A stretch of DNA of 64,000 bases from an uncultured Planctomycetia bacterium. Lineage in GTDB: Bacteria > Omnitrophota > Gorgyraeia > 2-02-FULL-51-18. The notes under the pieces were generated by a model. It worked only from the letters and a program-made list of their open reading frames with translations, did no database searches and was not told the DNA's origin. Numbering within the stretch: the first letter of the stretch is position 1; every line of letters begins with the position of its first letter. Both the position numbers and the translations under genes were made by a program. The stretch spans positions 97,085 through 161,084 of the forward strand of contig CAZSGP010000001.1 of the NCBI GenBank assembly GCA_964606485.1. Reading direction: 5' to 3'. Below, piece after piece: positions 1 to 64,000 of the stretch.

Positions 1-721
1 TTAACTGTGTTAGGTTTAGCGGAAGGTCGTAGGTCTTAAAGTTGAGCTTATAAAATTTCCCCGGGTCTTTTGGATCAGGCTCATCACTCGTTCCGTGAAA
101 CAGCCTTAATTTCACCACCCCTTTTTCAGGAATAGACACGAGCTCTCCTTTTTGAGCAATGATGGTTCGAGTGGGGCGGCCTTCCTGCGGCTGATAAATG
201 CGAATCCCTTTTAATTCATTTTTATTGATCTCATAGATAAAAATGACGAAATTTTTGAATTTTTTAATGAAGGTCCCTTCCTCCAAAATAGCACCCGGAC
301 TGTCGATTCCGATTTGAGACATGATCCGGCGGTATTGGTAATGGCTGATTGATGAGATTCGATCGGACAGGAGGTAAGTTCCCATGGAGATCATGATGAC
401 CACCAGAAAGATGGGGAGAAGCACTTTGAAGAGACTGACACCGCTTGAGCGGATCGCGATCATTTCATGATCCATGGATAGTTTCGTGAATGCCAAAAGA
501 GACGCCAGGAGCACCGACACCGGAATGACAAAGGTCAAAATAAACGGAAACGTAAAAAATAAAAGCTGAAAGATGAGCAGTACATCCACACTTTTATTGA
601 AAATAAGATCCGCCATTTGAATAAAGCCCCGTCCTAAAAGCAGGATAAAAATCAGCGACGACACACACAGGGTAAAGGGGTGAAGAAATTCGATGATGAG
701 ATGGTTTCGTAAAATACGCAT
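1..721 (-). CDS. LptF/LptG (YjgP/YjgQ) family LPS-export permease. Partial: the N-terminal ~240 aa are present and the C-terminus lies beyond the window start.
   Basis: Minus-strand ATG at 721-719, 4 nt after the stop of the upstream comF-like gene. The translation MRILRNHLIIEFLHPFTLCVSSLIFILLLGRGFIQMADLI... has the typical LptF/G N-terminal pattern (R-Y-I/L x x E-F-L ... L-F-L-L). It is followed by TM helices and a periplasmic beta-jellyroll-like segment. Not in the ORF track, because the gene is truncated at the window edge. Confidence 0.65.
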   Translation of the reverse strand, partial: MRILRNHLIIEFLHPFTLCVSSLIFILLLGRGFIQMADLIFNKSVDVLLIFQLLFFTFPFILTFVIPVSVLLASLLAFTKLSMDHEMIAIRSSGVSLFKVLLPIFLVVIMISMGTYLLSDRISSISHYQYRRIMSQIGIDSPGAILEEGTFIKKFKNFVIFIYEINKNELKGIRIYQPQEGRPTRTIIAQKGELVSIPEKGVVKLRLFHGTSDEPDPKDPGKFYKLNFKTYDLPLNLTQL

Positions 722-725
722 CTTG

Positions 726-1409
726 TTAAAGGCTTCTGCAGAGCGCCAATAGTGTCACGGAGCTCGCGCCTGAATTTTTTAAAACTTTCGAACACTCGGA
801 GGCGGTGTGGCCGGTGGTCAGAATGTCGTCTATCAAAAGGAGGTTACGGTCTTTAAAAACCTCTTTGTCGCTCACGCGAAAAACATTTTTTACATTGCTC
901 TTGCGGGAATTTTTATCGAGCAGAAACTGAGGAGACGCTGAATCCTTTCGCTTAAGAAAACGCGACAAATGCGCAACGCCCAGCGAATCTGAAATCGAAC
1001 GCGACAGGAGCTCTGACTGATTAAACCCACGTTCTTTAAAGCGCTTCCATTCGAGGGGAACGCTGCAGATGCTGTCAAAGAAAACAGGTTTTTCAAGAGA
1101 TCTCAAAAAACTGAGCATGAGTTTGGAAAAATAAGAATGAAGATGTTTTTTATTTTCAAATTTGTAATGATGCACGAGTTCCCGCATCGATCCTTCGTAA
1201 GCGGTGCAGCACAGCGCTCGGTTAAATTCCGGACGCTCATCAAAGTCTGAAAGGGCTTTCTCGCGCAAAGGCTCACCGAGCAAGCGGATCGAAACGCCGC
1301 AGTTTTCACAGAGAGCTCCCTGGTAAAGAGGGGAGGCGCTTTTATGGCAAATTTCGCAGCGTTTGGGGAAAATCGCGCCGAGAGTTTTTTCGAGAGTGAC
1401 CGACAGCAT
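726..1409 (-). CDS. ComF/GntX family protein (phosphoribosyltransferase domain)
   Basis: N-terminal CxxC...CxxC zinc finger (CEICHK...CENCG). C-terminal PRTase motif LLLIDDILTTGHTASECSKVL. Confidence 0.75.
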   Translation of the reverse strand: MLSVTLEKTLGAIFPKRCEICHKSASPLYQGALCENCGVSIRLLGEPLREKALSDFDERPEFNRALCCTAYEGSMRELVHHYKFENKKHLHSYFSKLMLSFLRSLEKPVFFDSICSVPLEWKRFKERGFNQSELLSRSISDSLGVAHLSRFLKRKDSASPQFLLDKNSRKSNVKNVFRVSDKEVFKDRNLLLIDDILTTGHTASECSKVLKNSGASSVTLLALCRSL

Positions 1410-1444
1410 ACGCTGAACTATAACATAATTTTTTGAATTTCGGT

Positions 1445-1450
1445 ATAATC
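1445..1450 (+). promoter_or_regulatory. Candidate -10 box (TATAAT), 7 nt before the nth ATG. The mRNA may be leaderless.
   Basis: Exact TATAAT hexamer in the divergent 48-bp comF/nth intergenic region. No SD is visible before ATG 1458. Confidence 0.25.
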
Positions 1451-1457
1451 ATGCCCA

Positions 1458-2138
1458 ATGAAAAAGCCTCGCTCCGCGCCCGCAATTTTGGTTCATTTAC
1501 CAGAGATTTTGTCTCGATTATCGGAGCAGGCGAAGGGCTGGGAAGCGCCCGTCGCCGGTAAGTTTGCCAGTGAAGAAAACCCTGCTTTTAAAATCCTCAT
1601 TTCGACGGTTTTAAGTCTCCGCACGAAGGACACCACCACGGAGCCCGCAAGCCGGAGACTTTTTGCAAGAGCCGCAACCGCTCAAGATTTGCTCGAGGTT
1701 CCGATTCCTGAAATCGAAAAACTCATTTACCCCGTCGGGTTTTATCACACCAAGGCTAAAAATATTCATTCGATTTGCCGGGATTTAATTGAGCGTTTTG
1801 AAGGAAAAGTTCCGGATGAAATTGACGCGCTCTTGACATTGAGAGGCGTTGGACGAAAGACAGCTAACTTAGTGGTGACGGTTGGGTATGGTAAGCCAGG
1901 CATCTGCGTCGACACACATGTGCATCGGATTTCAAACCGCTGGGGGCTTGTGCGCTCCAAATCTCCAGACGAGACCGAAATGAAGCTAAGAAATATTTTG
2001 CCAAAGCGGTACTGGATAGGGTTTAATGATCTTTTGGTATCCTTTGGTCAAAACTTATGCGTGCCGGTTTCGCCTTTTTGTAGCCGTTGTCGCATGAGAG
2101 AGTTTTGTCCGAGAAACGGAGTAAAAACAAGTCGATGA
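1458..2138 (+). CDS. nth: Endonuclease III (DNA glycosylase/AP lyase)
   Basis: HhH-GPD motif LTLRGVGRKTANLVV. Catalytic K/D context. C-terminal 4Fe-4S cluster ligands CVPVSPFCSRCRMREFC. Confidence 0.9.
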   Translation: MKKPRSAPAILVHLPEILSRLSEQAKGWEAPVAGKFASEENPAFKILISTVLSLRTKDTTTEPASRRLFARAATAQDLLEVPIPEIEKLIYPVGFYHTKAKNIHSICRDLIERFEGKVPDEIDALLTLRGVGRKTANLVVTVGYGKPGICVDTHVHRISNRWGLVRSKSPDETEMKLRNILPKRYWIGFNDLLVSFGQNLCVPVSPFCSRCRMREFCPRNGVKTSR

Positions 2139-2476
2139 ATCCAGAAACAAGACCGTGGGGCAGTTATCAAATTCTGCACGCGGAGCCAGGCATGCAGGTT
2201 AAGCGCGTTCAAATTAATCCGGGCGCGCGCCTGAGTTTACAAAAACATTCGAAGCGTTTAGAAAATTGGCTTGTCACGTCTGGGCAGGGCATTGCCACGC
2301 TTGACGAAAAAGAAATTCCGGTTTCTTCGGGAGTTTTTATTCACATCAACATAGGTCAGAAGCACCGCATGGCGTGCACAGGAAGCGCGCCGCTTGTATT
2401 TGTGGAAGTGCAGCTAGGTTCTTATCTCGGGGAGGATGATATCATTCGATTTCAGGACGACTTTGGCCGGGTTTAA
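2135..2476 (+). CDS. Stand-alone cupin, resembling the C-terminal domain of mannose-6-phosphate isomerase type II
   Basis: RPWGSYQIL...VKRVQINPGARLSLQKHSKRLENWLV...G resembles the cupin of ManC/PMI type II. The likely true start is ATG 2135, the TGATG overlap with the nth stop, rather than the 2087 ORF-track start. Confidence 0.55.
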   Translation: MNPETRPWGSYQILHAEPGMQVKRVQINPGARLSLQKHSKRLENWLVTSGQGIATLDEKEIPVSSGVFIHINIGQKHRMACTGSAPLVFVEVQLGSYLGEDDIIRFQDDFGRV

Positions 2477-3083
2477 AAAGCTTCTTATCCTCATCATTGC
2501 GCTAGCCCTTGCTGGTGTGTGTTTTTTTTATCTTAAACAACATTCGCTTGAACCCAAAGCTTCGGGCGTAAAACCAGCTGTTCAGATTTCCAGAGCTGAA
2601 GCTCCACAAGATCGTTCCGGAATTGAAATTCCGGATCTTTATTGGGGGATGAATCGAAAAGAGGTGGAGCGTGTTCTTGGCAAAGCGCTCGCTGAAGCCC
2701 CACAAACACGTAAATTCTACTCGCCGCGCAACCCGATCGCGTCCGCCCAAGCCCAGACGTTTCGCATGGAAGGACAAGCTTTTTTAGGCAAAGAATCCGA
2801 TTACGTTTTTTTATTTTTAGGAGACAAACTAGCCGCGTATTATATTTTCATCAAAGGATTTGAGCCGGATGAGCTCGATGACGCGATGCGGAGTTTTTTG
2901 ATTAAAAAATTCGGAGAAACTTACGTGGTTCCTGCTGATCCCGACCAAGAACTTCTCAAAATGATTTGGCAAAAGAAGACATTGACCGTGAATTACTGGG
3001 TTTTTAAGGAAGAATTGACCATGACCCAGAAAGCTTGCGCGGGTTTTGGTGTGATTAACCACCAGATTGAGGAAAGTCTATAA
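2457..3083 (+). CDS. Hypothetical membrane-anchored protein (signal-anchor helix LLILIIALALAGVCFFYL)
   Basis: ORF 2436-3083. The start is uncertain: ATG 2436 or TTG 2457. One N-terminal TM helix, no recognisable catalytic motif. Confidence 0.4.
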   Translation, partial: TTLAGFKKLLILIIALALAGVCFFYLKQHSLEPKASGVKPAVQISRAEAPQDRSGIEIPDLYWGMNRKEVERVLGKALAEAPQTRKFYSPRNPIASAQAQTFRMEGQAFLGKESDYVFLFLGDKLAAYYIFIKGFEPDELDDAMRSFLIKKFGETYVVPADPDQELLKMIWQKKTLTVNYWVFKEELTMTQKACAGFGVINHQIEESL

Positions 3084-3135
3084 TTTTTGCTTAATTTTTA
3101 TTAATCTTTTTACTGGTTTATGCTATATTAACTAC

Positions 3136-6100
3136 ATGCCTAAGTCCGTGCGCCGTTTTTTAGCTTCATTTCTAGTTATAAGCTTGATCGGAGCTTATGC
3201 AGGCCCTTCCGTTTACCCCGCTTCCCGCGCCAAAGAAAAAGTAAACGCCATTTTCAAGCAAGGAAAAGTTTTCTACGATCAAGGGAAATATAAAGAAGCG
3301 TTAGATGTCTGGAATTCCTTGGATGAGGAGCTTCTATCCCAAGAGCCTTCGGTTCAGAAAGTCATTGAATTTTTAAAAGGCAAAATTCCTTCCGATTACG
3401 AGGAGCAAGAAGCGGCTTCCGCGCCAAGCGCCCCGACAGTTTCAAGCGTGACAGTGCCGGTGGAAACCTCTGCAGAAGCAGCGTCGATAGCTCCCATCAA
3501 AACCCCATCCGCCGTTAGCCAGTCCCTGAACGATAGCACTAAAAATTTACAATCTCAGATCTCGCAAGCCAAGGCTCAAAAAGGGCAAAATGCCAAAAAA
3601 TCGGCTGAGGCCGAAGCGGCTCTTCTTGCCGATTTTCAAAAAGGGAAAGATTTGTTCGATCAGGGAAATGGACGCGAAGCGCTGGCTGTTTGGAGAGGGT
3701 TGTTGCCCAAAGTTGCGAATCCCGGAGAGCTCGAGAAGCAGCTTAAAAAAATTGAAAGCTCACTGAATGATTTAGACGCTGCTCGGGCTGAAGCCGCAAA
3801 ATTTTCTGCCGTCGGCGGGCAGAAATTTCAAGCTCCCGGAGGATTTGTGGCCTTGCTTGAAGGCGTGAGCGAAGATCTCGACAATGTGCAGTCTCAGATA
3901 GCGCAAGCCAAGATTCAGAAAGAACAGGATGCCAAGAAATCTGCCGAAGAAGCCCTTGTTGCCGAATTCCAAAAAGGGAAGGTTTTATTTGATAAGGGTA
4001 ACGCGCGGGACGCGTTAGCGATTTGGAAAGCGTTATTGCCTAAAGTAAAAAATTCCGGAGAGCTCGAAAAACAACTCATCAAAATTGAGAGCTCACTCGA
4101 TGATTTAGACGCCGCTCGCGCTGCTTCCGCAAAATTTTCTGCGGCCGGCGGGCAGAAGTTTCAGGCGCCCGGAGGATTTGTAACCCTACTTCAAGGAGTC
4201 AGCGAATACCTCGACAAAGAAGCCCGCGAAGTGGAATGGACACGTTGGAAATCAGACGAAAAAGTTTTGGATCGACAGAAATGGATTAAAGAAAACTACG
4301 AAAAAGCACATGACCTTTTTTCGAGAGAAAAGTACAAAGAAGCAATCGATATGTACGCGCTGATTCTGCCTTATCTCGAGGACGGCGAAAACATTGAGCC
4401 TTTTCTTCAGAGTGTCCGCATGAGTTATCAAAATTTATTGGACGCGCAAAAGGCAAGCGAGCAGATCGAGCAAAACGCGCCTAAAAAATTCAAAGCTCCC
4501 GTTGAACTGGTAACGTACTTGTCCAAAGCCGAAACAGAATTGCAGTCTCAAGCCAAGATTGCGCTTGAGCAGAAGCAAAAACTGGAAAAAGCGGGACTGG
4601 ATCAGCAGGTTTTGATGAACACGAATTTTGAAAAAGGAAAAGCACTTTACGAAAAGGGCAGGATTAAAGAGGCGGTTGCCGCCTGGAGTTCTGTGACGCC
4701 TTATCTTGAAGAAGGGGCTCGCGTCCAGGGGTATTTGGAATCCATTTCTAAAAATTACGAAGCTGCGCGAATTACCGATGAATTTGTGCAGGGGGCGTCG
4801 TTGAAAATTGGTAAGAAGTTTAAAGCACCGGATGGATTCATTCTAAATTTAAAAGAAGCAAGTGAGGCTCTAGAAAAAGAAGCCCAGCAAGCCGCAATGT
4901 TGAAATGGAAAACGCAGAACGAATTGATGGACCAAGAAAAGTGGTTCAAAGAAACGCTGGCGCAAGCCAAGGCCCATTTCGACGAGGGGAGAGTTGAAAA
5001 GGGCCTTGAGACCTCTCGACAGGTGTTGCCTATGCTCGAAGAGTCCGCCCAAATCCAAGCATTCTTAGATGGGATTGCGCTGAGCGAGCAAAATTTACAA
5101 GACGCCAAAAAAACGAGCGCTCAATTTGCGCAGAGCCGCAATAAAAAGTTCAAAGCCCCCGACGCTTTAATCGCGATGCTTTCCGATGCCGATCAGCGCC
5201 TGCAGTTCCAAGCCAAACAAGCCATGACTCAAAAAGCAGTCGTTGATAAAGCAGCACTCGATCAGCAAGTCTGGGTGAACAGCGCTTTTGAAAAGGGCAA
5301 GGCTTTTTACCAGCAGGGCAAAGTTCGAGAAGCGATCTCAGCATGGACGACGATTACGCCTTATTTGGAAGGTGGAACAGATATTCAAAGTTCTCTCGAT
5401 CTCGTTCAGAAAAATTACGAGTCTGCTCAAGCTTCTGCGCAATTGGCAAAGGATGCCGTTTCGCAAAAGGATCAAAAATACAAATCTCCTGCAGAACTAC
5501 CAGTAATCATGGAGCAGATGAACGCAAAGCTTCAGACGGATTTACTGGAATCCAAAGCGCAGAAGGCGCGCACCGAACAAGCCGTTGCTGAAAGACAGAA
5601 GTGGATTCTTTCAACTTTTCAAAAAGGAAAAGACTTTTTCGCGAGCGGACACACCCAAGATGCGATCACCGAATGGGACCGGCTAACTCCTTATTTGGAA
5701 GAGGCGTCTGAAATCCGCGCGTTAATTGAAAAGGCCAAATTATCTTATCAGTCCTTGGTTCTCGCGCAGTCGGAAACGGCTCGCTTTGCGTCTACAGAGT
5801 ATAAATCGTTAAAGGTTCCATACGCCGCAGATATTCAAGCATCTTTAGCTCAGTCCTTGTCGAGTTTGGAAACGCAAACACAAATAGCTCTTGAACAAAA
5901 ATCCCAGCTTGAAAAAACCATTTCAGATCGAAAGGTCTGGATCGATCAAACCTTCTTAAAAGGCAAAGCGTTATACGAAAAAGGCCAGTTCAAGGAAGCG
6001 GCTCAAACGTGGAGTGCGCTCGTGCCGTATTTGGATTCGTCGGCGCAGATCAGAGTGGCCATCGACGCAGTTTTGAATCATGCCGATCAAGCGGTGGTGG

Positions 6101-9100
6101 TTAAAACCCAGGCAGAAGAGGCTATTTCCAAAAAAGATCAGGCCTTTAAAGCGCCCGATGAACTTGCCAAAATGCTGCTTCTAGCCAAGCAGTCGCTTAA
6201 GACAGAGGCGTTTCAGGCGCAGACTCAAAAAGCACAGCTCGATCAAACTTTGTTTGAGCGTCAACAATGGATTAATCAAAATTTCCAAAAAGGAAAAGAT
6301 TTATACGGAAAGCAAAAATACACCGAAGCATTGAGCGCTTGGAAGGAAATTTTGCCATATCTTGAAAATAAGGATGAGGTGAAGTCCTACATCGAGTCCG
6401 TTGAAGCGTCCATTGAAAACGCCAAAGATGCTAAAAATGCGGCCGATCAAGCCCAGTCGAGAGTTCAGAGCAAGGTGAAAGCGCCTCAAGAGCTGATCAA
6501 ATCCCTTAGCGATTTAAGTCAAAAACATAAGCTGGAAATTCAGGAGTCCCTAAGTGCTCGCTCCAAGTTCGAGCAAGATTCCGAGAATCGTGAAAAATTT
6601 GTAACCGATACCTTCCAAAAAGGAAAAGATCTCTACAATCAGGGCTCTTATTTGGAGGCTATCAGCACATGGAAATCCATTTTGCCGTACTTAGAGGAAA
6701 GCTCTCAAGCTCAAGCTTACTTGCAGAGCGTTCAAGCCAGTTTAGAGAATGCCCAGGAAGCTAAGCGCGCGGCCGACGCGGCAAAAATGGAAATCGACCG
6801 GAAATTTCAGGCGCCTGGGGAACTATTGCTTTACTTGAATCAAGCCGGTCAAAAGCTAAGTGAGGAAGCCAAGCTTTCCAATGGGCTTCGCGTCAAGGCC
6901 GAGCAAAACGTTTCTGACCGCCGCGATTGGCTCGTGTCTACTTTCCAAAAAGGCCGTGCATTGGTCGAGCAGGGTAAGGTTCAGGAAGGGTTGCAAGTTT
7001 TTAACCAGCTAATACCTTATCTTAACGAAGAAAAAGAAGTGGCTCAGGCGATCAAGGCGATTGAGAAAAATTACAACGATGCGAGCGCAGCAAAAGCAGC
7101 ATTGACACAGACCCAAGAAAAATCAAACCAGAAATTTAAGGCACCGGCTGAGTTGACCGCTTTGCTGAGCCAGGCGAATTTACGCTTCCAGACAGAAATT
7201 GCAGATGCCCTAAGCCGTAAAAAACAATCCGAAGATTCACTTTCGCAAAAACAGCTTTGGATTTTGACGGCGTTCCAAAAGGGTAAAGAGCTTTATACCC
7301 AGGGTAAGATTGGAGAGGCTGTCGAATCTTGGGGAGAAATGACGCCGTATTTGGATCCTCAGTCCGATGCCCAAAAATTAATCGATCAATCCAAAGAAAG
7401 TCAGAGAGCGGCGCTCGAAGCGCGTCGCTCGGCTGTCGCCGCGGCCGCCAAAGAATACCAAGGTTTTCAGATTCCAGCGGATTTAGTCACTTACTTGGAT
7501 GATGCCGATCAAAAGCTGAGAAACGAAGCCCAGTCACTGAGCGCTCAAAAATTGAGAGCGGACAAAACATTTTTTGATAAGCAGGCTTGGATCAATGCGA
7601 GTTTCGAGAAGGGACTTGCTTTCTATCAGAATGGAAAAATTCCCGAAGCATTGGACGCCTGGGATAATTTAATCCCATACCTTGAATCGGAGCCTTTACT
7701 TAAAAAAGAATTGGTGAGCCTTCGCTCGGAATATGCGGCCATTCTTCAGATTCAAAAAGAGGTTGAAGCGCAGAAGGGCCAGAAATTGCAGGCCCCGGCG
7801 GAATTAAAAATGGCTCTCGCGGACTTTACTGGCCAACTTAAATTAAAAACGCAAGCCTATCAAAATGACAAGTCGGCCCTTGAGAAATCACTGCTCGATC
7901 GTCAGGCCGCCGTCAATGATAGCCTGCAAAAAGCAAAGCAACTTTTTAAGGATGAAAAACCGGCTGAAGCGGTGGCACTTCTAGAGGATATTGTTCCAAA
8001 CTTCGACGCAGATTCAGGCATTGCGGCTCAGGTCGCCGGACTGCGCGCAAGCCAGAAGAATTTATTAGCCGCGCAAGCGGTGGCGCAGCAAGCCTTGCAA
8101 AAGAAAGATCAAAAATTAAAGGCGCCGGACGGATTTTTGAAAGCCATAGCCGGATTTGATCAGGCTCTTCAAAATAAAACGAAAGAGTCCCTGAGCGTTC
8201 AGGCCCAGCTCCAATCTGATATGGCTGACCGTCAAAAATTAGTCGAGATGACATTTCTCAAAGGCCAAACGGCTTTCAATGAAGGTAAAATTCGTGAAGC
8301 GTTAGAGAGTTGGACCTCGCTCACAGCGTATCTTGAAAAAGACTCCGAAGCTGCGGTGATGATTGACCAGGTACAGACACGCTACAAGAATCTTCTGGAT
8401 GCGCAGTTCCAGGCTCAGGCGGCTGCCGTTAAAAAAGATCAAAAATTCCAACTTTCACCGGCTTGGCTCAAGAGCATTGCTAGCGCTCAGTCGGGTCTTG
8501 AAGCTCAAACCAAAGAGGTGATTGGACAGCGTCTCGCCATGGAAAAATCTGTTTCGAACCGCCATGCGTGGATTCAAACAACCTTTGAATCAGGCAATGC
8601 CAACTACCAAAACGGGGATTACGACAAGGCGCTCGCAGAATGGCAGAAGCTGACGCCGTATGTGGATGAGTCATCCGGGTTTGAGGAGTTGCTCGCCCAA
8701 ACAAAAGCGTCGCTAGCCAATTTTCAGGCTGCTAAAACCCAAACAGCAAACTTTGCTTCCACACAGTACAAGTCTCTTAAAGTGCCTTATGCCGGCGAAA
8801 TGAATGCCACGCTAAGCAAGGTGCTGGCCGATTTAGACCGAGAGACGCAAAGCGCCGTCGGACAAAAGGCGCAAATGGAAAAAACACTTTCAGAACGCAA
8901 AGCCTGGGTCGACCAAAATTTCCAAAAAGGAAAAGAGCTTTTCCAGAAAGGCCAGATCAAAGATGCGGCAGTAACTTGGACAGCACTTATCCCTTATTTG
9001 GAATCGGAACAGCAAATCAAAGCGCTCCTGGATGCCCTACTCAAAAATTATGAATTTGCGACGCAGGCGCAGTCTCAAGCCAAGGAAGTGCTCTCCCGCA

Positions 9101-11445
9101 AGGATCAAAAATTAAAAGCTCCGGAAGAGTTGGCAAAGCTTCTAACCGACGGGCGAGAGCTTTTAAAATCACAAGTATTTGACGCACAGAGCCAAAAGGC
9201 CCAAGCTGAACAAGCCGCCGCGGACCGCAGTGAATGGGTGTCGCTTACTTTCCTGAAGGGCCGCGATTTATACAAGCAGCAAAAAATTCAAGAAGCGCTC
9301 GAAACCTGGAAGCAAATCATCCCTTATCTTGAAAATGCCGATCAATTTCAAGGTTTTATTCAGGCCGCCGAAGATAGTTATCGCGCTGCAGAAGAAGCTA
9401 AGAAGTTAGCGGCGGAGTCCGCTTCTCTCCAGGAGTTGAAGCTGAAGAGCCCTCCCGAATTTGTGGTTTCTTTGACCGAAATCAATAACCAGTTGAAATA
9501 TCAACTGTATGACGCAAAAACACGCAAAGATAAAGCTGATAAGTCCCTGCAGGACCGCCAGAGCTTAGTGAGCGCGACCTTCGAAAAGGGTTCGGTGTTA
9601 TTTGCTCAGGAAAAATATTATGAGGCGCTCATTGTTTGGAGGGAATTGCTCCCTTATCTTGATGAGCAAACCAAGCTTCAACCGCTCTTAGACCAGGCGT
9701 TCAAGAATTATCAGGCACAGGTTGAAGCCGCCAATCAGGCTAAAACGGCGGCTGCCCGCCAAGGGATGAAATTTCAGTCCCCTGAGAATTTGGGGCGTTA
9801 TTTAAGCGATATCAGCGAAAACTACGCGAAGCAAACGCAGAGTTTCTTGAAAGAGCGCGAGCAGATGAGCGCCACCGTAGTGGAGCGGCAATCTTGGGTG
9901 AATGACATTTTCCAAAAAGGTAAGAATTTTTATGATGCCGGCCAATACGATCAGGCGGTCTCCCAGTGGAAGCTCATTGTTCCGCTGGTAAATGAAGGGG
10001 ACCAGGTTGCTAAATATATTGAAGTAGTGGATGCCAATCTTCAAAATCTTAAGAGCGCACAAAATTCTTCTCAGAGTGCGGTGGTCGAACGCGATAAGCG
10101 TTTCGCGGTTCCACAGGGACTACCTGAGTTGCTCGGCCAAGCCGCCAAGCATTTGAAAGATGAGGCATTTGAAGCTGAAAATCAACGCGTTAAGGCGGAC
10201 CAAACCTTGAGCGAGAGACAGCTCTTTGTCAAAACGACTTTTGAAAAAGGAAAAACGCTTTACGGGGAAGCTCATTTTGCGGAAGCCATACAGGAATGGG
10301 AAAAGCTGGGTCCTTACTTGGATGAGCAGACCGGAATTCAAAAATTAATCGGAGAGGCTAAGACCAATTATAAAAATGCGATGGATTCTAAACAATTGGC
10401 GGTGGAAGCTTTTGCGAAGGAATACAAGGGTCTCAAGCTTTCTTATACCGATCAGATGATTAAGCTTTTGGAAGAAGCCAACGCCAAACTTTCATCGGAA
10501 TCTGCCCAAAATAAATTAAAAGTAGATGATTTAGAAAAGACATTGGCCGAGCGGCGCGAGTGGGCAGCGAACACCTTTAATAAGGCGAGCGTCTATTACG
10601 ATCAAGGCCGGTACGACGAGGCGATTGAGCAGTGGGAGCGTCTCTTGCCGTACCTCGAAAGCGATTCTCCGATGAAAAAGCAAATTGAGATGATTCGCAC
10701 AAATTTTAACGCGCTTCAAAATGGTTCAAAGAGCGCTGAAACCTTGAACACCAAAAAAGACAAGTGGACAGAAGTTCCGGAGGAATTTAGCCAGTCGCTT
10801 ACGGAAGTCTCAAAGAAATTTGAAGAGAAGGCGCGAGATGCGCAGTCCGGATCCGCAACGCTTGAAAAAGAAATATCAGATCGAAAAGAGTATTTCCGTT
10901 TTGTGTATCAAAAAGGAAAAGATCTGTTTGACCAAGGTAACGATGAAGAAGCTTTGAAGGCTTGGGAGACGCTGATGCCCTATTTAGCAGAAGCTCCCGG
11001 CATTAAAGCACAAATCGAAACGGCTAAAAATTCCCTGAAGGATCTTAAGGCGGCTCGAAAACTTCAAGAGCAAATTGATGCCAAGAAAAAATCATTGTTG
11101 CCTTTACCGCCCGTAGAAGTTCAAGCTCAAGCCCAGCCTGTTCAAAGTGAGGCTCCTGCTCCAGCAGAAGACCCTGCAGAGCCGGCTAAGCCCGAGGCAG
11201 CTAGTGGCGCCAAAACCGAATTTGTTTCGGGAGAAATTGTGGATGTGGACTCTGAGAAACAATTTATAACCATTAAGCTTTATACCGTCGGTGACAAGAA
11301 AACGCTTGAACTTCATTTTGACCAAAATACTCTTGTTAAGGGCGATGAAAAAGGAAAGTCCATCGGTTCTCTTCAAGCGGGAACCGCGGTTGATCTGCGA
11401 TATGATCCCGACTCCAAACAAGCGGTTACCGTTTACGTCTACTAA
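3136..11445 (+). CDS. Giant secreted alpha-helical tandem-repeat protein. About 24 TPR-like repeats of ~115-140 aa, plus a C-terminal ~90-aa beta-rich domain.
   Basis: Uninterrupted ORF 3067-11445. The preferred start is ATG 3136 (MPKSVRRFLASFLVISLIGAYA, signal peptide). The unit is repeated: FQKGKDLYxxGxYxEAxxxWxxLxPYLExxxxxxxYIxxxxxNYxxAxxAxxxAxxxxxxKFKAPxELxxxL. The C-terminus (…FVSGEIVDVDSEKQFITIKLYTVGDKKTLELHF…VTVYVY) differs from the repeats. Confidence 0.8.
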   Translation: MPKSVRRFLASFLVISLIGAYAGPSVYPASRAKEKVNAIFKQGKVFYDQGKYKEALDVWNSLDEELLSQEPSVQKVIEFLKGKIPSDYEEQEAASAPSAPTVSSVTVPVETSAEAASIAPIKTPSAVSQSLNDSTKNLQSQISQAKAQKGQNAKKSAEAEAALLADFQKGKDLFDQGNGREALAVWRGLLPKVANPGELEKQLKKIESSLNDLDAARAEAAKFSAVGGQKFQAPGGFVALLEGVSEDLDNVQSQIAQAKIQKEQDAKKSAEEALVAEFQKGKVLFDKGNARDALAIWKALLPKVKNSGELEKQLIKIESSLDDLDAARAASAKFSAAGGQKFQAPGGFVTLLQGVSEYLDKEAREVEWTRWKSDEKVLDRQKWIKENYEKAHDLFSREKYKEAIDMYALILPYLEDGENIEPFLQSVRMSYQNLLDAQKASEQIEQNAPKKFKAPVELVTYLSKAETELQSQAKIALEQKQKLEKAGLDQQVLMNTNFEKGKALYEKGRIKEAVAAWSSVTPYLEEGARVQGYLESISKNYEAARITDEFVQGASLKIGKKFKAPDGFILNLKEASEALEKEAQQAAMLKWKTQNELMDQEKWFKETLAQAKAHFDEGRVEKGLETSRQVLPMLEESAQIQAFLDGIALSEQNLQDAKKTSAQFAQSRNKKFKAPDALIAMLSDADQRLQFQAKQAMTQKAVVDKAALDQQVWVNSAFEKGKAFYQQGKVREAISAWTTITPYLEGGTDIQSSLDLVQKNYESAQASAQLAKDAVSQKDQKYKSPAELPVIMEQMNAKLQTDLLESKAQKARTEQAVAERQKWILSTFQKGKDFFASGHTQDAITEWDRLTPYLEEASEIRALIEKAKLSYQSLVLAQSETARFASTEYKSLKVPYAADIQASLAQSLSSLETQTQIALEQKSQLEKTISDRKVWIDQTFLKGKALYEKGQFKEAAQTWSALVPYLDSSAQIRVAIDAVLNHADQAVVVKTQAEEAISKKDQAFKAPDELAKMLLLAKQSLKTEAFQAQTQKAQLDQTLFERQQWINQNFQKGKDLYGKQKYTEALSAWKEILPYLENKDEVKSYIESVEASIENAKDAKNAADQAQSRVQSKVKAPQELIKSLSDLSQKHKLEIQESLSARSKFEQDSENREKFVTDTFQKGKDLYNQGSYLEAISTWKSILPYLEESSQAQAYLQSVQASLENAQEAKRAADAAKMEIDRKFQAPGELLLYLNQAGQKLSEEAKLSNGLRVKAEQNVSDRRDWLVSTFQKGRALVEQGKVQEGLQVFNQLIPYLNEEKEVAQAIKAIEKNYNDASAAKAALTQTQEKSNQKFKAPAELTALLSQANLRFQTEIADALSRKKQSEDSLSQKQLWILTAFQKGKELYTQGKIGEAVESWGEMTPYLDPQSDAQKLIDQSKESQRAALEARRSAVAAAAKEYQGFQIPADLVTYLDDADQKLRNEAQSLSAQKLRADKTFFDKQAWINASFEKGLAFYQNGKIPEALDAWDNLIPYLESEPLLKKELVSLRSEYAAILQIQKEVEAQKGQKLQAPAELKMALADFTGQLKLKTQAYQNDKSALEKSLLDRQAAVNDSLQKAKQLFKDEKPAEAVALLEDIVPNFDADSGIAAQVAGLRASQKNLLAAQAVAQQALQKKDQKLKAPDGFLKAIAGFDQALQNKTKESLSVQAQLQSDMADRQKLVEMTFLKGQTAFNEGKIREALESWTSLTAYLEKDSEAAVMIDQVQTRYKNLLDAQFQAQAAAVKKDQKFQLSPAWLKSIASAQSGLEAQTKEVIGQRLAMEKSVSNRHAWIQTTFESGNANYQNGDYDKALAEWQKLTPYVDESSGFEELLAQTKASLANFQAAKTQTANFASTQYKSLKVPYAGEMNATLSKVLADLDRETQSAVGQKAQMEKTLSERKAWVDQNFQKGKELFQKGQIKDAAVTWTALIPYLESEQQIKALLDALLKNYEFATQAQSQAKEVLSRKDQKLKAPEELAKLLTDGRELLKSQVFDAQSQKAQAEQAAADRSEWVSLTFLKGRDLYKQQKIQEALETWKQIIPYLENADQFQGFIQAAEDSYRAAEEAKKLAAESASLQELKLKSPPEFVVSLTEINNQLKYQLYDAKTRKDKADKSLQDRQSLVSATFEKGSVLFAQEKYYEALIVWRELLPYLDEQTKLQPLLDQAFKNYQAQVEAANQAKTAAARQGMKFQSPENLGRYLSDISENYAKQTQSFLKEREQMSATVVERQSWVNDIFQKGKNFYDAGQYDQAVSQWKLIVPLVNEGDQVAKYIEVVDANLQNLKSAQNSSQSAVVERDKRFAVPQGLPELLGQAAKHLKDEAFEAENQRVKADQTLSERQLFVKTTFEKGKTLYGEAHFAEAIQEWEKLGPYLDEQTGIQKLIGEAKTNYKNAMDSKQLAVEAFAKEYKGLKLSYTDQMIKLLEEANAKLSSESAQNKLKVDDLEKTLAERREWAANTFNKASVYYDQGRYDEAIEQWERLLPYLESDSPMKKQIEMIRTNFNALQNGSKSAETLNTKKDKWTEVPEEFSQSLTEVSKKFEEKARDAQSGSATLEKEISDRKEYFRFVYQKGKDLFDQGNDEEALKAWETLMPYLAEAPGIKAQIETAKNSLKDLKAARKLQEQIDAKKKSLLPLPPVEVQAQAQPVQSEAPAPAEDPAEPAKPEAASGAKTEFVSGEIVDVDSEKQFITIKLYTVGDKKTLELHFDQNTLVKGDEKGKSIGSLQAGTAVDLRYDPDSKQAVTVYVY
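3541..4224 (+). repeat. Recent tandem duplication (2 x ~342 bp, ~80% nt identity) at the start of the repeat array
   Basis: Protein copies LQSQISQAKAQKGQNAKKSAEAEAALLADFQKGKDLFDQGNGREALAVW... and VQSQIAQAKIQKEQDAKKSAEEALVAEFQKGKVLFDKGNARDALAIW... are nearly identical over ~114 aa. Confidence 0.7.
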
Positions 11446-12355
11446 AACGCCTTCCCTGTTTTTATTTGTTCTTCTTTCGGCACTTTGTTTAGCCGCAAGT
11501 CCCGTTGATTATTTGCAACAAGCCAATGAGGCACTCGAGCGAAAGGATCTGTTACGCGCTGATTTTTACATGACGCGTTATTTGGCGAAGGGAGCTGTTA
11601 AGGAAGATGACGCCCGGGAGTTTATCAAAAGAAGGCGCTTGGACCCGGGAACCTTTTTTCCATCGGGCTATGATTCCGAATTTATCCAGTGGTTTACGGA
11701 GAGCACCTATAAGCAATGGGCTGTGGGGGATGATAAAATCAAAGAAAAGGTTCGCTCCTTTGAAATTGCAACGGGTCGCAAAGAGAACTATTTTGTCACC
11801 ATGACCGCAACACCGGCGCTTCAAACCTGGTTTCAAAGCGGACCGCCGCTCAAGACTTTGCTTTTGGCCATGGCGACCCACAAACCGGCCGTGGCGATTT
11901 ACGCCGGTAAGCTTCTTCAAGATAAGCCAGCTATCCTATTTCCGATTGTTAGAATCGATGCAGGGAGGCATTTCGTGCATCATGTATGGACACCTGAGTT
12001 TTTGGACCTGGACGGGGACCGGGTGCCTGAAATCTGGATCAGGTATAATTTAACGGGTGCCGAGGGATTCGAACAGGTGCTTGAGGTGTATAAAATTCAA
12101 GAGGACTCTAATCTAGAGCTTCTAGGGCGTTTTAAGGGTTCTTATGACGGGGTCGCACGACGTCTCGACGGAGGAAGCACGATTGAAACATTGACGGGTG
12201 AGGGCAGTAAGCCTAGCCTGCCTCGTGCGATGTTCGACCAATATGAAGTTCGGCATTATCAATTTCAAAACGGCGAATTTGAAGAGAAAACCATGGGAAC
12301 CGTATCGCATATTTTAAGGAGCAAAGAATGGAAAAAATACTACCTTCCGTCATAG
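11402..12355 (+). CDS. Hypothetical secreted protein
   Basis: ORF 11291-12355 overlaps the giant gene. The likely start is ATG 11402, giving MIPTPNKRLPFTSTKTPSLFLFVLLSALCLAASPV, a signal peptide with a long n-region. No recognisable catalytic motifs. Confidence 0.45.
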   Translation: MIPTPNKRLPFTSTKTPSLFLFVLLSALCLAASPVDYLQQANEALERKDLLRADFYMTRYLAKGAVKEDDAREFIKRRRLDPGTFFPSGYDSEFIQWFTESTYKQWAVGDDKIKEKVRSFEIATGRKENYFVTMTATPALQTWFQSGPPLKTLLLAMATHKPAVAIYAGKLLQDKPAILFPIVRIDAGRHFVHHVWTPEFLDLDGDRVPEIWIRYNLTGAEGFEQVLEVYKIQEDSNLELLGRFKGSYDGVARRLDGGSTIETLTGEGSKPSLPRAMFDQYEVRHYQFQNGEFEEKTMGTVSHILRSKEWKKYYLPS

Positions 12356-12579
12356 CCGGGATGTTGTTGTGCCGTTTGGTTTATGGAGATCCCATGGAAG
12401 ATCCTCAGAAACGTCTTAAAATGATAAAAGATAAGGCTTGGAAAGCGTCTGTTTCAGAGCCCAAAAAAAATTTTAACCTGGACCCTCAATCGCTCGCTAA
12501 AGCCAAAAAGGAAGGCATAGAAATTCCTTACCCGCCCGATCAAGTGAAGCTGGACGCCCAAGAAGCTGAAGATTTTTAA
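12328..12579 (+). CDS. Small hypothetical protein (83 aa) with an N-terminal hydrophobic segment
   Basis: ORF only, translationally coupled to the upstream gene. Lys/Glu-rich C-terminus. Confidence 0.3.
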   Translation: MEKILPSVIAGMLLCRLVYGDPMEDPQKRLKMIKDKAWKASVSEPKKNFNLDPQSLAKAKKEGIEIPYPPDQVKLDAQEAEDF

Positions 12580-12640
12580 GTTCCTACAAAATTCACTAAC
12601 CCTGCTCATCCTGCTTTTTCCAGCCCCCTTTTTTGGAGGC

Positions 12641-14521
12641 GTGGGGAAAGTTCCGGTTTTTATTTTTCAGGTTTTGGTGCTGTTGGCTTTTATGATATTG
12701 GTTGTGCGGGTGTTATACGGCGATGGTTCGAATAGCCCTTTGTTCGGCGCTATCAGGCGAATTTTTGTGCCTTGGATTTTATTTAATACCTTCCTGCTTT
12801 ATGCGGGACTTCAAGCTATTTTAGGCCCCCTGATCTTTCAAGGGCTTCCCGGGTCAATCGCTCCTTTCAGGTCGTTTCATTATGTAATACAACTTTTCTG
12901 TTATGAGGTTTTATTTTTTTTGATTCTCGATTTATTGTCCGATTTGCGCCGTCTCACGTGGATAAGTTTTTTCTTGGGTTTTCAAGTCGTTTTTTTAATT
13001 GCACTTGGATTCTACCAAAGTTTTGCGGAGCTTCAGCCTATCCGGAAGTTTTACAATTTTTTTGAACCCACCAATGTGCAGATTTTATTTTCGTCATTTT
13101 CCAATGCCAATCATTACGGGGCATATATTTTTTTGGCGAGCCTATTATTTCTAGCCTATTTTTTGTGCTACTGGAAAAATTTCAAAGTCCCATTTGAATG
13201 GGATGTTGACGCGGTTTTGGCTCTAATTTTTGGAATTATTTTCATTTTGACGGGGTGGTCTATCCGGGCCGCAGGGGCTCGAGCCGTTTTTATGACTTAT
13301 GTTTTTACGTTAATCGCAGCGCCTTATTTTGTTTTTAAGCACTTTGAGAAAAGGATTTGGTTTCTCATTTCAATCGTAGCCATCTTAGTGCTATCGCTAC
13401 TCTCTCTTAGCATCCGACCAACTTACATTTATGAGAAATGGTCGACTCTAGGGGACGCCGTCATACTGCGTTTTTCGATTTACCGTGAAATGATTGGTAT
13501 TTTTTTAAATTTTCCTCTTTTTGGAGTTGGGTTGGGTACATGTAAATATATTTCGAGTTTGTTTCAGATCGACATGGTTTCTAATTTTACCTGGGCCCAT
13601 CTTTTTAGCCACCATTTGGAGCTTGCATCCGAAACAGGTATTGTTGGTTACGGGTTGTTTATGGGAAGTCTGGGTTGGATTGGCATTCTAAGCTTAAAAA
13701 ATATTCTCACTCGCGTTCATGGGGAGCGCAAAGTTTATGGATTTATCGGTTTTTGGGCTCTAGGTATGATGTTTGCTCTTTCTTTTATTGATGAATATCT
13801 TCTGACGCCTGCAACGGCGATTCTAGTTGTGTTTTTTTTGGCGGTGCTGATCCGATGCGCTTTTGATCTTGAGGTGACCGAATTTGATTGGAAGCCAGCG
13901 CTTCACCCGTTCCTGAGGAATGCCGCTTTTAAGATGCTGATGCTGCTATTTACACTAACCCTAAGCAGTTGGTTTTTGTTGAGTAGTGCGAAAGAGGGTA
14001 TGGCGGGCGTTTTAATGTCACCTACCGAGAGAAATATCGAGATCTTAAAGAAGGGTGTGCATTTTTCCCCTAACAATGCCGAGTATCTACTGCTTTTGGG
14101 GGATGCTTGTTATCGCAAAGACGGCCAAAATTATCTATCAGCGTACGAAAAGGCAGTCCGTAGCGCGCCGACCTGGGCTCGCGCTTGGCTTTTGATGGGC
14201 CGGGCCAAACTATCCTCGGGGATTATAGAAGAGGGTCTAGATAATTTGGAGACAGCCGCCAATTTAATGCCTTATAACCGGGACTCCTATTTGTATTTGA
14301 TTCTCACGTATCTGCGCTTGGAAAATCACGTTCAGTCACATACCCAGAAAAAATATTATCATCAAAAGGCTCTTTCATGGTTGATCGCGTCGAATAGTCT
14401 CGAAAGACCCTTTACGCATAAGGATTGGGGATACGTAACGATGCATGTTTCAACCGGATCGATGCCGGCTGAGGATAAGAGCCGGATCCTGAAGCTGCTG
14501 GACGAAGTGGGCGCGTTATAG
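12641..14521 (+). CDS. Wzy_C-domain polytopic membrane protein (O-antigen ligase/polymerase family) with a C-terminal TPR region
   Basis: More than 10 predicted TM helices. Family motif region NFPLFGVGLGTCKY...WAHLFSHHLELASETGIVGYGLF (H...E...G..G). C-terminal TPR-like repeats (YLLLLGDACYRKDGQNYLSAYEKAV...WLLMGRA). Confidence 0.65.
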   Translation: MGKVPVFIFQVLVLLAFMILVVRVLYGDGSNSPLFGAIRRIFVPWILFNTFLLYAGLQAILGPLIFQGLPGSIAPFRSFHYVIQLFCYEVLFFLILDLLSDLRRLTWISFFLGFQVVFLIALGFYQSFAELQPIRKFYNFFEPTNVQILFSSFSNANHYGAYIFLASLLFLAYFLCYWKNFKVPFEWDVDAVLALIFGIIFILTGWSIRAAGARAVFMTYVFTLIAAPYFVFKHFEKRIWFLISIVAILVLSLLSLSIRPTYIYEKWSTLGDAVILRFSIYREMIGIFLNFPLFGVGLGTCKYISSLFQIDMVSNFTWAHLFSHHLELASETGIVGYGLFMGSLGWIGILSLKNILTRVHGERKVYGFIGFWALGMMFALSFIDEYLLTPATAILVVFFLAVLIRCAFDLEVTEFDWKPALHPFLRNAAFKMLMLLFTLTLSSWFLLSSAKEGMAGVLMSPTERNIEILKKGVHFSPNNAEYLLLLGDACYRKDGQNYLSAYEKAVRSAPTWARAWLLMGRAKLSSGIIEEGLDNLETAANLMPYNRDSYLYLILTYLRLENHVQSHTQKKYYHQKALSWLIASNSLERPFTHKDWGYVTMHVSTGSMPAEDKSRILKLLDEVGAL

Positions 14522-14529
14522 TCATTCGG

Positions 14530-15243
14530 ATGAGACCTTCTAGTGTTTCGGTTGTTTTGCCAACGCTTAATGAATCTGAGGGAATTTTAAAATTAATTGA
14601 GTCTATCAAAACCAATCTTGGAGCATCGCTTCTAGAAATCGTGATTGTGGACGATGATAGTCCTGACCGTACATGGGAAGTGATTGAGCGTTTGGGGGAC
14701 CCCATCTGCAAAGTCATTCGCCGAATCGGGTGTCGCGGTTTAGCTTCGGCTATCGCGCAAGGCGCGGAGAGTTCGCTCGGGGAAGTGATCCTAATTTCGG
14801 ACGCTGATTTTGGAATCTCCCCAAGCGTCATGCCTAGACTTGTTCAAGCATTAGAGCGGTGCGACATTGCGGTGGGTTCACGCTACGTGGAGTCCGGCTC
14901 GGACGAGCGACCTTGGCTAAGAGCGATGTTGAGTCGCGTTTTTAATGCGGTTGCATCTCTGATGTTGGACCGACGATTTCATGACTATACGTCTGGATTT
15001 GTGGCGTTTCGCAGGAGAGTGCTCGAGAAAGCGCCGATTGGCCCTGAGGGTTACGGGGATTATTTTATGGATTGGATCGTGCGCGCCTTAAAAAATGGGT
15101 ACGTCGTTTGCGAGGTTGGGTACGCTTACGGTCTTCGCACGCACGGGGTTTCTAAGACCGATTCGAGCCTCGTGTCGTTTTTAAAAATATGTTTCCAATA
15201 TATTCGCAGGCTATTTAAAATTAAATTTAGCTACTCAACTTAA
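14530..15243 (+). CDS. GT2-family glycosyltransferase (polyprenyl-phosphate/dolichyl-phosphate sugar transferase-like)
   Basis: VSVVLPTLNE...IVIVDDDSPDRT...DADF matches the GT2 DxD architecture. Size ~237 aa. Confidence 0.8.
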   Translation: MRPSSVSVVLPTLNESEGILKLIESIKTNLGASLLEIVIVDDDSPDRTWEVIERLGDPICKVIRRIGCRGLASAIAQGAESSLGEVILISDADFGISPSVMPRLVQALERCDIAVGSRYVESGSDERPWLRAMLSRVFNAVASLMLDRRFHDYTSGFVAFRRRVLEKAPIGPEGYGDYFMDWIVRALKNGYVVCEVGYAYGLRTHGVSKTDSSLVSFLKICFQYIRRLFKIKFSYST

Positions 15244-15254
15244 AGAAGGAAGAA

Positions 15255-16490
15255 TTGCTGTCTATCACCGAAAGAAAAACTTGCAGAGTCTGCGGATTTG
15301 AACCGTTAGACTTTTTATACTCTCTGGGAAATCTGTTTGTTTCTGGATTTGTTTATCCTGGTGAATCGGGTATGCGGGCACCTCTCGATCTTGTGCACTG
15401 CGGGCGCTGCTCTCTCGTCCAGCTAAAACACACCGCCCCTCAGGAACTTTTGTATGCGCGCTTTTATTGGTACCGTTCGGGCGTTACGGAAACCATGCGA
15501 AAAGCTTTGCGGGATATCACGCAAAATATTGAAACTAAAATCCATCTTGAAGCCGGCGATGTTGTTTTGGATATCGGTTCCAACGACGGAACGCTTTTGA
15601 GAACCTATGAAAATAAAAAATTAATCACCGTGGGCGTTGAGCCTGCATCCAATTTGGCTGAGGAGGGGCGAAAGGGCTTAAGCTTTTTTTTGGGAGATTT
15701 TTGGAATATTGAATCCTATTTAAAATCCGTTCCCAAAAAAGCCGCTGTGATTACGGCTATCGGTATGTTTTACGATATGGAAGATCCCAATCAGTTTATT
15801 CGCGATGCCGCCTCAGCGCTGGATGACAACGGACTTTTTGTGGTGCAAATGATGTGTTTGAAAAATATGCTTGATTTAAATGATCTCGGAAATATTTGTC
15901 ATGAGCATCTTGAATTTTATTCCTTGGAGGCCATAAAGTTTTTGTTTGAAAAAAACGGCCTTATTTTTTTAGACATCGAATACAATAACGTAAATGGCGG
16001 GAGTTACCGCATCACCTCAGCGCTCAAGAGTGGTCCAAGGAGACCGACTCCTGTGGAAAGAGAAAGAATTGAGCGATTCCTGAGGGATGAGGCGCCATTA
16101 ACCACTCGACAGGCTCATTTGGATTTTTTCTCGAGAGCGGAAGCAAACAAAGCCAAGTGTGTCGAGTTTATTCGTTCGGAAGTGGCTCGGGGAAAGACAG
16201 TTTGGGTCTATGGAGCCTCAACCAAGGGGAACACCATTTTGCAGTATTACGGGCTTGATCGGAGCTTGATTGCGGGGGCGTCAGAGCGCAGTCCGGAGAA
16301 GTGGGGGAAGGTGACGGTTGGGACCGAGATCCCTATTTTCCCCGAAGAAGAAGCGCGACGGGCAAAACCGGATTATTTTTTGGTTCTTCCTTACGCTTTT
16401 ATAAACGAATTTTATGAACGCGAAAAAAAATGGAGAGAGGGCGGAGGCAGATTCATCGTTCCTTTGCCGGAATTTAGAGTGCTCGAATGA
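15255..16490 (+). CDS. TylCIII/NovU-like sugar C-methyltransferase family protein, copy 1 (N-terminal Zn-ribbon plus SAM MTase)
   Basis: N-terminal CRVCG...CGRC. Class I SAM MTase motif VLDIGSNDGTLL. C-terminal C-methyltransferase-like domain. Paralog of the 56562-57824 gene. Confidence 0.65.
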   Translation: MLSITERKTCRVCGFEPLDFLYSLGNLFVSGFVYPGESGMRAPLDLVHCGRCSLVQLKHTAPQELLYARFYWYRSGVTETMRKALRDITQNIETKIHLEAGDVVLDIGSNDGTLLRTYENKKLITVGVEPASNLAEEGRKGLSFFLGDFWNIESYLKSVPKKAAVITAIGMFYDMEDPNQFIRDAASALDDNGLFVVQMMCLKNMLDLNDLGNICHEHLEFYSLEAIKFLFEKNGLIFLDIEYNNVNGGSYRITSALKSGPRRPTPVERERIERFLRDEAPLTTRQAHLDFFSRAEANKAKCVEFIRSEVARGKTVWVYGASTKGNTILQYYGLDRSLIAGASERSPEKWGKVTVGTEIPIFPEEEARRAKPDYFLVLPYAFINEFYEREKKWREGGGRFIVPLPEFRVLE

Positions 16491-17455
16491 AAAAGAAAGC
16501 ATTGGTTTTAGGGGTGACGGGCCAGGACGGAAGCTATTTGGCGGAGCTTTTGTTGGAAAAAGGGTATGAGGTTCATGGTCTCATTCGCCGCTCAGCCACG
16601 GGCAATACCAAAAATATTGATGCTTTTATAAACCGCATACAGGTCGAGTCGGGCGACTTGGCGGACAGCGGGTCGCTTTACCGCATCATTCAATCGGTGC
16701 GACCCAATGAAATTTACAACGAAGCCGATCAAGATCATGCAGGTTGGAGCTATCACGCGCCGGACTATTCATCCGACATTACCGGAGCGGCCCCAGGCCG
16801 AATTCTTGAAATCATCCGACAGACGGATAAGAATATAAAATTTTTCCAGCCGCTTACCTCTAATATGTTTGGGCAGGCTTCTGGGCCCTCCCAAAACGAA
16901 GAGACCCCGCTTAACCCCCAGAGTCCGTATGCTTGCGCGAAGGTTTACGCGTGGATGTTGTGCCGGTATTATCGTCAGGTCCACGGACTTTATGCGTCGT
17001 GCGCCATTTTTTTTAATCACGAGTCGCCGCGTCGGCACGAAAGCTACGTGACGCGTAAAATTACAAAGACGGCCCTTCGCATTGCGGAGGGATTGGAAAA
17101 GCAGCTCACGCTCGGGGATATCGACATTCCGATTGATTTCGGCTACGCACCGGAATACATGGAGGCGGCGTTTAAGATTTTACAGTTGGATGCGCCAAAT
17201 GATTTTATAATTGGAACCGGAAAGACACATACGGTGCGTGAATTTTTAGAAGAAACCTTTCGTCAGCTTGGGCTCGATTCTAAAAAATACGTCCAGTTTG
17301 ACCCTAAGTTTGTGAGGCCCGGAAAAACCAGCGCGCTCGTAGCTGATATTTCAAAGGCAAAGAAAATATTTGGGTTTGAGCCTAAAACGGATTTTAATGA
17401 AATTGTGCGCTTAATGGTTGAGAGTGAAAAACATCAAATCCCAAAAAAGGCCTAG
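16487..17455 (+). CDS. GDP-mannose 4,6-dehydratase-like SDR (divergent Gmd paralog)
   Basis: [34 protein letters not shown] and NHESPRRHESYVTRKI match Gmd. The region that is [12 protein letters not shown] in canonical Gmd reads NEADQDHAGWSY here. Confidence 0.7.
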   Translation: MKKKALVLGVTGQDGSYLAELLLEKGYEVHGLIRRSATGNTKNIDAFINRIQVESGDLADSGSLYRIIQSVRPNEIYNEADQDHAGWSYHAPDYSSDITGAAPGRILEIIRQTDKNIKFFQPLTSNMFGQASGPSQNEETPLNPQSPYACAKVYAWMLCRYYRQVHGLYASCAIFFNHESPRRHESYVTRKITKTALRIAEGLEKQLTLGDIDIPIDFGYAPEYMEAAFKILQLDAPNDFIIGTGKTHTVREFLEETFRQLGLDSKKYVQFDPKFVRPGKTSALVADISKAKKIFGFEPKTDFNEIVRLMVESEKHQIPKKA

Positions 17456-18191
17456 TCATTGGATTGAAGCGATTGAAGCGGATCAAGCGTATCGCGAGAT
17501 TTCCGTTTCTGATCTGCAACGACTGGTGAGCCAGGCAAAAAAGCGTTACCAGTTTTATCGTACTCTTAAAAGATATGTGCAGGCTGGCGATTGCGCCCTC
17601 GAAGTCGGGTGCGGTTGGGCTATTTCTAGTTTTGCTTTGGCGGAGGACGGGGCTTTGGTGATGGCGATGGATCTTTCTCCGAGACTCATTGAAAATTTGC
17701 GCAAAGTACAGGCCGAGTGGGGAGCGCCATACAGTGAAGTGATGAATTTTGAGTGTGCCGATATTCGCTCGCTTTCCAAGGCGGATAAACGTTTCGATGT
17801 GGTGTTTAGCGACGGGCTTTACGAGCATTTTTTAGATCCAGCAGAGAGAAGCGCAATGCTGAATAATTGCCGCACCCTCCTCAAAAGTCAGGGGAAGCTA
17901 TTAATCGCAGTGCCGAATTTAAAAAATCCATTTTTTGGAGGAGTTGTGAGTTCCAAGATGCCGGATATGGCATGCCTGAGTGTTGAGGATTTAAGGAGTG
18001 AGCTTCGAAGTGCTGGTTTTCAAATTCTCGAGACCGGATACTCTTTTGTAAACCCTGGATTTAGCCAGTGGCTTCAAGGAGCTTGGATGAAGCCTTTTGT
18101 GAAGGGCGCAGATTTTTTATACGAATTTATTCCAATGAATTTAAAGAGGATTGTAGCGGCGCATATTTATTGTGTCGCACAAAAAAAATAA
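17418..18191 (+). CDS. Class I SAM-dependent methyltransferase
   Basis: Motif I LEVGCGWAIS. Post-I acidic residue in MAMDLS. FSDGLYEHF motif. Confidence 0.65.
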   Translation: MRVKNIKSQKRPSHWIEAIEADQAYREISVSDLQRLVSQAKKRYQFYRTLKRYVQAGDCALEVGCGWAISSFALAEDGALVMAMDLSPRLIENLRKVQAEWGAPYSEVMNFECADIRSLSKADKRFDVVFSDGLYEHFLDPAERSAMLNNCRTLLKSQGKLLIAVPNLKNPFFGGVVSSKMPDMACLSVEDLRSELRSAGFQILETGYSFVNPGFSQWLQGAWMKPFVKGADFLYEFIPMNLKRIVAAHIYCVAQKK

Positions 18192-18192
18192 C

Positions 18193-18591
18193 ATGATTCG
18201 TCAAATTACTCACAACAATACCTTGATTGCGATGATTCTGAGTGCGGATCACTCGAAGCCGGGCCTCGAATTTTTTACGACACCCGACTTAAGTCTTCAA
18301 GTGGGCTACATGAAACATCCGGCGGGGCACAAGATTAAGCCGCATATCCATTATCCCGTTCCCCGAACGGTGACTTACACGCTCGAGGCGCTATTTGTAA
18401 AATCGGGGCGCATTCGGGTCGGATTTTATTCGGACGCAAAAGAACAGATTGGTAGTGAAATCCTCGAGAAAGGCGATTTTATCCTTCTCGTATCCGGAGG
18501 GCACTCATTTGAATTTTTGGAAGGCGGGGAGATGATTGAAGTTAAGCAAGGCCCGCACTTTTTACCCGATAAAGACCGTGAAAAATTCTAA
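18193..18591 (+). CDS. Cupin-fold protein, possibly a WxcM/FdtA-like sugar 3,4-ketoisomerase
   Basis: About 130 aa with His-rich beta-barrel motifs (HKIKPHIHYP...G.....E). Sits in a sugar-nucleotide gene context. The likely start is ATG 18193 rather than 18172. Confidence 0.45.
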   Translation: MIRQITHNNTLIAMILSADHSKPGLEFFTTPDLSLQVGYMKHPAGHKIKPHIHYPVPRTVTYTLEALFVKSGRIRVGFYSDAKEQIGSEILEKGDFILLVSGGHSFEFLEGGEMIEVKQGPHFLPDKDREKF

Positions 18592-19759
18592 TAAATTTAT
18601 CCCAGTTTGCCAGCCTCTGTTTTTAGGGGATGAAGTCTCTTATGTCCAAGAGGCCGTCAATTCTACGCACGTCTCCTCAGGACCTTTTGTGGAGGAATTT
18701 GAAAAACGCTTTAGCCGTTATTGCGGAGCACGGCACGGGATTTCAGTCACAAGCGGTACCACGGCACTTCATTTGGCACTTCGGTCTCTGGATATTGGTC
18801 CGGGCGATGAGGTGATTGTTCCGGATTTTGCTATGGGAGCGGTTCTTTTTGCGGTGCTTTACTGCGGCGCGAAGCCCGTGATGGTAGATGTTGAGCGCGA
18901 CACCTGGAATATTAATCCGCAAGCAGTAGCGTCTAAAATTAGCCACAAAACCAAAGCGATCATCGCAGTTCACACCTATGGGCATCCTTGCGATATGGAC
19001 GCCCTTACAAAATTAGCTAAAAAAAATAATTTAAAGGTGGTGGAAGATGCGGCCGAGGCCCATGGTGCCACATACCGCGGGCAGCGGGTCGGATCGCTAG
19101 CAGATGTTGCGACATTTAGTTTTTACGCAAACAAAATAATCACCACCGGCGAAGGGGGAATGGTTTTAACGAACAACGCAGGGATTTCGAGACGTTGCCG
19201 TTTACTTCGAAATCTATGTTTTTCACCAAAAGGACCCCGTCATTTCAATCACGAGGGTTTAGGGTTTAATTACCGATTCACAAACCTGCAGGCTGCACTC
19301 GGGCTTGCGCAATTAAAAGATATTGAAAAACGAGTTCGTTTGAAGCGTGCGGTTGCTGAGCGTTATTTGGATGAGCTTGGACAGATTTCTTCTATTCTCT
19401 GTCCGACCGAAAAAGATTACGCTAAAAACGTTTTCTGGATGTTTGGAATTGTTTTAAAAAGCGCGGGTTCCAATAAGATTCGAGATAAAATTTGCCGGAA
19501 TCTTTTAAGTCTGGGCATCGAAACTCGCCCGTTTTTTTACCCGCTAAGACTTCAAAAGGCGCTTCCTGAAAAATACCGTCCCGCGCGGTCTCAAAAATTT
19601 CCGGCCTCGGATTTTCTATCGCAAAATGGATTTTATTTGCCTTCGAGCCCGGGGCTCTCGAGGGTTGAGCAGCACAGGGTCTGCGAGGGTCTTAAACGGG
19701 TGCTAAAGGATTTCAATTTGAATCCGGCGAATACCAGAATTGCTCGAATTGTAAATTGA
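18578..19759 (+). CDS. DegT/DnrJ/EryC1/StrS-family PLP-dependent sugar aminotransferase, copy 1 (perosamine-synthase-like in this context)
   Basis: IPVCQPLFLGDE...SGPFVEEFEKRFS...VTSGTTALHLAL...FSFYANKIITTGEGG (PLP-lysine region). ORF-track start is 18536. GTG 18578 gives a canonical N-terminus. Confidence 0.85.
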   Translation: MKNSNKFIPVCQPLFLGDEVSYVQEAVNSTHVSSGPFVEEFEKRFSRYCGARHGISVTSGTTALHLALRSLDIGPGDEVIVPDFAMGAVLFAVLYCGAKPVMVDVERDTWNINPQAVASKISHKTKAIIAVHTYGHPCDMDALTKLAKKNNLKVVEDAAEAHGATYRGQRVGSLADVATFSFYANKIITTGEGGMVLTNNAGISRRCRLLRNLCFSPKGPRHFNHEGLGFNYRFTNLQAALGLAQLKDIEKRVRLKRAVAERYLDELGQISSILCPTEKDYAKNVFWMFGIVLKSAGSNKIRDKICRNLLSLGIETRPFFYPLRLQKALPEKYRPARSQKFPASDFLSQNGFYLPSSPGLSRVEQHRVCEGLKRVLKDFNLNPANTRIARIVN

Positions 19760-19786
19760 CAAAAAAAAGAGCGTTTGTTAGCGTGA

Positions 19787-20086
19787 TTGAAGATGACCCA
19801 GTATCAGCTTGAGCCAAGTTCGGTGGTCCGCGCTTCTAAAGATCAAGTTTCTTGTGATTTGGAGGGGCAAAAGGCAATTTTAGATGCCAAGAGAGGCATG
19901 TATTATGGTCTTGAGGATTCCGTTGGATGCAGAGTGTGGGATTTAATCAAGACTCCTCGGCGCATCGAAGCATTGGTCCAAATTCTGTCAGAGGAGTGGG
20001 ATGTGGCTCCAAGCCGATGCGAGCAGGATCTCCTCCTTTTCTTAAGTGAGCTCTTAAAAAACGGTCTTATTGAGATACAGCCTTGA
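19787..20086 (+). CDS. PqqD-family protein (RiPP recognition element; lasso B1-like)
   Basis: 99 aa. YYGLEDSVGCRVWDLI...EALVQILSEEWDV...EQDLLLFLSELLKNGLI matches the PqqD/RRE pattern (Y.LN..G..IW.L......L...L...Y.V......D...F...L...GLI). Confidence 0.7.
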   Translation: MKMTQYQLEPSSVVRASKDQVSCDLEGQKAILDAKRGMYYGLEDSVGCRVWDLIKTPRRIEALVQILSEEWDVAPSRCEQDLLLFLSELLKNGLIEIQP

Positions 20087-22215
20087 ATCGGATAGCCAAA
20101 TTTTTTAGCCTGCCACGAGTTCGCAAAACCCTGTTTCTGAAAGCCATTTTTTTTCTATGCCTATTTAGATTGGCTCTATGGATTTTTCCTTATTCAGCCT
20201 TACAGCGCTTTTTAAAAAAAATGAAGTGCTCGAAAGAGCGCGACCGCAGTCTCGGTGAAATGCCGGTAGAAATGGTGGGATGGGCCATTGAGACGGCTAG
20301 TCGTCAAATCCCGCTTGTCGACACCTGTCTTCCTAAAGCCATGACGGCTGTTTATTTGCTAAGACGTGCCGGTAACCCCGCTGTTTTTTGTGTCGGCGTT
20401 TCCAAAGCCGCGCCGGACCGGTTTTCCGCGCATGCCTGGGTTGAAATGGATGGACGCATCGTGATTGGAAGTTCTGCGGCAGAAAAAAACTATGTTCCGC
20501 TGTTGGACATTCAGTGCCCCACGAGAGCCGTGTCTTTGGTTTTAATTTTTCTAGGAATGCAACTTTTGTCCAGCGTGGCATACGCAGTAGACTTCCCTGG
20601 TCCTCCCTCAGGAAGCGGCGCTGAGGTGGTCAGCGAAAAATTTAAAAATGAATCCGAAGAAAAATTAAAAAAGGAGCGCTGGACTCCAAAGATGAGCTTG
20701 GAAGAAGATGAGCCCGAAGAGACCGCGTCTTCGGACCAAACGGAGTTTTACATCCGCAAAATTCACCTGGAAGGCAACACGCTTATTCCTGAAAAGGATA
20801 TCCAGGGAATTTTAAGTGCTTTTGAGGAAAGAAATCAGACTATGGCTGGCTTAAATGCCGTCTGCAAAGCGCTCGAGTTGGAATTTCAAAATCGAGGATA
20901 TTTCGTGGTGGTGTACCTGCCGCCGCAGCGAATTGAAAATCAGGAAGCGATTTTGAAGATTGCCGCGTCCAAGATGGGAGAGCTACATTTGGAGGGCGCG
21001 CACTATTTTAGCCAGAAGCGCACGCTTTCCTATTGGAAAATTCCAAAGGGAGAGGTTTTGGTGTTGGATGATATTCGGACAAACGTACTACGCATGAACG
21101 AAAATCCGGACCGAAATGTGAAATTGTCTCTGAAGGCCGGGGCTGAACCCAGCACGACGGATGTTTATTTGCAGCAAACCGACGAGTACCCATTTCATAG
21201 CTCGGTTTCGCTGGATAATCAGGGCGCTAAGTTAACCGGCAAAGACCGTCCAGGGCTTAGCTTTCGGCACAATAACTTTTATGGATACGACGATGTTTTG
21301 TATGTGGGGACATCGCTAGCGACCGAGATGATGATGTTGTACGTCAACCATCAACTGCCTTTGCCCCAGTGGGGGGTGAGACTAGTGACTTACTTTAGCA
21401 GGTCTCGTGTCACACCCAAAAAAGAGTTTGAGACATTTCATTTGACCGGAGATTCAACTGACTTTGGACTGCAGATTCGGCGGTGGCTATTTGTCAATGA
21501 CCGCGCTTCACTCGAGGCGTACGCCGGTTTTAGTGTGAACGAAAAACGCACTCGCGCATTGGCGCAAGTGGTGACGCGTGACAAGCTTCGATCGCCGTCG
21601 GTGGGATTGGATTTTCAATCTGCCGATGAGGCTGGTTTTTGGAATCTGGGCGGCAGCGTGTCGACCGGATTGGCCAACAATGACGATTCGGTAGCATTGA
21701 CGAGCCGGCAAGCCGGGAGTTCATTTTCAAAAATCAGCGGACTTATTAGACGCGTTCAGCGGCTAGCAACGATGGTTACGGGCGTTCTTAGTTTGCGCGG
21801 ACAGTGGTCACCTGACAGCCTTACTCCGCAACAGCAGATTTTTATGGGGGGCGCTGATAGTGTTCGCGGTTATCCTGAAAGTGATTATGGCGGCGACTAT
21901 GGCTGCATCGGAAATGCAGAAATCCGAACCAAACCCTTTTTTATACCGGAATCGATACGGCTCATGAATTTTAAAGAGTCGCTTAAACAGCAAACGGATC
22001 TCATTTTTTTCTATGATTATGGATATGGTCATTTGGTGGATCCTTCCGACAGAGAACATCGATCCCGAAATTTAAGCAGTGTGGGTTTTGGCTTTAATTT
22101 CAATTTTCGAGACAATTTAAAAGCAATTATTAGCTATGGTTATGCCATTGGCGACCAACCCCTGACCGAATCCGGCAAGTCCCAAGTGCACTTTAAAGTC
22201 GAGAGCACATTTTAA
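20083..22215 (+). CDS. A lasso-peptide B2-like (McjB/transglutaminase-like cysteine protease) domain (aa 1-147), in frame and without a stop, followed by a complete ShlB/FhaC/HecB-type TpsB transporter (aa ~150-710) that has its own signal peptide
   Basis: N-terminal domain carries the B2 motifs DTCLPKAMTAVYLLRRAGNPA...FSAHAWVEMDGRIV (putative Cys82/His117/Asp triad). The internal signal peptide VSLVLIFLGMQLLSSVAYA|VDFP can start at GTG 20530 or ATG 20557. After it come the POTRA segment FYIRKIHLEGNTLIPEKDIQGIL and a beta-barrel ending in an aromatic-rich strand (HFKVESTF). Confidence 0.75.
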   Translation: MNRIAKFFSLPRVRKTLFLKAIFFLCLFRLALWIFPYSALQRFLKKMKCSKERDRSLGEMPVEMVGWAIETASRQIPLVDTCLPKAMTAVYLLRRAGNPAVFCVGVSKAAPDRFSAHAWVEMDGRIVIGSSAAEKNYVPLLDIQCPTRAVSLVLIFLGMQLLSSVAYAVDFPGPPSGSGAEVVSEKFKNESEEKLKKERWTPKMSLEEDEPEETASSDQTEFYIRKIHLEGNTLIPEKDIQGILSAFEERNQTMAGLNAVCKALELEFQNRGYFVVVYLPPQRIENQEAILKIAASKMGELHLEGAHYFSQKRTLSYWKIPKGEVLVLDDIRTNVLRMNENPDRNVKLSLKAGAEPSTTDVYLQQTDEYPFHSSVSLDNQGAKLTGKDRPGLSFRHNNFYGYDDVLYVGTSLATEMMMLYVNHQLPLPQWGVRLVTYFSRSRVTPKKEFETFHLTGDSTDFGLQIRRWLFVNDRASLEAYAGFSVNEKRTRALAQVVTRDKLRSPSVGLDFQSADEAGFWNLGGSVSTGLANNDDSVALTSRQAGSSFSKISGLIRRVQRLATMVTGVLSLRGQWSPDSLTPQQQIFMGGADSVRGYPESDYGGDYGCIGNAEIRTKPFFIPESIRLMNFKESLKQQTDLIFFYDYGYGHLVDPSDREHRSRNLSSVGFGFNFNFRDNLKAIISYGYAIGDQPLTESGKSQVHFKVESTF

Positions 22216-22272
22216 TTTATTGTAAGTCATTATAATTAAATAAGTTATAGATCAATAATTATTTGCTATTTA

Positions 22273-22300
22273 TTGTCAATAATGTTAATATTTATATAGT
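22273..22300 (+). promoter_or_regulatory. Candidate sigma70 promoter for tpsA (TTGTCA-16-TATAGT) inside a 117-bp, ~20% GC intergenic region
   Basis: Hexamers read directly. AGGAG at 22310-22314. Confidence 0.35.
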
Positions 22301-22332
22301 CTTAAGTATAGGAGTATATAAATAAACAGAAT

Positions 22333-25300
22333 ATGATTAATTTGTGGCGAAACTTACAATGTCATAAGCGGCGCAGCGCTCGAATCGCGGCGATGGGGAT
22401 GATGCTGATTTTTCTAGGATCTCCATGCGGACTCGTGTGGGCCTTGCCACAAGGGCAAGATGTCATTAACGGTGATGTCTCTTTCACAAATCCTGATGCC
22501 AATACACTGAATATAAATATCAACAGCGATCAATCTATCATTCAATACAACTCGTTCAATATCGCGGCCGGCGAAACGGTTAACTTCTTTATGCCATCAA
22601 CGGACGCTTTTTCTTTGAACCGCGTGGTCGCCGGCGGGGACTCACAGATTTTTGGAAATCTTTTCGCAAACGGAAATTTAATTTTGTTAAATCAAAATGG
22701 AATTAATTTTGGGGCCGCCGCACAAGTTAACGTTGGAAGTTTGATGGCTTCCACGCAAAATCTTTCGAACGTTGATTTTTTAAACAGACAGTATATTTTT
22801 GCGGGAACTGACAACAATCCAAATTCGTTTATTTCAAACGAAGGCAATATCACCACTTCAAACGGCGGCTTTGTTGTTTTAGCCGCCGACGCCATTAGAA
22901 ACACAGGAACGATCGAAGCGCCGCTAGGCACCGTTATCTTAGCCGGCGGAAAGAATGTCACAGTCAACCTGACAAACGATGGTTTGGTTAACGTGGCGAT
23001 CGACGAAGCCGTCGCTCAAAATGTTTTGGACAGTGACGGCAACCCCATCACGGACCAACTCAAGAATTCAGGGACATTGCGAGGCGCCACGGTTAAGTTG
23101 GACGCCAAGTCTGCCGCTAACATCTACCAAAGTGCTATTAACCAGGATGGCATTATTAGGGCCGATCAAGTCTCTGTTGGTCAGGATGGAATCGTCGAGA
23201 TTACCGCCAGTGGCTTGGTCAAGCTTGGGGGATCTATTGCGGCCGACCAGACAAGCGTTCAATCTGACACTAATATAACGGTAGATACGGCGCTCATCAC
23301 AAGCGGGAACACCATTTTAGCCGCAAAGAACAATATTGATGTTAATGCGAATGTAACGACAGATTCCGGAAGCCTCTCCTTCTTGGCAGATTCTGATTTG
23401 AATGGTCAGGGCGCATTCACGCAGGCTATCGGGACAACGATTAGAACAACCACATTTGGAGATATCACCATTCAAGGTTCTGGTGAGAGTGTTTTAGGAA
23501 ACATTGTTTCGGCGGGAAACATCACGCTTCAGGACGGGGGAGCTTCTGCACATTTCACCCAACTGTCTGGCTCTGTTCTGCAAAGTGGCGGATCCTTCAC
23601 GATTGATAATGGAGTTAGCTATTCCGCATCTAACGCGGTGTTAAGCATTTCAAAAGATTGGTTGAATTATGGATCGTTTGACGCTGGTTTGTCGTTAGTC
23701 AAATTAGTCGGTAGTTTGGATGCAAGCGTTATGGCAAACAATGTATTCAATGATCTCGAAATTATTGAACCGAGCAAAAATGTAGAATTTGAGGCGGGTA
23801 AAACTCAAGAAATTACGGGAACCTTAACCGTTAGTGGTCAAAATGGGAAGATGGTAAATATTCAGTCAACTAACAACGAAATCCCAGCCATCCTATCTAT
23901 TTTGGGAAATTATCGCATTGAATATGCGCAAGTCAAAAATATCACAAGCGTCAATATCCATGGACCCCCGACTGCGGGGCTTCATTTGCAAAACTTAGGC
24001 GGAAACACCGGGTGGGATTTTTCTAGTGGTGTGGTTTTTATTGGCAGTGTATCCTCAGATTGGTCGGATGCTCTCAATTGGGATGGAGGATTTGTCCCTG
24101 GAGCCTTCGATCTCGTTCGTTTTAATGCTTCCTCTGGCAGTGCTTCCTTATATATAGACACGGCAATTGCTGGTCTCTTCCTTGAGTCTGACTATACCGG
24201 AACTTTGAGCCTCGGATCGTCTACCTTAACCATTTCAGGAGATTTTTCTGTTAGAGGTGGAAATTTCCAGGCCGGAACTTCAACTGTCGTTTTTAATGAC
24301 GCCAGCCAAATTTCTCATATTCTGGGTAACAATACGTTTTACAACTTTATGTCCGTCACACCAAGTAAAGTGATTCAATTTGAAGCTGGCAAAACTCAAA
24401 CAATTTTGGGGAATTGGAAACTTGAAGGAGCGTTCGCTCAGCACGTACGTCTAGTCTCCACGGAATCGGGAAATCAATGGTTAGTGGACCCAAGAGGTAG
24501 TTATGATATCAGCTATTCCTGGGTAGAGGATTCGCATAGCTTAAGACCTGGGGATATTATCATGACAGAATCATCCAATCGTGGAAATAGTATCGGCTGG
24601 GATCCGGTCGCAACCTGGACGGGTGCTAGCAGTGCCAATTGGAATGACGCCGGAAACTGGAGCGGGTTGGGTGGAGTGACTCCGGGTATGGGCGACGATC
24701 TGTTATTTCCGGATGGAGCGGCGAATCTTTCAAATACCAATGATTTTGCGGCGGACACTCTTTTTAACTCACTGACCATTTCCGGAAGCGGCTACACGCT
24801 AGCTGGCAATTCGATCATTATTGGTGCGGGTGCGGCTGGCATCACGGATAGCAGTGCAGCGGGATCCAATACGATCAGTCTTCCTATAAAGTTCTTGGCA
24901 ACGCGCACGATCACGGTAACCGATTCTGCCACGACGCTTACGATTAGCGGCATCATTAGCGATGCGGGCGGCCTCACAAAAGAAGGCGCCGGAAAACTGA
25001 TTCTTTCGGGAGCCAACACTTACTCAGGGACAACCAAAGTCAATTATGGTGTTCTAAATATTCAAAATGCCAATGCTTTGGGAACCATCGCCGGCGGAAC
25101 TGAAGTGGTTGAGGGGGCGGGACTTCAGATACAAGGAAATATTGCGGTCGGCGCTGAAGCGCTGCTTTTAAGAGGAAACGGTTTTAGTTCTGCGGGTGCT
25201 TTGAGAAATATCAGCGGTGATAATAGTTACGGCGGCGCCATTACACTGGTTGCAGGAGGTGCTGAGATTTCATCGGATGCTGGCACGCTGACCCTAAACG

Positions 25301-28300
25301 GCGGTATCAGCGGTGCATTTCCTCTCATCGTAGACGGAGCTGGAAATGTAACTTTTGCTTCAACCCCCATCGCGACGGCAGCGGGAACGCTTACCAAAAA
25401 TGGAGCGGGTACGCTGACCTTTAATTTTACAAATACGTTCACAGGCCTTACAACGCTGAATGCCGGAACGCTTCTTTACGGAACGCACAATGCGCTTTCA
25501 ACAGGGGCCGTTACAGTTCTTGGAGGCACGTTTGATGTTGCGACATTTTCAGACAGCATCGGAACGTTGACACTCAATGGCGGAGTTGTTACCGGTTCAA
25601 CAGGCGTGTTGAGCAGTACAGCGACCTACGATGTTCGCAGTGGAACGATTAGCGCGGTACTCGGCGGTGCGGTGGGACTGACTAAAACGACGAGCGGCAC
25701 CGTCGTTCTTTCAGGGGCCAATATTTATACGGGCACAACAACGGTGAGCGCGGGTATTTTATCGGTTCAAAATAATTTAGCTCTGGGAGATATTGATGGC
25801 GCAACGACGGTGACTTCGGGAGCCACTTTGCAGATTGATGGAAATGGTCTATCGATTGCCGAAGCCATTAGCACCTTAAACGGCGTGGGTGTTGTAAGTG
25901 GTACGTCGGGTGTGGGCGCCCTAAGAAATCTTGCTAATAATAATACTTGGACCGGCGCTATTGCGCTTGGCGCGGCCTCAACTATTTACTGCGATGCAGG
26001 AACGCTCACGATTAGCACAACTGGTATTACCGGGAATACTTTTGGTTTAACCGTAGACGGCCCTGGAAATGTGACACTTAGCACCGCTCCGCTCAACACC
26101 ACAACCGGAACCTTGACTAAAAATGGTGCGGGCACCTTGACCATGCAATCATTTAATACCTACACGGGCGTCACCACAATTAATGCAGGAACGCTGGTGT
26201 TAAGCGGCAATGGAGCTTCGACTTTATCTACGTTCACCATTAACTCTGGAGCTGCGCTGACACTTGATAATAGCGGTACGACCGGAGTGGACCGCATGGG
26301 TGATACTTTGGCTGTCACGATGAACGGTGGTGATTTGAATATCATCGGTCACGGCAGTACGTACACGAATATGATCTTGGGCGCTCTGACGTTGAGCTCG
26401 GGAGAAAATACAATCACCATCACTCCAGGTGCCGCTGGGACCGGTGTAACCTTTGCAAGTTTTAGCCGCAGTGCAGGTGCCACGGCTCTTTTTAGAGGAA
26501 CGAGTTTTGGTTCTGCGCCTGGCGCCGGTGTTTCTAGCCTTTTCTTTGTGACCGAATCGGGTCTGTTGACCGGCGGCGAAGGTTCGGCCAACAGCACAAC
26601 GATCAGCATCATCGCCGGAGCGTTTGGGGACAACTCTTTATCCGGAACAGGTACGGATATGGTCACGTACAATGAAGGAAATTCCAACGGACTCAGGCTT
26701 TTAAATGGAGCGGGTTTTAGCGGGGAGTATTTGTCAAACTCCTTTACAACGACAAATGCCAATGTGAAGCTGACGGCTGCGACCAATGCCGCAACCGGAA
26801 CCATCAATTCGCTGATCATCGATTCCGGAGGCTCAATTGCGGACGCAGGAACCGCCGAGACCATTACGTTTACGACGGGAAATATTTTAAGTTTATCAGG
26901 CAATTCAGGAATTAGCGGCGCCAACACCACATTAGCATTTGGCACGGTCCAAGCATCAACACGAGTGGTAGGGGATCTGGCGATTTCAGCCGCAATCACC
27001 GGAACCGGCGGACTTGCCACTGGCGGAGCGGGCACGTTGACGTTTAGCACCGCACAAGCCTACACCGGACTCACCTCGATCAATGACACAACTTTTCTTT
27101 ATGTGATAGACAATGCTATTAGCACCGGTGCGTTGACGATCAATAACGGAATACTTAATTTATCAACCTTCTCCGATAGCGTGGCCGCGGTGATATTGAC
27201 CAGCGGTTCGATCAGCGGCTCTGGGACTTTAACCAGCACCGCAAGTTTCACCGTTTCAAGCGGGACTGTTACCGCTACTTTGAACGGCGGGGTGGCGCTA
27301 ACAAAAACGACAGTCGGAACTGTGACGCTGTCCGGAAATAATTCCTATACCGGCTTGACGACGATCAGCGCTGGCGTGCTCAAATTGGGTGCGACCGGTA
27401 GCGGTGCGAATACGCCGCTTGGGACGACCGGCGCGGGAACATCCGTGACGAGTGGCGCCGCGCTTGATTTGAATGGCTTTACACTTGCAACTGCAGAAGG
27501 ATTGACGATTAACGGAACGGGTATTGCGCTGGGCGGCGCTTTAATGAATAGCTCAGCAACTCCTGTCAGTTATAGCGGCAACATTATTCTGGGGGCCGCC
27601 TCACGCATTAATGCAAATTCGGGGACTTTAACGCTGAATGGCGGTATTTCAGGGGCGTTTGGCCTGACGGTTGGAGGAGCCGGCAATAGCACAATTTCAG
27701 GCGTAATCTCAACTGTCACTTCACTCACAAAAGATGGAACAGGCACGCTCACTCTCTCGGGTGACAACACGATGGCAGGGACTACTACCGTCAGCGTGGG
27801 AACTCTTAAACTGGGCGCAAATGGCGGCGGCACCAATACTCCACTGGGCACGACGGCGGCTGGCACGTCTGTGACGAGTGGCGCTGTGCTAGATCTCAAT
27901 GGATTTTCTTTGGGAACAACAGAAGGATTAACGATTAACGGTACCGGCATTAATGGCGGCGGCGCGCTGATCAATAGCGCAGTCGGCACTCCGACCTATC
28001 AAGGAGCTATTGCTCTCGGAAGTGCGAGCACGATTACCTCAAATAACGGAGCCATCACTTTATCGGGCGCATTTTCTGGCGCATTCGCGCTGACACTCGA
28101 TGGCACTTCCAGCGGCACCATTAGCGGCGTTGTGGGAACCGGAGCGGGAACAATCACAAAAGTTGGCACTGGCACATGGACACTTTCAAATGCGGGAAGC
28201 ACTTACACGGGCCTCACCACGATTAGTGCTGGCACTCTTAAGCTAGGAGCCAACGGTGGCGCCACCAATACCCCACTGGGCACAACAGGTGGAGCAACCG

Positions 28301-31300
28301 TAGTCAACAGTGGAGCGGTGCTTGATTTAAATGGGTTCGCGCTCGGAACTGCTGAAGGCCTAACTTTAAATGGGATGGGTATTGCCAACGGCGGCGCTCT
28401 CATCACCAATGCCGCGTCCACATTTCTGGGAGCTATTACACTTGCAAGTGACACGCGCATTGCAAACTCCGGCGCTGGAACTGCGCTCACATTGAACGGC
28501 GGCGTTACGACAGCTGGCTTTTTGTTAACGGTCGGCGGCGCGGGTAATACTACCTTTTCGACTGCCGCTGTTGCGGGAGCGGGTGGAATTATCAAAGAGG
28601 GTGCGGGAACACTCACTATGAACGTATCTTCAAGTTATACGGGTGCGACACTGGTGAAGGCCGGAACATTTACTTATGGTGCGTCCGGTCTTTTGGCAGT
28701 GACCGCGTTAACGGTGACCGGAGGGACGTTTGATATCAATACAATTTCCGACGCCATTGGAACGGTAACCCTGCTTGGTGGAAGCATCACCGGAACAACC
28801 GGCGTTTTAACGTCTACCGGATACACGGTTGAAAACGGAACGATTGATGCGATTCTTGCAGGTGCCGTAACCTTGGTTAAAAATACAACTGGAACGGTGA
28901 CGATGACGAAAGCCAACACCTACAGCGGCGCTTCCACGATCAATGCTGGTACGCTGACATTGAGCGGATCGGGAACGGCAGTGAGTTCCGCGTTTACCAT
29001 AAACTCAGGCGCAACACTGACGCTTGATAATAGCGGAACCAATGTCGCAAGCCGCTTGGGCGACGCGGTCGCACTGACCATGAATGGTGGAAATTTTTAT
29101 TTTATCGGGAATGGCGCCGCGGCCGCATCTGAAACAGCGGGCGCGCTGACGTTGTCATCCGGGTACAACATCGTAACCGTTACGGTGGGCGCCGGCGGAT
29201 CTACGATTATGACCTTTGCCAGTGCGTCGAGAACGGCGGGCGCTACTGTTTTATTTCGTGGAAATAGTCTTGGAAATGCGCCTGCCGCAAATGTTGCCAA
29301 TATTCGTTTCACCAATGCCACCGGATTGGGGTTAACGGGAGCCAACACCACCGCGACCGATAAACCCATTGTTCCTTATGCGTTCGGCGAGCCTTCCGGA
29401 GGCGGGACGGGAACGAGTTTTGTCACGCACAATGTTGATCTTGTTGGAAACGCCGCAAACACAAACGGTATTCGTCCGCTCGATCTCGCCACCGAGTACG
29501 TCGCCGATTCTTTTGCAGCAGGTTCTGCTAATAAAAACGTCATCATCCAAAACGCAACCAATGCTGCCGCCCAGACGATTAATTCACTGCTTCTTTATAA
29601 CGCCAGTGTTTCCTACGCCAGTGATGTAACGATCACCGTGACATCGGGTGCCGTGGCTCGTGTGCTCGCAGGAGATATTGAAGCAACCTCTGCAAGCGCC
29701 ACCCGCATATTGGCGTTCGCAGGTGTTGAAGCGAAAATTTTCGCCATCGATTCGTTTTATATTGCTCCAAATATTACCGGAACTGCGGGGCTCAGCACGG
29801 GCGGCACGGGTACGCTGACATTTCCCGGCGCGGGCACGTTTGGTGTTGTCAAAGCTTACACGGGAACCACGACGATTAATTCCGGCACGCTGACCTATGG
29901 ACTGAGTGATGCCTTGTCTAGCGGAGCGGTGACGGTTGTCGGCGGAACTTATAATCTTGCGGGATTTTCAGATAGTATCGGTGCGCTCACAATGAATGGG
30001 GGGACGGTTACAACCGGAGCTGGTACGCTGACGCTCGGCGGTACTGTGACGACGCTCGCCTCAATTAGAGAGTCGACGATTAGCGGGAATCTTGGACTTG
30101 GCGCTAATAGAATTTTTGACGTGGCCGATGGTCTTGTTGTAAATGATCTGGTTGTGTCGGCCGTGATTAGCGGGGGCTTTACCGTTACAAAAAGCACCGG
30201 AACCGGCACACTCGTTTTTTCAGGTGACAATACCTACACGGGCGTAACCACTATTTCAAGCGGAATTTTTAAATTAGGTGCGAGCGGCGGCGGAGTGAAC
30301 ACGCCTCTTGGCACAACCGCCGCAGGAACGGTGATCTCTAACGGTGCGGCATTTGATTTAAATGGATTTACACTTGGGACTGCTGAAGGGTTAACCATCA
30401 ATGGAACCGGCGTTTCCTCGTCCGGCGCTTTGTTTAATAGTTCGGGAACCGCCGTAACCTATAGCGGATTACTCGTGATCGGCGCAACCGCGCCAACGAT
30501 TACGGCAAATAATGGGAATATCAATATATCCAATGTCGGAACTATTACCGGTGCTGCGGTGGTGCTGACATTGAGCGGCTCCGGCAATGGGTCGGTTACG
30601 AGCATCATTGGAACACCTACAAGCGGTTTAACAAAAACGGGTGCTGGCACTTGGACACTTTCCGGTGATAGCACTTATGCCACCGCAACCACCATCAGTG
30701 CAGGTGTTATAAAACTGGGCGCTGCCGGCGGCGGCACCAACACACCGCTCGGAACAACCGCGGCGGGAACGGTGGTCTCAAGCGGCGCGGCGCTCGACTT
30801 GAACGGTTTTACTTTGGGCACAGCCGAAGGTTTAACCATTAGCGGCGCGGGCATTGTGAGTGGTGGAAGCGTGGGCGCTTTGATTAACAGTTCAGGTAGT
30901 TCCGTGACATACAGCGGACAACTGTTATTAGGGGCCAGTTCCACAATCACCGCAAATAATGGAGATATTAATTTAAGCGCCGTCGGAACCATCACGGGCG
31001 CAGGTTTTGCGCTGACTTTGAATGGATCTGGAAATGGTTCACTAGCCAGTGTTGTTGGAACGGTAGGGGGTACAGTCGTTAAAAATGGCCAAGGCACCTG
31101 GACATTGTCCGGCTCCAGCACCTACACCGGAGCGACTACCGTGAATGCCGGAACTCTCAAGCTCGGAGCCACCGGTGGCGGTACGAACACGCCGCTTGGC
31201 ACGACTGGCACAGGAACCACGGTTAATGCCGGCGCCGTACTTGATTTAAATGGTTTTACATTGGGAACCACTGAGGGCTTGACGCTGAACGGAAGCGGTA

Positions 31301-34300
31301 TCAATAACGGCGGCGCTCTCGTAAATAATTCAGGCTCTGCTACCGGTTACAGTGGTGCCATCGTCATGGGTTCGGCCACGCGCATCACCAATTCGGGTGC
31401 CGGACTTTTGACGCTGAGTGGTGCTACTACAGGCGCTTTTAATCTTTCGGTAGGTGGCGCCGGCGATACCACGATCTCCGCAAATATTACGACGGCTGGA
31501 ATCACACTCACCAAAGATGGGGCGGGGACACTCACTTTAAGCGCTGCGAACGGCTTCACGGGACTCACTCGCGTTGACGCGGGCACTTTAAAATATGGCA
31601 TTGCCAACGCGTTAAACACGGGTGCTGTAACTATTGCTGGCGGTACATTGGACATCAGCGGATTTTCTGATACCAATCTTGGCGCGCTGACATTGATTAG
31701 CGGCTCGGTTATCAATAGCGGCGGCGCGGCAACCATTACTTCAACAGCAACATACACACTTGAAAGCGGTACGGTTAGTGCTGTTCTAGCCGGTGTCGGA
31801 ATTGCCTTAAATAAAAATACGGCCGGTACGGTGACGATTAATGCGAGCCAAACCTATACCGGAACAACAACCATTAATGCCGGTATTTTAACTTATGGAG
31901 CGAGCGGACTTTTAGCGGCAACTGCGATAAACGTATCGGGCGGTACCTACGACATCAATTCTATTTCCGACACCGTCGGCGCCGTAACGCTTACGAGCGG
32001 ATATATTACGGGCACCACCGGTGTTCTAACCGGCACGTCGTATGCCGTGCAGAGCGGCACGATATCCGCCATTCTCGGCGGTGCAGTGGCTTTAACCAAA
32101 ACGACTTCCGGCACAGTGATTTTGTCCGGCCTAAATACGTATACCGGTGTTACGACGATTACTGCCGGAACTTTAAGCGTTTCTGTTTTAGCGAACGGCG
32201 GCGCATCTAGCGGCATTGGTGCCGCTGCAGCCCTTTCCACTAATCTTGTGTTTAATGGCGGCACTTTGCAATACACGGGTACTGGGCACAGCACCGACAG
32301 ACTTTTTACCATCAACACAACAATTACGGCGATTATTGACGCGTCAGGTTCCGGAACCGCTTCGTTCACTGGCGCATCGATTACGTATCAAACTAACAAC
32401 ACGATCCATGGACTCACTCTTACCGGAAGAGGCAATGGCAGTTTTACTCCCGTGATCGCCAATATGGGAACAGGTGTTACCTCCGTTACTAAAAATGGAA
32501 CAGGCACTTGGACTCTGAATGGCACAAGCACTTACACGGGAACCACGACGGTGAATGCGGGCACTTTTGCCTATGGAGCCAGTAATATACTGGCCGTAAC
32601 GGCCTTAACCGTTTCCGGAGGAACCTTTAGCATGGCCGGCTTCTCGGATACGATCGGAGCGGTCAATCTTACGAGTGGGAGCATTACCAGCACCACCGGT
32701 GTTTTGACAGGAACTTCGTATGCCGTGCAAAGAGGGACGATCAGCGCCATTCTTGCCGGTGCGGTCACGATGACGAAAACGACTGCGGGTACCGTGGTGT
32801 TATCCGGCGTAAATACATACTCGGGCGTCACCACCATCACGGCCGGTGTATTGAGTGTCGGCACAATTGGCAATGGTGGTGTCTCAGGCAATCTCGGAGC
32901 AGCTGCCGTGGCGGTGGGCAATATCGTGCTAAACAGCACCGGCGTTTTGCAGTATACCGGATCGACTGCTTCAACAAACCGCGGCTTTACATTAACGGCG
33001 GCTGCTACTTCTTTTATTGATATCACGCAAAGCGGAACCATTCTGACGGTTTCGGGAGGCAGTGCCGCCAATACCGGAGGGCTCACAAAGATTGGCGCCG
33101 GCACCTTAACATTTTCTGCGGCCGTTTCATACACCGGAACCACAACCATCACTGCCGGTACGCTCGCTTACGGCGCCGCCAATATTTTAAGCACCGGTGC
33201 TGTCACCGTTGATGGCGCTACTGCTGTTCTAGCCATGGGCAACAATCAATCGGATACCGTTGGCACTGTTACGGTTTCGAGCGGCGGCAGCATCACCGGA
33301 AGCGGAACTTCCGCACTCACGACCACTGGAACCTTTGAAATGCAAAGCGGCTCAGTGAGCGCAATCCTTGCCGGAGCCGTCGCTTTAAATAAAACGACTT
33401 CCGGAACCGTGACGCTTTCCGGTGTCAACACTTACACGGGTGTTACCACGATTAGCGCTGGAACATTGAGTGTCGGAACGATTGGAAACGGTGGCGTCGC
33501 TGGAAATCTCGGAGCTGCCGCCGTGGCAGTAGGAAATATCGTCATCGGCGGCACGGGAGTGTTGCAGTACACCGGCGGCACAGCTTCCACGAACCGCGGC
33601 TTCACCATCACCGCCGGTCAAACGGGCACGATTGATGTGAGCAATGGCGCAGCAACACTCACCATTTCAGGCGGAACCGCAACGAACTCGGGCGCCCTTA
33701 CAAAAATTGGAGCTGGCACTCTAACCTTTACGACGACTGCCGCGACTTACACTGGCACCACCACGATCAATGCGGGAACTTTGTCCTACGGCATGGCCAA
33801 TATGCTGAGCAGTGGAGCAGTCACCGTTGACGGAGCGACTGCGGTTCTGGCTCTGGGCCTTAATCAATCCGACACGGTCGGAACGGTTACAGTGGCGAAT
33901 GGTGGAAGCATCACCGGAACTGGAACCTCCTCACTGACTTCCACAGGCACCTTTGAAATGCAAAGCGGTTCGGTGAGTGCGATTTTGGCGGGGGCGACAA
34001 TTGTAATGAATAAAACCACCGCCGGGACGGTGACGCTTTCAGGAGTAAATACATTTACTGGTCTGACTACAATCAGCGCCGGAACATTAACCTATGGAGT
34101 CAATGATGCGTTGTCGAACGGCGGCGTGACCGTCTCTGGCGGAACGCTTAGTCTTTTAACTTTTAATGAAACGAATATTGGCGCGGTGACGCTGACAAGT
34201 GGATCCATCACGAGCACAACCGGTGTTTTGACGGGTACGTCTTACGCCGTGCAAAGTGGTTCGATCAGCGCAATTCTTGCCGGAGCCGTCGCTTTAAATA

Positions 34301-37300
34301 AAACGACTTCCGGAACCGTGACGCTTTCCGGTGTCAACACTTACACGGGTGTTACCACGATTAGCGCTGGAACATTGAGTGTCGGAACGATTGGAAACGG
34401 TGGCGTCGCTGGAAATCTCGGAGCTGCCGCCGTGGCAGTAGGAAATATCGTCATCGGCGGCACGGGAGTGTTGCAGTACACCGGCGGCACAGCTTCCACG
34501 AACCGCGGCTTCACCATCACCGCCGGTCAAACGGGCACGATTGATGTGAGCAATGGCGCAGCAACACTCACCATTTCAGGCGGAACCGCAACGAACTCGG
34601 GCGCCCTTACAAAAATTGGAGCTGGCACTCTAACCTTTACGACGACTGCCGCGACTTACACTGGCACCACCACGATCAATGCGGGAACTTTGTCCTACGG
34701 CATGGCCAATATGCTGAGCAGTGGAGCAGTCACCGTTGACGGAGCGACTGCGGTTCTGGCTCTGGGCCTTAATCAATCCGACACGGTCGGAACGGTTACA
34801 GTGGCGAATGGTGGAAGCATCACCGGAACTGGAACCTCCTCACTGACTTCCACAGGCACCTTTGAAATGCAAAGCGGTTCAGTCACGGCTATTTTGGCGG
34901 GGGCGGTGGCGCTGAACAAAACAACATCAGGCACAGTGACATTGACCGGAGTTAACACTTACTCTGGCATTACCACGATTACATCTGGCACGCTCAGCGT
35001 CGCGGCTGATTCCGGTCTCGGCACTGCTCCCGGTTCTCCCACAGCCGGACATCTCGCCTTTAATGGCGGCGCACTTCAAACGACAGCCGGTTTCACGCTT
35101 AATTCTAATCGTGGTGTGGCTCTTACGGGAGACGGCACTTTCTTGGTGGATCCTGCAACCACTCTTGTTTACAACGGAATTATTACGGGCACAGGAGCTC
35201 TCAGTAAAACAGGCACAGGCACACTGACACTGGGCGGCAGTGTGACGAGCGGCGGATTGACGGTGACTGCGGGAACGTTTGGTGCTTCCGGAGTTTCGTT
35301 GCTTGATGTGAACGGCAACGTCTTGATTAACGGCGGTACACTCACACCGCCCGCACTTAACTTTACAGTTTCAGGGGATTGGACAGTAAGCTCAGGCACT
35401 TTTAACGCGGGTTCAGGACGCGTGGTATTTGATGGATCAGGAACTCAACAAGTCAGTGTCGGCGGGCAAAGTTTTTATGAATTCACACACACGGGAAGCG
35501 GAACGGTTCAGCTGGTGACGAGTGCCTTCAGCGCAAACGCGTTTACGAATTCCAACGGAACCTTTAGTTTGAATGGTCAAAATTTCACGGTCTCAAGCTC
35601 TTCTTTTACGAACACCGCCAATATGGAACTTCAAGGCAATGAAACCGTTTCGATTAATTCTCCCTACGTCGTGGCCGGAACCTGGACTTACCGCGGCCGC
35701 AATATCGCTGAGACCTTGACGATTAAAGATTTCGGTGCGATTGATTATTACAATTTAACGATCAATGACACGAACGGCACCAAAGCAACGTTTAGCATTG
35801 CCGATTCTTTGGTGGTGAGCGGCACACTGACGCTTTCGGGCGGAAATCTCACGCAAGCGTCCGGATCAGGGAACACCATTACGGCGGCTATTTATGCTCA
35901 ATCGGGCGGCAGTACGTTTACGGGCGGTAACGCCGATATGACGATCAATGGAGATCTGGGTCTTTCGGGCGCTGATACTATTTTTACAACCTCCAGCGCG
36001 ACAACTCAGGTGATTACGCTGACGGTGAATTCGAGCGGCTCTGGCGAGCTCTTAATGGCTTCAGGAGCCACTCTTCGCGTGACGGGTTCCGGAACACCGG
36101 TGACCGGAACCGGAACGATCGATACGACCACCAACGGGAATAACACTTTTGAGTTTACAGGTGCGGCAGATATTTCAACAGCGAGCCCCTTTTACAATCT
36201 TTCTCTGATCGCCGTTCCATTTAGTCAGGGCGGAATCCTCACTTTAAATTATGATGAAAGCGCCATCACATCCGTTGTGATCGATACGACCAACGGCTTC
36301 GGATACTTTGGTACGGGTACAAGCCCCGGCATCATTATCAAAGTTCGTCTCGCCGATAACAGCCGCGTGGGCGCTTTAACACTCGCTTCAGGTGAAAATA
36401 ATTTAACCACCGCGGTGATGGACGGCCAATACGCCTATTTCGGAACCTATACCACTTCCGCAAAAGTGGTGAAAGTGGATCTGTCCACTTTCACGCGCGT
36501 GAGTGCTGTTTCGTTGAGTGCGGGTCAAGACTATCTCTATGCTTCCGTGGTCGACACCACCAATCATTTTGCTTATTTCGGAACTTACACCGCACCCGGC
36601 AAGATCATTAAGATCAACACCGCCTCCGGCAGTTTTGCTTATGTCGGAGAGTTGGACATGGGCTCGGTCGGAGCCAACGAAAGTTATTTTTATAACAATG
36701 CCGCGGTGCTCGACACCGAAAACAACTTTGCGTACTTTGGCACCTATACCGAGAATGGCGCAAGCGGCGCTTACGTTGTTAAAATCAACACCGCTCCGGC
36801 CGGTTTTGCTTATGTCGGCAATATTGCGCTTGCGAATGGAGAAGACAATATTGCCTCTGCGGTGATCGATCTTTCGGGGGCCACCAATTACGCTTATTTT
36901 GGAACCGACACCGCTCCTGGACAAATCGTAAAAGTGAATTTGAATACCTTTACGCGAGTCGGCGCCGCAACGGGCATTGTGGCCGGCGAAGACAATTTCA
37001 CATCCGCTGTGATCGACACCGCCAATCAATTTGCTTATTTTGGAACCGACACCGCTCCCGGAAAAATCGTGAAAATTGATCTCGCTACTTTTGCGAAGAC
37101 GTCTACCATCACTCTAAATTCGGGCGAAGATTATCTTTATTCTGCGGCGATTGACACCTCAAACAATTTCGCTTATTTCGGCAATGCCAATAACCCCGGC
37201 TACATCATCAAGGTGAATACCTCGACCGGCTCGTTTGCACGCGTTTCATCTTTGCAGACCAATGTCGCCGAAAACTGGATCAATTCCGCGGTCATCGATA

Positions 37301-38724
37301 CCTCCGCCGGATTCGCTTATTTTGGAACCTACAACGCACCGGGCGTCATTGTCAAAGTGAGACTTTCGGATAATTCCCGCGTGGGCGTGCTCACTCTGAG
37401 CGCCGGGGAAGATTATTTGAGCTCTGCGGTGATCGACACGACGAGTGCCACGCACTACGCCTATTTTGGAACCAATTCTAATCCGGGCACCATTGTTAAA
37501 ATCAATCTTTCCAGTTTTACGAGAGTGGGAGCGGCGACGGGGCTTGCCGCGACGGATGATTATTTTACCTCTGCTGTGATTTACACCAACACCTACGCGT
37601 ATTTTGGAACCAACACCGCGAGCGGTGCTTACATTGTTAAGATTGATCTGTCGAGCTTTTCCAAATCCGGAAGCAGTCTTCAGCTCAATAACGGAGAAGA
37701 TTATTTAACGTCGGCTGTTATCGACGGAACCGGTACTTTCGCGTATTTCGGAACCAACACTTCAACGGGCCATATTGTAAAGGTGAGTCTAGCTGGGTTA
37801 ACGCGGGTGGGTGAGATTTCGGGTTTGGCAACCGACGATCAGTTTTTCACCTCGGCCGTGATTGATAACACCAACAACTTTGCGTATTTTGGAACCAATG
37901 ATGCTAACGGTGCGACCGGAGCCTACATTGTTAAAATTAACACCAATACGTTCCAGAAAGTCGGCAGCAGCTTAGGCTTGAATGACGGCGAAGACTACCT
38001 GACCTCTGCGGTGATTGATGTGACCAATGGCTACGCTTATTTTGGAACGTATACGGATCCTGGAATTGTGGTGAAGATCAGGCTTTCAGATTTTACCCGC
38101 AACGCAGCCGTCACGTTGACCGCGGGCAACTCAAACTTGGCGGCCGCGGTGATTGACGTCACGAATAGCGCCGCTTACTTTGGAACCGACACGACGATTC
38201 CGGCCCGCGTGATCAAGATAAATTTAGGCGGCCAGATCCGGATTATCAGTCTACTCACGGTGACAAACAACCTTACAATCGGCGATCTTAGCACGCCGAC
38301 GCTCGTTGCCGCGCTGGCCAACATCTTAGTGGGTGGTAATTGGACGAATTACGGCACGTTTAGTGCGGGAACTTATACGGTAACGCTGAACGGCGGCGAT
38401 GGAGTCAACCAACATATTTATGGAAGCACAACTTTCTACAATTTGACCAAGGATATGTCCAGTGGAACGCAGGATGGCACGCTGACTTTTGAGTCTGGCG
38501 CCGGCAACCAAACCAATATTACGAATACGCTACTGCTCAAGGGCAACGCCAAGTATAACTTAAAACTTCGTTCCTCGAGCGCCGCGCAGTTTTATTTAAA
38601 CCCCACCAACACTGCGACCTTGAGCGACTTGAATATTCAAAACTCCAACAACGCTGGCGCATCTCTTACGGCCAATAGCTCGGTCAACAGCGGCGGCAAT
38701 TCCGGATGGACGGTTAATCCCTAG
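22333..38724 (+). CDS. Giant TpsA exoprotein (filamentous-hemagglutinin-like, 5463 aa)
   Basis: N-terminal TPS secretion domain (NGDVSFTNPDANTLNININSDQSIIQYNSFNIAAGETVNF...LNRVVAGGDSQIFGNLFANGNLILLNQNGINFGAAAQVNVGSLMASTQN). Then ~3500 aa of Gly/Thr-rich PATR-like beta-strand repeats (G.LTLSG.NTYTG.TT(I/V).AGTL). Then 18 C-terminal ~45-aa repeats (SAVID...FAYFGT.T.PG.IVKI.L..F.RVG). Confidence 0.9.
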   Translation: MINLWRNLQCHKRRSARIAAMGMMLIFLGSPCGLVWALPQGQDVINGDVSFTNPDANTLNININSDQSIIQYNSFNIAAGETVNFFMPSTDAFSLNRVVAGGDSQIFGNLFANGNLILLNQNGINFGAAAQVNVGSLMASTQNLSNVDFLNRQYIFAGTDNNPNSFISNEGNITTSNGGFVVLAADAIRNTGTIEAPLGTVILAGGKNVTVNLTNDGLVNVAIDEAVAQNVLDSDGNPITDQLKNSGTLRGATVKLDAKSAANIYQSAINQDGIIRADQVSVGQDGIVEITASGLVKLGGSIAADQTSVQSDTNITVDTALITSGNTILAAKNNIDVNANVTTDSGSLSFLADSDLNGQGAFTQAIGTTIRTTTFGDITIQGSGESVLGNIVSAGNITLQDGGASAHFTQLSGSVLQSGGSFTIDNGVSYSASNAVLSISKDWLNYGSFDAGLSLVKLVGSLDASVMANNVFNDLEIIEPSKNVEFEAGKTQEITGTLTVSGQNGKMVNIQSTNNEIPAILSILGNYRIEYAQVKNITSVNIHGPPTAGLHLQNLGGNTGWDFSSGVVFIGSVSSDWSDALNWDGGFVPGAFDLVRFNASSGSASLYIDTAIAGLFLESDYTGTLSLGSSTLTISGDFSVRGGNFQAGTSTVVFNDASQISHILGNNTFYNFMSVTPSKVIQFEAGKTQTILGNWKLEGAFAQHVRLVSTESGNQWLVDPRGSYDISYSWVEDSHSLRPGDIIMTESSNRGNSIGWDPVATWTGASSANWNDAGNWSGLGGVTPGMGDDLLFPDGAANLSNTNDFAADTLFNSLTISGSGYTLAGNSIIIGAGAAGITDSSAAGSNTISLPIKFLATRTITVTDSATTLTISGIISDAGGLTKEGAGKLILSGANTYSGTTKVNYGVLNIQNANALGTIAGGTEVVEGAGLQIQGNIAVGAEALLLRGNGFSSAGALRNISGDNSYGGAITLVAGGAEISSDAGTLTLNGGISGAFPLIVDGAGNVTFASTPIATAAGTLTKNGAGTLTFNFTNTFTGLTTLNAGTLLYGTHNALSTGAVTVLGGTFDVATFSDSIGTLTLNGGVVTGSTGVLSSTATYDVRSGTISAVLGGAVGLTKTTSGTVVLSGANIYTGTTTVSAGILSVQNNLALGDIDGATTVTSGATLQIDGNGLSIAEAISTLNGVGVVSGTSGVGALRNLANNNTWTGAIALGAASTIYCDAGTLTISTTGITGNTFGLTVDGPGNVTLSTAPLNTTTGTLTKNGAGTLTMQSFNTYTGVTTINAGTLVLSGNGASTLSTFTINSGAALTLDNSGTTGVDRMGDTLAVTMNGGDLNIIGHGSTYTNMILGALTLSSGENTITITPGAAGTGVTFASFSRSAGATALFRGTSFGSAPGAGVSSLFFVTESGLLTGGEGSANSTTISIIAGAFGDNSLSGTGTDMVTYNEGNSNGLRLLNGAGFSGEYLSNSFTTTNANVKLTAATNAATGTINSLIIDSGGSIADAGTAETITFTTGNILSLSGNSGISGANTTLAFGTVQASTRVVGDLAISAAITGTGGLATGGAGTLTFSTAQAYTGLTSINDTTFLYVIDNAISTGALTINNGILNLSTFSDSVAAVILTSGSISGSGTLTSTASFTVSSGTVTATLNGGVALTKTTVGTVTLSGNNSYTGLTTISAGVLKLGATGSGANTPLGTTGAGTSVTSGAALDLNGFTLATAEGLTINGTGIALGGALMNSSATPVSYSGNIILGAASRINANSGTLTLNGGISGAFGLTVGGAGNSTISGVISTVTSLTKDGTGTLTLSGDNTMAGTTTVSVGTLKLGANGGGTNTPLGTTAAGTSVTSGAVLDLNGFSLGTTEGLTINGTGINGGGALINSAVGTPTYQGAIALGSASTITSNNGAITLSGAFSGAFALTLDGTSSGTISGVVGTGAGTITKVGTGTWTLSNAGSTYTGLTTISAGTLKLGANGGATNTPLGTTGGATVVNSGAVLDLNGFALGTAEGLTLNGMGIANGGALITNAASTFLGAITLASDTRIANSGAGTALTLNGGVTTAGFLLTVGGAGNTTFSTAAVAGAGGIIKEGAGTLTMNVSSSYTGATLVKAGTFTYGASGLLAVTALTVTGGTFDINTISDAIGTVTLLGGSITGTTGVLTSTGYTVENGTIDAILAGAVTLVKNTTGTVTMTKANTYSGASTINAGTLTLSGSGTAVSSAFTINSGATLTLDNSGTNVASRLGDAVALTMNGGNFYFIGNGAAAASETAGALTLSSGYNIVTVTVGAGGSTIMTFASASRTAGATVLFRGNSLGNAPAANVANIRFTNATGLGLTGANTTATDKPIVPYAFGEPSGGGTGTSFVTHNVDLVGNAANTNGIRPLDLATEYVADSFAAGSANKNVIIQNATNAAAQTINSLLLYNASVSYASDVTITVTSGAVARVLAGDIEATSASATRILAFAGVEAKIFAIDSFYIAPNITGTAGLSTGGTGTLTFPGAGTFGVVKAYTGTTTINSGTLTYGLSDALSSGAVTVVGGTYNLAGFSDSIGALTMNGGTVTTGAGTLTLGGTVTTLASIRESTISGNLGLGANRIFDVADGLVVNDLVVSAVISGGFTVTKSTGTGTLVFSGDNTYTGVTTISSGIFKLGASGGGVNTPLGTTAAGTVISNGAAFDLNGFTLGTAEGLTINGTGVSSSGALFNSSGTAVTYSGLLVIGATAPTITANNGNINISNVGTITGAAVVLTLSGSGNGSVTSIIGTPTSGLTKTGAGTWTLSGDSTYATATTISAGVIKLGAAGGGTNTPLGTTAAGTVVSSGAALDLNGFTLGTAEGLTISGAGIVSGGSVGALINSSGSSVTYSGQLLLGASSTITANNGDINLSAVGTITGAGFALTLNGSGNGSLASVVGTVGGTVVKNGQGTWTLSGSSTYTGATTVNAGTLKLGATGGGTNTPLGTTGTGTTVNAGAVLDLNGFTLGTTEGLTLNGSGINNGGALVNNSGSATGYSGAIVMGSATRITNSGAGLLTLSGATTGAFNLSVGGAGDTTISANITTAGITLTKDGAGTLTLSAANGFTGLTRVDAGTLKYGIANALNTGAVTIAGGTLDISGFSDTNLGALTLISGSVINSGGAATITSTATYTLESGTVSAVLAGVGIALNKNTAGTVTINASQTYTGTTTINAGILTYGASGLLAATAINVSGGTYDINSISDTVGAVTLTSGYITGTTGVLTGTSYAVQSGTISAILGGAVALTKTTSGTVILSGLNTYTGVTTITAGTLSVSVLANGGASSGIGAAAALSTNLVFNGGTLQYTGTGHSTDRLFTINTTITAIIDASGSGTASFTGASITYQTNNTIHGLTLTGRGNGSFTPVIANMGTGVTSVTKNGTGTWTLNGTSTYTGTTTVNAGTFAYGASNILAVTALTVSGGTFSMAGFSDTIGAVNLTSGSITSTTGVLTGTSYAVQRGTISAILAGAVTMTKTTAGTVVLSGVNTYSGVTTITAGVLSVGTIGNGGVSGNLGAAAVAVGNIVLNSTGVLQYTGSTASTNRGFTLTAAATSFIDITQSGTILTVSGGSAANTGGLTKIGAGTLTFSAAVSYTGTTTITAGTLAYGAANILSTGAVTVDGATAVLAMGNNQSDTVGTVTVSSGGSITGSGTSALTTTGTFEMQSGSVSAILAGAVALNKTTSGTVTLSGVNTYTGVTTISAGTLSVGTIGNGGVAGNLGAAAVAVGNIVIGGTGVLQYTGGTASTNRGFTITAGQTGTIDVSNGAATLTISGGTATNSGALTKIGAGTLTFTTTAATYTGTTTINAGTLSYGMANMLSSGAVTVDGATAVLALGLNQSDTVGTVTVANGGSITGTGTSSLTSTGTFEMQSGSVSAILAGATIVMNKTTAGTVTLSGVNTFTGLTTISAGTLTYGVNDALSNGGVTVSGGTLSLLTFNETNIGAVTLTSGSITSTTGVLTGTSYAVQSGSISAILAGAVALNKTTSGTVTLSGVNTYTGVTTISAGTLSVGTIGNGGVAGNLGAAAVAVGNIVIGGTGVLQYTGGTASTNRGFTITAGQTGTIDVSNGAATLTISGGTATNSGALTKIGAGTLTFTTTAATYTGTTTINAGTLSYGMANMLSSGAVTVDGATAVLALGLNQSDTVGTVTVANGGSITGTGTSSLTSTGTFEMQSGSVTAILAGAVALNKTTSGTVTLTGVNTYSGITTITSGTLSVAADSGLGTAPGSPTAGHLAFNGGALQTTAGFTLNSNRGVALTGDGTFLVDPATTLVYNGIITGTGALSKTGTGTLTLGGSVTSGGLTVTAGTFGASGVSLLDVNGNVLINGGTLTPPALNFTVSGDWTVSSGTFNAGSGRVVFDGSGTQQVSVGGQSFYEFTHTGSGTVQLVTSAFSANAFTNSNGTFSLNGQNFTVSSSSFTNTANMELQGNETVSINSPYVVAGTWTYRGRNIAETLTIKDFGAIDYYNLTINDTNGTKATFSIADSLVVSGTLTLSGGNLTQASGSGNTITAAIYAQSGGSTFTGGNADMTINGDLGLSGADTIFTTSSATTQVITLTVNSSGSGELLMASGATLRVTGSGTPVTGTGTIDTTTNGNNTFEFTGAADISTASPFYNLSLIAVPFSQGGILTLNYDESAITSVVIDTTNGFGYFGTGTSPGIIIKVRLADNSRVGALTLASGENNLTTAVMDGQYAYFGTYTTSAKVVKVDLSTFTRVSAVSLSAGQDYLYASVVDTTNHFAYFGTYTAPGKIIKINTASGSFAYVGELDMGSVGANESYFYNNAAVLDTENNFAYFGTYTENGASGAYVVKINTAPAGFAYVGNIALANGEDNIASAVIDLSGATNYAYFGTDTAPGQIVKVNLNTFTRVGAATGIVAGEDNFTSAVIDTANQFAYFGTDTAPGKIVKIDLATFAKTSTITLNSGEDYLYSAAIDTSNNFAYFGNANNPGYIIKVNTSTGSFARVSSLQTNVAENWINSAVIDTSAGFAYFGTYNAPGVIVKVRLSDNSRVGVLTLSAGEDYLSSAVIDTTSATHYAYFGTNSNPGTIVKINLSSFTRVGAATGLAATDDYFTSAVIYTNTYAYFGTNTASGAYIVKIDLSSFSKSGSSLQLNNGEDYLTSAVIDGTGTFAYFGTNTSTGHIVKVSLAGLTRVGEISGLATDDQFFTSAVIDNTNNFAYFGTNDANGATGAYIVKINTNTFQKVGSSLGLNDGEDYLTSAVIDVTNGYAYFGTYTDPGIVVKIRLSDFTRNAAVTLTAGNSNLAAAVIDVTNSAAYFGTDTTIPARVIKINLGGQIRIISLLTVTNNLTIGDLSTPTLVAALANILVGGNWTNYGTFSAGTYTVTLNGGDGVNQHIYGSTTFYNLTKDMSSGTQDGTLTFESGAGNQTNITNTLLLKGNAKYNLKLRSSSAAQFYLNPTNTATLSDLNIQNSNNAGASLTANSSVNSGGNSGWTVNP
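22450..23250 (+). other. TPS (haemagglutination-activity) domain of TpsA
   Basis: Motifs listed in the parent CDS. Approximate boundaries. Confidence 0.75.
33368..33971 (+). repeat. Copy 1 of a perfect ~604-bp direct repeat within tpsA (period 909 bp)
   Basis: Minus-strand artefact ORFs 33385-33621 and 34294-34530 translate identically. The nucleotide strings cttgccggagccgtcgctttaaataaaacg ... gaaatgcaaagcggttc are identical at 33368-33971 and 34277-34880. Confidence 0.8.
34277..34880 (+). repeat. Copy 2 of the perfect ~604-bp direct repeat within tpsA
   Basis: See copy 1. Flanks diverge (…SVSAILAGATIVMNK… vs …SVTAILAGAVALNK…). Confidence 0.8.
36200..38235 (+). repeat. 18 tandem ~45-aa repeats at the TpsA C-terminus (in-frame coding repeat)
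   Basis: Consensus L..GED(Y/N)L.SAVID..N.FAYFGT.T.PG.IVK(I/V).L..F.RVG, counted from the translation. May form a beta-propeller or beta-solenoid. Confidence 0.7.
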
Positions 38725-38732
38725 CTTACCGC

Positions 38733-39734
38733 TTACTTGGAATACTGCGAATCAACCTCGTCATAAACTGATTTAGAGATATTTCGGATGGCAGTGGACA
38801 GTCGGCCGTACTCGCTACCCTTGGTCATTACGGCCAGAATGTAGGGGTTATTTGGGTAATAAACAATCGCGATTTCATGCAGTTGTTTTTCATCGATATC
38901 CGGAAAGAAACGCTCACCAAATTTATGGGCCACTACGATATTTGTTGGGAGTCCTGCAACGATACCACTTTTATAATTCGACTCCGTTAGATAGGTCAGG
39001 GCCCTTTGCGATAGCTCTTCATTGATGTAAGAGGCGTTATAAAGGGTTCTTAAAAAACCTGCGACAATCCTAAGAGACACAAACTGGCTATTGGCCGTGT
39101 AACGGTCCGCATCTATTCCAAAATCGTCAAAAGTTTTGCGTATCGTGCCGCGCGGGAGGCTGTTCAAAAGGATTTTATTCGCGGTGTTGTCGGATTCGGC
39201 GATCATAAAATGTATCAATTCATCCACAGAATAGCTCTGTCCGATCTTAGCCGAGCTCTCCTGGGGTACTCCGGCGCCTATTCCGCCGAGATCCACCGCC
39301 TCATACTTGATTTTCTTGTTTAGAATATCCGGGTTTTGTTCAGCCATTTTGTAATAGCATAGCATTACCGGAACCTTGAGAATGCTCGCCGGACAGAACT
39401 CCTCCTTTTCATTTATTCCGATGGTGATTCCGTCGCCCAGGCTTCGGAAATAAACAGCCGCTTCCCGGATATTGCCGCTGGCTTTCTCGCGTTCAATGGT
39501 CTCTTCAATTTGCGACTTAAAAGGCCTTAGTTCTTTGAATTTCATAATCCCTAAAAGGGGATTAGTGAGGCGTTTGGTTTCGGCGGCAAGAGAATTTTTG
39601 TCCGTAAGGCAGAAGCCGACCCATAAAAAAAATAGTAAAATGCCGCTTGTAAGGGCACAGAAAAACCACGTGGGTTTAAATTTTTTTTCGCGGTTCATTT
39701 GGTAACGCAGTATATCACACCGCGCCCTAAACAT
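38733..39734 (-). CDS. Membrane-anchored class A beta-lactamase-related serine hydrolase
   Basis: SxxK (S117-I-L-K120), SDN (S181-D-N) and K-S/F-G (K255-S-G / HKFGE) motifs at class-A-like spacing. N-terminal TM helix. Convergent with tpsA, with only 8 bp between the stops. Confidence 0.65.
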   Translation of the reverse strand: MFRARCDILRYQMNREKKFKPTWFFCALTSGILLFFLWVGFCLTDKNSLAAETKRLTNPLLGIMKFKELRPFKSQIEETIEREKASGNIREAAVYFRSLGDGITIGINEKEEFCPASILKVPVMLCYYKMAEQNPDILNKKIKYEAVDLGGIGAGVPQESSAKIGQSYSVDELIHFMIAESDNTANKILLNSLPRGTIRKTFDDFGIDADRYTANSQFVSLRIVAGFLRTLYNASYINEELSQRALTYLTESNYKSGIVAGLPTNIVVAHKFGERFFPDIDEKQLHEIAIVYYPNNPYILAVMTKGSEYGRLSTAIRNISKSVYDEVDSQYSK

Positions 39735-39803
39735 TCAAAGAAGGCGTCATGTCAGTTTTAGAAAAGTTGACTTGTTGAGAGTCTGCACGGTAGATTACAT
39801 TCC

Positions 39804-40748
39804 ATGACTACAGATGCCATACACCTCACCCGTACCGGAGTTCAGATCGCCGATCGCGCGCGCGTGATTAAGCGCCTTAAAGAAAAATTCGATCGCTCTC
39901 ATTGTCTCTTGCTCAAGAATTTTTTAGACCCGTCACTTTTAAAGCAGATCGCTCTAGAAATTAAAACAGGCGTCTTTTATGAGCGAGTTCACAAGGGGAT
40001 ATCGCTTGAGTCTTGCTTGCGTCCGAGTGCAGTGACTCATATTTTAGATTTTGCAATCAATGACTCAGCTTTATTTCAAGTTATCCGCGAAATATCGGGC
40101 TGCGCCCCGGTCGGATGCTTTAACGGCCGCGTCTATCGAATGCGCCCCGGCAAGGGACATTATGATTCATGGCACAGCGATATTAACGAGAAACAACAGC
40201 GCATGGTGGGGATGAGCATTAATTTAAGCCCAAAGCCCTACCAAGGCGGTGTGCTTCAGATCCGAGACGATCGAAGCAAAAAAATTTTAAAAGAACTTCA
40301 TAACACGGGTTTTGGAGACGCCATTTTATTCCGGCTAAAACCCTATCTTGAGCATCAGGTGACGAATGTCGACGGGCCTTTCGATAAAACCGCTTACGCA
40401 GGCTGGTTTCAACAGTTTCCGAAAAATAAGCTGATCTCTAAAAAAGGAAATGCTCGTCCCGTGACGCGCGGCGACAAAAGCTTGCGCATCAATAGAACCT
40501 TCAGGGTATCTAAAAAAGTGATGACTCGTCAGCAAGGAACCGCGTTTTTAATCTGCCAGCCATCGCGCGATGTTTGCTATGGCCTGGATGGCGTGGGCCG
40601 GTCCATCTGGGATCACCTGCAGCAATCCAGCACGGTATCGTCTCTTACCGCAAAATTGTCTTCACAGTACAACGCCCCGCCGGAAACTCTTAAAAAAGAT
40701 GCCGAGCGCATGATCCGAGTGCTGTTCGCTCAAGGTTTTATAGAGTGA
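39804..40748 (+). CDS. 2OG-Fe(II) oxygenase-like domain fused to a C-terminal PqqD-like RiPP recognition element
   Basis: HxD...H facial-triad candidates (W-H-S-D ... L-E-H-Q). The C-terminal 70 aa, CYGLDGVGRSIWDHLQQSSTVSSLTAKLSSQYNAPPETLKKDAERMIRVLFAQGFIE, match the PqqD pattern. Confidence 0.6.
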   Translation: MTTDAIHLTRTGVQIADRARVIKRLKEKFDRSHCLLLKNFLDPSLLKQIALEIKTGVFYERVHKGISLESCLRPSAVTHILDFAINDSALFQVIREISGCAPVGCFNGRVYRMRPGKGHYDSWHSDINEKQQRMVGMSINLSPKPYQGGVLQIRDDRSKKILKELHNTGFGDAILFRLKPYLEHQVTNVDGPFDKTAYAGWFQQFPKNKLISKKGNARPVTRGDKSLRINRTFRVSKKVMTRQQGTAFLICQPSRDVCYGLDGVGRSIWDHLQQSSTVSSLTAKLSSQYNAPPETLKKDAERMIRVLFAQGFIE

Positions 40749-41413
40749 ATCTCCTCGTTGAAATAGCGGATATTTGCGCTTGGTACGCGCACCGCTGTGC
40801 AAACTCCGTCGTTCTATGCCTCAAAGAAATTTTTCGTTCGATCGAGGATTATCTCCAGGACAGGAAACTTGGGATTCGGACCTGTTATGTTCATTCGGAT
40901 TTGGTGGAACGATCACTTTATCAAGATGAGATTCTCTACAAACCGACCAGTTTTCACCGCATCCGGAAAATGATGGAGCATTTAAAACTGGGTTCTCAAG
41001 ATGTATTTGTGGATATTGGCTGCGGCAAGGGGCGAGTGGTTTGTATGGCGGCGCGAGAACCCATCAAGAAAGTAGTTGGGCTTGAGCTAAAAAAAGTGTT
41101 GGCCGATACAGCGGAACAAAATTTGAGTACTTTAAAGGAAAAAAAATCTGAAGGCCTGATTCTTCGGGGAGATGTTCTGGCGCAGGATCTGTCCGAAGGA
41201 ACTGTGTTCTTTATGTACGATCCCTTTTTCTTTAAAACATTTAGCCAGGTTATTGAAAATATTCATCAAAGCGTGATCCGCTTTCCTCGTTGCGTGCGAA
41301 TTGTTTATTTTGACCAGCGCTATGGCGACTACTTGGATTCTCTGGACTGGCTAAAATCCGAAGGGGAAATCGGACACACCCGGATTTTTGTGTGGACCTA
41401 TAAACCGTCTTGA
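40745..41413 (+). CDS. Small class I SAM-dependent methyltransferase
   Basis: Motif I VFVDIGCGKGRVV. Acidic post-I residue in VVGLELKK. Translationally coupled to the oxygenase-RRE gene (4-nt overlap). Confidence 0.6.
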   Translation: MNLLVEIADICAWYAHRCANSVVLCLKEIFRSIEDYLQDRKLGIRTCYVHSDLVERSLYQDEILYKPTSFHRIRKMMEHLKLGSQDVFVDIGCGKGRVVCMAAREPIKKVVGLELKKVLADTAEQNLSTLKEKKSEGLILRGDVLAQDLSEGTVFFMYDPFFFKTFSQVIENIHQSVIRFPRCVRIVYFDQRYGDYLDSLDWLKSEGEIGHTRIFVWTYKPS

Positions 41414-43293
41414 GCGCCATCGCTGGAATCTACCGTTTTGACGGCTCTAAGTTAGAAAACGCTGTTCTATCGCGGATGATCGCGCCGCTTGTTCCACACG
41501 GTCCGGATTACACAGGGGTTTGGGCGCAAGATTCCATGGGCTTAGGACAATGCTCGTTATGGAATACTCCCGAATCACCTTTCGAAAAATATCCTCTTTT
41601 ATCAGCCGATGGACAACTAGTCTTAGTGGCGGATGCTCGTCTCGATAACCGCGCGGAGCTCTTGCGCGATTTGTCTTTGAGTCACACGGGAACGATTGGC
41701 GACGGCGAGCTGATTCTTCTGGCTTATCAAAAATGGGGAGAGAATTGTCCCGAAAAACTTCTCGGAGACTTCGCTTTCGCAATTTGGGACGCAAGGCGCC
41801 GTGCGCTGTTTTGCGCCCGAGATCACTTTGGAGTAAAGCCGTTTTACTATTTTGAGTCGCGTGGGTTTTTTGCTTTTTCGTCTGAGATCAAAGCCATTTT
41901 AACGCTTCCCGAAATCCCCCGGAAATTAAACGACCGGATGATGGCTCATCATTTGTTGTGGCTTGAAGAAAACCAAGAGATTACTTTTTATGAAGGAATT
42001 TATAAGCTTAGTCCGGCAACGACGCTCACCGTTTATCCCGGAAAAATCCAGAAGAGAAAATATTGGTCGCTTGACGCGCGCCGCAAAACGCGTCTTCAGT
42101 CTGATCAGGACTATTCCGAGGCGTTCAGGGAGATTTTTATTGAGTCGGTGCGGTGTAGGCTCAGAAGTTACGGAAAAGCGGGCTCGCTTTTAAGCGGAGG
42201 GCTCGACTCTTCGGCGGTGACGTCCGTGGCTCGGTTGCTGCTCGAGAAAGAAGGGAAGGCGCTCGATACTTTCTCCGCTATTTTTGAGAATGCGCCGTCG
42301 TCAGATGAGAGAGTTTATATTCGGCAACTCACCACTCTTCCTAGTGTGCGTTCGCATGAAATTCCGTTAGACGGAAGCGCGCCTTTTTTTGAAATCAAAG
42401 AAAATTTTAAGCATTTAGACGAAGTTCATAACTATGATCTCACCATGGGTTGGGGAGGAATTTACCCTGAGGCTCAAAAGTTGGGTGTTCGCGTTCTCTT
42501 GGACGGTGATGGGGGAGATGAAGTGGTGTTTCGCGGCTATCTGCGTCTTGCGGAACTCTTAAAGGAATTTCGATGGGTTGAGTATTGGAAAACATTGAAC
42601 GGTTTATCTAAAAACATCGGCCGCTCGCGGCGCGATCTTTTCATCAGTCAGTCTGTTCGACCGCTTGTGGCGCCGAGCTTTCTTTACGCATGGCGACATT
42701 TGCGTTGGGGACACCGCGCACTTTGGTTTGAGCGTGATTTATTGAATCCGGTCTTTGCAAAGAAAGTTGGCTTGGAAGAAATGGAGTCCCAACAAATCCG
42801 CGAAGAGACAAGTCCTTCACGCTCGGTTAGCGAGGATCATTTTAAGGCCCTCACATCGGGCTCGGTGTCCTACGCTTTTGGGATTATGGCGCCTGCGGCT
42901 GCGGCGTTTGGCATTGAACACCGCTACCCATTTCACGACGTGAGACTGGCGGAATTTTGCTTGTCACTGCCCTCAGACCAAAAGCTCTACCGAGGCTGGA
43001 CGAGAGTCGTGATGCGCCGCGCTCTCGAGGGAATACTGCCGGACGCGCTTCGGTGGCGCGGCGGAAAAACCTACGCGACCGATGATTTTGTCTACCGACT
43101 CCATCGCTTCGAAAAGGAAGCTTTAGACCGGATTTTTTTGAAGAATCCTTCGCGGATTGAGCCTTACTTTAATTTGGGGATGATCAGAAAAAAATACGAA
43201 TCGTTTCTCGCCAAGCCCGAATATAAAACCGCTGTAGTGCTCTGGCAGGCGGCTATGCTATCATTATGGCTTGAAGATACCCAATTTTCTTGA
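41410..43293 (+). CDS. Asparagine-synthetase-B-like amidotransferase homolog lacking the N-terminal catalytic Cys (lasso-peptide cyclase / C-protein candidate)
   Basis: TTG start is forced by an in-frame stop at 41401-41403. The N-terminus is M-S-A-I-A-G-IY, not the M-C-G-I-x-G of AsnB. PP-loop ATP pyrophosphatase motif LLSGGLDSSAV is present. 627 aa. Confidence 0.8.
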   Translation: MSAIAGIYRFDGSKLENAVLSRMIAPLVPHGPDYTGVWAQDSMGLGQCSLWNTPESPFEKYPLLSADGQLVLVADARLDNRAELLRDLSLSHTGTIGDGELILLAYQKWGENCPEKLLGDFAFAIWDARRRALFCARDHFGVKPFYYFESRGFFAFSSEIKAILTLPEIPRKLNDRMMAHHLLWLEENQEITFYEGIYKLSPATTLTVYPGKIQKRKYWSLDARRKTRLQSDQDYSEAFREIFIESVRCRLRSYGKAGSLLSGGLDSSAVTSVARLLLEKEGKALDTFSAIFENAPSSDERVYIRQLTTLPSVRSHEIPLDGSAPFFEIKENFKHLDEVHNYDLTMGWGGIYPEAQKLGVRVLLDGDGGDEVVFRGYLRLAELLKEFRWVEYWKTLNGLSKNIGRSRRDLFISQSVRPLVAPSFLYAWRHLRWGHRALWFERDLLNPVFAKKVGLEEMESQQIREETSPSRSVSEDHFKALTSGSVSYAFGIMAPAAAAFGIEHRYPFHDVRLAEFCLSLPSDQKLYRGWTRVVMRRALEGILPDALRWRGGKTYATDDFVYRLHRFEKEALDRIFLKNPSRIEPYFNLGMIRKKYESFLAKPEYKTAVVLWQAAMLSLWLEDTQFS

Positions 43294-43301
43294 GACGAAA
43301 T

Positions 43302-43307
43302 AGGAGG
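43302..43307 (+). promoter_or_regulatory. Perfect Shine-Dalgarno AGGAGG, 7 nt upstream of the small-ORF ATG
   Basis: Read directly: ...gaaatAGGAGGaaatcaaATG. Confidence 0.6.
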
Positions 43308-43314
43308 AAATCAA

Positions 43315-43476
43315 ATGTCGGAAAGTCAGTCTAAAAAAAATCAGTCCCACTCAAAAAAACAGTCAAAAAAGAGTTATCAATCCCCAAAAGTTACCGTTTA
43401 CGGCAGCGTCTCAAAACTCACCGGAGCCAAGGCCGTTGGCAAAAAGCGTGACGGTTCGGGAACCAAAAAAACCTGA
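43315..43476 (+). CDS. 53-aa Lys-rich small ORF. Candidate RiPP (lasso-like) precursor peptide.
   Basis: MSESQSKKNQSHSKKQSKKSYQSPKVTVYGSVSKLTGAKAVGKKRDGSGTKKT. Below the 60-aa ORF-track cutoff. Strong RBS. Sits immediately after the AsnB-like gene and before the HPr-kinase-like gene. A possible leader/core split places Thr at -2 (…KLTG|AKAVGKKRD9|GSGTKKT). Confidence 0.45.
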   Translation: MSESQSKKNQSHSKKQSKKSYQSPKVTVYGSVSKLTGAKAVGKKRDGSGTKKT

Positions 43477-43502
43477 GATCGTTTAACTACACAGCTTATG
43501 GG

Positions 43503-44315
43503 TTGTCTGTAAGCTCTAGTATTTCTCTTCCCGAACTCACCTCCTCCAAAGCAGTTGCCCGTCCGCATATTGTGATTCGCGAGGGACGGGTGCGGTTTCC
43601 GCATTTTTATTGGAAAAATGAATGTTCGATTCATGTGTCCGGCGGTCGGAAAATTGTGGTAGACCCTGATCCGTCCGCTGACCCGCGAGCCGTTCGTTTA
43701 AGTATCTTAGGGCCGGCATTTTCAAAGATTCTCGAGCAAAGAAATGACCTGGTTCTTCATGCGAGTGCCGTCGGGTTTAAAGGGGGCGCCATTGTGTTTG
43801 TGGGCGCTTCAGGTTCGGGCAAATCCTCGCTTGCTGCGGCCTTTTGTTCTAAAGGACATTCTTTCATTACAGATAATTTGCTCGTCATTCGCTTTATCAA
43901 GAATCGAGCGGTTGTTTTCCCGGGTTTTCCTCAAATTAAGTTATTTCCGGACTCTGCCAAAGCGTTGAAATTTAATCCGGATCATCTTCCGGCAATTGAA
44001 GCCGGCGCCCGCAAGCGGTGGGTGAGTCAAGAGGCACAGTTTTCCGTTAAACCTGCCTTGCTCAAACGGATTTATTTTTTATCGAAAGGCAAAACAGTTG
44101 CTGTTCAAAATGCATTGAGCCGGGAAAAAATCATTCAACTGATCAGTCACTCTATTGGTGTAGAAAGCAAATCAGCACAAGAGACCTTATCTCAAAACTT
44201 CAAAAGCTGCATGCGGCTAGCTAGAGATATTCCGATGCGCTTGGTTACTCGTAGCCAAGATTTAAAATCGCTACCTCAGCTCGTCACTTTGATTCAAAGA
44301 GACTTAGTGAAATGA
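43503..44315 (+). CDS. HPr kinase/phosphorylase C-terminal-domain-like P-loop kinase (peptide kinase candidate)
   Basis: Walker A VFVGASGSGKSSLAAAF. Size and architecture match stand-alone HprK-like kinases found in RiPP clusters. TTG start as in the ORF track; the true start is uncertain. Confidence 0.6.
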   Translation: MSVSSSISLPELTSSKAVARPHIVIREGRVRFPHFYWKNECSIHVSGGRKIVVDPDPSADPRAVRLSILGPAFSKILEQRNDLVLHASAVGFKGGAIVFVGASGSGKSSLAAAFCSKGHSFITDNLLVIRFIKNRAVVFPGFPQIKLFPDSAKALKFNPDHLPAIEAGARKRWVSQEAQFSVKPALLKRIYFLSKGKTVAVQNALSREKIIQLISHSIGVESKSAQETLSQNFKSCMRLARDIPMRLVTRSQDLKSLPQLVTLIQRDLVK

Positions 44316-45262
44316 CGAAAGAATTAATGGACGAAAAGAAAGCGCTGGTTTTTGAGGCGCTTCTTTGGAAAAGCGAACTCAATAAAGTTTTACAGGTTCT
44401 GCAAAATGAAAAAGTGGACTGCATTTTAATGAAGGGCATGCCGCTTTCGTATCAAATTTATTCTCAGCCCATTGATCGGCCGTTTTCGGATATTGATGTT
44501 TTAATTCAAAAAAAAGATTTCGAAGTTGTCCGCGCGGCCATGCTCAATCTGGGGTATTATTTGGACAACGCGGTTGAGGGGGACTACGTGTCGCATCAAC
44601 GCACGTTCACCCAAATAAGCCCCGCCGGTTTTGAATTTCTTTTCGACTTTCACTGGAAAATCAGCAACTCTGCGCTATTTTCTGAAGTCTTGTTGTGGGA
44701 TGAGCTCTGGCCGAAAGTCGTGCCGATTGAGACGCTCGGTAAAAACGCCAAGGCTTTGTGTTTGGAGCATGCGTTGATCCTAGCTTGCATTCACCGGGCG
44801 GCCCATCATCCCGGCGAAGACCGGCCCATTTGGATCGAAGACATTCACCGTTTGTTGAGTCAGATGGACAGTCACCAGCTTCATTTTTTTTGCGAGACCG
44901 TTTCTCGAAAGAAAATTGCCGCTATTTGCTGGGACGGTGTTCAAAAGTCATTAGACCGTTATAAAACTAAAATTCCAGATAAGATCACAGAGAGCCTCAA
45001 GCTTCATGTCAGCTACGAAAAATCCGCGACCGCGTATCTCAAGTCAAACGCAAAGCTTTTAAGAAATGTCAGCAGTAATTTAAAAACCCTGCCCACTTTT
45101 AGACAGAAGACAGGGTACTTGAGAGAGCTTTTTTTCCCCTCCAAAGCTTATATGATGGCAAAGTACCACTCACAGCAGATCTGGTTACTGCCTTTCCTCT
45201 ATATAAGACGGGCCGCTAAGGGTGTTTTTAAAGCTTTTACGTTGCGTAATGTTAAGAATTGA
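44312..45262 (+). CDS. Uncharacterised nucleotidyltransferase-family protein (RiPP-cluster-associated type)
   Basis: MKGMPLSYQIY...RPFSDIDVLI fits a pol-beta-like nucleotidyltransferase GS...D.D signature. Overlaps the kinase gene by 4 nt. Confidence 0.45.
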   Translation: MTKELMDEKKALVFEALLWKSELNKVLQVLQNEKVDCILMKGMPLSYQIYSQPIDRPFSDIDVLIQKKDFEVVRAAMLNLGYYLDNAVEGDYVSHQRTFTQISPAGFEFLFDFHWKISNSALFSEVLLWDELWPKVVPIETLGKNAKALCLEHALILACIHRAAHHPGEDRPIWIEDIHRLLSQMDSHQLHFFCETVSRKKIAAICWDGVQKSLDRYKTKIPDKITESLKLHVSYEKSATAYLKSNAKLLRNVSSNLKTLPTFRQKTGYLRELFFPSKAYMMAKYHSQQIWLLPFLYIRRAAKGVFKAFTLRNVKN

Positions 45263-45278
45263 TATATATTTAGAAGTA

Positions 45279-46697
45279 ATGATAAAGCTAAAATTACGCC
45301 CTGTTGCTACATTTGGATCGCTGCTATTCGCATTTGTTGTTCAATGCGTACCCGCTTTTGCCTTCACATCTATCGATTCTTTCTCGGGAGTGGACCAGAG
45401 TTTTACGGATGGTTTTTCCTTCCGGAGCACCGCTGAAAAGGGGCATGATAATTTTGCGTTTCGTGAAGAGCGGGAGAGAAGCCAAAAAGAAGAAAAAAGC
45501 GCCAAGGACTACAAAGATTCCGAAAGAGAATGGCGTTTTCACAAGCTTTTTCAAACAGGCGTGTTATTTGATTCCAATCCTGAAAGCTCACAGCATGATC
45601 CTGACGGAGATTTAGTGTATGGATACAATTCTTCTCTAGGAATGAGCCGAAGATCGGAGAATGTTTTCTTTTCACTTTTTACAAATAACAGCTATTCCGA
45701 TTATGTGGAAAATCAAAAAAACAGCCGTTATTCTAATTCCGAAAATATGCAGTACAATCTTAATTTTAAGCGGCTTAAAATTAATATATCCGATTCGTTC
45801 AAGCCCGATACAGCCCTCGCTGTCGGAGAGCGCACCGAACTTCTTCCGGGCGGTGAAGCCTCCAGTGCCAGCGATCTTTCTAAACGCAAAGTTTACACAT
45901 ACAGCAACAGCTTAAACATCGATTCTTCTTATACGCTTTCCCCTAAAACCTCGTTGACCTATAATCACATCTACTCCTACTACTATTTCCCGGTTGCCGG
46001 TAATTCCGAAACAACCAATTCTTTTAGCTCAAAAACGAATACATTCAGACCGGGAGTTACTTATAAGATTCGCCCTAAAGTGAATGTTTTTGCAAATTAC
46101 GCTTTGGAAATGATTGATTATTTTGAGGCTAAAGGAGACACGCTCCATCCCCAAACCCACACTTTTTCCACGGGCTTGGATTGGAAAATGAACCCTAAGA
46201 CGGGGCTAGGATTTTCGGTTTCCTATCTTTTGCGCGATTATCTTACGGATCATATTAAAAATATAGACGGGCTCGTGCTGACTTGGAGCGTTTCCCGTCA
46301 GATCACTCAAAAGATTTTTGCCACAGCGTCTTTTTCCAAGGATGTTCAACAAAGCCTAGACCAGAGCATGAACTCGAGCCTTCAGGAAGATAAGTATTTT
46401 TACGGGTTAAATTTGACATGGAAAATAACTCAGAAGATGTTTTTGAGCGGTCAAGTCAGCGCCCAGCTCAATTCCAGAGAGGGATTTGTAACGCTTCGAG
46501 ATGTCGACAACGAAACGCTTACCTTTACGCGTCCGATGGAAGACCAAAGCTACCGCTGGGGCCTAGGCTTCAACTGGAATCTTAAAAAGGATTTGATCAT
46601 CACGCTGCTATATGAATTTTTGAACCATAATTCTAGCTTCAAAAATTTTGAATACGAAGATCATCGCGCTCTGGCCGCCGTTAACTTTAAGTTTTAG
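45279..46697 (+). CDS. Putative outer-membrane beta-barrel protein at the head of the polysaccharide export genes
   Basis: Signal peptide MIKLKLRPVATFGSLLFAFVVQCVPAFAF. Alternating amphipathic beta-strand pattern. C-terminal ...AVNFKF with a terminal Phe. Confidence 0.5.
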   Translation: MIKLKLRPVATFGSLLFAFVVQCVPAFAFTSIDSFSGVDQSFTDGFSFRSTAEKGHDNFAFREERERSQKEEKSAKDYKDSEREWRFHKLFQTGVLFDSNPESSQHDPDGDLVYGYNSSLGMSRRSENVFFSLFTNNSYSDYVENQKNSRYSNSENMQYNLNFKRLKINISDSFKPDTALAVGERTELLPGGEASSASDLSKRKVYTYSNSLNIDSSYTLSPKTSLTYNHIYSYYYFPVAGNSETTNSFSSKTNTFRPGVTYKIRPKVNVFANYALEMIDYFEAKGDTLHPQTHTFSTGLDWKMNPKTGLGFSVSYLLRDYLTDHIKNIDGLVLTWSVSRQITQKIFATASFSKDVQQSLDQSMNSSLQEDKYFYGLNLTWKITQKMFLSGQVSAQLNSREGFVTLRDVDNETLTFTRPMEDQSYRWGLGFNWNLKKDLIITLLYEFLNHNSSFKNFEYEDHRALAAVNFKF

Positions 46698-46698
46698 C

Positions 46699-48126
46699 AT
46701 GCCCAAATCCGCCCGGTATTTTCTTGCCCTTGTCTATTTTCTCTTAAGTTTTATAAGCGCCAATCAGGTTTTTAGCGCCGACACGCCGCTTGTCCGGGCG
46801 GGACAGACGCTGGACATCCAAGTAGAGGGGGAGAAAGATTTAACCGGATTATTTGTCATTAGCCCGGAAGGTGAAATTCAATACCCCTTTCTCGGCACGG
46901 TTTATGTTGATGGGCTTCACGAAGGTGAAATCCAAAACTTCATTTACGAACTGCTTTCAAAGGATTACCTGGTGAATCCGAAAGTCCGGGTTAAAATTGC
47001 TTTGGGTGCTGTAAAATCGGACTCGTCTTCCAACATGGACCCCAAAATTAAAAAAAAGGACACGCTTGAGATTAGCGTTGAAAACGAGAAGGAGCTTTCA
47101 AAAAAATACCAGGTTGATAAAGACGGCGCCATCACCTTGCCCTTAATCGGCGCGCTGAAGGTGGAAGGTTTAACGGCGTTCGAGCTTGAGTCGCTGCTCG
47201 TCGAAAATTTTGGAAAGGATTACCTGGTAAACCCTAAGATCACCGTTAAATTAACCCCTGCTATCAAGCCCGCGCCCGCAAAGAAAGACGCGCCGGAAAA
47301 AAAAGCGGGTAAATCTCAGGCTTCCGCTGCGGCAACGGAGTTGCAGAATGCAGATCGGGAGTTGGATTTTAAATTTAATCTCATTCGAGCCGGCGACAAG
47401 CTCAAAATCGATATCTACCAAGATAAGGAGATGTCGGGAGTCTACACGGTTAGTTCAAACGGCAAGATCGACCTCCCAATTTTGGGAGAGATTTACGTTG
47501 AAGGACTGCTGATGGATGAATTAGAATCATTCCTTAAAGAAGCGTTAAAAGATTATCTGATTGATCCCAAAATCGACATTTCCTTCGCTGAAAGCTTGAC
47601 GAAGTCGGTGTCCATTTTGGGGCCTGTGGGAAGGCCTGGGAATTATAATTTAAGGCCCGATATGACACTGATTCGGCTTATCTCAGAGGTGGGTGGTTTT
47701 TCCATCGACCCGAATAGTGTTAGCATGCGCTTAACGCGCACAACGAGAGACGGAAAAGATAAATTGATGCAAATTGATTTTCAGGCCATTATGAGCGGTA
47801 AACAGAAAGATATACTGCTCGAACCCAACGATGTTATTTATGTTTCTGAGGCTCGTGCGGCGCAGAGCGCTATTTCCATTTTAGGCCAGGTTATGAAGCC
47901 GGGAAATTATCCTTACAGCGCTGATGTGTCTTTGATTCGGCTCGTTTCTCAAACAGGCGGTTTTACCCCGGTGGCAGCGGCCAGTCGCGTGCGCATTGTC
48001 CGTATGAGTAAGACCGGTCAGCGAGAGACGCTAACCGTGAACGCTAACGCTGTTCTCGACGGAAGAGCCGAAGATTTTAAGTTGGAAGCGGGAGATATTA
48101 TTGTTGTTCCAGAGTCTTTTTTTTAG
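46699..48126 (+). CDS. wza: Wza-like outer-membrane polysaccharide export (OPX) protein with repeated Poly_export/SLBB modules
   Basis: Signal peptide MPKSARYFLALVYFLLSFISA. Four repeats of the ...GD.L.I.V.......V..DG.I..P..G.V.V.GLT..E... pattern. Confidence 0.75.
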   Translation: MPKSARYFLALVYFLLSFISANQVFSADTPLVRAGQTLDIQVEGEKDLTGLFVISPEGEIQYPFLGTVYVDGLHEGEIQNFIYELLSKDYLVNPKVRVKIALGAVKSDSSSNMDPKIKKKDTLEISVENEKELSKKYQVDKDGAITLPLIGALKVEGLTAFELESLLVENFGKDYLVNPKITVKLTPAIKPAPAKKDAPEKKAGKSQASAAATELQNADRELDFKFNLIRAGDKLKIDIYQDKEMSGVYTVSSNGKIDLPILGEIYVEGLLMDELESFLKEALKDYLIDPKIDISFAESLTKSVSILGPVGRPGNYNLRPDMTLIRLISEVGGFSIDPNSVSMRLTRTTRDGKDKLMQIDFQAIMSGKQKDILLEPNDVIYVSEARAAQSAISILGQVMKPGNYPYSADVSLIRLVSQTGGFTPVAAASRVRIVRMSKTGQRETLTVNANAVLDGRAEDFKLEAGDIIVVPESFF

Positions 48127-48129
48127 TTT

Positions 48130-49920
48130 ATGATTGAATCTGCTGAACCAAAAGCCCCTTACGTTATTCCGTCCGTTAACCAGGACCGGGATTTCAGTGA
48201 CCTGCACGAGTATCTTCAAATCCTAATCGATTACCGCTGGTTGATTACGGCGGTAACGCTTGCAGTGTTCATTATTTCGACGGTTTACTGGTCTCTGCAG
48301 CCGAATTACTATTCGGCGCAAGTGAAGATCTTGGTCGAAAGAGTCGGGGATCAGCCCCGCGCTAAACACGAACTGATGGTTCCCACCGAAGACTCCGGTG
48401 AAGAGTCTTATTACGGCACACAAATTGAAATCTTGTATGGCCGAAAGATTGCTTCGATTGTGAACGCGGAGCTTGGACAGCTTGGCTCAACTTACTCGAT
48501 TAACGTGGAACAAATTCGCGGAAGCCGTATTTTGAGATTAACGGTGACCAGCGGAGACCCGCAGGTTTCCTCCAAGGTGGCCAATAAATATGCCGAGGTC
48601 TATGTTCGGGAAAGCACTAAAGAAGGGCTTTATTTTACGCAGCAAATTTTAAAATACCTGCCGGAGGATAGCGAGCTTGCGAAGTCACAGGATAATTCGA
48701 ACCAGGCTCAGGGCGGGTTTGATAAAGCTCAGTATGCAGAGTCTTTGACGGACGTGGCCGACGACTCGGCCATTCAAAAATTAAAGTCAGAAAAACTGGA
48801 TTTGGAGTCAAAGCTCTCTGAGTTGTCGACTCGTTACAAACCGAGTCACCCCGCGTTGATCGAACTAAAAGAGAAGCTCGAAAAAATCAATGAGCAGCTT
48901 AATTCCAGAATGAAAAAAATTCTCACAAATGTCCGGGCTAATTTGTCGGGAGAGGTCAGTGTGACGAATGTGAGAATTCTAGAAGAAGCGCAAACGCCGG
49001 GCCGTCCCTCCGGCCCTGACAGGCCCTTTAAGATATTTTTATTCACCATGGCCGGCTTTTTGGTTGTTTCCGCAGCGGCTGTGCTGTATGAACTTTTATT
49101 TCAGCGGATTCGCACCGTTAAAGATGTCCACGGGGATATCGGAATAACCTTTTTGGGGTATGTCCCTCTTTTTTATAACTCTTCGCATAAGCAAAAATTG
49201 TTTATGCCTCATCAGTCCTTAGGCGAAATTTCGCTTTTGGATTTGGTTAAACGAAACAGTGTGGTGGCGGATTCGATCGTCAGCGTCCGGACTCACATTC
49301 TTTTCACCGTTCCTTATGAGCAGTCGAAGCGCATTATGATTACGAGTGCGATCCCCGGTGAAGGCAAGACGACGGTCGCGACGCTGCTCTCATTGTCGCT
49401 CACGGCCCTTGGCAGAAAAATCATCATGATTGACGGGGATATGAGGCGCCCAACTTCGCACACTTATTTAAATATTCGAAACGACAAAGGTCTGTCAGAT
49501 TATTTGACTGGAAAAGCAACGAAGGAAGAAGTTATAAAAAACATCGAGGGATCGGAACTTAAAGTGATTACCGCCGGCGGCCGCGTTTCTAACCCGCCGG
49601 AGTTGTTGGCGTCGGAACGATTTCGTGATCTGCTGGAAGAGCTTGGCCAGGAATTTGACCGTATTGTGATTGACGTTCCGCCCGTTCTGTATATTCCGGA
49701 CGCTCTCATTGTGGCAAAATACGTTCACACCGGCGTCTTGATATGCGGAGCCGGAATGGTTCAGAAAAAAATCGTAAAAACCGTTAAGGAGAAGTTTGAT
49801 TCAATCGGTCATTCGCTGATCGGCATCGTGATTAATCGCGCCGATTACGAAGGCCAGAAGTACCGTTATCATTACTATCACTCTTACAAGGACTACTACG
49901 TTAAAAAGAAGGCTCAATGA
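48130..49920 (+). CDS. wzc: Wzc-like polysaccharide co-polymerase (PCP-2a) with a C-terminal BY-kinase domain and Tyr-rich tail
   Basis: N-terminal TM plus periplasmic coiled-coil (Wzz-like) region. Second TM. Walker [18 protein letters not shown]. Walker A' [10 protein letters not shown]-terminal [13 protein letters not shown]. Confidence 0.85.
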
Positions 49921-50897
49921 AAAAAGCACTCGTAACTGGAATTACTGGACAAGACGGCTCGTATTTGGCAGAGTTTTTGATTTCAAAAGGCTATGAAGTT
50001 TATGGGATGGTGCGCCGCTCAAGCTCCATCAACACCGGACGAATTGATCATCTTTATGAAGAAATTCAAAACCCCAAACGCCGCCTCAAGCTGATCTATG
50101 GGGATTTGAACGATGCTAGTTCCATCAACCGGATTTTAAGAACGGTAAAGCCGGATGAAATTTATAATTTGGCCGCCCAAAGCCATGTAAAGGTGAGTTT
50201 TGAAATTCCGGAATACACTTCCGAAGTGACGGCCTTAGGAGCTCTGCGTATTTTAGAGGGCATTATTGATTCGGGGATTAAAACAAAGTTCTATCAGGCG
50301 TCCTCAAGCGAGCTCTATGGACGCAGCCATGAAGTTCCGCAGAATGAATTGACCGCGTTTCGTCCGGTGAGCCCGTATGCGGTGTCCAAGCTATTTGCCT
50401 ATTGGACCACGGTGAATTACCGAGAAAGTTACGGGCTTTACGCTTGCAATGGAATCCTTTTTAATCACGAATCCCCGCGACGCGGTGAGACATTTGTCAC
50501 GCGTAAGATTACGCGAGCAGTAGCGCGCATTCAAAAAGGGCTTCAAGATGTTCTTTATTTGGGGAACTTAGATGCCAAGCGTGATTGGGGCTACGCCAAG
50601 GATTATGTGGAAGCCATGTGGCTGATGCTTCAGCAAAAACAGGCGGATGATTTTGTGATTGCAACCGGAGAAACGCACACGGTAAGAGAGTTTGTGCACG
50701 AAGCTTTTAAATGCGTGGGGCTCGACTGGAAAAAATACGTTAAAATTGACAAGCGTTATTTCCGCCCTTTGGAAGTTGATATTTTGCACGGCGATTACAG
50801 CAAAGCTAAAAAAAAGCTGGGCTGGAAACCCCGCACTTCCTTCAAAGAACTAGTAAAACTCATGGTTCAGGCTGACATTGAGCTTCTGGAAAAATAA
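49917..50897 (+). CDS. gmd: GDP-mannose 4,6-dehydratase (canonical copy)
   Basis: [86 protein letters not shown]. Confidence 0.9.
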
Positions 50898-51849
50898 AAA
50901 AGTTCTCGTTACTGGCGGAGCCGGATTTATTGGCTCTTACTTGACTGAGCTTTTGGTTGAAAATGGGGCCAAAGTTACCGTCGCTGATTCCCTCGAGCGC
51001 GGGGGAAAAGTCCGCATTGAACCCCTGCTTAAAAAAATAAAATTAAGCGTCACAGATTTAACCGAACCTAAAAACTGTCTTAAGGCCTGCAAAAATCAGG
51101 ACATTGTTCTCAATCTCGCCGCAAAAGTCACAGGCATTGAATACAACCGCTTCAATATGGCGGACATGTTTGAAACGAATATGAAGCTTCAGATGAACCC
51201 ACTTCATGCCGCGGCCGAGTGTGGCGTAAAACGCTTTCTTCAGGTCAGCACCGCGTGTATTTATCCGCATGATGCGATTGTGCCAACGCCGGAGTCTGAG
51301 GGAGAGCGCGGAAGCCCAGAGCCCACGAATGAGGGGTATGGTTACGCAAAGTTAATGGGGGAGAAGCTAGCAAAATATTATTCCAAGGAGAGAAAAATCA
51401 AGGTTCTGATCGCGCGCCCCTTTAATGCCTACGGGCCTCGTGACCACTATGACGAAAAAACATCGCACGTGATCCCGGCCATATTAAAACGCGTGCTGGA
51501 TAAAGATAATCCGGTGGTCATTTGGGGAACCGGCAATCAATCACGCGCATTTGTTCATGCTCGAGACATCGCGAGGGGCATGATGCTGGTTGCCGAAAAG
51601 GCGCCTGTTGCAACACCGATTAACATTGGGCACGATCAGGAAGTGACGATCAAAGAGTTATTTGCCGTCATTTGCAAAATCACGGGTCGAAACCCTAAGG
51701 TTCGTTTTGACACCTCAAAGCCTGACGGCTATGCGCGCCGTTCATCCGATATCTCCAGGCTTCGTCAAATCACCGGATTTGTCCCTTCGGTTTCACTCGA
51801 GCAAGGTATTCTTGAAATGGTTCAAGATTTTACCCAAAGAAAGTCATAA
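50878..51849 (+). CDS. NAD(P)-dependent epimerase/dehydratase (extended SDR). Candidate GDP-4-keto-6-deoxyhexose reductase/epimerase.
   Basis: Rossmann [14 protein letters not shown]. Catalytic YxxxK ([11 protein letters not shown]). Follows gmd with a 20-nt overlap. Confidence 0.7.
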
Positions 51850-51871
51850 CTTATTTATAATAAATAAGTTA
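51847..51871. repeat. Perfect 12/12-nt AT-rich palindrome (taacttatttat-a-ataaataagtta), overlapping the stop codon of the preceding gene
   Basis: Read directly. Could be a weak hairpin or an operator. No T-tract follows. Confidence 0.5.
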
Positions 51872-51955
51872 CAAGAATCATAACCCTCTTTTTAATTCTC
51901 CTCCAAAGCTCCCAATCTGTTAAAAATAGTTAAACAATACTAATTTTATATAATG

Positions 51956-51984
51956 TTGAAATGCTAGCGCTCGTGAGGTATACT
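51956..51984 (+). promoter_or_regulatory. Sigma70-type promoter TTGAAA-17-TATACT upstream of the upxY-like gene
   Basis: Hexamers and 17-nt spacer read directly. Lies in a 184-bp, ~25% GC intergenic region. The predicted leader to ATG 52034 is ~45 nt, with no obvious SD. Confidence 0.5.
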
Positions 51985-52033
51985 ACTTACTGGTGATAAT
52001 TTTTGATTACTATTAATAATAATTAATTATCTT

Positions 52034-52549
52034 ATGATGCTAAGCCCACTTCTCACAACTACAGCCTGGTTAGCGCTTTACACTAAAAGTCGCCACGAGA
52101 AATTTATTCAAGCGGCCCTTCAAAAAAAAGGGATTGCGAGCTACCTGCCCGTTCGAAAAATTCAGAGACGCTGGTCCGATCGCACCGTGACGCTGGAAGA
52201 GCCGGTATTTTCCAGTTATCTCTTTGTGCAGATCGATGAATTGAATCGTTCGAAAGTTTTGTCAACGAAGGGCGCGGTTAAATTTGTCAGTGCGGGTTCG
52301 GAGCCTGTGATTGTGCCGGATGAGGTGATTCACTCGCTGCGCACGGTATTTGCGCACGAGATGGAGGCTAACCCTTTTCCGTATCTGAGAGAAGGCCAAA
52401 AAGTTTGTGTAAAAGGCGGCGTATTTAAAGGGGTGGAAGGATTTATCACCCGAAAAGATGACAAGCGGTGCCGTCTTGTGATTTCGATCGACGCTATTCG
52501 GAGTTCGATTTCGGTGGAAGTCGACTCTTGCTTGGTCGATAAAATTTAA
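52034..52549 (+). CDS. UpxY/LoaP/RfaH-like NusG-paralog transcription antiterminator
   Basis: N-terminal NGN-like W-L-A-L-Y-T-K-S-R-H-E-K (compare UpxY WYVLYT.SR.E.K). C-terminal KOW motif GQKVCVKGGVFKGVEGFI. Sits at the head of a polysaccharide operon. Confidence 0.7.
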   Translation: MMLSPLLTTTAWLALYTKSRHEKFIQAALQKKGIASYLPVRKIQRRWSDRTVTLEEPVFSSYLFVQIDELNRSKVLSTKGAVKFVSAGSEPVIVPDEVIHSLRTVFAHEMEANPFPYLREGQKVCVKGGVFKGVEGFITRKDDKRCRLVISIDAIRSSISVEVDSCLVDKI

Positions 52550-52619
52550 GCCACACCCTCGTAGGCCCCATTTTTTAAGTCCTGGGACTGAGAGGGCGGA
52601 GCTGTAGACATAGGGGTTC

Positions 52620-53486
52620 ATGATTCGGATGAAAGAAAAGAAATCTTACGAAATCATCATAGCGCCCAGCCGGGGCTGGGATGCGATCGATTGGCTCTCT
52701 CTCTGGCACTATCGTGATTTATTGTATTTTTTGGTGCGCCGCGAATTCATCTCAAAATACAAACAAACGATATTAGGGCCATTGTGGTTCATACTCCAAC
52801 CGCTTCTGACCACCGGTGTTTTTACCGTTATCTTCGGAAAGCTTGCGAGAATTCCCACAGACACCATTCCTCCGATTTTGTTTTATATGTGCGGACTCTT
52901 GGCTTGGAGCTACTTTGCGCAGTGTCTAAACGGCGTATCAGTTTCGTTGTCGGGTAATACTTATATTCTAGATAAGGTTTATTTCCCAAGACTTATCATC
53001 CCTCTTTCAATTATCTGCTCGAATTTCTTTGCCTTTTGTTTGCAATTGGCCGTTTTCTTAATTTTCTATACCCACTTTAAATTTTTTACGCCGGCGGGTG
53101 CTTTGATGGATGTGCGAATGTTTATTCTTTGGCTCCCGCTGCTATTTCTCCAAACCGCGGCGGTTGCGCTTGGTGTGGGGCTTTGGATTGCGGCATTTAC
53201 AGTGAAGTACCGTGACTTTAGGCATCTCATGGATTTTCTAACGCTGCTTTGGATGTACGCAACGCCGATTGTTTACCCGATTTCTATGATTCCGGGCCGC
53301 TGGAAAATTCTAATTGCTTTAAACCCGATGACGGGAATTGTGGAGAGTTATCGGTATGCATTTTTTGGCGTAGGCACCGTAGACCCAGAGTATCTCCTGA
53401 TTTCGGGGGCGGTCACCTTGGTTGTTTTGATGTCCGGAGTTCTTTTTTTTAGCAAAATTGAAAAGACATGCGTGGATGTTCTCTAG
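52620..53486 (+). CDS. wzm: ABC-2-type polysaccharide/O-antigen export permease
   Basis: WHYRDLLYFLVRREFISKYKQTILGPLWFILQPLL is the canonical Wzm/KpsM N-terminal signature. Six predicted TM helices. Confidence 0.8.
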   Translation: MIRMKEKKSYEIIIAPSRGWDAIDWLSLWHYRDLLYFLVRREFISKYKQTILGPLWFILQPLLTTGVFTVIFGKLARIPTDTIPPILFYMCGLLAWSYFAQCLNGVSVSLSGNTYILDKVYFPRLIIPLSIICSNFFAFCLQLAVFLIFYTHFKFFTPAGALMDVRMFILWLPLLFLQTAAVALGVGLWIAAFTVKYRDFRHLMDFLTLLWMYATPIVYPISMIPGRWKILIALNPMTGIVESYRYAFFGVGTVDPEYLLISGAVTLVVLMSGVLFFSKIEKTCVDVL

Positions 53487-53490
53487 ATAA

Positions 53491-54585
53491 ATGAAAAAAG
53501 ATTTCCTATCGGAACTGGTTGTCGGTATTGCCAGAGGTGAATTTAATTTTTATAGAGATAATACTGATTATCTAAGGTTTCCCACGAAGCCTCTGTCTCA
53601 GCTAAGAAGCTGGATTGTGGATAATATTTTATCTGCTTCAAATAAACTCGGCTGGCACCGCTTCCCAGGAAAAATTGAAGATGGTGAGCTGGAATATACG
53701 ATGACTCATAGGGCTCAGTTTCAAGGGTTCTATGATTTATTGGAAGATGAGGATTCCAAGCAGCTACTCATCGAATTGATAAAATTTAGGATTTTAGGTC
53801 CAAGGCATATCCAATTGCCAAGGAACAATGCGGACTATTGGAAAAAAGTTCGTTCGATCTCCCAGTATTTCAAAAAGACAAGCTCGTTTAAAGGATTGGG
53901 GGAATATGCGATTCAAATTAAAAATACTAGCTTGTATTTGCATTGCGGCCCTTTGAACATTCTAAATACATTTCTCTTAGGGCAATACGCCTGCCGTAAA
54001 GGCGGGAAATTCATTGGGGCTGAGAGTGGAGATGTCGTGATCGACGCGGGGGCTTGTTACGGGGACACCACTTTGGATTTTGCGGATAGGGTGGGCGCTA
54101 GTGGAAAGGTCTATAGCTTCGAATTTGACCCCCAGAATCTTAAAGTGTTGGAAAAAAACTTAGGGCTCAATGGGAGTCTGAGCTCCCGAATAATCAACAC
54201 ACCAAAAGCCTTATGGTCTGAATCGTACCAGAAATTGCCCTATACCTCCGCTGGCCCGGGAAGCTCGCTCTTTTCTAGGGCAGAGGCCAGTGCGTTTGCG
54301 GAGACGATTTCAATCGATGATTTTGTGGAGCAGCAAAAAATTTCGAAAATTGATTTGATTAAAATGGATATCGAAGGCTCAGAGAAAAATGCATTGATGG
54401 GTGCGGTGAAGACGATTAGAGCTTTTAGGCCCAAACTAGCCATCTCTATTTATCACTTGAAAGACGATTTTATCCGCATCCCGCAATTTTTGAATGATCT
54501 CAAGTTGGGCTACACATTTTTTATGGATCATTTTACGATTCACAATGAAGAAACTGTTTTATTTGCGACGGCGGCACATGAGTAA
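53491..54585 (+). CDS. FkbM-family methyltransferase
   Basis: VIDAGACYGDTTL (SAM-binding). FkbM hallmark KMDIEGSEKNAL. Confidence 0.75.
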   Translation: MKKDFLSELVVGIARGEFNFYRDNTDYLRFPTKPLSQLRSWIVDNILSASNKLGWHRFPGKIEDGELEYTMTHRAQFQGFYDLLEDEDSKQLLIELIKFRILGPRHIQLPRNNADYWKKVRSISQYFKKTSSFKGLGEYAIQIKNTSLYLHCGPLNILNTFLLGQYACRKGGKFIGAESGDVVIDAGACYGDTTLDFADRVGASGKVYSFEFDPQNLKVLEKNLGLNGSLSSRIINTPKALWSESYQKLPYTSAGPGSSLFSRAEASAFAETISIDDFVEQQKISKIDLIKMDIEGSEKNALMGAVKTIRAFRPKLAISIYHLKDDFIRIPQFLNDLKLGYTFFMDHFTIHNEETVLFATAAHE

Positions 54586-55819
54586 GCCTATTATTGAAGT
54601 TGAGAATCTCTCAAAACTTTATCATCTAGGCGAACTTGGCTCTAATTCTTTGCGCGAGGCCGCGGAGCGCTTATGGAAACAGACTTCAAGCGCCGTCAAG
54701 CCGAATAATACATTCTGGGCTCTAAAGGATGTGTCTTTTACGGTGAACCCTGGTGAGATTGTCGGGGTTATTGGAGCGAATGGGGCTGGGAAGTCGACAC
54801 TCCTGAAAGTGCTGTCTAGAATTACGGAGCCCACGGCCGGAAAGGCTGTACTTCGCGGGCGAGTAGCCTCCCTTTTAGAAGTGGGGACCGGATTTCATCC
54901 GGAGCTGACGGGTCGCGATAATATTTATCTAAACGGTTCAATTCTGGGAATGAGGAAAAAAGAAATAGATAAAAAGTTTGATGAGATCGTGGCTTTCGCG
55001 GAACTTGAGAAATTTTTGGATACGCCGGTGAAGCATTACTCGAGCGGCATGTACGTGAGACTCGGATTTGCGGTTGCCGCGCATTTAGAGCCTGAGATTT
55101 TACTGGTTGACGAAGTGTTGGCAGTAGGAGACCTCGCTTTTCAAAAAAAATGCCTTGGAAAAATTAACGACGTCGCCAAGCTCGGCCGCACCATTCTTTT
55201 TGTGAGTCATAATGTTTCCGCGATTCTTTCAATTTGCGGCCGTTGTTTGATGCTTGGGAACGGAAAAATTATTCAACAAGGCTCTCCTTCCGATGTGATC
55301 TTAAGCTACTCGAAACCAGAGGAAAGCCATTTAGCCTTGATGACGTATGCGGATGCGAACGCGCCGGGTGATGAAACCGCACGGCTCATTTCCGCGAGCG
55401 TCGGAGAGCCGGGCTTAGCGCCGGCCGCAGAGCTTGATATTAACAGGGCCTGTACTGTAAAAATGCGTTTTAAAATCAACAGCGCGCAAGAAACATCGGT
55501 TGTTCCGAGCTATCACTTTTACACGGCGGATGGCGCGTGTGCGTTTGTGGCAACGATGCCTCAGGAACTTAAATTGTCGTCCGGAATTTATGAAGCCCAG
55601 TGTTTGATCCCCGCTAATTTTCTAAACGACAAAATGTATTCGATTGGATTTGCGCTGACTAGCGTTGGCCCTCACATGAGAGTTAATTTTTTTGAGAGTC
55701 ATGTGCTTTCTTTGATTGTCCGTGACCCCATCGAAGGAACGGTTGGTCGGCATGGCTATACGGGTCCTTTGGGCGGGGTGGTGCGGCCGCAATTTGAATG
55801 GAAGGCGGGATCGGCGTGA
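54578..55819 (+). CDS. wzt: Polysaccharide ABC transporter ATP-binding protein with a C-terminal ~170-aa substrate-binding-type extension
   Basis: Likely start is ATG 54578 (MSKPIIEVENLSKLY), an 8-nt overlap with the upstream stop. Walker A GANGAGKST. Signature YSSGMYVRLGFA. Walker B ILLVDEVLAVGD. H-loop SHN. Residues ~270-441 form an extra beta-rich domain, as in O-antigen Wzt. Confidence 0.85.
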   Translation: MSKPIIEVENLSKLYHLGELGSNSLREAAERLWKQTSSAVKPNNTFWALKDVSFTVNPGEIVGVIGANGAGKSTLLKVLSRITEPTAGKAVLRGRVASLLEVGTGFHPELTGRDNIYLNGSILGMRKKEIDKKFDEIVAFAELEKFLDTPVKHYSSGMYVRLGFAVAAHLEPEILLVDEVLAVGDLAFQKKCLGKINDVAKLGRTILFVSHNVSAILSICGRCLMLGNGKIIQQGSPSDVILSYSKPEESHLALMTYADANAPGDETARLISASVGEPGLAPAAELDINRACTVKMRFKINSAQETSVVPSYHFYTADGACAFVATMPQELKLSSGIYEAQCLIPANFLNDKMYSIGFALTSVGPHMRVNFFESHVLSLIVRDPIEGTVGRHGYTGPLGGVVRPQFEWKAGSA

Positions 55820-56562
55820 TCAAAAAAATGCTTTATGGGATTGGAATGTTGCCGTCACAGTACACCTGGCCAAACCCATTTAAAATTTTGGAATACAACG
55901 AGCTTTTAAAAGATTGCGATTTCAAAAAAACGGATCGAGTATTAGATTTCGGATGCGGCGGAGGGCGGCAGTCCGTATTGCTGGCTAAAAAAGTCGGAAA
56001 AGTGGTGGGTGTGGATATTGATGGTTTGGAAATCGAACGCGCGAAAGCCTATGCTCAATACACTCAGACTCAAAATGTCGAATTTATCCATGCGGCTGTC
56101 GAAAAAGTATGTTTTCCATCGGAATCGTTCGATGTGGTGGTGAGTTTTTGCGTGATGGAGCACGTGCCCAATTACAGGGCTGTGTGTGATGAATTTTACC
56201 GGCTGCTTAAGCCCGGAGGAAAGATGCTTTTGTCGGTCGATGCGCTCGAGACGGTGACGGACCCGGAAATTCTAAATCTTCACACCAAAGAAGGCGGTGT
56301 AGTTCAGTATTTTCGGTCAGGCCCTTTACAAGAGCTGATTCGGACAGTAGGAATGGAACAGATTCAAATTCGACCGATATTTAGAAGTGATTACGCGAGA
56401 GTTCGGTTTGAGTCGGGCATTCGAAACCGCTGGGCGGGTTACCGCGTTCTAAAAAAATTTTTGGAATATGGAAGGCTGTTATGGGAAGAAGCTCTATCTA
56501 AAAATTCCGCCAAAGGCATATTCTTATGTCTTTCGGCGACAAAACCGAAGCGGAGCTTGTAA
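55798..56562 (+). CDS. Class I SAM-dependent methyltransferase
   Basis: VLDFGCGGGRQS. VVGVDIDG. MLLSVDA (Methyltransf_11-like). Confidence 0.65.
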   Translation: MEGGIGVIKKMLYGIGMLPSQYTWPNPFKILEYNELLKDCDFKKTDRVLDFGCGGGRQSVLLAKKVGKVVGVDIDGLEIERAKAYAQYTQTQNVEFIHAAVEKVCFPSESFDVVVSFCVMEHVPNYRAVCDEFYRLLKPGGKMLLSVDALETVTDPEILNLHTKEGGVVQYFRSGPLQELIRTVGMEQIQIRPIFRSDYARVRFESGIRNRWAGYRVLKKFLEYGRLLWEEALSKNSAKGIFLCLSATKPKRSL

Positions 56563-57824
56563 TGCATTTAACCTACCGAAAAAGTTGCAGAATTTGTGGA
56601 TCTACTGCTTTAGCGAAAGTGATTGAGCTGGGAGCTCAGCATCTTCAGGGCTCGTTTGTGAAGCCCGGAGAAAAGAAGCCTTCGATGAGAAAAATTCCGC
56701 TAACTCTCGTTCGTTGTAATCCGATGGAAGATGAGAATGCCTGCGGTCTGCTTCAGATGCTGCACACCGTGCCTCCGGAGGTGCTTTATTCTCATTATTG
56801 GTACCGTTCCGGGACGAATCGAACCATGCGCGATCATTTAAAAGGCATTGCGGAAGAAGTGAGTGCGCTGGTTCATAAAAAGAAGGCTCTAGTGCTCGAT
56901 ATCGGTTGTAACGATGGAACGCTTTTAGGTTATTACCCCGAGGGATACCAACGGTTTGGGATAGACCCGTCCGACATTGTTCAAAATGTGCCAAAGGGCG
57001 TTGAAGTGATCCATGATCTTTTTCCGTCGCATGTACTTTCAGAGCGATTGGGAAAAACCCGATTGGATGCGATCACCTCGATTGCCATGTTTTATGATCT
57101 CGAAGATCCTCTCGAGTTTGTGCGCAACATCAAGCAGTCGCTCGCGCCGGACGGATTGTGGGTGTTTGAGATGTCGTACATGCCGCTGATGCTCAAGATG
57201 AATTCCTACGACACCATTTGCCACGAACATTTGGAGTATTACAGTTTGGCAGTGATCGAATACATGCTTAAAAAAACCGGAATGAAAATATTTCGAGCAT
57301 CGCTCAATGATATTAACGGGGGAAGCATTCGGTGTTACGCCACGCATGCTGAAAACTCTCGTTTTACTCAATACGCCTATTTGGAAGAGCTCCGGGCGCT
57401 GCGGCAGGAAGAATTTGATATGGAGCTCGACACCGATAAACCCTACCGACATTTTCAAGCGCGGATCAATGCGCACAAGCGGCAATTGTTGGAGCTCGTC
57501 CGCTCGCTCAAAAAAAAGGGAAAACGCATTCACGTTTACGGAGCTTCCACCAAAGGAAACACCATTCTCCAGTTTTGCGGAATGGATAAAAAATTAATCG
57601 ATTGCGCCGCAGACCGAAACCCCGACAAACACGGGGCGTTTACGCTGGGCACCAACATTCCGATTGTCAGTGAAGAAAAATCAAGGGCCATGAAACCGGA
57701 TTATTATTTGGTGCTGCCTTGGCATTTTCGCGAAGAGTTTTTAGAAAGAGAAAAGGCGGTTCTTGCGAAAGGCGTTGGGATGATTTTCCCGTTGCCAAGT
57801 GTGGAGATTGTTAAGAAATCTTGA
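56562..57824 (+). CDS. TylCIII/NovU-like sugar C-methyltransferase family protein, copy 2
   Basis: Start ATG 56562 (TAATG overlap) aligns with the N-terminus of copy 1 (MHLTYRKSCRICG... vs MLSITERKTCRVCG...). VLDIGCNDGTLL. Confidence 0.65.
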   Translation: MHLTYRKSCRICGSTALAKVIELGAQHLQGSFVKPGEKKPSMRKIPLTLVRCNPMEDENACGLLQMLHTVPPEVLYSHYWYRSGTNRTMRDHLKGIAEEVSALVHKKKALVLDIGCNDGTLLGYYPEGYQRFGIDPSDIVQNVPKGVEVIHDLFPSHVLSERLGKTRLDAITSIAMFYDLEDPLEFVRNIKQSLAPDGLWVFEMSYMPLMLKMNSYDTICHEHLEYYSLAVIEYMLKKTGMKIFRASLNDINGGSIRCYATHAENSRFTQYAYLEELRALRQEEFDMELDTDKPYRHFQARINAHKRQLLELVRSLKKKGKRIHVYGASTKGNTILQFCGMDKKLIDCAADRNPDKHGAFTLGTNIPIVSEEKSRAMKPDYYLVLPWHFREEFLEREKAVLAKGVGMIFPLPSVEIVKKS

Positions 57825-57825
57825 T

Positions 57826-59136
57826 ATGAAAAAAGCGAGCTCAAACAATCGTTCTTTAATCCCGCGGAATGTTTTGGTGTTTCCGGGGGGCACGGAAATA
57901 GGCATGGAAATTCAAAGGTCTTTAGCGCCATGCAAAGAAGTGAACTTATTTTCCGCCTCCCAGGAAGTGTCTAATCATGCGCCTTATGTATTTAAAAACC
58001 ATTCAATCGTACTTCCGGTGACTCATAAAGGATGGGTTGAGAGCCTCAGAAAAGTCGTACGAAAGTATGATATTCATGCTATTTTTCCCGCCCATGATGA
58101 CGTGATCCTCCCGCTGCTGGATCATGCGTCAAAACTGCACACAAAAATTGTGACGTCTCCCAAGAAAACGTGTGTGGTGACCCGATCGAAAACGAAAACA
58201 TACTCATTGTTATCAGCGGTTGTTCCGTGCCCAAAAATATTTCATTGCGCAGAAGAGATTCGTTCTTACCCGGTGTTTATAAAGCCCGATAAGGGGCAGG
58301 GATCCTTCATGGCTTTGAAGATTGACGATTGCGAAAGCTTGAAATTTTTCCTAAAAAAAAGAAACGATTTTCTTATTTCGGAATATCTTCCTGGGAAGGA
58401 ATACACGGTAGACTGTTTTACCGACCGGAGAAAAGGGCTGCTTTTTTGTAGCGCAAGGGAAAGAGTCCGGGTAAAAGATGGAATTTCAATGCACACTTCG
58501 TTGGTTAAAAGCAAAGAATTTGAAAAATTTGCCAAGCGTATTTCTAACAAACTGCCTTTTTATGGAGCATGGTTTTTTCAGCTCAAGCGAGATAGCAAGG
58601 GTAGCTTAAAATTGCTCGAAATCGCTCCCCGGATAGCGGGCAATATGGGCTTGAGTCGGTCGAGGGGAGTTAATCTACCACTGCTTAGTTTTTTTGAGCA
58701 GGAGGGGAGAGCCATCGAAATTATGGCAAGCGACGGTCCGGTCGAGGTGGACCGGTGTTTAACGGAGCGTTACTTGCCGAATCTTGATTTCAAAACAGCC
58801 TATATTGACCTGGATGACACGCTTGTCCACAAAGGAAAAGTGAATATAGAGCTGATCCAATTTTTATTTCAATGCGTTAATAATAAGATCCGCTTGGTGT
58901 TATTAACAAAACATAAAGGGGATATTGATACGACTTTAAAAAAATTTAAAATTTCAGGTTTGTTTGACTCGGTCATTCTTTTAAAACCGGGAGAAAATAA
59001 ATCGGAGTATATCACTGATAAAAAATCTATATTTATTGATGATAGTTTTTCTGAGAGGCGACAGGTCGGTCGGGCATTGGGTATAAAAACATTTGATGGG
59101 TCGATGATCGGATCTTTGATTGATAACAGGAGCTAG
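57826..59136 (+). CDS. ATP-grasp domain protein fused to a C-terminal HAD-like hydrolase domain
   Basis: Start ATG 57826 (MKKASSNNRS). ATP-grasp-like central region (YPVFIKPDKGQGS...ISEYLPGKEYTVDCF...LEIAPR). C-terminal HAD motif I YIDLDDTLV and motif III/IV FIDDS. Confidence 0.6.
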   Translation: MKKASSNNRSLIPRNVLVFPGGTEIGMEIQRSLAPCKEVNLFSASQEVSNHAPYVFKNHSIVLPVTHKGWVESLRKVVRKYDIHAIFPAHDDVILPLLDHASKLHTKIVTSPKKTCVVTRSKTKTYSLLSAVVPCPKIFHCAEEIRSYPVFIKPDKGQGSFMALKIDDCESLKFFLKKRNDFLISEYLPGKEYTVDCFTDRRKGLLFCSARERVRVKDGISMHTSLVKSKEFEKFAKRISNKLPFYGAWFFQLKRDSKGSLKLLEIAPRIAGNMGLSRSRGVNLPLLSFFEQEGRAIEIMASDGPVEVDRCLTERYLPNLDFKTAYIDLDDTLVHKGKVNIELIQFLFQCVNNKIRLVLLTKHKGDIDTTLKKFKISGLFDSVILLKPGENKSEYITDKKSIFIDDSFSERRQVGRALGIKTFDGSMIGSLIDNRS

Positions 59137-59137
59137 A

Positions 59138-59677
59138 ATGAAAAGGCAGATTCCCAGTAGTATGGACAACGATCATTATCAGCTGATCCGAAAAAACATT
59201 AGGCGCTTTATGAAGCACGTTTCAAAAAAGTATAGCCGCTCCAAAGGCCTTCTTCTGGATGTGGCTCCCCAGATTCACGAAGGGGCTAAGCCCTTTTTTA
59301 AAGAGGGTATCAAAATTGAAACTTTGGATATTGACCCGAAGGGCGGTTGCACTTATACGGCGGATATTTGTAAAAAAAATCCCAGTATTTCCGGTAATAG
59401 GTACGATTTTATCGTTTGCACGGAAGTCATAGAGCACGTGGTAGCGCCGTGGGAGGCGATTTCTGAGATTCGCCGGCTCTTGAAACCAAAAGGGCTCTTG
59501 TTTCTCTCCACTCCATTCAACTTTAGAATTCACGGCCCTTTGCCTGACTGCTGGAGGTTTTCAGAGCACGGTCTAAGGGAGCTTCTGAAAAGCTTTAAAA
59601 TTTTGGAGCTAAAGGCGCTCCAAACGCCGGGCCGTCCTTTGATGCCCATTCATTACACCGTCGTAGCCAAAAAATGA
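59138..59677 (+). CDS. Class I SAM-dependent methyltransferase (small)
   Basis: Start ATG 59138. LLDVAP. FIVCTEVIEHV. LKPKGLLFLS. Confidence 0.6.
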   Translation: MKRQIPSSMDNDHYQLIRKNIRRFMKHVSKKYSRSKGLLLDVAPQIHEGAKPFFKEGIKIETLDIDPKGGCTYTADICKKNPSISGNRYDFIVCTEVIEHVVAPWEAISEIRRLLKPKGLLFLSTPFNFRIHGPLPDCWRFSEHGLRELLKSFKILELKALQTPGRPLMPIHYTVVAKK

Positions 59678-60891
59678 TGAAAAAAGATCCCATTAGTAAC
59701 CTCGCATTTTTTTCCAACCGGCCGATGTTTAAAAAGAGTCTTCATGTGGGGTATCCCAATATTGGAGATGAGAAGCTATTTCTTAACTATACGAAGAAAA
59801 TTCTCAAAACTCGCTGGCTCACCAACAATGGGCCTTATGTGCGCGAGTTTGAGTCAAAAATTGCCCGTTTTGTAGGTGTCAAACATTGCATAGCCATGTG
59901 CAACGCGACAGTGGCTTTGGAGATTGCCATTCGGGCGTTGGATCTTTCAGGGGAAGTGATTGTGCCCTCGTTTACTTTTGTGGCGACGGCTCACGCGCTT
60001 CAATGGGAAGAGATTCGACCCGTTTTCTGTGATATTGACCCAAAGACATACACGTTGGATCCTGAAAAAGTTGAAAGTCTGATTACGCCGCACACCACCG
60101 GAATTATCGGCGTCCATCTCTGGAGCCGCCCTTGCGACGTCGATGCGTTGTCGAAAATCGCCCGCAAAAGGAATCTCAAGCTTTTATTTGATGCTGCCCA
60201 CAGCTTCGCCTGCTCCTATAAAGGTCAGAAAATCGGAAGTTTTGGAGATGCTGAAGTTTTTAGTTTTCATGCCACGAAGTTTTTTAATACCTTTGAAGGG
60301 GGCGCGATTGTTACCAACAATGACGCGTTAGCCGAAAAGCTGCGTTTAATGAAAAATTTTGGCTTCGCGGGTTATGACCGTGTTGTTTATTTGGGAACCA
60401 ACGGAAAGATGAGTGAGATCAGCGCCGCAATGGGCTTAACCGGTTTAAAGAGTCTAAAAAAATTTATTAGCGCAAATAAGAAAAATTATGAGAGGTACAA
60501 AAAGTATTTGTCTGGTATTCCGGGTATTCGTCTCATTTTTTATGATCCTAAGCAGGATTGCAATTATCAGTACGTCGTCATTTTTGTGGATGAGGAACAA
60601 ACGGGAATTTCGAGGGACGAACTATTGAAACTATTGATGGCGGAAAATGTGATTGCCCGCCGGTATTTTTATCCGGGATGCCATCGAATGGAGCCTTACC
60701 AATCTTTTTACCCGGGCCTTTCATTTAATCTTCCGGTTACCGAAAAAGTGTGCGAGCAAGTCTTGGTTCTGCCCGCCGGTTCAGCGATGGGCTCAGAAGA
60801 AATTCAAAAAATATGCAATTTAGTTCGGTTTTGTGTCGCAAACGGCAGGGAATTGAGCCGTCGGTTAAAAACCAAAAGTTTGAATGGATAA
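59674..60891 (+). CDS. DegT/DnrJ/EryC1/StrS-family PLP-dependent sugar aminotransferase, copy 2
   Basis: GPYVREFESKIARFVG. CNATVALEIAIRAL. FSFHATKFFNTFEGG. Confidence 0.85.
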   Translation: MMKKDPISNLAFFSNRPMFKKSLHVGYPNIGDEKLFLNYTKKILKTRWLTNNGPYVREFESKIARFVGVKHCIAMCNATVALEIAIRALDLSGEVIVPSFTFVATAHALQWEEIRPVFCDIDPKTYTLDPEKVESLITPHTTGIIGVHLWSRPCDVDALSKIARKRNLKLLFDAAHSFACSYKGQKIGSFGDAEVFSFHATKFFNTFEGGAIVTNNDALAEKLRLMKNFGFAGYDRVVYLGTNGKMSEISAAMGLTGLKSLKKFISANKKNYERYKKYLSGIPGIRLIFYDPKQDCNYQYVVIFVDEEQTGISRDELLKLLMAENVIARRYFYPGCHRMEPYQSFYPGLSFNLPVTEKVCEQVLVLPAGSAMGSEEIQKICNLVRFCVANGRELSRRLKTKSLNG

Positions 60892-61921
60892 ATCCGCGCC
60901 ACTCGTTTCGATCATCACTTCTTGTTATAACCATGAGAAGTATCTGGATGATTTTTTCAAAGGTTTATTAAGCCAGACGTATTCAAATCTTCAAATTATT
61001 TTTATTGATGATGGGTCGACGGATCGCTCCTGGGACAAAGCCATGGAATATGAGCCAAAACTTAAAAAGGCGTTCCCCTCCGTCATCTTAGAAAGGCATT
61101 CAAACCAAGGGGTTCACAAAGAACTGGCGATTGCTCAGTCTAAAGTTACCGGAGAATACATCTGTATTTTAGAATCGGATGACTATTATCGCCCGGAAAA
61201 AATAGAAAAAAATATCAATTTTCTTTTAGATAATCCCGACTGTGGATTTGTTCATAGCGATGCGGATTTTATTGAAAACGGCCAAATCGAGCCTTCGCAT
61301 TGGAAAGGGAAGCTTGGGGCGGAACCCATGCCCCAAGGCGATGTTTTTTTGGAACTGCTTCGCCGAGACAATTTCGTGCTGACCTGCTCCATGTGCTGCC
61401 GGACTGAGATTTTTAACCGCTTCATTGATTACGAAGATTACTACAGACGCGGATACCGGAGAATTACCGACTATGCCATGTTTTTGGATCTAGCGCGCCA
61501 CACCCGATTTGGGTATCTCCCCGAGTCTTTGGTTTTTTACCGTGTGGTGAAAAATTCTTTGTCACATCCGGAGAATCCGGACGAACTTTTGAAGTGCTAC
61601 CGCGAATTTTACCGCATGAAGCTCGATTATGTGAAAGCTAGCCCTTTGTCGAATGAGTCGGTGAGACTGGTGGAGTATCCGCTCAAAATCAAAGAGTTTG
61701 AATGGGGTTACCGCTTTGGAAATGCCGGCGTGTGCGAGCCTGCACTCCGGTGGCTTGCGCAATATGAGCCTGCTTGTTTTAACAAATTGGCGTATTCCAT
61801 TCGCGCGTGGTCGACGCGCCGACGTTGGCTGTGGAAATGGATCTATGCGCTCGACAAACTTGAAATTTTTTATCATTTGAGCAGATTCGTTCCCTTTAGA
61901 GCGGCGAGAAATAATGCTTAA
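60884..61921 (+). CDS. GT2-family glycosyltransferase
   Basis: LVSIITSCYNHEKYL...IIFIDDGSTDRS...ESDD. Confidence 0.8.
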   Translation: MDKSAPLVSIITSCYNHEKYLDDFFKGLLSQTYSNLQIIFIDDGSTDRSWDKAMEYEPKLKKAFPSVILERHSNQGVHKELAIAQSKVTGEYICILESDDYYRPEKIEKNINFLLDNPDCGFVHSDADFIENGQIEPSHWKGKLGAEPMPQGDVFLELLRRDNFVLTCSMCCRTEIFNRFIDYEDYYRRGYRRITDYAMFLDLARHTRFGYLPESLVFYRVVKNSLSHPENPDELLKCYREFYRMKLDYVKASPLSNESVRLVEYPLKIKEFEWGYRFGNAGVCEPALRWLAQYEPACFNKLAYSIRAWSTRRRWLWKWIYALDKLEIFYHLSRFVPFRAARNNA

Positions 61922-63011
61922 GAAAAAAACAGTCGCCTTTATTATTGGCCGGCCTTATCTAGGGGCATTTTCCTGTTATGTGGAGCCTATCCGCAGGCTT
62001 GCTCAAAAAGGGTGGGGCGTCGATGTTTACACGACGGTCTCCGACACGGATCCAAAAGTATCTTTTAATGAAAAAAATGTGCGTATTTTTGAAATCCGCA
62101 GTGGACGATGGGGGTGGATAGCGCTGCTATGGCAGCTCTTTAAAAATTTCTCGAGCACTTTTTTAGTATTTGCAATTCCTCAGAAGGATTTATTTTTGGC
62201 GTATCAACTTAAGCGGTTCTTGAATATTCCATATATATGCATCAGCGACGAGCTTTACTCGCTTAGCGATACTTTGCTTAATATGCGCAATTGGAAATTG
62301 CGCGAAAAAAAAGCGCATCAACACGCGACAGCGACAATCGCTTTATCCAAGGACCGCGCAGAATTTATTCGGCAAGAAAACAAGCTGGGAGAGAGCCACC
62401 GGTTTTTTGTGATTCCAAACAGTGCCTCTGGCCCCTGCCAAAGCGTCAAAGCCAATTTTTACGAGAAACGATTTCCGGTTGAAAATAAAACGATTTTACT
62501 TCATCTAGGGTCTTTGGCATCGCTTCACAGCCAGGAGTTGATTCGGGAAGCAGAGGCCTGGCCGGATCGCTATGCGCTTATCTTTCAGGGGCGCTCCGCG
62601 CACATGCTGGAAGGACAAAGTCAAAAAAAGAGAATTTTTTTTAACCGCGAGGTGCTGCCCGAAGAGGCAGTTTCGGAGGCGGTGCGCTCCGCGCATATTG
62701 GGATTGGTATTTATCATCAAGGTTGGGCGTACGGCCACGTGGGTTTTGCGTCGGGCAAGCTTGGGGTTTATTTGAAAAACGGGCTACCAGTCATCTTCTT
62801 AAAGCAGGCTAGCTTTAATTTTATAGAAGAAAACGGATTGGGAATTTGTGTGGAGCGTATCACCGACATCCCGGCTGCGGCAGACCGGATTATGGAGCGG
62901 TACGAGTTTTATCGGGCAAACGTTAAAAAGTTTTATGACGAAAATCTTGTTTATGAGAAAAATGCAGAACCTCTAATGCAGTTTGTTGAGAGTTTGGCGG
63001 GCCCAGCGTGA
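61914..63011 (+). CDS. Putative GT-B-fold glycosyltransferase (GT4/GT1-like). Assignment tentative.
   Basis: No strong motif. Size, context and a C-terminal G-rich / E...E region suggest GT-B. Confidence 0.4.
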   Translation: MLKKKTVAFIIGRPYLGAFSCYVEPIRRLAQKGWGVDVYTTVSDTDPKVSFNEKNVRIFEIRSGRWGWIALLWQLFKNFSSTFLVFAIPQKDLFLAYQLKRFLNIPYICISDELYSLSDTLLNMRNWKLREKKAHQHATATIALSKDRAEFIRQENKLGESHRFFVIPNSASGPCQSVKANFYEKRFPVENKTILLHLGSLASLHSQELIREAEAWPDRYALIFQGRSAHMLEGQSQKKRIFFNREVLPEEAVSEAVRSAHIGIGIYHQGWAYGHVGFASGKLGVYLKNGLPVIFLKQASFNFIEENGLGICVERITDIPAAADRIMERYEFYRANVKKFYDENLVYEKNAEPLMQFVESLAGPA

Positions 63012-63955
63012 GCACTCCGGCAAAGGTGAGTGTTGTCATCACTTGTTATAACCAGGAGGCGTTTATACGCGAGACACTCTCTAGCGTCCAGCAGCAGGAT
63101 TACCACGCCTTGCAAATCGTTGTGGTGGATGATGCTTCCACCGACGCCTCTGCCCAAGTGATTCGTGAGGTTGCTCAATCAGATAGCCGGATTATTTTTG
63201 TACCGCTCGAAAAAAATCAAAAAGTGGCCGGCGCCCGGAACGCAGGGGTCGCCCGCGCTAGCGGTGAGTTGATTGCGCTGCTCGATGGTGACGACTTGAT
63301 GCACCCGCACAAAATTTCAAGACAAGTCGATTACTTAAGCCGACATCCCGAAGTTTCCGTTTGCACGCATGATATGGAAATTTTTGAATCGTCGAGCGGA
63401 AAAAAATTATCGCTTCTGAGCGATCGATACGACGCCGTCGAAGGGGGAATGAAGGCTATGCTGTCCGCTAGTTGGCTGATGGGCCGGCAAATGAAATCAG
63501 TTCCGTCCTCGCATATGTACCGGCAAGCGTATTTGCGCTCGCATCGCTTCGATACCCGCTTTCAAATTTTAGATGATTGGATGCATTCAATTGACTGCTT
63601 GGCAACCCAGCCGGGACTTTGGGGTAGTGTGCCCGAAGTGCTGGGCAAACGCCGGGTGCATAGCGCTCAAATTTCTAATAACCCGCTGTCATATGAAGAG
63701 ATGATGATGGTGCTAACGATCGCTCAGGTCCGCTACCCACGCTTCGCGGCCCTTATAAAAAATAAGCGGAACCACATCCTGTTTGAGCATTTGCTGAAGG
63801 ATTGGTACCCCGAGGACAAACGAAAAGACATGGCTCAATGCTTTCGGCAGGAAGCCGGTTTCTGGAAATGGTTGCATCTTTGGGCGCTGCGCGGTTACCT
63901 GAGAAGCGGTTTCCTTTTTGATTTATCACGGCCCCTGAGAAGGATTCTGAGATAA
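63008..63955 (+). CDS. GT2-family glycosyltransferase
   Basis: VSVVITCYNQEAFI...IVVVDDASTD...LDGDD. Confidence 0.8.
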   Translation: MSTPAKVSVVITCYNQEAFIRETLSSVQQQDYHALQIVVVDDASTDASAQVIREVAQSDSRIIFVPLEKNQKVAGARNAGVARASGELIALLDGDDLMHPHKISRQVDYLSRHPEVSVCTHDMEIFESSSGKKLSLLSDRYDAVEGGMKAMLSASWLMGRQMKSVPSSHMYRQAYLRSHRFDTRFQILDDWMHSIDCLATQPGLWGSVPEVLGKRRVHSAQISNNPLSYEEMMMVLTIAQVRYPRFAALIKNKRNHILFEHLLKDWYPEDKRKDMAQCFRQEAGFWKWLHLWALRGYLRSGFLFDLSRPLRRILR

Positions 63956-63960
63956 AGATC

Positions 63961-64000
63961 ATGAAGTCTTGTCTCATGATTTTAAACTATAACGGCCAAG
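63961..64000 (+). CDS. 5' end of a further CDS (possibly another GT2), truncated by the window end
   Basis: ATG 63961, MKSCLMILNYNGQ...; only 13 codons visible. Confidence 0.25.
   Translation, partial: MKSCLMILNYNGQ

What the first reader, a model, noticed from the sequence alone, without database searches (positions are those of the whole stretch)
3136..11445. 2792-aa secreted protein made of ~24 tandem 115-140-aa helical repeats with a strictly conserved FQKGK...W..L.PYLE core
Each repeat has one TPR-like helix-turn-helix (F-Q-K-G-K-x-L-[FY]-x-x-G-x-[YI]-x-E-A-[IL]-x-x-W-x-x-[IL]-x-P-Y-L-[ED]) followed by an ~80-aa predicted helical arm. The arm ends in a K/Q-K-F-K-A-P-x-E-L motif.

The first two units are a recent ~80%-identical tandem duplication. 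A distinct ~90-aa beta-rich C-terminal domain, after a Pro/Ala/Glu-rich linker, ends the protein.

The regular ~405-420-bp periodicity over 7.5 kb is conspicuous. I do not recognise this repeat as a described family. It could be a periplasmic or cell-surface scaffold or spacer protein.
Basis: seen in the sequence. Interest (0 to 1): 0.55.

Follow-up and report, generated by a model that had tools for sequence, protein, structure and literature searches.

The report
Giant 110-residue helical-repeat secreted protein
This intact gene encodes a 300-kDa exported protein made of 24 strictly 110-residue helical modules, always followed by the same small partner gene; the pair belongs to a rare, unnamed family seen only in Omnitrophota-type groundwater bacteria and most likely forms a long structural tether in the cell envelope.

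Summary
The ORF is real and intact: ATG 3136 to stop 11445, 2769 aa. The same protein is called in two public assemblies. It has a Sec signal peptide, 24 homologous units, a Pro/Ala/Glu linker and a 77-aa beta domain.

Units are 110 aa (330 bp), not 115-140 aa (405-420 bp). 101 of 165 unit intervals in eight family proteins are exactly 110.

Each unit holds one TPR-like hairpin, a 30-residue helix and a roughly 40-residue helix that runs into the next unit. This rests on an AlphaFold model (pLDDT 75) and residue covariation.

No Pfam, NCBIfam or PDB entry covers the unit beyond the single TPR motif. The family is tiny: 59 clusters at E<=1e-30 among 1.84 billion. Named records are Omnitrophota or PVC-group MAGs.

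New here: a 317-aa secreted partner gene (11402-12355) follows the giant gene in all 13 loci that reach its 3' end, often overlapping it. It models as a helical domain plus a beta-propeller-like domain.

The terminal units and the tail domain are positional orthologues, and the middle units vary from 18 to 28. I read it as a length-setting envelope tether anchored through the tail-partner pair. Location and function are untested.

The parts
3055..3084 (+). Promoter-like site (TTAACC, 18-nt spacer, TATAAT), about 50 nt upstream of the ATG
   Evidence: Best match of the region at 10 of 12, but the total number of sites is no higher than in shuffles. Weak evidence.
3136..11445 (+). Giant gene: 2769 aa plus stop. 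Mature protein about 306 kDa, pI 5.5, no cysteine.
   Evidence: ORF list and translation. Exact protein present in NCBI and Logan assemblies. Composition.
3136..3225 (+). Sec-type signal peptide (MPKSVRRFLASFLVISLIGAYA, possible cleavage after AYA or YPA). No lipobox.
   Evidence: Basic n-region and a 12-residue hydrophobic core (mean KD 2.5). The same layout is present in nine of the ten other family proteins examined; P0007 begins later. There is no other hydrophobic segment. Cleavage site inferred by eye.
3253..3384 (+). Unit 1: an isolated TPR-like 'head' with a short capping helix (SVQKVIEFLKGK), conserved in homologues
   Evidence: Sequences.
3385..3585 (+). Low-complexity Pro/Ala/Ser/Thr/Glu linker between the head and the repeat array
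   Evidence: Read directly. Homologues have an equivalent linker of variable length.
3634..11085 (+). Units 2-24 of the 110-aa helical repeat (unit 24 lacks the last helix)
   Evidence: Unit coordinates. Independent half-profile test. AlphaFold secondary structure. Covariation.
3610..4217 (+). The only DNA-level tandem duplication (units 2-3): period 333 bp, 1.8 copies, 78% matches
   Evidence: Tandem Repeats Finder. The two units are 64% identical at protein level.
11086..11211 (+). Pro/Ala/Glu-rich linker
11212..11442 (+). 77-aa C-terminal beta domain ending YVY, probably a small OB/CusF/DUF5666-like barrel without metal ligands
   Evidence: 11 invariant residues across 12 proteins. DUF5666 in 6 of 12 members, best E 1e-4; CusF_Ec in 3 of 12. 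SilF E 0.19. No structure was predicted for it.
11402..12355 (+). Conserved partner gene: 317 aa, signal peptide, helical N-domain plus beta-propeller-like domain with a DLDGDxxPEIWxRYN motif. It overlaps the giant gene by 44 nt.
   Evidence: Present directly downstream in every related locus that reaches the 3' end. AlphaFold pLDDT 77.7, pTM 0.78. Foldseek best matches are beta-propellers.

Best explanation
The gene and its partner encode a two-protein envelope structure. The steps below are marked as shown or inferred.

1. The giant protein is exported by Sec and released from its signal peptide as a soluble chain (inferred from sequence).
2. It folds into a chain of 24 four-helix modules. 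Each module is a TPR hairpin (helices A and B), a 30-residue helix H3 and a long helix H4. H3 and the first half of H4 form an antiparallel hairpin arm. The middle of H4 packs back on the module's own TPR. H4 then continues without a break as helix A of the next module (shown at model and covariation level).
3. Because a helix is shared between neighbours, the array is a semi-rigid fibre or ribbon. With four helices per module the exit helix runs antiparallel to the entry helix, so I expect a zigzag ribbon of roughly 25-100 nm (inferred; not measured).
4. Flexible Pro/Ala-rich linkers at both ends carry a small N-terminal TPR head and a C-terminal OB-like beta barrel.
5. The barrel docks on the co-translated beta-propeller-like partner, which anchors or caps the fibre (inferred from gene pairing only).
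6. The ends carry the specific contacts. The middle modules act as a length-setting spacer whose number (18-28) differs between lineages.

Whether the fibre sits in the periplasm or on the cell surface is not resolved.
For: Export:
- Signal peptide and no other hydrophobic segment in all full-length members.
- No cysteine in the mature part of any of 8 proteins.

Module structure:
- Per unit, AlphaFold gives a 51-residue helix crossing the unit boundary, a 10-residue helix, a 30-residue helix and a low-confidence loop.
- Covariation on 408 units gives TPR pairs 4-20 and 21-41.
- H3-H4 pairs have i+j of about 124-133: 38-86, 45-88, 46-83, 52-80, 56-71. That is the pattern of an antiparallel hairpin.
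- Further pairs are 26-85, 20-110 and 23-108 and 10-88.

Length constraint:
- 101 of 165 unit intervals are exactly 110 aa and 23 are 112, although units share only 27% identity.

Special ends, variable middle:
- Units 22-24 and the tail are one-to-one orthologues in all homologues (39-44% identity against 26-32% overall). Middle units have no clear one-to-one match, and unit number ranges from 18 to 28.
- The positions most conserved across units are mainly hydrophobic or Gly/Pro core-type residues.

Partner:
- It lies directly downstream in the window and in L001, L002, L004, L005, L007-L012 and L014/L015.
- The genes overlap by 44 nt in the window and L002 and by 4 nt in L005 and L007.
- Both families are about equally rare: 7 and 8 clusters among 5.8 billion.

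Context:
- In the window the pair sits in a cell-surface polysaccharide region.
- In other loci it sits next to pilus or type II secretion assembly genes.
Against: - There is no experimental datum of any kind.
- No recognised anchoring domain is present: no lipobox, transmembrane segment, peptidoglycan-binding domain or outer-membrane barrel.
- The AlphaFold model has only moderate confidence (pLDDT 74.9, pTM 0.35). Its alignment was built from paralogous units, and I had no coordinates, so the overall shape and length are my inference.
- The tail-partner interaction is inferred from synteny alone.
- The tail domain fold rests on sub-threshold profile matches.
- Genomic context differs between loci (ammonium transporter, sugar ABC importer, pilus genes, O-antigen genes), so it gives no consistent functional pointer.
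Confidence: 0.45

Rival explanations
1. Multivalent docking platform. Each TPR-containing unit binds one copy of a client, for example pilins, secretin subunits or other parts of a type IV pilus or type II secretion machine. The protein would then organise assembly rather than act as a passive spacer.
For: - TPR motifs are classical protein-binding modules, and TPR accessory proteins are common in pilus and secretin systems (general knowledge).
- PilM/N, PilO and a GspB-like gene lie directly upstream of the giant gene in L004, L007 and L010.
- In L005 an AAA_22 ATPase gene (which I liken to GspA), a T2SSC-domain gene, a secretin gene and a TPR gene follow the partner.
- A weak local fold match to FimV TPR3 was found.
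Against: - One isolated TPR per 110 aa cannot form the usual multi-TPR binding groove.
- The positions conserved across units are mainly core-type residues (F1, G4, Y8, G11, A16, W20, L23, P25, I37, P68, L75, L82, W106), apart from K3 and R103. The rest of the surface differs between units, which share 27% identity.
- Pilus or secretion genes are absent next to the gene in the window and in most other loci.
Confidence: 0.2
2. Extracellular fibrillar adhesin. The rod crosses the outer membrane (for example through the type II-like system proposed for Omnitrophota giant proteins) and projects from the cell. The N-terminal head, or the partner, would then contact a host or prey cell.
For: - Published proposals link large secreted Omnitrophota proteins to adhesion. 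They note type II secretion-like and carbohydrate-import loci nearby (bioRxiv 10.1101/2023.11.21.568195).
- The same two kinds of neighbours recur here: secretion or pilus genes in L004, L005, L007 and L010, and a sugar ABC importer plus GH2 in L002, L009 and L012.
- The window locus lies among O-antigen, exopolysaccharide and two-partner-secretion genes.
- The composition is acidic and rich in Ala, Lys, Gln and Glu, and lacks cysteine.
Against: - No adhesin-type domain (Ig-like, lectin, dockerin, cadherin) was found in the giant protein or the partner.
- There is no detectable outer-membrane targeting or anchoring signal.
- The secretion-gene neighbourhood is seen in only a minority of loci.
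Confidence: 0.2
3. Not a functional gene: an assembly artefact or a decaying repeat ORF.
For: - In L014/L015 the family gene is split into two ORFs.
- In L009 the reading frame changes inside the gene.
Against: - The window gene is an intact 8.3-kb ORF, and the identical protein is called in two assemblies.
- Units have diverged to 27% identity yet keep their exact length and core residues.
- Homologues at 26-32% identity keep the full architecture and the partner gene.
Confidence: 0.02

Closest known systems
Tetratricopeptide repeat (TPR) proteins, including single-TPR domains such as Tom20 and TPR3 of FimV
   Same: The first roughly 28 residues of each unit match TPR profiles (TPR_2 80 bits and TPR_11 78 bits summed). 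They superpose locally on the single TPR of Tom20 (probability 0.97-0.98, rmsd 2.2-2.8 A over 51-53 columns) and more weakly on FimV TPR3.
   Different: Only one TPR occurs per 110 aa. Each is separated from the next by 76 residues of other helices, so there is no contiguous TPR superhelix or groove. Helix B is short and ends in a family-specific P-Y-L-E. No whole-model match to any TPR structure was found (best E 0.5).
Spectrin repeats and bacterial spectrin-like rods (e.g. EzrA)
   Same: The unit length is similar (about 106 against 110 aa). Both are all-helical tandem modules, and a single helix runs from one module into the next. In both, length is presumably set by repeat number.
   Different: There is no sequence or fold match. 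Each module has four helices, not three, so the chain should zigzag rather than advance about 5 nm per repeat. The protein is exported rather than cytoplasmic.
Giant rod-like helical-bundle surface proteins of Gram-positive bacteria (e.g. the Staphylococcus aureus Ebh repeat region)
   Same: Both are very large secreted proteins built from tens of helical modules of roughly 110-126 aa, thought to form a long fibre (general knowledge).
   Different: The repeat family is unrelated and the phylum and envelope type differ. There is no wall-anchoring or membrane-spanning end. This family has a dedicated partner gene.
Periplasmic spacers and TPR scaffolds (Braun lipoprotein Lpp; BcsC, AlgK and PgaA TPR domains)
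   Same: They are exported helical proteins whose length or superhelix spans part of the envelope (general knowledge). The window locus lies among polysaccharide export genes.
   Different: No lipid anchor, no outer-membrane barrel and no contiguous TPR array are present. The protein is about 10-50 times larger than Lpp.
Omnitrophota giant proteins ('Archaeovorins' and other very long proteins)
   Same: The phylum is the same, the proteins are signal-peptide-bearing repeat proteins, and type II secretion-like and sugar-import genes are sometimes nearby.
   Different: This protein is much shorter (2-3.2 kaa). It has no dockerin, TSP3 or enzyme domains. The two Omnitrophota papers I searched by keyword mention no 110-aa TPR-type repeat or beta-propeller partner.

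Membership tests
TPR superfamily (Pfam TPR_1, TPR_2, TPR_11) | A 34-residue helix A-turn-helix B motif that matches the TPR profile | tested here: met
   TPR_2 scores 80.4 bits (cut-off 27) and TPR_11 77.6 bits for the whole protein. Individual stretches cover only profile positions 5-28 of 34. Local Foldseek matches hit the single TPR of Tom20.
TPR superfamily (Pfam TPR_1, TPR_2, TPR_11) | Three or more motifs directly adjacent, forming a continuous superhelix | tested here: not met
   There is one motif per 110 aa, with a 30-residue and a roughly 40-residue helix between motifs.
Spectrin repeat | A three-helix bundle of about 106 aa that matches the spectrin profile or fold | tested here: not met
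   No spectrin family appears in Pfam at E<=1. No spectrin is among the 50 best PDB matches. Each unit has four helices.
Spectrin repeat | A continuous helix shared by consecutive repeats | tested here: met
   AlphaFold DSSP shows helices 5-55, 115-165 and 227-275, each crossing a unit boundary. Model confidence is moderate.
Trimeric autotransporter adhesins | A C-terminal YadA-type membrane anchor | tested here: not met
   No YadA_anchor match at E<=10 in any of 12 tail domains. The invariant residues are polar or charged, as in a soluble barrel.
DUF5666 / CusF-like OB barrel (tail domain) | Profile match to PF18914 or PF11604 | tested here: inconclusive
   DUF5666 is matched by 6 of 12 members (best E 1e-4) and CusF_Ec by 3 of 12 (best 0.0096). 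SilF in the PDB scores E 0.19. No structure model was made.
DUF5666 / CusF-like OB barrel (tail domain) | The CusF/SilF metal ligands (His and Met-x-Met; ligand identity from general knowledge) | tested here: not met
   In the SilF alignment, His (ISHEA) faces K-l-Y and M-T-M faces l-t-v. No invariant His or Met occurs in the domain.
FG-GAP / beta-propeller (partner protein) | A closed beta-propeller with FG-GAP blades | tested here: inconclusive
   No Pfam family at E<=1. One DxDxDG-type loop is conserved. The AlphaFold model has about 180 aa of beta strands, and its best PDB matches are propellers at TM only 0.2-0.33.
Omnitrophota giant proteins with a type II secretion-like neighbourhood | An adjacent multi-gene secretion locus; dockerin, TSP3 or enzyme domains | tested here: not met
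   No such domains are present. Pilus or secretion genes are adjacent only in L004, L005, L007 and L010, not in the window.

The most novel reading that the evidence does not exclude
The giant protein and its beta-propeller partner form a previously unrecognised envelope fibre system specific to the ultra-small Omnitrophota. It would be a length-tunable tether built from a new four-helix, TPR-derived module. The tether would either set the spacing of the envelope layers or hold the cell to its host. Unit number (18-28) would act as a molecular ruler.
Probability: 0.25. Interest if true: 0.65.

Novelty: new variant of a known kind. Interest (0 to 1): 0.4.

Why it matters
Omnitrophota are widespread, uncultured, very small bacteria thought to depend on other cells, and almost nothing is known about their envelope architecture.

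A conserved two-gene module encoding a 300-kDa protein of exact periodicity gives a concrete target for cryo-electron tomography, metaproteomics and heterologous expression. It also adds a new way of building long fibres from TPR-type hairpins: one hairpin per module, with helices shared between neighbouring modules.

If it is only a structural filler, it still deserves its own family model. At present these proteins are annotated merely as weak TPR hits.

Tried and rejected
- A first alignment of overlapping four-unit stretches was staggered by MAFFT (1001 columns; depth 87 down to 7). I replaced it with non-overlapping three-unit stretches.
- The word-indexed search with the partner alone found only 2 proteins. 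Repeating it with an alignment found 8.
- Distant hits of the exhaustive search turned out to be ordinary TPR proteins with other periods, not relatives of the 110-aa module. P0060 and P0063 have 55-aa TPR units plus kinase and ankyrin domains. P0066, P0069, P0091 and P0139 have irregularly spaced single TPRs.
- In the double-unit covariation the pair 57-103 suggested parallel packing of H3 and H4. I discount it as a probable subtype signal from the 112-aa 'EYKGLKLPY' units. The larger single-unit analysis supports an antiparallel hairpin.
- I considered and dropped the following:
  - a trimeric-autotransporter anchor, because the tail domains show no YadA anchor match;
  - a C-terminal secretion-sorting (T9SS-type) domain, which did not appear among the Pfam matches of the tail domains;
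  - a copper- or silver-binding CusF role, because the ligands are absent;
  - a lipoprotein, because there is no lipobox.
- The organism of the window itself could not be named. Its genome is not among the species representatives scanned. The Omnitrophota assignment rests on where the relatives are found.
- Literature searches found no description of this repeat.
Full report
**The observation**

A single + strand ORF runs to the stop at 11443-11445. Exactly the 2769-aa protein is on record from an NCBI genome (546-kb contig) and from an independent Logan assembly of run SRR12487046. The reading frame is therefore not an artefact of this window. The best sigma-70-like site of the region lies at 3055-3084, inside the longer ORF and about 50 nt before the ATG (weak evidence).

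The core motif occurs 24 times. The spacing is 110 aa for 18 intervals, 112 for three, and 111, 107 and 127 once each. The period is therefore 330 bp, not 405-420 bp. A profile built from units 4-12 alone recovers units 13-24 full length at E 1e-17 to 1e-35, with no hit in 20 shuffles.

Units are old. Mean pairwise identity is 27%. Tandem Repeats Finder sees only one DNA-level repeat, at 3610-4217 (period 333, 78% matches). That repeat is units 2 and 3 (64% protein identity), not units 1 and 2.

**Architecture**

- **Signal peptide.** The N-terminus is a classical signal peptide without a lipobox. Every full-length relative has one, and there is no other hydrophobic segment.
- **Head.** Unit 1 is a short TPR-like head with a conserved capping helix (consensus roughly VI-x-F/Y-L-K).
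- **First linker.** A Pro/Ala/Ser-rich linker of about 65 residues follows the head.
- **Array.** Units 2-24 follow the linker.
- **Second linker and tail.** A Pro/Ala/Glu linker of about 40 residues leads to a 77-aa beta domain ending in V-Y-V-Y; most relatives end Y-I-Y-V-Y.
- **Bulk properties.** The mature protein is about 306 kDa with pI 5.5. Like its seven closest relatives it contains no cysteine after the signal peptide.

**The module**

Pfam recognises only the first two-thirds of a TPR motif once per unit. NCBIfam has no model.

I built an alignment of 41 non-overlapping three-unit stretches from eight family proteins. AlphaFold gave mean pLDDT 74.9 and pTM 0.35. Per unit it predicts:
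- a 51-residue helix that crosses the unit boundary;
- a 10-residue helix;
- a 30-residue helix;
- a low-confidence loop of about 10 residues at K-F-K-A-P.

Mean-field covariation on 408 non-redundant units agrees and adds topology:
- TPR pairs 4-20 and 21-41 are the strongest.
- H3-H4 pairs have i+j of about 124-133 (38-86, 45-88, 46-83, 52-80, 56-71), the signature of an antiparallel hairpin.
- Pairs 26-85 and 10-88 place the middle of H4 against the module's own TPR.
- Pairs 20-110 and 23-108 place helix B against the end of the preceding H4.

Each module is thus a four-helix unit joined to the next by a shared helix. Because the helix count is even, I infer a zigzag ribbon rather than a straight spectrin-like rod. 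I estimate a total length of roughly 25-100 nm. This estimate is inference, because I had no coordinates.

Foldseek against the PDB found no whole-model match (best E 0.5). It found only local single-TPR matches to Tom20 and, weakly, to FimV TPR3.

**The family**

The word-indexed search of 5.8 billion proteins returned seven relatives (2060-3202 aa, 26-32% identity, none named), all with the same layout.

The exhaustive HMMER search of 1.84 billion cluster representatives with the three-unit profile gave 59 hits at E<=1e-30, many of them fragments. Below these come ordinary TPR proteins with other periods.

Across the eight full proteins, 101 of 165 unit intervals are exactly 110 aa and 23 are 112. 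Unit number ranges from 18 to 28.

The last three units and the tail domain are one-to-one orthologues in all relatives (39-44% identity). Middle units have no clear counterpart.

The species-level genome scan found the family in seven MAGs. They are labelled Candidatus Omnitrophota or 'uncultured Planctomycetia', both in or near the PVC group. The ENA record for P0001 is a groundwater metagenome, and a contig carrying P0003 comes from the same run; one Omnitrophota MAG is from groundwater by its isolate name. The window's own genome was not among the representatives, so its phylum is inferred.

**The partner**

Directly downstream of the giant gene, every locus that reaches its 3' end carries a homologous gene of about 320 aa. 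These loci are the window, L001, L002, L004, L005, L007-L012 and L014/L015. L003 and L006 are other assemblies of the L002 and window loci.

- The partner overlaps the giant gene by 44 nt in the window and in L002, and by 4 nt in L005 and L007. This suggests translational coupling.
- It has a signal peptide, no Pfam or NCBIfam match, and an invariant D-x-D-x-D...E-x-W-x-R-x-N loop.
- It is as rare as the giant protein: 8 clusters.
- AlphaFold (pLDDT 77.7, pTM 0.78) gives four to five N-terminal helices followed by about 180 residues of beta strands.
- Its best PDB matches are beta-propellers (XusB, DDB1), at low TM of 0.2-0.33.

**The tail domain**

Twelve tail domains share 11 invariant, mostly polar residues. 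They give sub-threshold matches to DUF5666 (6 of 12 members, best E 1e-4), to CusF (3 of 12) and to SilF in the PDB (E 0.19). This fits a small OB-type barrel. The CusF/SilF metal ligands are replaced. No YadA-type anchor or other sorting domain was detected.

**Context**

Only the partner is universal. Other neighbours vary:
- **Window:** the pair lies between base-excision-repair, phosphoribosyltransferase and cupin genes and a large O-antigen/exopolysaccharide region. That region also holds a two-partner secretion pair.
- **L004, L007, L010:** PilM/N, PilO and a GspB-like gene lie directly upstream in what looks like one operon.
- **L005:** MerR, an AAA_22 ATPase (which I liken to GspA), a T2SSC-domain protein, a secretin and a TPR protein follow the partner.
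- **L002, L009, L012:** a sugar ABC importer and a GH2 glycosidase follow.
- **L001, L004, L011 (and probably L008 and L010):** an ammonium transporter follows, with P-II annotated in L001 and L004. For L008 and L010 this is judged only from the similar C-terminal sequence of the downstream ORF.

A preprint on Omnitrophota giant genes reports type II secretion-like and carbohydrate-import loci near much larger proteins. Keyword searches inside that paper and a 2026 survey turned up no mention of this repeat.

**Interpretation**

The evidence fits an exported, elongated structural protein. Its ends carry specific contacts and its middle is a spacer of fixed module length and variable module number. 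It would be anchored or capped through the tail-partner pair. I give this 0.45.

A multivalent docking platform for a pilus or secretin machine (0.2) and a surface adhesin (0.2) are not excluded. An artefact is excluded for practical purposes.

By sequence the protein is a divergent branch of the TPR superfamily. By architecture it resembles spectrin-like and Ebh-like rods without being related to them. I rate it a new variant of a known kind, of moderate interest.

Noticed in passing
window 19793-22215 and 22333-38724: A two-partner secretion pair. The TpsB transporter (POTRA_2 plus ShlB) carries an unusual N-terminal transglutaminase-like domain (PF13471, the family of lasso-peptide B2 proteases). 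It is preceded by a 97-aa PqqD-like ORF. The TpsA partner is 5463 aa, with a TPS domain and a PATR repeat.
   Followed up: partly
window 39804-45262: A gene set typical of lasso-peptide or RiPP maturation lies right after the TpsA gene. It comprises a 2OG-Fe(II) oxygenase fused to PqqD, a DOT1/PCMT-like methyltransferase, an asparagine-synthase-like enzyme, an HPr-kinase-C-like protein and an NTP_transf_5 nucleotidyltransferase. No precursor peptide was looked for.
   Followed up: no
window 12641-19759 and 45222-63955: A large surface-polysaccharide region. It contains a Wzy_C-type ligase or polymerase, GT2, C-methyltransferases, DegT aminotransferases and GDP-mannose dehydratase-type enzymes. 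It also holds a Wza-like exporter, a Wzc-like co-polymerase/kinase, an ABC-2 exporter pair and a NusG-like regulator.
   Followed up: partly
L014 2-6970 (same in L015): In this relative the family gene appears as two consecutive ORFs of 1158 and 1154 aa, in two assemblies, still followed by the partner gene. It may be a real split or a shared sequencing error.
   Followed up: no
L009 1498-11254: The giant gene changes reading frame near 8762-9270, giving two overlapping long ORFs. This is a frameshift or an assembly error. L012 contains a masked stretch inside the gene.
   Followed up: no
window 11402-11445; L002 18348-18391: The same 44-nt out-of-frame overlap between the end of the giant gene and the start of the partner gene occurs in two relatives that share only about 28% (giant) and 34% (partner) identity. 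This stretch is therefore conserved in two reading frames.
   Followed up: partly
window units 8-9 (aa 828-1049) and units 17-18 (aa 1817-2038): Units 8 and 17 (45% identity) and units 9 and 18 (47%) are markedly more alike than the 27% average. This points to an old segmental duplication of a multi-unit block nine units apart.
   Followed up: no

What the first reader, a model, noticed from the sequence alone, without database searches (positions are those of the whole stretch)
19787..22215. PqqD (B1) plus lasso B2-like protease domain running in frame, without a stop codon, into a complete TpsB outer-membrane transporter
The stand-alone PqqD-like gene (19787-20086) is followed by a 710-aa ORF. 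Its first ~147 aa carry the diagnostic lasso B2/McjB motifs (C-L-P-K...LLRRAG...F-S-A-H-A-W-V-E...G, giving Cys/His/Asp).

With no intervening stop, the reading frame continues into a textbook signal peptide (VSLVLIFLGMQLLSSVAYA|VD) and then a full-length ShlB/FhaC TpsB with POTRA and barrel. Candidate internal starts are GTG 20530 and ATG 20557.

This has at least two readings. One is a genuine cytoplasmic-protease plus signal-anchored TpsB fusion, which is topologically odd. The other is two genes whose separating stop has been lost or mis-assembled, with TpsB made from an internal start.

In either case the B1/B2 pair that the AsnB-like cyclase would need sits 21 kb from it, on the far side of the tpsBA pair. 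That suggests either an insertion of tpsBA into a lasso cluster or a functional coupling between RiPP maturation and two-partner secretion.
Basis: partly seen in the sequence, partly recalled or inferred. Interest (0 to 1): 0.8.

Follow-up and report, generated by a model that had tools for sequence, protein, structure and literature searches.

The report
Lasso-peptide protease fused to outer-membrane transporter
In an uncultured Omnitrophota bacterium, the enzyme that trims the leader off a lasso-peptide precursor is encoded in one reading frame with an outer-membrane secretion pore, because a giant two-partner secretion gene pair sits stably inside the lasso-peptide gene cluster; the fusion is real and recurs in a relative, but whether the two systems work together is still unknown.

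Summary
ORF 20083-22215 (710 aa) reads without a stop through three parts:
- a complete lasso B2 leader-peptidase domain (PF13471 81.7 bits; NF033537 86.4 bits, cutoff 33);
- a signal-peptide-like hydrophobic segment (...AYA|VD);
- a complete TpsB.
An overlapping PqqD/B1 gene precedes it and a 5,463-aa TpsA follows.

It is not an artefact. A relative about 45-50% identical (Omnitrophica RIFCSPHIGHO2_02_FULL_63_14, at least four assemblies) has the same fusion with a different junction. A third lineage (CG07_land_50_8, two assemblies) has B2 and tpsB as separate genes with an ATGA overlap. The three form a 100%-bootstrap clade among 85 Omnitrophota TpsBs.

Outside that clade, the closest B2 and cyclase homologues lie in contiguous B1-B2-C clusters, usually followed by precursor and kinase. 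In the window the cyclase (NF033535, 668 bits), a 53-aa precursor, a kinase and a nucleotidyltransferase lie 21 kb downstream. In another genome an orthologous TpsA ends 10 nt before C-A-kinase.

So a tpsBA pair is stably embedded in a lasso cluster, and B2-TpsB fusion arose from translationally coupled neighbours. The two products are most likely separated by signal peptidase or by internal initiation. Functional coupling between the two systems remains open.

The parts
19787..20086 (+). B1: stand-alone PqqD-type RiPP recognition element. The likely true start is ATG 19793. Its stop overlaps the B2 start (TTGA).
   Evidence: PF05402 50.2 bits. NF033536 71.4 bits, below its cutoff of 80. 51-52% identical to the B1 of the two sister lineages.
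20083..20502 (+). B2 domain (aa 1-140) of the 710-aa fused ORF: lasso leader peptidase with a transglutaminase-like Cys protease fold. It is complete up to the family's C-terminal YxP motif (Pro139).
   Evidence: PF13471 81.7 bits and NF033537 86.4 bits. Cys82 and His117 are invariant in 45 homologues. AlphaFold model has pLDDT 87.4. It is the only B2 in the window.
20503..20586 (+). Junction (aa 141-168), an internal signal-peptide-like segment: LDIQCPTR + AVSLVLIFLGMQLLSSV + AYA|VD. It contains the candidate internal starts TTG 20503, GTG 20530 and ATG 20557.
   Evidence: Sequence. Hydropathy maximum 2.19. Helix at aa 148-159 in the model. It aligns with the N-terminal signal peptides of TpsB-only relatives and of the split L008/L097 TpsB.
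20587..22215 (+). Mature TpsB (aa 169-710, predicted 61.1 kDa): H1 helix (aa 180-197), two POTRA domains, Omp85-type beta-barrel, and the L6 motif SVRGYPESDY.
   Evidence: POTRA_2 41.6 bits and ShlB 99.3 bits. CdiB 6wim E = 8.8e-15 and FhaC 4qky E = 5e-8. AlphaFold secondary structure, pLDDT 70-89. Alignment with 7 relatives. Predicted mass.
22333..38724 (+). TpsA: a 5,463-aa secreted giant protein with an N-terminal signal peptide, a TPS secretion domain and 24 PATR repeats.
   Evidence: PF05860 TPS 90.9 bits, cutoff 33.5. PATR repeats. The N-terminus is 55-62% identical to the TpsA of the sister lineages. The C-terminal 1,560 aa are 45-48% identical to the ORF preceding the cyclase in L092/L093.
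38733..39734 (-). Beta-lactamase-family gene on the opposite strand. It separates the B1-B2::tpsB-tpsA unit from the cyclase operon in this genome only.
   Evidence: PF13354 134 bits. Absent in L092/L093, where TpsA ends 10 nt before the cyclase.
39804..40748 (+). 2OG-Fe(II) oxygenase fused to a second PqqD/RRE domain; a putative tailoring enzyme of the lasso cluster.
   Evidence: PF13640 36.8 bits and PF05402 45.5 bits. A 36%-identical homologue lies directly upstream of the cyclase in L091.
40745..41413 (+). SAM-dependent methyltransferase (DOT1/PCMT-like); a putative tailoring enzyme.
   Evidence: PF08123 39.3 bits plus other methyltransferase families.
41410..43293 (+). C: lasso peptide isopeptide-bond-forming cyclase.
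   Evidence: NF033535 667.9 bits, cutoff 525. TIGR03108 XrtA-system amidotransferase only 197 bits against a cutoff of 817.
43315..43476 (+). A: predicted 53-aa lasso precursor. Leader ...SYQSPKVTVYGSVSKLTG; core AKAVGKKRDGSGTKKT, with a possible Ala1-Asp9 ring.
   Evidence: ORF. Homologous ORFs at the same position in L092/L093 (39%) and L091 (44%). Shared leader motif and Asp8/9-Gly in five loci.
43503..44315 (+). K: HPr-kinase-like kinase; a putative phosphotransferase acting on the C-terminal residue of the precursor.
   Evidence: PF07475 25.8 bits, below its cutoff of 33.3. 32-45% identical to the kinases following the precursor in L088, L091, L092 and L094. The role is inferred from paeninodin-type clusters (PMC8498205).
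44312..45262 (+). N: NTP_transf_5 nucleotidyltransferase; a putative tailoring enzyme.
   Evidence: PF14907 111 bits. 36% identical to the equivalent gene in L091. The role is inferred from pseudomycoidin (PMC8498205).

Best explanation
This is a split-B lasso-peptide biosynthetic cluster. Its genes are B1, B2, cyclase C, precursor A, an HPr-kinase-like kinase, a nucleotidyltransferase, an RRE-fused oxygenase and a methyltransferase. It belongs to an Omnitrophota bacterium. An ancestor acquired a two-partner secretion pair (tpsB-tpsA, 18.6 kb) exactly between B2 and C.

In that ancestor, B2 and tpsB became translationally coupled neighbours joined by an ATGA overlap. One lineage still shows this state. 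In the window's lineage, and probably independently in a second lineage, the separating stop was lost. One ORF now encodes B2, then the former TpsB signal peptide, then TpsB.

The fusion is tolerated because the internal signal peptide still works. The cytoplasmic B2 domain is made first. The hydrophobic segment then engages Sec as a signal-anchor, and the TpsB part is translocated. Signal peptidase I cuts after AYA168. This would release a 61-kDa mature TpsB for insertion into the outer membrane. It would leave an 18.9-kDa B2 tethered to the cytoplasmic face of the inner membrane. Some TpsB may also be made from an internal start (TTG 20503 or GTG 20530).

B2, together with B1, still serves the lasso pathway. 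B1 binds the YxxP-type leader of the 53-aa precursor. B2 cuts after Thr-Gly. C closes an Ala1-Asp9 ring.

Shown here: the ORF, the domains, the conserved catalytic Cys and His, recurrence of the fusion, the split orthologue, the clade, the contiguous layout in relatives outside the clade, and the TpsA-to-cyclase adjacency in another genome.

Inferred: signal-peptidase cleavage, membrane tethering, enzymatic activity, and the identity and ring of the precursor.
For: ORF and domains:
- ORF and domain matches.
- The same 710-aa product is called on a 546-kb NCBI contig, and a 664-aa version of it on a Logan contig.

Recurrence of the fusion:
- P0002/P0290/P0291 have the same architecture (44% identity over 98% of the query by BLASTP; 49% over mature TpsB).
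- They occur in ENA x2, NCBI GCA_001804145.1 and JGI contigs, and include a one-residue strain variant.

The split state:
- L008 and L097 have B2 (148 aa) and TpsB (570 aa, starting MKKH...) as separate genes in different frames with an ATGA overlap.

Phylogeny:
- The three lineages form a clade with 100% bootstrap support among Omnitrophota TpsBs.
- B1, B2 and TpsB give the same internal topology.
- None of the other 79 genome loci carries B2 or PqqD within 10 kb.

Junctions:
- They differ. The window keeps 9 residues after Pro139, while P0002 joins Pro139 directly to the TpsB Met.

Layout outside the clade:
- B1-B2-C is contiguous with 4-nt overlaps in L088 and L099 and closely spaced in L090; B2-C overlap by 4 nt in L094, where no PqqD was detected upstream. 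Precursor, kinase, nucleotidyltransferase and ABC exporter follow where the contig extends.

TpsA next to the cyclase:
- In L092/L093 an orthologous TpsA C-terminus ends 10 nt before C, followed by precursor and kinase.

The lasso genes look functional:
- The cyclase is above its NCBIfam cutoff.
- A precursor family with a conserved leader motif is seen in five loci.
- The B2 domain is intact: invariant Cys82 and His117, AlphaFold pLDDT 87.4, and it is the only B2 in the window.

TpsB looks functional:
- It is complete, with an H1 helix directly after the predicted cleavage site. That region is conserved in TpsB-only relatives whose proteins begin with an ordinary signal peptide at this position.

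Precedent:
- B2 fused to a cluster nucleotidyltransferase is known (PMC8498205), and B2 fused to other enzyme domains occurs in the protein library.
Against: - There is no experimental evidence for cleavage or for any of the products.
- The n-region before the hydrophobic core in the window (LDIQCPTR) has no net positive charge.
- It is uncertain how efficiently a signal sequence placed after a folded 140-aa domain is targeted and cleaved.
- The genome lacks Shine-Dalgarno motifs, so internal initiation can be neither supported nor excluded.
- A neutral, tolerated fusion does not by itself explain two facts. The tpsBA pair has been kept at exactly this position through about 50% protein divergence while the outer flanks changed. 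The fusion is present in two of three lineages.
- Parsimony cannot separate two independent fusions from one fusion followed by one fission.
- The full block, from B1 through K, has been seen on a single contig only in the window.
Confidence: 0.6

Rival explanations
1. Genuine functional coupling. The B1-B2-TpsB-TpsA-C-A-K block is one system in which lasso-peptide maturation is physically or regulatorily tied to two-partner secretion. For example, membrane-tethered B2 could work at the translocon, or the cationic lasso peptide could act together with, bind to, or be delivered by the giant TpsA. On this reading the fusion is selected because it enforces 1:1 co-production and co-localisation.
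For: - The block has been retained in three lineages at about 50% identity, with co-diverging B1, B2 and TpsB, while the outer flanks differ: polysaccharide genes in the window, SAM synthetase and AdoHcyase in L001.
- B2 and tpsB are either ATGA-coupled or fused, the fusion being present in two of three lineages.
- In L092 TpsA is followed 10 nt later by C, which suggests a single operon.
- The window has no ABC exporter next to its lasso genes, whereas L094 and L099 do.
- B2-nucleotidyltransferase fusions have been read as evidence of a shared pathway (PMC8498205).
Against: - TpsB acts only at the outer membrane, on Sec-exported substrates that carry a TPS domain (established knowledge of FhaC-type transporters). 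The lasso precursor has neither a signal peptide nor a TPS domain.
- The TpsA N-terminus is an ordinary signal peptide plus TPS domain, with no leader-like extension.
- None of the other 79 TpsB loci from the genome scan has B2 or PqqD within 10 kb, and every relative lasso cluster examined outside the clade lacks a TPS pair.
- In the window an opposite-strand gene splits the block into two transcription units.
- Vertical inheritance of an old insertion could produce the same synteny.
Confidence: 0.2
2. B1/B2 have been co-opted by the secretion system. The RRE/protease pair would process TpsA or TpsB, or another secreted substrate, rather than the lasso precursor.
For: - B1-B2 are always immediately upstream of tpsB in the clade, and are transcriptionally closer to tpsBA than to the cyclase in the window.
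- In the RIF and CG07 lineages no cyclase has yet been seen, because the contigs end inside TpsA.
Against: - The window has an intact cyclase, a precursor with the YxxP...T leader motif that B1/B2 systems recognise, and no other B2.
- B1 and B2 are about as similar to those of contiguous lasso clusters outside the clade (B1 41-47%, B2 43% for L088 and 33-36% for the others) as to each other within the clade.
- TpsA and TpsB N-termini show no such leader motif.
Confidence: 0.05
3. Sequencing or assembly artefact in the window. A missed stop or indel near 20500-20545 joins two separate genes in silico.
For: - A 1-nt shift after 20503 would give B2 a 13-aa tail ending at TAA 20542-20544, overlapping a GTG 20530 start.
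- The closest relative by overall TpsB identity in the scans (L008/L097) has separate genes.
Against: - The identical protein comes from NCBI and Logan assemblies.
- The A7 homopolymer lies upstream of the in-frame conserved YxP motif, so the frame is correct at least to Pro139.
- An equivalent fusion with a different junction is reproduced in at least four assemblies and two alleles of another lineage, which shows that fused ORFs are biologically real in this clade.
Confidence: 0.04
4. The fused B2 is a decaying remnant. The lasso cluster was broken by the tpsBA insertion and is on its way to loss, so the fusion has no function.
For: - The cluster is split by 21 kb and by an opposite-strand gene.
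- The L092 cyclase lacks about 67 N-terminal residues.
- PqqD scores below its NCBIfam cutoff.
Against: - B2 keeps the invariant Cys, His, Trp and Gly residues, and folds confidently.
- B1, B2, C, A, K and N are all intact ORFs in the window.
- B2 has been preserved in three lineages that diverged to 40-52% identity without acquiring stops.
Confidence: 0.05

Closest known systems
Split-B lasso peptide clusters with an HPr-kinase homologue and a nucleotidyltransferase (paeninodin and pseudomycoidin type; review PMC8498205)
   Same: Both have stand-alone PqqD (B1), a PF13471 B2 protease, an Asn-synthetase-like cyclase, and a small precursor with a Thr at the penultimate leader position. Both also have a kinase and an NTP_transf_5 gene directly after the precursor.
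   Different: - An 18.6-kb tpsB-tpsA pair lies between B2 and C.
- B2 is fused to TpsB.
- There is no ABC exporter next to the cluster in the window.
- The core ends in Thr (KKT) rather than Ser.
- There are an extra RRE-fused 2OG oxygenase and a methyltransferase.
- The host is Omnitrophota, not Firmicutes or Proteobacteria.
B2-nucleotidyltransferase fusions in Firmicutes lasso clusters (PMC8498205), and the B2-methyltransferase and ATP-grasp-B2 proteins found here (P0155, P0279)
   Same: The B2 domain is fused in frame to another enzyme domain. In the literature case the partner is the product of a neighbouring cluster gene.
   Different: Those partners are cytoplasmic enzymes. Here the partner is an outer-membrane beta-barrel that must cross the inner membrane, so the two halves cannot function in one compartment. 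None of the 150 closest of 7,364 B2-like proteins, apart from the window's own, is a TpsB fusion. The gene contexts of P0155 and P0279 were not examined.
FhaC/CdiB/ShlB-type TpsB transporters of two-partner secretion (PDB 4qky, 6wim)
   Same: Both have an H1 helix, two POTRA domains, an Omp85 barrel, the VRGY loop-6 motif, and a cognate TpsA with a TPS domain immediately downstream.
   Different: The signal peptide here is internal, preceded by a 140-aa cytoplasmic cysteine-protease domain. Sequence similarity to the solved TpsBs is low (E = 9e-15 to 5e-8).
Bacterial polyproteins split at an internal signal peptide, e.g. the Bradyrhizobium FbcH cytochrome b/c1 precursor (from my own knowledge; not retrieved)
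   Same: One ORF with an internal Sec-type signal sequence. Cleavage there would yield an N-terminal membrane-anchored product and a translocated C-terminal product.
   Different: Cleavage is demonstrated for FbcH and only predicted here. The FbcH products belong to one complex, whereas B2 and TpsB have no known common function.

Membership tests
Lasso peptide B2 leader peptidase (PF13471 / NF033537) | Profile match above the curated cutoffs | tested here: met
   PF13471 81.7 bits (cutoff 26). NF033537 86.4 bits (cutoff 33), covering profile positions 2-131 of 132.
Lasso peptide B2 leader peptidase (PF13471 / NF033537) | Catalytic Cys and His conserved | tested here: met
   Cys82 and His117 are invariant in alignments of 9 and of 45 homologues.
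Lasso peptide B2 leader peptidase (PF13471 / NF033537) | Third catalytic residue (Asp) of the Cys-His-Asp triad | tested here: inconclusive
   No invariant Asp column was found. Glu121 is nearly invariant and Asp123 is variable. Foldseek against the PDB gave only non-significant hits to transglutaminase-like proteases (E >= 0.056).
Lasso peptide B2 leader peptidase (PF13471 / NF033537) | Partner B1 (PqqD RRE) adjacent; cyclase and precursor in the same locus | tested here: met
   B1 overlaps B2. The cyclase passes NF033535 at 667.9 bits against a cutoff of 525. A precursor candidate with the family motif is present. However, C and A lie 21 kb away rather than adjacent.
Lasso peptide B2 leader peptidase (PF13471 / NF033537) | Leader-peptide cleavage activity | not testable with these tools
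   Needs biochemistry.
TpsB (ShlB/FhaC/HecB) Omp85 transporter | POTRA_2 and ShlB barrel profile matches | tested here: met
   POTRA_2 41.6 bits (cutoff 24). ShlB 99.3 bits (cutoff 22.7). CdiB and FhaC are the only PDB sequence matches.
TpsB (ShlB/FhaC/HecB) Omp85 transporter | Architecture of H1 plug helix, linker, two POTRA domains and a 16-strand barrel with the loop-6 VRGY motif | tested here: met
   The AlphaFold model shows a helix at aa 180-197, POTRA elements at aa 222-340 and barrel strands at aa 344-709, with pLDDT 70-89. SVRGYPESDY is conserved in all relatives. I did not verify the strand count rigorously.
TpsB (ShlB/FhaC/HecB) Omp85 transporter | N-terminal cleavable Sec signal peptide | tested here: not met
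   A signal-peptide-like segment with an AYA|VD site exists, but it is internal (aa 141-168), behind the B2 domain. It would be N-terminal only if translation starts at TTG 20503 or GTG 20530.
TpsB (ShlB/FhaC/HecB) Omp85 transporter | Cognate TpsA with a TPS domain encoded next to it | tested here: met
   The ORF at 22333-38724 has PF05860 TPS at 90.9 bits (cutoff 33.5) over aa 38-276.
Lasso peptide precursor (A) | Leader motif YxxPxLx3Gx5Tx, followed by a core with Asp or Glu at position 7-9 | tested here: met
   The window has Y21-QS-P24-K-V26-TVY-G30-SVSKL-T36-G37 followed by AKAVGKKRD9. The same spacing is seen in L088, L091, L092 and L094. The motif definition comes from my own knowledge of lasso leaders. 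Ring formation is not testable here.
HprK-related kinase A/B systems (TIGR04352 / TIGR04355) | Profile match above cutoff | tested here: not met
   33.0 and 27.3 bits against cutoffs of 200. The kinase is only distantly HPr-kinase-like.
XrtA/PEP-CTERM exopolysaccharide-locus amidotransferase (TIGR03108) | Profile match above cutoff. I considered this family because the locus lies among polysaccharide genes. | tested here: not met
   197 bits against a cutoff of 816.9, whereas the lasso cyclase model passes.

The most novel reading that the evidence does not exclude
The B1-B2(::)TpsB-TpsA-C-A-kinase block is a single hybrid system, in which a RiPP pathway and a two-partner secretion pathway are mechanistically coupled. 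Fusion of the leader peptidase to the TpsB precursor would place lasso-peptide maturation at the inner-membrane translocon and set a 1:1 ratio with the outer-membrane pore. The highly cationic, probably phosphorylated or glycosylated, lasso peptide would then act with, be loaded onto, or be released alongside the 5,463-aa TpsA. It might, for example, be part of the attack or attachment apparatus of these putatively host-dependent nanobacteria.
Probability: 0.15. Interest if true: 0.85.

Novelty: new variant of a known kind. Interest (0 to 1): 0.55.

Why it matters
Lasso-peptide clusters and two-partner secretion systems are both well-studied modules. In the searchable literature I found no report of them being interleaved, or of a RiPP leader peptidase fused to an Omp85-family transporter.

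If the fusion is simply tolerated, it is a natural bacterial example of one ORF yielding a cytoplasmic-face enzyme and an outer-membrane protein through an internal signal peptide. That is useful for understanding how operon neighbours fuse and how Sec handles internal signals.

If the linkage is functional, it would point to a new way of deploying a RiPP, together with a giant surface protein, in an uncultured phylum thought to live off other cells.

Practically, it warns genome-mining tools that a lasso cluster can be split by more than 20 kb. It also warns them that a '710-aa ShlB-family protein' can hide the cluster's only B2 protease.

Tried and rejected
1. Ribosome-binding-site analysis to choose between internal starts. 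None of 18 confident ATG starts in the window has a 4-5-nt Shine-Dalgarno core (four have only a weak AAGG or GGA), so this was uninformative.

2. Promoter and terminator scans of 19-23 kb and 38-46 kb. Counts were not above shuffled expectation, so no operon boundaries could be called.

3. Full-length AlphaFold model on an 8-sequence alignment. The B2 part had low confidence (pLDDT about 40-60), so I did not interpret domain packing. A B2-only model from a 45-sequence alignment was confident. Foldseek against the PDB gave no significant hit, so there was no structural proof of the triad.

4. Attempts to see what follows TpsA in the RIF and CG07 lineages. All contigs (L001, L002, L008, L095, L096, L097) end inside TpsA. 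L092/L093 show TpsA-C-A-K, but I could not assign them to a lineage. Their 59% GC excludes CG07 (49%) and is compatible with RIF (58-62%).

5. Suspicion that the 147-aa cluster member P0289 was a split B2 allele of the window's gene. It is a C-terminal TpsB fragment at a contig end.

6. A frameshift at the A7 run (20482-20488) as an error source. I rejected this because the conserved YxP motif lies in frame downstream of it.

7. The word-indexed homologue search with the B2 domain alone returned only 4 proteins. The exhaustive HMMER search was needed.

8. Reading the AsnB-like gene as a polysaccharide-locus amidotransferase, or the kinase as an HprK_rel_A/B member. Both scored far below the cutoffs.

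9. A literature search for the FbcH internal-signal precedent found nothing citable, so I give it from memory only.

Full report
**1. What is in the sequence**

The ORF list and raw sequence show a 99-aa ORF at 19787-20086. Its TGA overlaps the TTG start of a 710-aa ORF at 20083-22215. Pfam and NCBIfam give the following matches.

| Region | Model | Score |
|---|---|---|
| small ORF | PF05402 PqqD | 50.2 bits |
| small ORF | NF033536 lasso_PqqD_Bac | 71.4 bits (cutoff 80) |
| large ORF, aa 36-141 | PF13471 Transglut_core3 | 81.7 bits |
| large ORF, aa 15-142 | NF033537 lasso_biosyn_B2 | 86.4 bits (cutoff 33) |
| large ORF, aa 222-293 | POTRA_2 | 41.6 bits |
| large ORF, aa 359-671 | ShlB | 99.3 bits |

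Between the two halves there is no stop. The sequence there reads ...NYVPL-LDIQCPTR-AVSLVLIFLGMQLLSSV-AYA|VDFPGPP. This is a hydrophobic stretch with an AxA site, and it aligns with the N-terminal signal peptides of TpsB-only relatives.

In-frame candidate starts are TTG 20503, GTG 20530 and ATG 20557.

The ORF that follows (22333-38724, 5,463 aa) has a TPS secretion domain (PF05860, 90.9 bits) and 24 PATR repeats. It is therefore a TpsA. Cys82 and His117 are invariant in 45 homologues, but no invariant Asp was found.

**2. The rest of the lasso cluster**

The lasso genes downstream of TpsA are as follows.
- **Cyclase:** the Asn-synthetase-like gene at 41410-43293 passes the NCBIfam lasso cyclase model (NF033535, 667.9 bits, cutoff 525). 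It fails the model for the polysaccharide-locus amidotransferase.
- **Upstream of the cyclase:** a 2OG oxygenase fused to a second PqqD domain, then a methyltransferase.
- **Downstream of the cyclase:** a 53-aa ORF (43315-43476), an HPr-kinase-like gene and an NTP_transf_5 gene.

The 53-aa ORF reads ...SYQSPKVTVYGSVSKLTG|AKAVGKKRDGSGTKKT. It fits the lasso leader motif YxxPxLx3Gx5Tx, and it has Asp at core position 9.

Homologous small ORFs sit at the same position in four other loci. They share the leader motif and an Asp8/9-Gly in the core. Kinase and nucleotidyltransferase tailoring of lasso peptides is known from paeninodin and pseudomycoidin (PMC8498205).

A profile search of all six frames finds no second B2 in the window. 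The fused B2 is therefore the only candidate leader peptidase for this cluster.

**3. Is the fusion real?**

Evidence from the window's own lineage:
- The identical protein is called as 710 aa on a 546-kb NCBI contig and as 664 aa on a Logan contig.

Evidence from a second lineage:
- P0002 shares 44% identity by BLASTP over 98% of the query, and 49% over the mature TpsB. It has the same PF13471 + POTRA_2 + ShlB architecture.
- It occurs with an overlapping PqqD upstream and a TpsA downstream in two ENA samples, in a JGI metagenome, and in NCBI MAG GCA_001804145.1 (Omnitrophica bacterium RIFCSPHIGHO2_02_FULL_63_14, protein OGW91906.1).
- A one-residue allele, P0291, is also fused.

A one-off artefact is therefore very unlikely. 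A frameshift at the A7 run is excluded, because the conserved YxP motif lies in frame after it.

**4. The orthologue with separate genes**

This lineage is Omnitrophica CG07_land_8_20_14_0_80_50_8, seen in L008 and in an independent JGI contig, L097. The order there is B1 (32-337), B2 (334-780, 148 aa, ending ...YHPLAGAERIFL*), TpsB (777-2489, 570 aa, beginning MKKHILKIQIALVIILIALLILPSRRAFA|DTPQ), then TpsA. B2 and tpsB lie in different frames and share an ATGA overlap.

It shows that the unfused state exists and is translationally coupled.

**5. Phylogeny and rarity**

A scan of one genome per species returned 80 TpsB loci, nearly all from Omnitrophota. Only the loci above contain B2 or PqqD within 10 kb.
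- In a neighbour-joining tree of 85 TpsBs the three B2-associated lineages form one clade, with 100% of 200 bootstraps.
- The fused RIF lineage is sister to the split CG07 lineage (86% bootstrap), and the window lineage branches outside them.
- B1, B2 and TpsB identities all give this same topology. The block was therefore assembled once and has co-diverged.

The state of the B2/tpsB junction changed at least twice. The two fused junctions differ: the window keeps 9 residues after Pro139, while RIF joins Pro139 directly to the TpsB initiator Met. I therefore favour two independent stop-loss fusions, although one fusion plus one fission is equally parsimonious.

An exhaustive HMMER search of 1.84 billion representative proteins found 7,364 B2-like proteins. 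Among the 150 closest, the only TpsB fusion is the window's own protein. The only two other long proteins are B2 + methyltransferase and ATP-grasp + B2.

**6. The cluster layout outside the clade, and the embedded secretion pair**

The closest stand-alone B2 (P0013, 43%) and close cyclase homologues sit in contiguous clusters:

| Locus | Order |
|---|---|
| L088 | B1-B2-C-A-kinase, then one more gene with no Pfam call (contig end) |
| L090 | B1-B2-C |
| L094 | B2-C-A-kinase-nucleotidyltransferase-ABC exporter |
| L099 | B1-B2-C, followed by nucleotidyltransferase and ABC exporter |

In three of them (L088, L094, L099) B2 and C overlap by 4 nt; in L090 they are 43 nt apart.

The window has this same order, but with tpsB, tpsA, an opposite-strand beta-lactamase-family gene, the oxygenase-RRE and the methyltransferase lying between B2 and C.

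In L092/L093 a large ORF running off the contig is orthologous to the last 1,560 residues of the window's TpsA (45-48% identity, aligned to the final residue). It ends 10 nt before a cyclase (52%), which is followed by a precursor homologue (39%) and the kinase (42-45%).

The secretion pair between B2 and C is therefore a conserved feature of this group, not a private insertion. The flanks outside the block differ: polysaccharide genes in the window, SAM synthetase and AdoHcyase in RIF.

**7. How it most likely works**

The B2 domain is intact (AlphaFold pLDDT 87.4), and so is TpsB. The model shows an H1 helix at aa 180-197 directly after the predicted cleavage site, then two POTRA domains and the barrel. 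The loop-6 VRGY motif is conserved. CdiB and FhaC are the only PDB sequence matches.

A TpsB cannot be assembled into the outer membrane while tied to a cytoplasmic domain, so the two parts must be separated. The simplest route is that the former signal peptide acts as an internal signal-anchor and is cut by signal peptidase I after Ala168.
- This would give a 61.1-kDa mature TpsB.
- It would also give an 18.9-kDa B2 anchored in the inner membrane by its new C-terminal helix.

Internal initiation at TTG 20503 or GTG 20530 is the alternative or an additional route. It cannot be judged here, because this genome does not use Shine-Dalgarno sequences.

Cleavage, anchoring and activity are all inferences. 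I know one bacterial precedent for a polyprotein cut at an internal signal peptide, the Bradyrhizobium FbcH protein, but only from memory (one search found nothing citable).

**8. Functional coupling or not**

Points in favour of a real link between lasso maturation and two-partner secretion:
- the block has been retained and has co-diverged;
- the B2/tpsB junction is either coupled or fused;
- TpsA and C are tightly spaced in L092;
- the window has no ABC exporter next to its lasso genes.

Points against:
- TpsB acts only at the outer membrane, on Sec-exported proteins that carry a TPS domain, and the precursor has neither feature;
- TpsA has an ordinary N-terminus;
- in the window the block is cut into two transcription units by an opposite-strand gene;
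- vertical inheritance alone can preserve synteny.

I put the tolerated neighbour-fusion reading at 0.6 and genuine coupling at about 0.2.

**9. Comparison with what is known, and novelty**

By membership test, the parts are a lasso B1/B2/C/A cluster of the kinase/nucleotidyltransferase type and a TpsB/TpsA pair. Fusions of B2 to a cytoplasmic tailoring enzyme are known (PMC8498205).

What is new is the partner, an outer-membrane transporter placed behind an internal signal peptide, and the stable interleaving of the two systems.

Full-text searches returned nothing on this. The terms tried were lasso peptide with two-partner secretion, with Omnitrophota, and with PF03865. I also searched within two Omnitrophota giant-gene preprints.

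I rate it a new variant of a known kind, of moderate interest. The architecture is surprising and reproducible, but its functional meaning is unresolved.

Noticed in passing
window 38733-39734 (-): A beta-lactamase-family gene (PF13354, 134 bits) with an N-terminal hydrophobic segment is the only opposite-strand gene inside the block. It lies between TpsA and the cyclase operon. It is absent from L092/L093, where TpsA ends 10 nt before the cyclase.
   Followed up: partly
window 39804-40748 (+): A 2OG-Fe(II) oxygenase is fused to a C-terminal PqqD/RRE domain, giving the cluster a second leader-binding module. A 36%-identical homologue sits directly upstream of the cyclase in L091.
   Followed up: partly
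window 33341-34549 within TpsA (22333-38724): TpsA contains 300-nt direct repeats that are 98% identical and 909 nt apart, and the translation shows a long stretch of amino-acid sequence that occurs twice. Such repeats are prone to collapse or expansion in short-read assemblies, so the true length of TpsA may differ.
   Followed up: partly
window 3067-11445 (+): A second giant ORF (2,792 aa) has TPR repeats and no other recognisable domains. It lies upstream of the polysaccharide genes.
   Followed up: no
window 52034-55819 (+): A UpxY/RfaH-like transcription antiterminator (NF033644, 131 bits) heads a second polysaccharide module, which has an ABC-2 permease, an FkbM methyltransferase and an ABC ATPase.
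   Followed up: no
window 15255-19759 and 56526-60891 (+): There are two paralogous sugar-tailoring sets, each with a C-methyltransferase carrying a zinc-binding N-domain and a DegT/EryC1 aminotransferase. They flank the lasso/secretion block on either side.
   Followed up: no
window, 18 ATG gene starts between 1458 and 61914: No 4-5-nt Shine-Dalgarno core is detectable upstream of confident starts (four show only a weak AAGG or GGA), and many genes overlap by 4 nt. Start-codon choice, including TTG and GTG starts, cannot be validated from ribosome-binding sites in this genome.
   Followed up: yes
L092 5008-6687 and L093 2835-4514: The cyclase homologue that follows TpsA (P0020, 559 aa) lacks about 67 N-terminal residues relative to the window's cyclase. 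The missing part is not encoded in any frame upstream.
   Followed up: partly
P0155 and P0279 (library proteins, no locus fetched): These are other rare B2 fusions: B2 + SAM methyltransferase (388 aa) and sugar-transfer ATP-grasp + B2 (582 aa).
   Followed up: partly
L099 1-9131: A relative genome (GCA_023250515.1) carries two or three Asn-synthetase-like genes in tandem. The set also includes a second PqqD, a 55-aa ORF, a ScmC-like kinase and several NTP_transf_5 genes next to glycosyltransferases. This suggests that duplicated lasso-type modules sit in polysaccharide neighbourhoods.
   Followed up: no

Follow-up and report, generated by a model that had tools for sequence, protein, structure and literature searches.

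The giant gene tpsA of an uncultured Omnitrophota bacterium probably encodes a long adhesive fibre, exported by two-partner secretion (TPS), with a double beta-propeller as its ligand-binding head. The gene lies in a stretch of 64,000 nucleotides of contig CAZSGP010000001.1 (the window), and the features discussed here are collected in Table 1. Members of the phylum Omnitrophota are believed to attach themselves to other cells. The adhesive function, and with it the notion that the repeat array near the end of the protein is its "business end", is suggested by architecture and by analogy.

Table 1. Features of the tpsBA locus and the surrounding genes (positions are those of the window).
Feature	Position	Strand	Details
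PqqD-family RRE (lasso B1)	19787..20086	+	99 aa; stop codon overlaps start of TpsB ORF
TpsB ORF	20083-22215	+	Upstream of tpsA; POTRA_2 41.6 bits, ShlB 99.3 bits
Lasso B2 leader-peptidase domain (transglutaminase-like)	20083..20517	+	aa 1-145; in-frame with TpsB
TpsB proper	20518..22215	+	Internal signal peptide; POTRA_2 aa 222-293; ShlB aa 359-671
tpsA ORF	22333-38724	+	5,463 aa; start codon ATG
TpsA signal peptide (sequence inspection)	22333..22443	+	aa 1-37; ...GLVWA/LPQGQDV
TPS secretion domain	22444..23160	+	aa 38-276; PF05860 E 7.6e-25; TIGR01901 E 6.7e-17
Post-TPS beta-rich modules	23161..24942	+	aa 277-870; counterparts kept in other Omnitrophota TpsA proteins
PATR-repeat shaft	24943..35322	+	aa ~871-4330; 24 PF12951 stretches
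Two 649-nt copies in PATR region	33349-33998 and 34258-34907	+	98% identical; 909 nt spacing
Pre-propeller beta-rich linker/modules	35323..36225	+	aa 4331-4631; BLASTP kinship with C-terminal module
Propeller 1 (indicated by AF2 and Foldseek)	36226..37272	+	FAYFGT blades 1-7; aa 4632-4980
Propeller 2 (indicated by AF2 and Foldseek)	37273..38259	+	FAYFGT blades 8-14; aa 4981-5309
C-terminal module and stop codon	38260..38724	+	154 aa; aa 5310-5463; kin to shaft modules
Class-A beta-lactamase-like serine hydrolase	38733..39734	-	333 aa; convergent, 8 bp from tpsA stop; PF13354 (Beta-lactamase2) E 5.2e-39
2OG-Fe(II) oxygenase fused to second PqqD/RRE	39804-40748	+	Profile searches
Methyltransferase	40745-41413	+	Profile searches
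Lasso peptide cyclase (C)	41410..43293	+	NF033535 667.9 bits (cut-off 525)
Lasso precursor (A)	43315..43476	+	53 aa; leader ...SYQSPKVTVYGSVSKLTG, core AKAVGKKRDGSGTKKT
HprK-like kinase	43503-44315	+	Profile searches
NTP_transf_5 nucleotidyltransferase	44312-45262	+	Profile searches

The first-pass annotation had described a 16.4-kb reading frame of 5463 residues with a TPS domain at its N-terminus, PATR repeats over most of its length and a TpsB partner upstream, and this outline holds. The frame was found again as a single ORF opening with ATG, and the gene call on Logan contig _4157 uses the identical start. In its first 37 residues, which inspection of the sequence identifies as a Sec signal peptide, a basic n-region and a hydrophobic core lead to a VWA/LP site. 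The TPS domain scores above the curated cut-offs of both PF05860 (88.7 bits; cut-off 33.5) and TIGR01901 (61.2 bits; cut-off 29.1), contains NQNGI at residue 120 as a variant of the NPNG-type motif, and is about 65% identical to its counterpart at locus L003. TpsB, which contains POTRA_2 and ShlB domains, has a ShlB-type 16-stranded barrel with the VRGY loop-6 motif, within which VRGYPxSDY is invariant. For both proteins the nearest relatives come almost exclusively from Omnitrophota metagenome-assembled genomes. Its domains and its partner gene mark the ORF as a genuine two-partner-secretion exoprotein, and its export is predicted to depend on TpsB. The pair resembles the FHA/HMW1-type adhesins with their FhaC-type transporters (type Vb secretion): a signal peptide and TPS domain, an adjacent POTRA–ShlB transporter with the VRGY motif, and a passenger of great length, presumably beta-helical, whose functional region would lie far from the TPS end. 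Unlike those systems, the host is an omnitrophote, TpsB begins with a lasso-peptide B2 domain, the shaft is made of PATR and not FHA (Fil_haemagg) repeats, and the predicted cargo is a double seven-bladed propeller.

Could so long a reading frame have been put together by the assembler? Two Logan contigs of run SRR12487046, from the same sample, match the window at 100% identity; one of them ends at 33396 and the other restarts at 34852, exactly within the duplicated 649-nt segments. Since the short-read contigs break in this duplication, the repeat copy number at this point of the PATR region is uncertain, and two different PATR genes might have been joined into a chimera through the near-identical repeat. 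We consider this very improbable. The identical 5,463-residue protein is present in an NCBI assembly on a 546-kb contig, and the two Logan contigs bear complementary halves of a single lasso-peptide cluster (B1 and B2 against cyclase, precursor, kinase and nucleotidyltransferase), genes that are adjacent in relatives. The TPS domain and the FAYFGT propellers are also combined in other complete TpsA proteins. Furthermore, the two copies differ at about 11 positions and are therefore resolvable, so that the number of 909-nt units is the only point of the tpsA assembly left in doubt.

In the middle of the protein, some 3,500 residues, PATR is the sole family detected by the Pfam scan, with 24 significant stretches between residues ~880 and ~4200, and the shaft is presumed to be a parallel beta-helix fibre. 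This repeat type (PF12951/TIGR02601) is shared with the passengers of type Va autotransporters. Unlike these, TpsA has no C-terminal barrel (no autotransporter barrel was matched in the last 963 residues by Pfam or NCBIfam) and would be exported via a separate TpsB. On either side of the shaft lie beta-rich modules. The 154-residue module that closes the protein matches residues 432–561, 622–756 and 4336–4431 in a BLASTP comparison with the whole protein, the first two being modules of about 130 residues; a jackhmmer self-search returned none of these copies. Modules of the same type occur in multiple copies in other Omnitrophota TpsA proteins. In an AlphaFold2 (AF2) model of residues 4330–5463, residues ~4480–4610 are beta-rich with a pLDDT of 74–94, and the last ~154–160 residues, modelled without an alignment, reach only 30–40. 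The closing module looks like a further piece of beta-helix, similar to the shaft.

These last residues bear directly on the question of whether TpsA could be a CdiA-type toxin of contact-dependent inhibition (CDI) with an unrecognized C-terminal toxin. CdiA and CdiB are likewise a large TpsA/TpsB pair, and the last 154 residues match no family in Pfam or NCBIfam. However, because these residues resemble modules repeated in the shaft and in other TpsA proteins, they are not a polymorphic toxin-like sequence. The other marks of the CdiA/CdiB/CdiI systems were likewise not found: a Pfam scan of all 5,463 residues gave only TPS and PATR, with no FHA-1 or FHA-2 repeats, DUF637 or toxin domain, and a regular-expression search of TpsA for VENN, VDNN, ELYN, NEALV, LYVN and DAMV returned nothing, leaving no VENN/ELYN-type pretoxin motif. 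Nor is there a small immunity ORF downstream, the next gene being the convergent 333-residue beta-lactamase-like frame 8 bp away. A toxin is thus exceedingly improbable, as had been argued at the outset from the apparent absence of a toxin/immunity module and from this same convergent neighbor, which both the ORF map and Pfam confirm. With the NCBIfam class A model (cut-off 200), the neighbor itself reaches 69.9 bits.

Near the far end of TpsA lies the FAYFGT array. It consists of 14 units of 44–54 residues (mean ~47; mean pairwise identity 47%) that span residues ~4632–5309, with FAYFGT-type motifs at residues 4656, 4700, 4746, 4799, 4853, 4900, 4946, 4994, 5042, 5088, 5136, 5183, 5234 and 5280. 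The first-pass annotation had read a consensus that agrees with the sequence but had counted 18 repeats and placed them in the last ~650 residues, at the C-terminus. The array is not terminal, because the 154-residue module (5310–5463) comes after it. At the DNA level, the units are 60–81% identical, and Tandem Repeats Finder reported no tandem array because they are too divergent. The whole 14-unit array aligns with hundreds of proteins, with E-values down to 1e-219, and on these grounds it is neither a product of chance nor an artefact of repeat collapse.

What does the array fold into? Blades of a beta-propeller or a beta-solenoid had both been proposed, together with structure prediction as the way to check. 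The AF2 model of the array is of high confidence (pLDDT 93.5, pTM 0.86) and all-beta, with four strands per unit, and its top PDB matches in Foldseek are all two-propeller proteins, including Aip1 (1nr0) and Utp21 (4nsx; TM 0.62/0.66), with E-values of ~1e-18 to 1e-21. The model and these matches exclude the solenoid and indicate two tandem seven-bladed propellers, the division into two rings of seven and the closure of each ring being read from the Foldseek matches. The modelled fold is like that of the tandem propellers of Aip1, Utp21 and CFAP52 (TM 0.5–0.66), and a COG3391 phage protein superposes on one of the TpsA propellers (TMt 0.74). On the other hand, identity to these proteins, as to the YWTD/LDL-receptor class B and YncE/COG3391 propellers, is only about 10%, and their locations and biology are different.

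As first annotated, the repeats belong to no named family: no Pfam or NCBIfam family and no solved structure was found that covers the array, and among the models of those databases WD40, YWTD/Ldl_recept_b, YVTN, NHL, Kelch, PQQ and DUF6923 gave no match at cut-off. In an alignment of 45 family members, DUF6923 and Beta-prop_ACSF4 each match three. Profile comparison gives a weak match to the YWTD blades of LRP2 (E 1e-5), and a literature search for the FAYFGT/AYFGT motif found nothing relevant. Contrary to what had been supposed, the array is not peculiar to this protein, since thousands of secreted proteins, further TpsA proteins of Omnitrophota among them, have the same 14-blade module. Clustered at 50% identity, the family comprises 3,037, 2,116 and 1,208 representatives at E-values of at most 1e-3, 1e-10 and 1e-30, respectively, spread over many phyla of bacteria and archaea, and most are surface proteins with a signal peptide. 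In the set of homologues shorter than ~1,500 residues (giant relatives were found through the representative search and locus scans), identity is 40–48% across the 14 blades, covering ~79% of the 845-residue query. Among the top 120 homologues, 78 have exactly 14 blades, and signal-peptide-like N-termini were seen in nearly all of 30 that were inspected. The partner domains are extracellular (Calx-beta, Big_3_5, BACON_2, PKD, DUF11, SLH and cohesin). Examples are P0001 (Acidobacteria hypothetical protein DMF74_04825) and P0083 ("BACON domain-containing protein", Dokdonella ginsengisoli), which share with TpsA the motif SAVID..GFAYFGT.T.PG.VVKV.LSDFTRVG. These proteins have 700–1,500 residues and combine a signal peptide with Ig-like, Calx-beta or BACON domains, whereas in TpsA the module is a graft close to the far end of a TPS fibre. 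It recurs in at least three further TpsA proteins of Omnitrophota: P0255 (31 blades), P0267 (14 blades) and L034. Its distribution and its companions mark the propeller pair as a portable extracellular module common to thousands of signal-peptide-bearing surface proteins. The family is without a Pfam or NCBIfam model; with such a model and a screen for ligands, thousands of proteins could be annotated.

Enzymes are common among the seven-bladed propellers of bacteria, and the double propeller of TpsA might be an enzyme too, for example a glycan lyase, a hydrolase or a lactonase-like protein, in which case the fibre would be a surface-tethered catalyst acting, for instance, on the envelope or polysaccharide of prey. 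There is weak similarity in sequence or fold to the YbhE lactonase (1ri6; E 0.13) and to proteins of phages annotated as "Lactonase, 7-bladed beta propeller" and "COG3391"; cell-wall digestion has also been proposed for the giant proteins of Omnitrophota (bioRxiv 10.1101/2023.11.21.568195). However, the invariant and near-invariant columns of the family (D of AVID, AYFG, L, and E of GE) all belong to the structural motif repeated in every blade. In the family alignment no conserved polar cluster is specific to one blade, and no unique, non-repeated residues stand out as they might from a single active site. Furthermore, no enzyme family in Pfam or NCBIfam matches, and sequence identity with solved enzymes stays at about 10%. 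A catalytic head is accordingly unlikely.

How, then, would an adhesive TpsA work? The preprotein would be carried across the inner membrane by Sec, and its TPS domain would dock on the POTRA domains of its partner. Threading through the TpsB barrel, the chain would then fold outside the cell as a beta-helical fibre tens of nanometres long, holding the double propeller, the putative ligand-binding head, far from the cell surface. There the head would attach to a surface polymer or another cell, in keeping with proposals that Omnitrophota depend on a host or live as predators. Because the propellers lie short of the C-terminus, they may instead decorate the shaft rather than form its tip; in P0267 about 1,000 residues lie C-terminal to the propellers. 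Attachment to other cells has been proposed for the giant proteins of this phylum, and those of the Archaeovorin and Dockerin types are, like TpsA, very long, beta-rich surface proteins (bioRxiv 10.1101/2023.11.21.568195). They exceed 8,000 residues, however, and have SecA-like, C39 or S8 domains and lie near type II/IV secretion-like loci, whereas TpsA has the make-up of a classical type Vb substrate. Neither TPS, PATR nor lasso peptides are mentioned in two preprints on Omnitrophota giant proteins, that one included. The locus provides a complete example of a large, presumably TPS-secreted surface protein in Omnitrophota, as against the type II-associated giants described so far. Should the other readings fail, it is that of an ordinary adhesin-type TpsA.

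By gene content and order, tpsBA is nested in a canonical lasso-peptide cluster, with B1 and B2 on one side and the cyclase, precursor, kinase and nucleotidyltransferase on the other; relatives have B1-B2-C-[A]-kinase-NTase in the same order. Neither this cluster, nor the B2 domain on TpsB, nor the short-read breaks in tpsA had been noticed in the first-pass annotation. B1 matches PF05402 at 50.2 bits (cut-off 23.4) and NF033536 (lasso_PqqD) at 71.4 bits, below its cut-off of 80, and is 51% identical to the PqqD protein that holds the same position at L003. The B2 domain matches PF13471 (81.7 bits) and NF033537 (lasso_biosyn_B2; 86.4 bits, cut-off 33), and its Cys82 and His117 columns are invariant (alignment A3). 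The oxygenase–RRE protein and the methyltransferase are presumed to be tailoring enzymes of the lasso peptide. For the precursor, a ring between Ala1 and Asp9 of the core is predicted, and its leader contains Y(-17)xxP(-14)xV(-12) and T(-2), in register with the YxxPxL motif described for lasso precursors (PMC10368454). In the clusters L125, L104 and L121, which are related, the leader motif stands at the identical position. Within the window, the 53-residue precursor is the only bearer of a YxxPxL-type motif. TpsA was considered as a substrate of the RRE and B2 and rejected, the motif being absent from its N-terminus and from that of the L003 orthologue. The paeninodin-like clusters with kinase and nucleotidyltransferase, such as bsf of Bradymonas sediminis (PMC10368454), likewise have B1, B2, C, kinase, nucleotidyltransferase and a precursor with YxxPxL at -17 to -12. 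Unlike those clusters, B2 and C are here separated by ~21 kb (tpsB, tpsA and the beta-lactamase-like, oxygenase–RRE and methyltransferase genes), B2 is fused to TpsB, and there is no ABC exporter gene inside the cluster.

The nesting and the fusion mean that the function of TpsA might be tied to the lasso peptide. The TPS pair could be a working part of the lasso system, the B2–TpsB protein coupling leader cleavage to an outer-membrane channel, and the fibre putting the producer in touch with a target cell, to which the cationic lasso peptide (core AKAVGKKRDGSGTKKT) would be delivered or presented. In favor of such coupling, tpsB and tpsA come after B2 and before the cyclase in a cluster that is otherwise canonical, and the only ABC genes seen are ~7 kb downstream (52620–55819), amid polysaccharide genes. 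The order PqqD-B2-TpsB-TpsA is also kept in three Omnitrophota lineages whose TpsB proteins are just 48–52% identical, two of these lineages having an in-frame B2–TpsB fusion. On the other hand, the third has B2 and TpsB as separate genes, and B2 is absent from 79 of the 80 TpsB loci of Omnitrophota. Lasso peptides mature in the cytoplasm, but the action of TpsB is from the periplasm outward. TpsB retains an internal signal peptide (residues ~148–170, ...SSVAYA/VD) that aligns with the N-terminal ones of its unfused homologues P0123–P0127, and signal peptidase is therefore predicted simply to cut the fusion in two. The leader motif is missing from the N-terminus of TpsA, propeller-bearing TpsA proteins elsewhere are without lasso genes, and the synteny may be neutral hitch-hiking. 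Coupling of this kind is thus an unlikely alternative to the plain adhesin, and it is quite unlikely that the TPS pair was recruited into a RiPP system for the contact-dependent delivery or presentation of a cationic lasso peptide by a host-dependent nanobacterium, although such recruitment would connect RiPP biosynthesis and type Vb secretion functionally in a new way.

A frameshift artefact was considered as the source of the B2–TpsB fusion and rejected, since an in-frame fusion is also found in a second lineage (P0122, present in two independent metagenomes), and since window and Logan contig agree exactly. A literature search for lasso peptides paired with two-partner secretion, or with Omnitrophota, returned nothing relevant. 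The order PqqD-B2-TpsB-TpsA and the in-frame fusions are an unreported association, which, if functional, would join RiPP maturation to type Vb secretion.

The tpsA reading frame is uninterrupted over its 5,463 codons, as the first-pass annotation had it, and the secretion domain, upstream partner, PATR shaft and convergent beta-lactamase-like neighbour that it described are likewise borne out. A signal peptide (aa 1-37) is followed at aa 38-276 by the TPS (two-partner secretion) domain (PF05860, 88.7 bits against a cut-off of 33.5; TIGR01901, 61.2 bits for the N-terminus), and the NPNG-type motif is present as the variant NQNGI at aa 120. The domains of the upstream ORF identify it as the TpsB partner. 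In the remainder of TpsA, PATR is the sole family found by Pfam scans, with 1 + 8 + 12 + 3 = 24 significant stretches from aa ~880 to ~4200. Once corrected as described below, the main conclusions of that annotation hold.

Features of the tpsBA region, with propeller-bearing TpsA proteins of other loci (last three rows)
Feature	Position	Strand	Remarks
PqqD/RRE gene (B1)	19787-20086
TpsB	20083-22215		POTRA_2 and ShlB domains; 117 nt upstream of tpsA
Lasso B2 domain	TpsB ORF, aa 1-145		N-terminus; NF033537, 86.4 bits (cut-off 33)
tpsA	22333-38724	+	5,463 codons
Beta-lactamase-like serine hydrolase, class A	38733-39734	-	Beta-lactamase2 family; stop codons 8 bp apart
2OG-Fe(II) oxygenase fused to second PqqD/RRE domain	39804-40748
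Methyltransferase, DOT1/PCMT-like	40745-41413
Lasso cyclase	41410-43293		NF033535, 667.9 bits (cut-off 525)
Lasso precursor ORF, 53 aa	43315-43476		in 210-nt cyclase-kinase gap; MSESQSKKNQSHSKKQSKKSYQSPKVTVYGSVSKLTG/AKAVGKKRDGSGTKKT
HprK-like kinase	43503-44315
NTP_transf_5 nucleotidyltransferase	44312-45262
P0255	locus L172		3,600 aa; TPS aa 6-291; 31 blades aa 960-2640; NCBI GCA_964467905.1
P0267	locus L171		3,990 aa; TPS aa 57-319; 14 blades aa 2266-2916; JGI metagenome
L034 TpsA	L034 11774-16669		Omnitrophota MAG; FAYFGT blades from aa ~1470; contig stops within blades

The FAYFGT array needed correction. A motif search counts 14 units (aa 4656-5280, spacing 44-54 aa) rather than 18 tandem repeats, with a mean pairwise identity of 47% among the aligned units (range 32% to 68%), and the array occupies aa ~4632-5309, with 154 residues beyond it, rather than the last ~650 aa. 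From an alignment (A1) of aa 4620-5310 with 44 homologues, AlphaFold2 built a model (mean pLDDT 93.5, pTM 0.86) that is beta throughout and has four strands in each unit; the PDB entries that Foldseek ranked best for it all have two seven-bladed propellers (CFAP52, Pwp2/Utp proteins, Utp21 4nsx with TM 0.62/0.66, Aip1 1nr0; E from about 1e-18 to 1e-21, identity about 10%). Of the two folds first guessed at, the propeller is thereby supported at high model confidence and the beta-solenoid excluded. Together with the conserved blade count of 14, these matches point to a 7+7 partition into two seven-bladed propellers. Viral models gave generic propeller matches only; one TpsA propeller superposes on a COG3391-type phage protein (TMt 0.74).

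To which family do the blades belong? The array matched no Pfam or NCBIfam model, in keeping with the initial failure to name it, and no family recurred consistently in scans of all 45 A1 members, DUF6923 ("repeat of unknown function") and Beta-prop_ACSF4 each matching three. (Matches to NSs in five of the 45 and to DUF742 in seven were taken as spurious.) The A1 profile found only weak matches among all PDB sequences, the best being the YWTD propeller of LRP2 (E 1e-5, about 3.5 blades), with LRP6 (E ~0.06) and YbhE (E 0.13) lower down. The FAYFGT repeat thus forms a branch of the beta-propeller superfamily that has neither a curated model nor a solved structure and that may be a distant relative of YWTD-type blades.

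Although first called novel, the array is not confined to this protein: in a word-indexed search, more than 700 proteins matched TpsA aa 4619-5463 (best E 6e-219), with homologues 40-48% identical over ~79% of the query, that is, the entire array. When 1.84 billion cluster representatives were searched exhaustively with HMMER, 3,037, 2,116 and 1,208 of them matched at E<=1e-3, 1e-10 and 1e-30, respectively. Named sources include Acidobacteria, Patescibacteria, Bathyarchaeia, Poribacteria, Sumerlaeota, Schekmanbacteria, Mycolicibacterium and Dokdonella, and the module is partnered with Calx-beta, DUF4214, Big_3_5, BACON_2, PKD, DUF11, SLH, cohesin and FGE-sulfatase domains. Exactly 14 blades are detectable in 78 of the 120 best homologues, and nearly all of the 30 inspected have signal-peptide-like N-termini. 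The invariant or nearly invariant columns of A1 are all positions of the repeated blade motif, with no residue standing out as conserved in particular blades alone. This confinement favours a scaffold or binding module over a single-site enzyme, and makes an enzymatic propeller improbable.

By BLASTP, the 154 residues beyond the array resemble TpsA's own modules at aa 432-561, 622-756 and 4336-4431 and, more weakly, the whole shaft; other Omnitrophota TpsA proteins have this type of module in multiple copies. The tail is thus shaft-like rather than toxin-like, and the propeller region interrupts the shaft close to its end instead of forming the extreme C-terminus. That TpsA should be a CDI protein is extremely improbable, given this tail, the absence of FHA-type (Fil_haemagg) repeats, PT-VENN and DUF637 from Pfam scans of TpsA, of VENN, VDNN, ELYN, NEALV, LYVN and DAMV motifs from its sequence, and of any small ORF downstream of tpsA; the original statement that there is no obvious toxin or immunity module was correct.

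Since P0255, P0267 and the L034 protein carry the same module, the arrangement of TPS domain, shaft, FAYFGT propellers and shaft module is a recurrent design. P0267 has a TpsB gene upstream, a convergent CHASE2 gene downstream and about 1,000 shaft residues after its propellers. P0255 is the first of a tandem tpsA pair (L172 10001-28560; 3,600 and 2,580 aa) with no TpsB within 10 kb upstream, and its 31 blades exceed two propellers' worth. The L034 blades are near-identical to each other (SAIIDQPNQLAYFGT.TSPGIIVKINL.SFTRVGALTLNTGE), which suggests recent amplification and would explain the usual fragmentation of such genes in assemblies. The closest N-terminal relatives of TpsA (P0133, P0134 and P0136) bear the label Candidatus Omnitrophica or Omnitrophota, and so do most of the 80 genome loci retrieved by a TpsB alignment, the others being unnamed or Planctomycetia-labelled MAGs. 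The published Omnitrophota giants (Archaeovorin-type and Dockerin-type), on the other hand, are of a different class, with SecA-like, C39 or S8 domains and adjoining type II/IV-like loci; the preprint on them does not mention TPS, PATR or lasso.

Could tpsA be a chimera of the assembly? The window has no N bases, and the PATR region contains a 649-nt direct duplication (33349-33998 and 34258-34907; 98% identity, spaced 909 nt). Two Logan contigs (short-read contigs of run SRR12487046, from the same sample) match the window at 100% yet split tpsA: _4157, which has PqqD, TpsB and tpsA up to codon 3,688, stops at 33396, and _619, with the last 1,290 codons, starts at 34852. The break thus falls exactly in the duplication, as a false join might. 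Against this, the identical 5,463-aa protein is present on a 546-kb NCBI contig, the two Logan contigs bear complementary halves of one lasso cluster, other TpsA proteins have the same propeller module, and the duplication copies are distinguishable, differing at about 11 positions. The check for mis-assembly therefore supports the join in four ways and makes a chimera very unlikely, with the count of 909-nt units, and hence the exact length of TpsA, uncertain. The propeller array lies wholly inside one Logan contig; its units are merely 60-81% identical as DNA and Tandem Repeats Finder reports no array for them, so it is not an assembly stutter.

TpsA can be described as an adhesin-like fibre of the type Vb kind, whose cargo comes from a propeller family that is widespread but uncharacterised. 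Counted as established are the domains and their order, the propeller fold (at high model confidence), the membership and spread of the family, the lack of CDI features and the gene neighbourhood; an adhesin-type explanation of the protein is reasonably probable. By established knowledge of type Vb secretion, TpsA would be exported by Sec, recognised through TPS-POTRA contact and passed vectorially through TpsB, the PATR beta-helix folding outside the cell. If each coil takes up roughly 25 residues and adds 0.48 nm, a stretch of 3,460 residues would make a fibre of about 60-70 nm, which would carry the double propeller as its binding head.

The most unusual aspect, missed in the first-pass annotation, is that the TPS pair is nested in a lasso-peptide cluster, with a fusion of B2 (the leader peptidase) to TpsB. 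Among 80 metagenomic B2 relatives, most clusters run PqqD-B2-cyclase-(precursor)-kinase-NTase; by this usual adjacency, about 21 kb came to lie between B2 and cyclase here, holding tpsB, tpsA and the beta-lactamase-like, oxygenase-RRE and methyltransferase genes. The result is a complete kinase/nucleotidyltransferase-type lasso cluster split by tpsBA, with no ABC exporter gene within it. In the Lys-rich leader of the precursor, Y(-17), P(-14), V(-12) and T(-2) line up with the YxxPxL leader motif (PMC10368454); same-type precursors hold the same position in three related loci (L125, L104 and L121), and the motif is the only one of its kind in the window. The predicted core, AKAVGKKRDGSGTKKT, is net cationic, with Ala1 and Asp9 fitting a predicted nine-residue lactam ring, and its C-terminal Thr is a possible kinase target. 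The second RRE, fused to the oxygenase, suggests leader-guided hydroxylation of the precursor. None of the 80 related B2 loci contains a counterpart of the methyltransferase, and no related locus one of the beta-lactamase-like gene; the latter scores 69.9 bits, far under the NCBIfam class A cut-off of 200, and has a ~90-aa N-terminal extension.

At the fusion, no stop codon separates the complete B2 domain from a hydrophobic segment that ends in AYA/VD, so that the TpsB signal peptide is internal (aa ~148-170); it aligns with the signal peptides at the N-termini of P0123-P0127, homologues of TpsB that are unfused. The same in-frame fusion is found in P0122 (44-48% identical; L002/L003, two ENA metagenome contigs), with PqqD before it and a TpsA after it whose TPS domain is ~65% identical. 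In a third lineage, B2 and TpsB are separate, overlapping ORFs; it consists of L010 (from an Omnitrophica MAG) and L113, which share 98% identity and are about 49-52% identical to the other lineages. The B2 and TpsB genes are presumably translationally coupled neighbours, and loss of the B2 stop codon would be tolerated because signal-peptidase cleavage would part the products. The persistent linkage of lasso cluster and TPS pair might reflect a functional tie to the lasso peptide, which we consider unlikely; B2 occurs in one of 80 Omnitrophota TpsB genome loci. Just upstream of PqqD, the P0122 lineage has a divergent gene for a conserved 58-aa hydrophobic protein (L002 9445-9621; L003 87-263, minus strand), rejected as a lasso precursor for want of a YxxPxL motif.

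Surface-polysaccharide genes flank the lasso/TPS island on both sides (12641-19759 and 45222-63955). They encode Wzy_C, GT2 enzymes, C-methyltransferases, GDP-mannose dehydratases and DegT aminotransferases, an EpsL-like barrel, a Wza-like exporter and a Wzc-like tyrosine kinase, with an ABC-2/ABC pair and NusG-like and ATP-grasp genes. Upstream of them, at 3067-11445, lies a second very large ORF (2,792 aa), which is built of TPR repeats.
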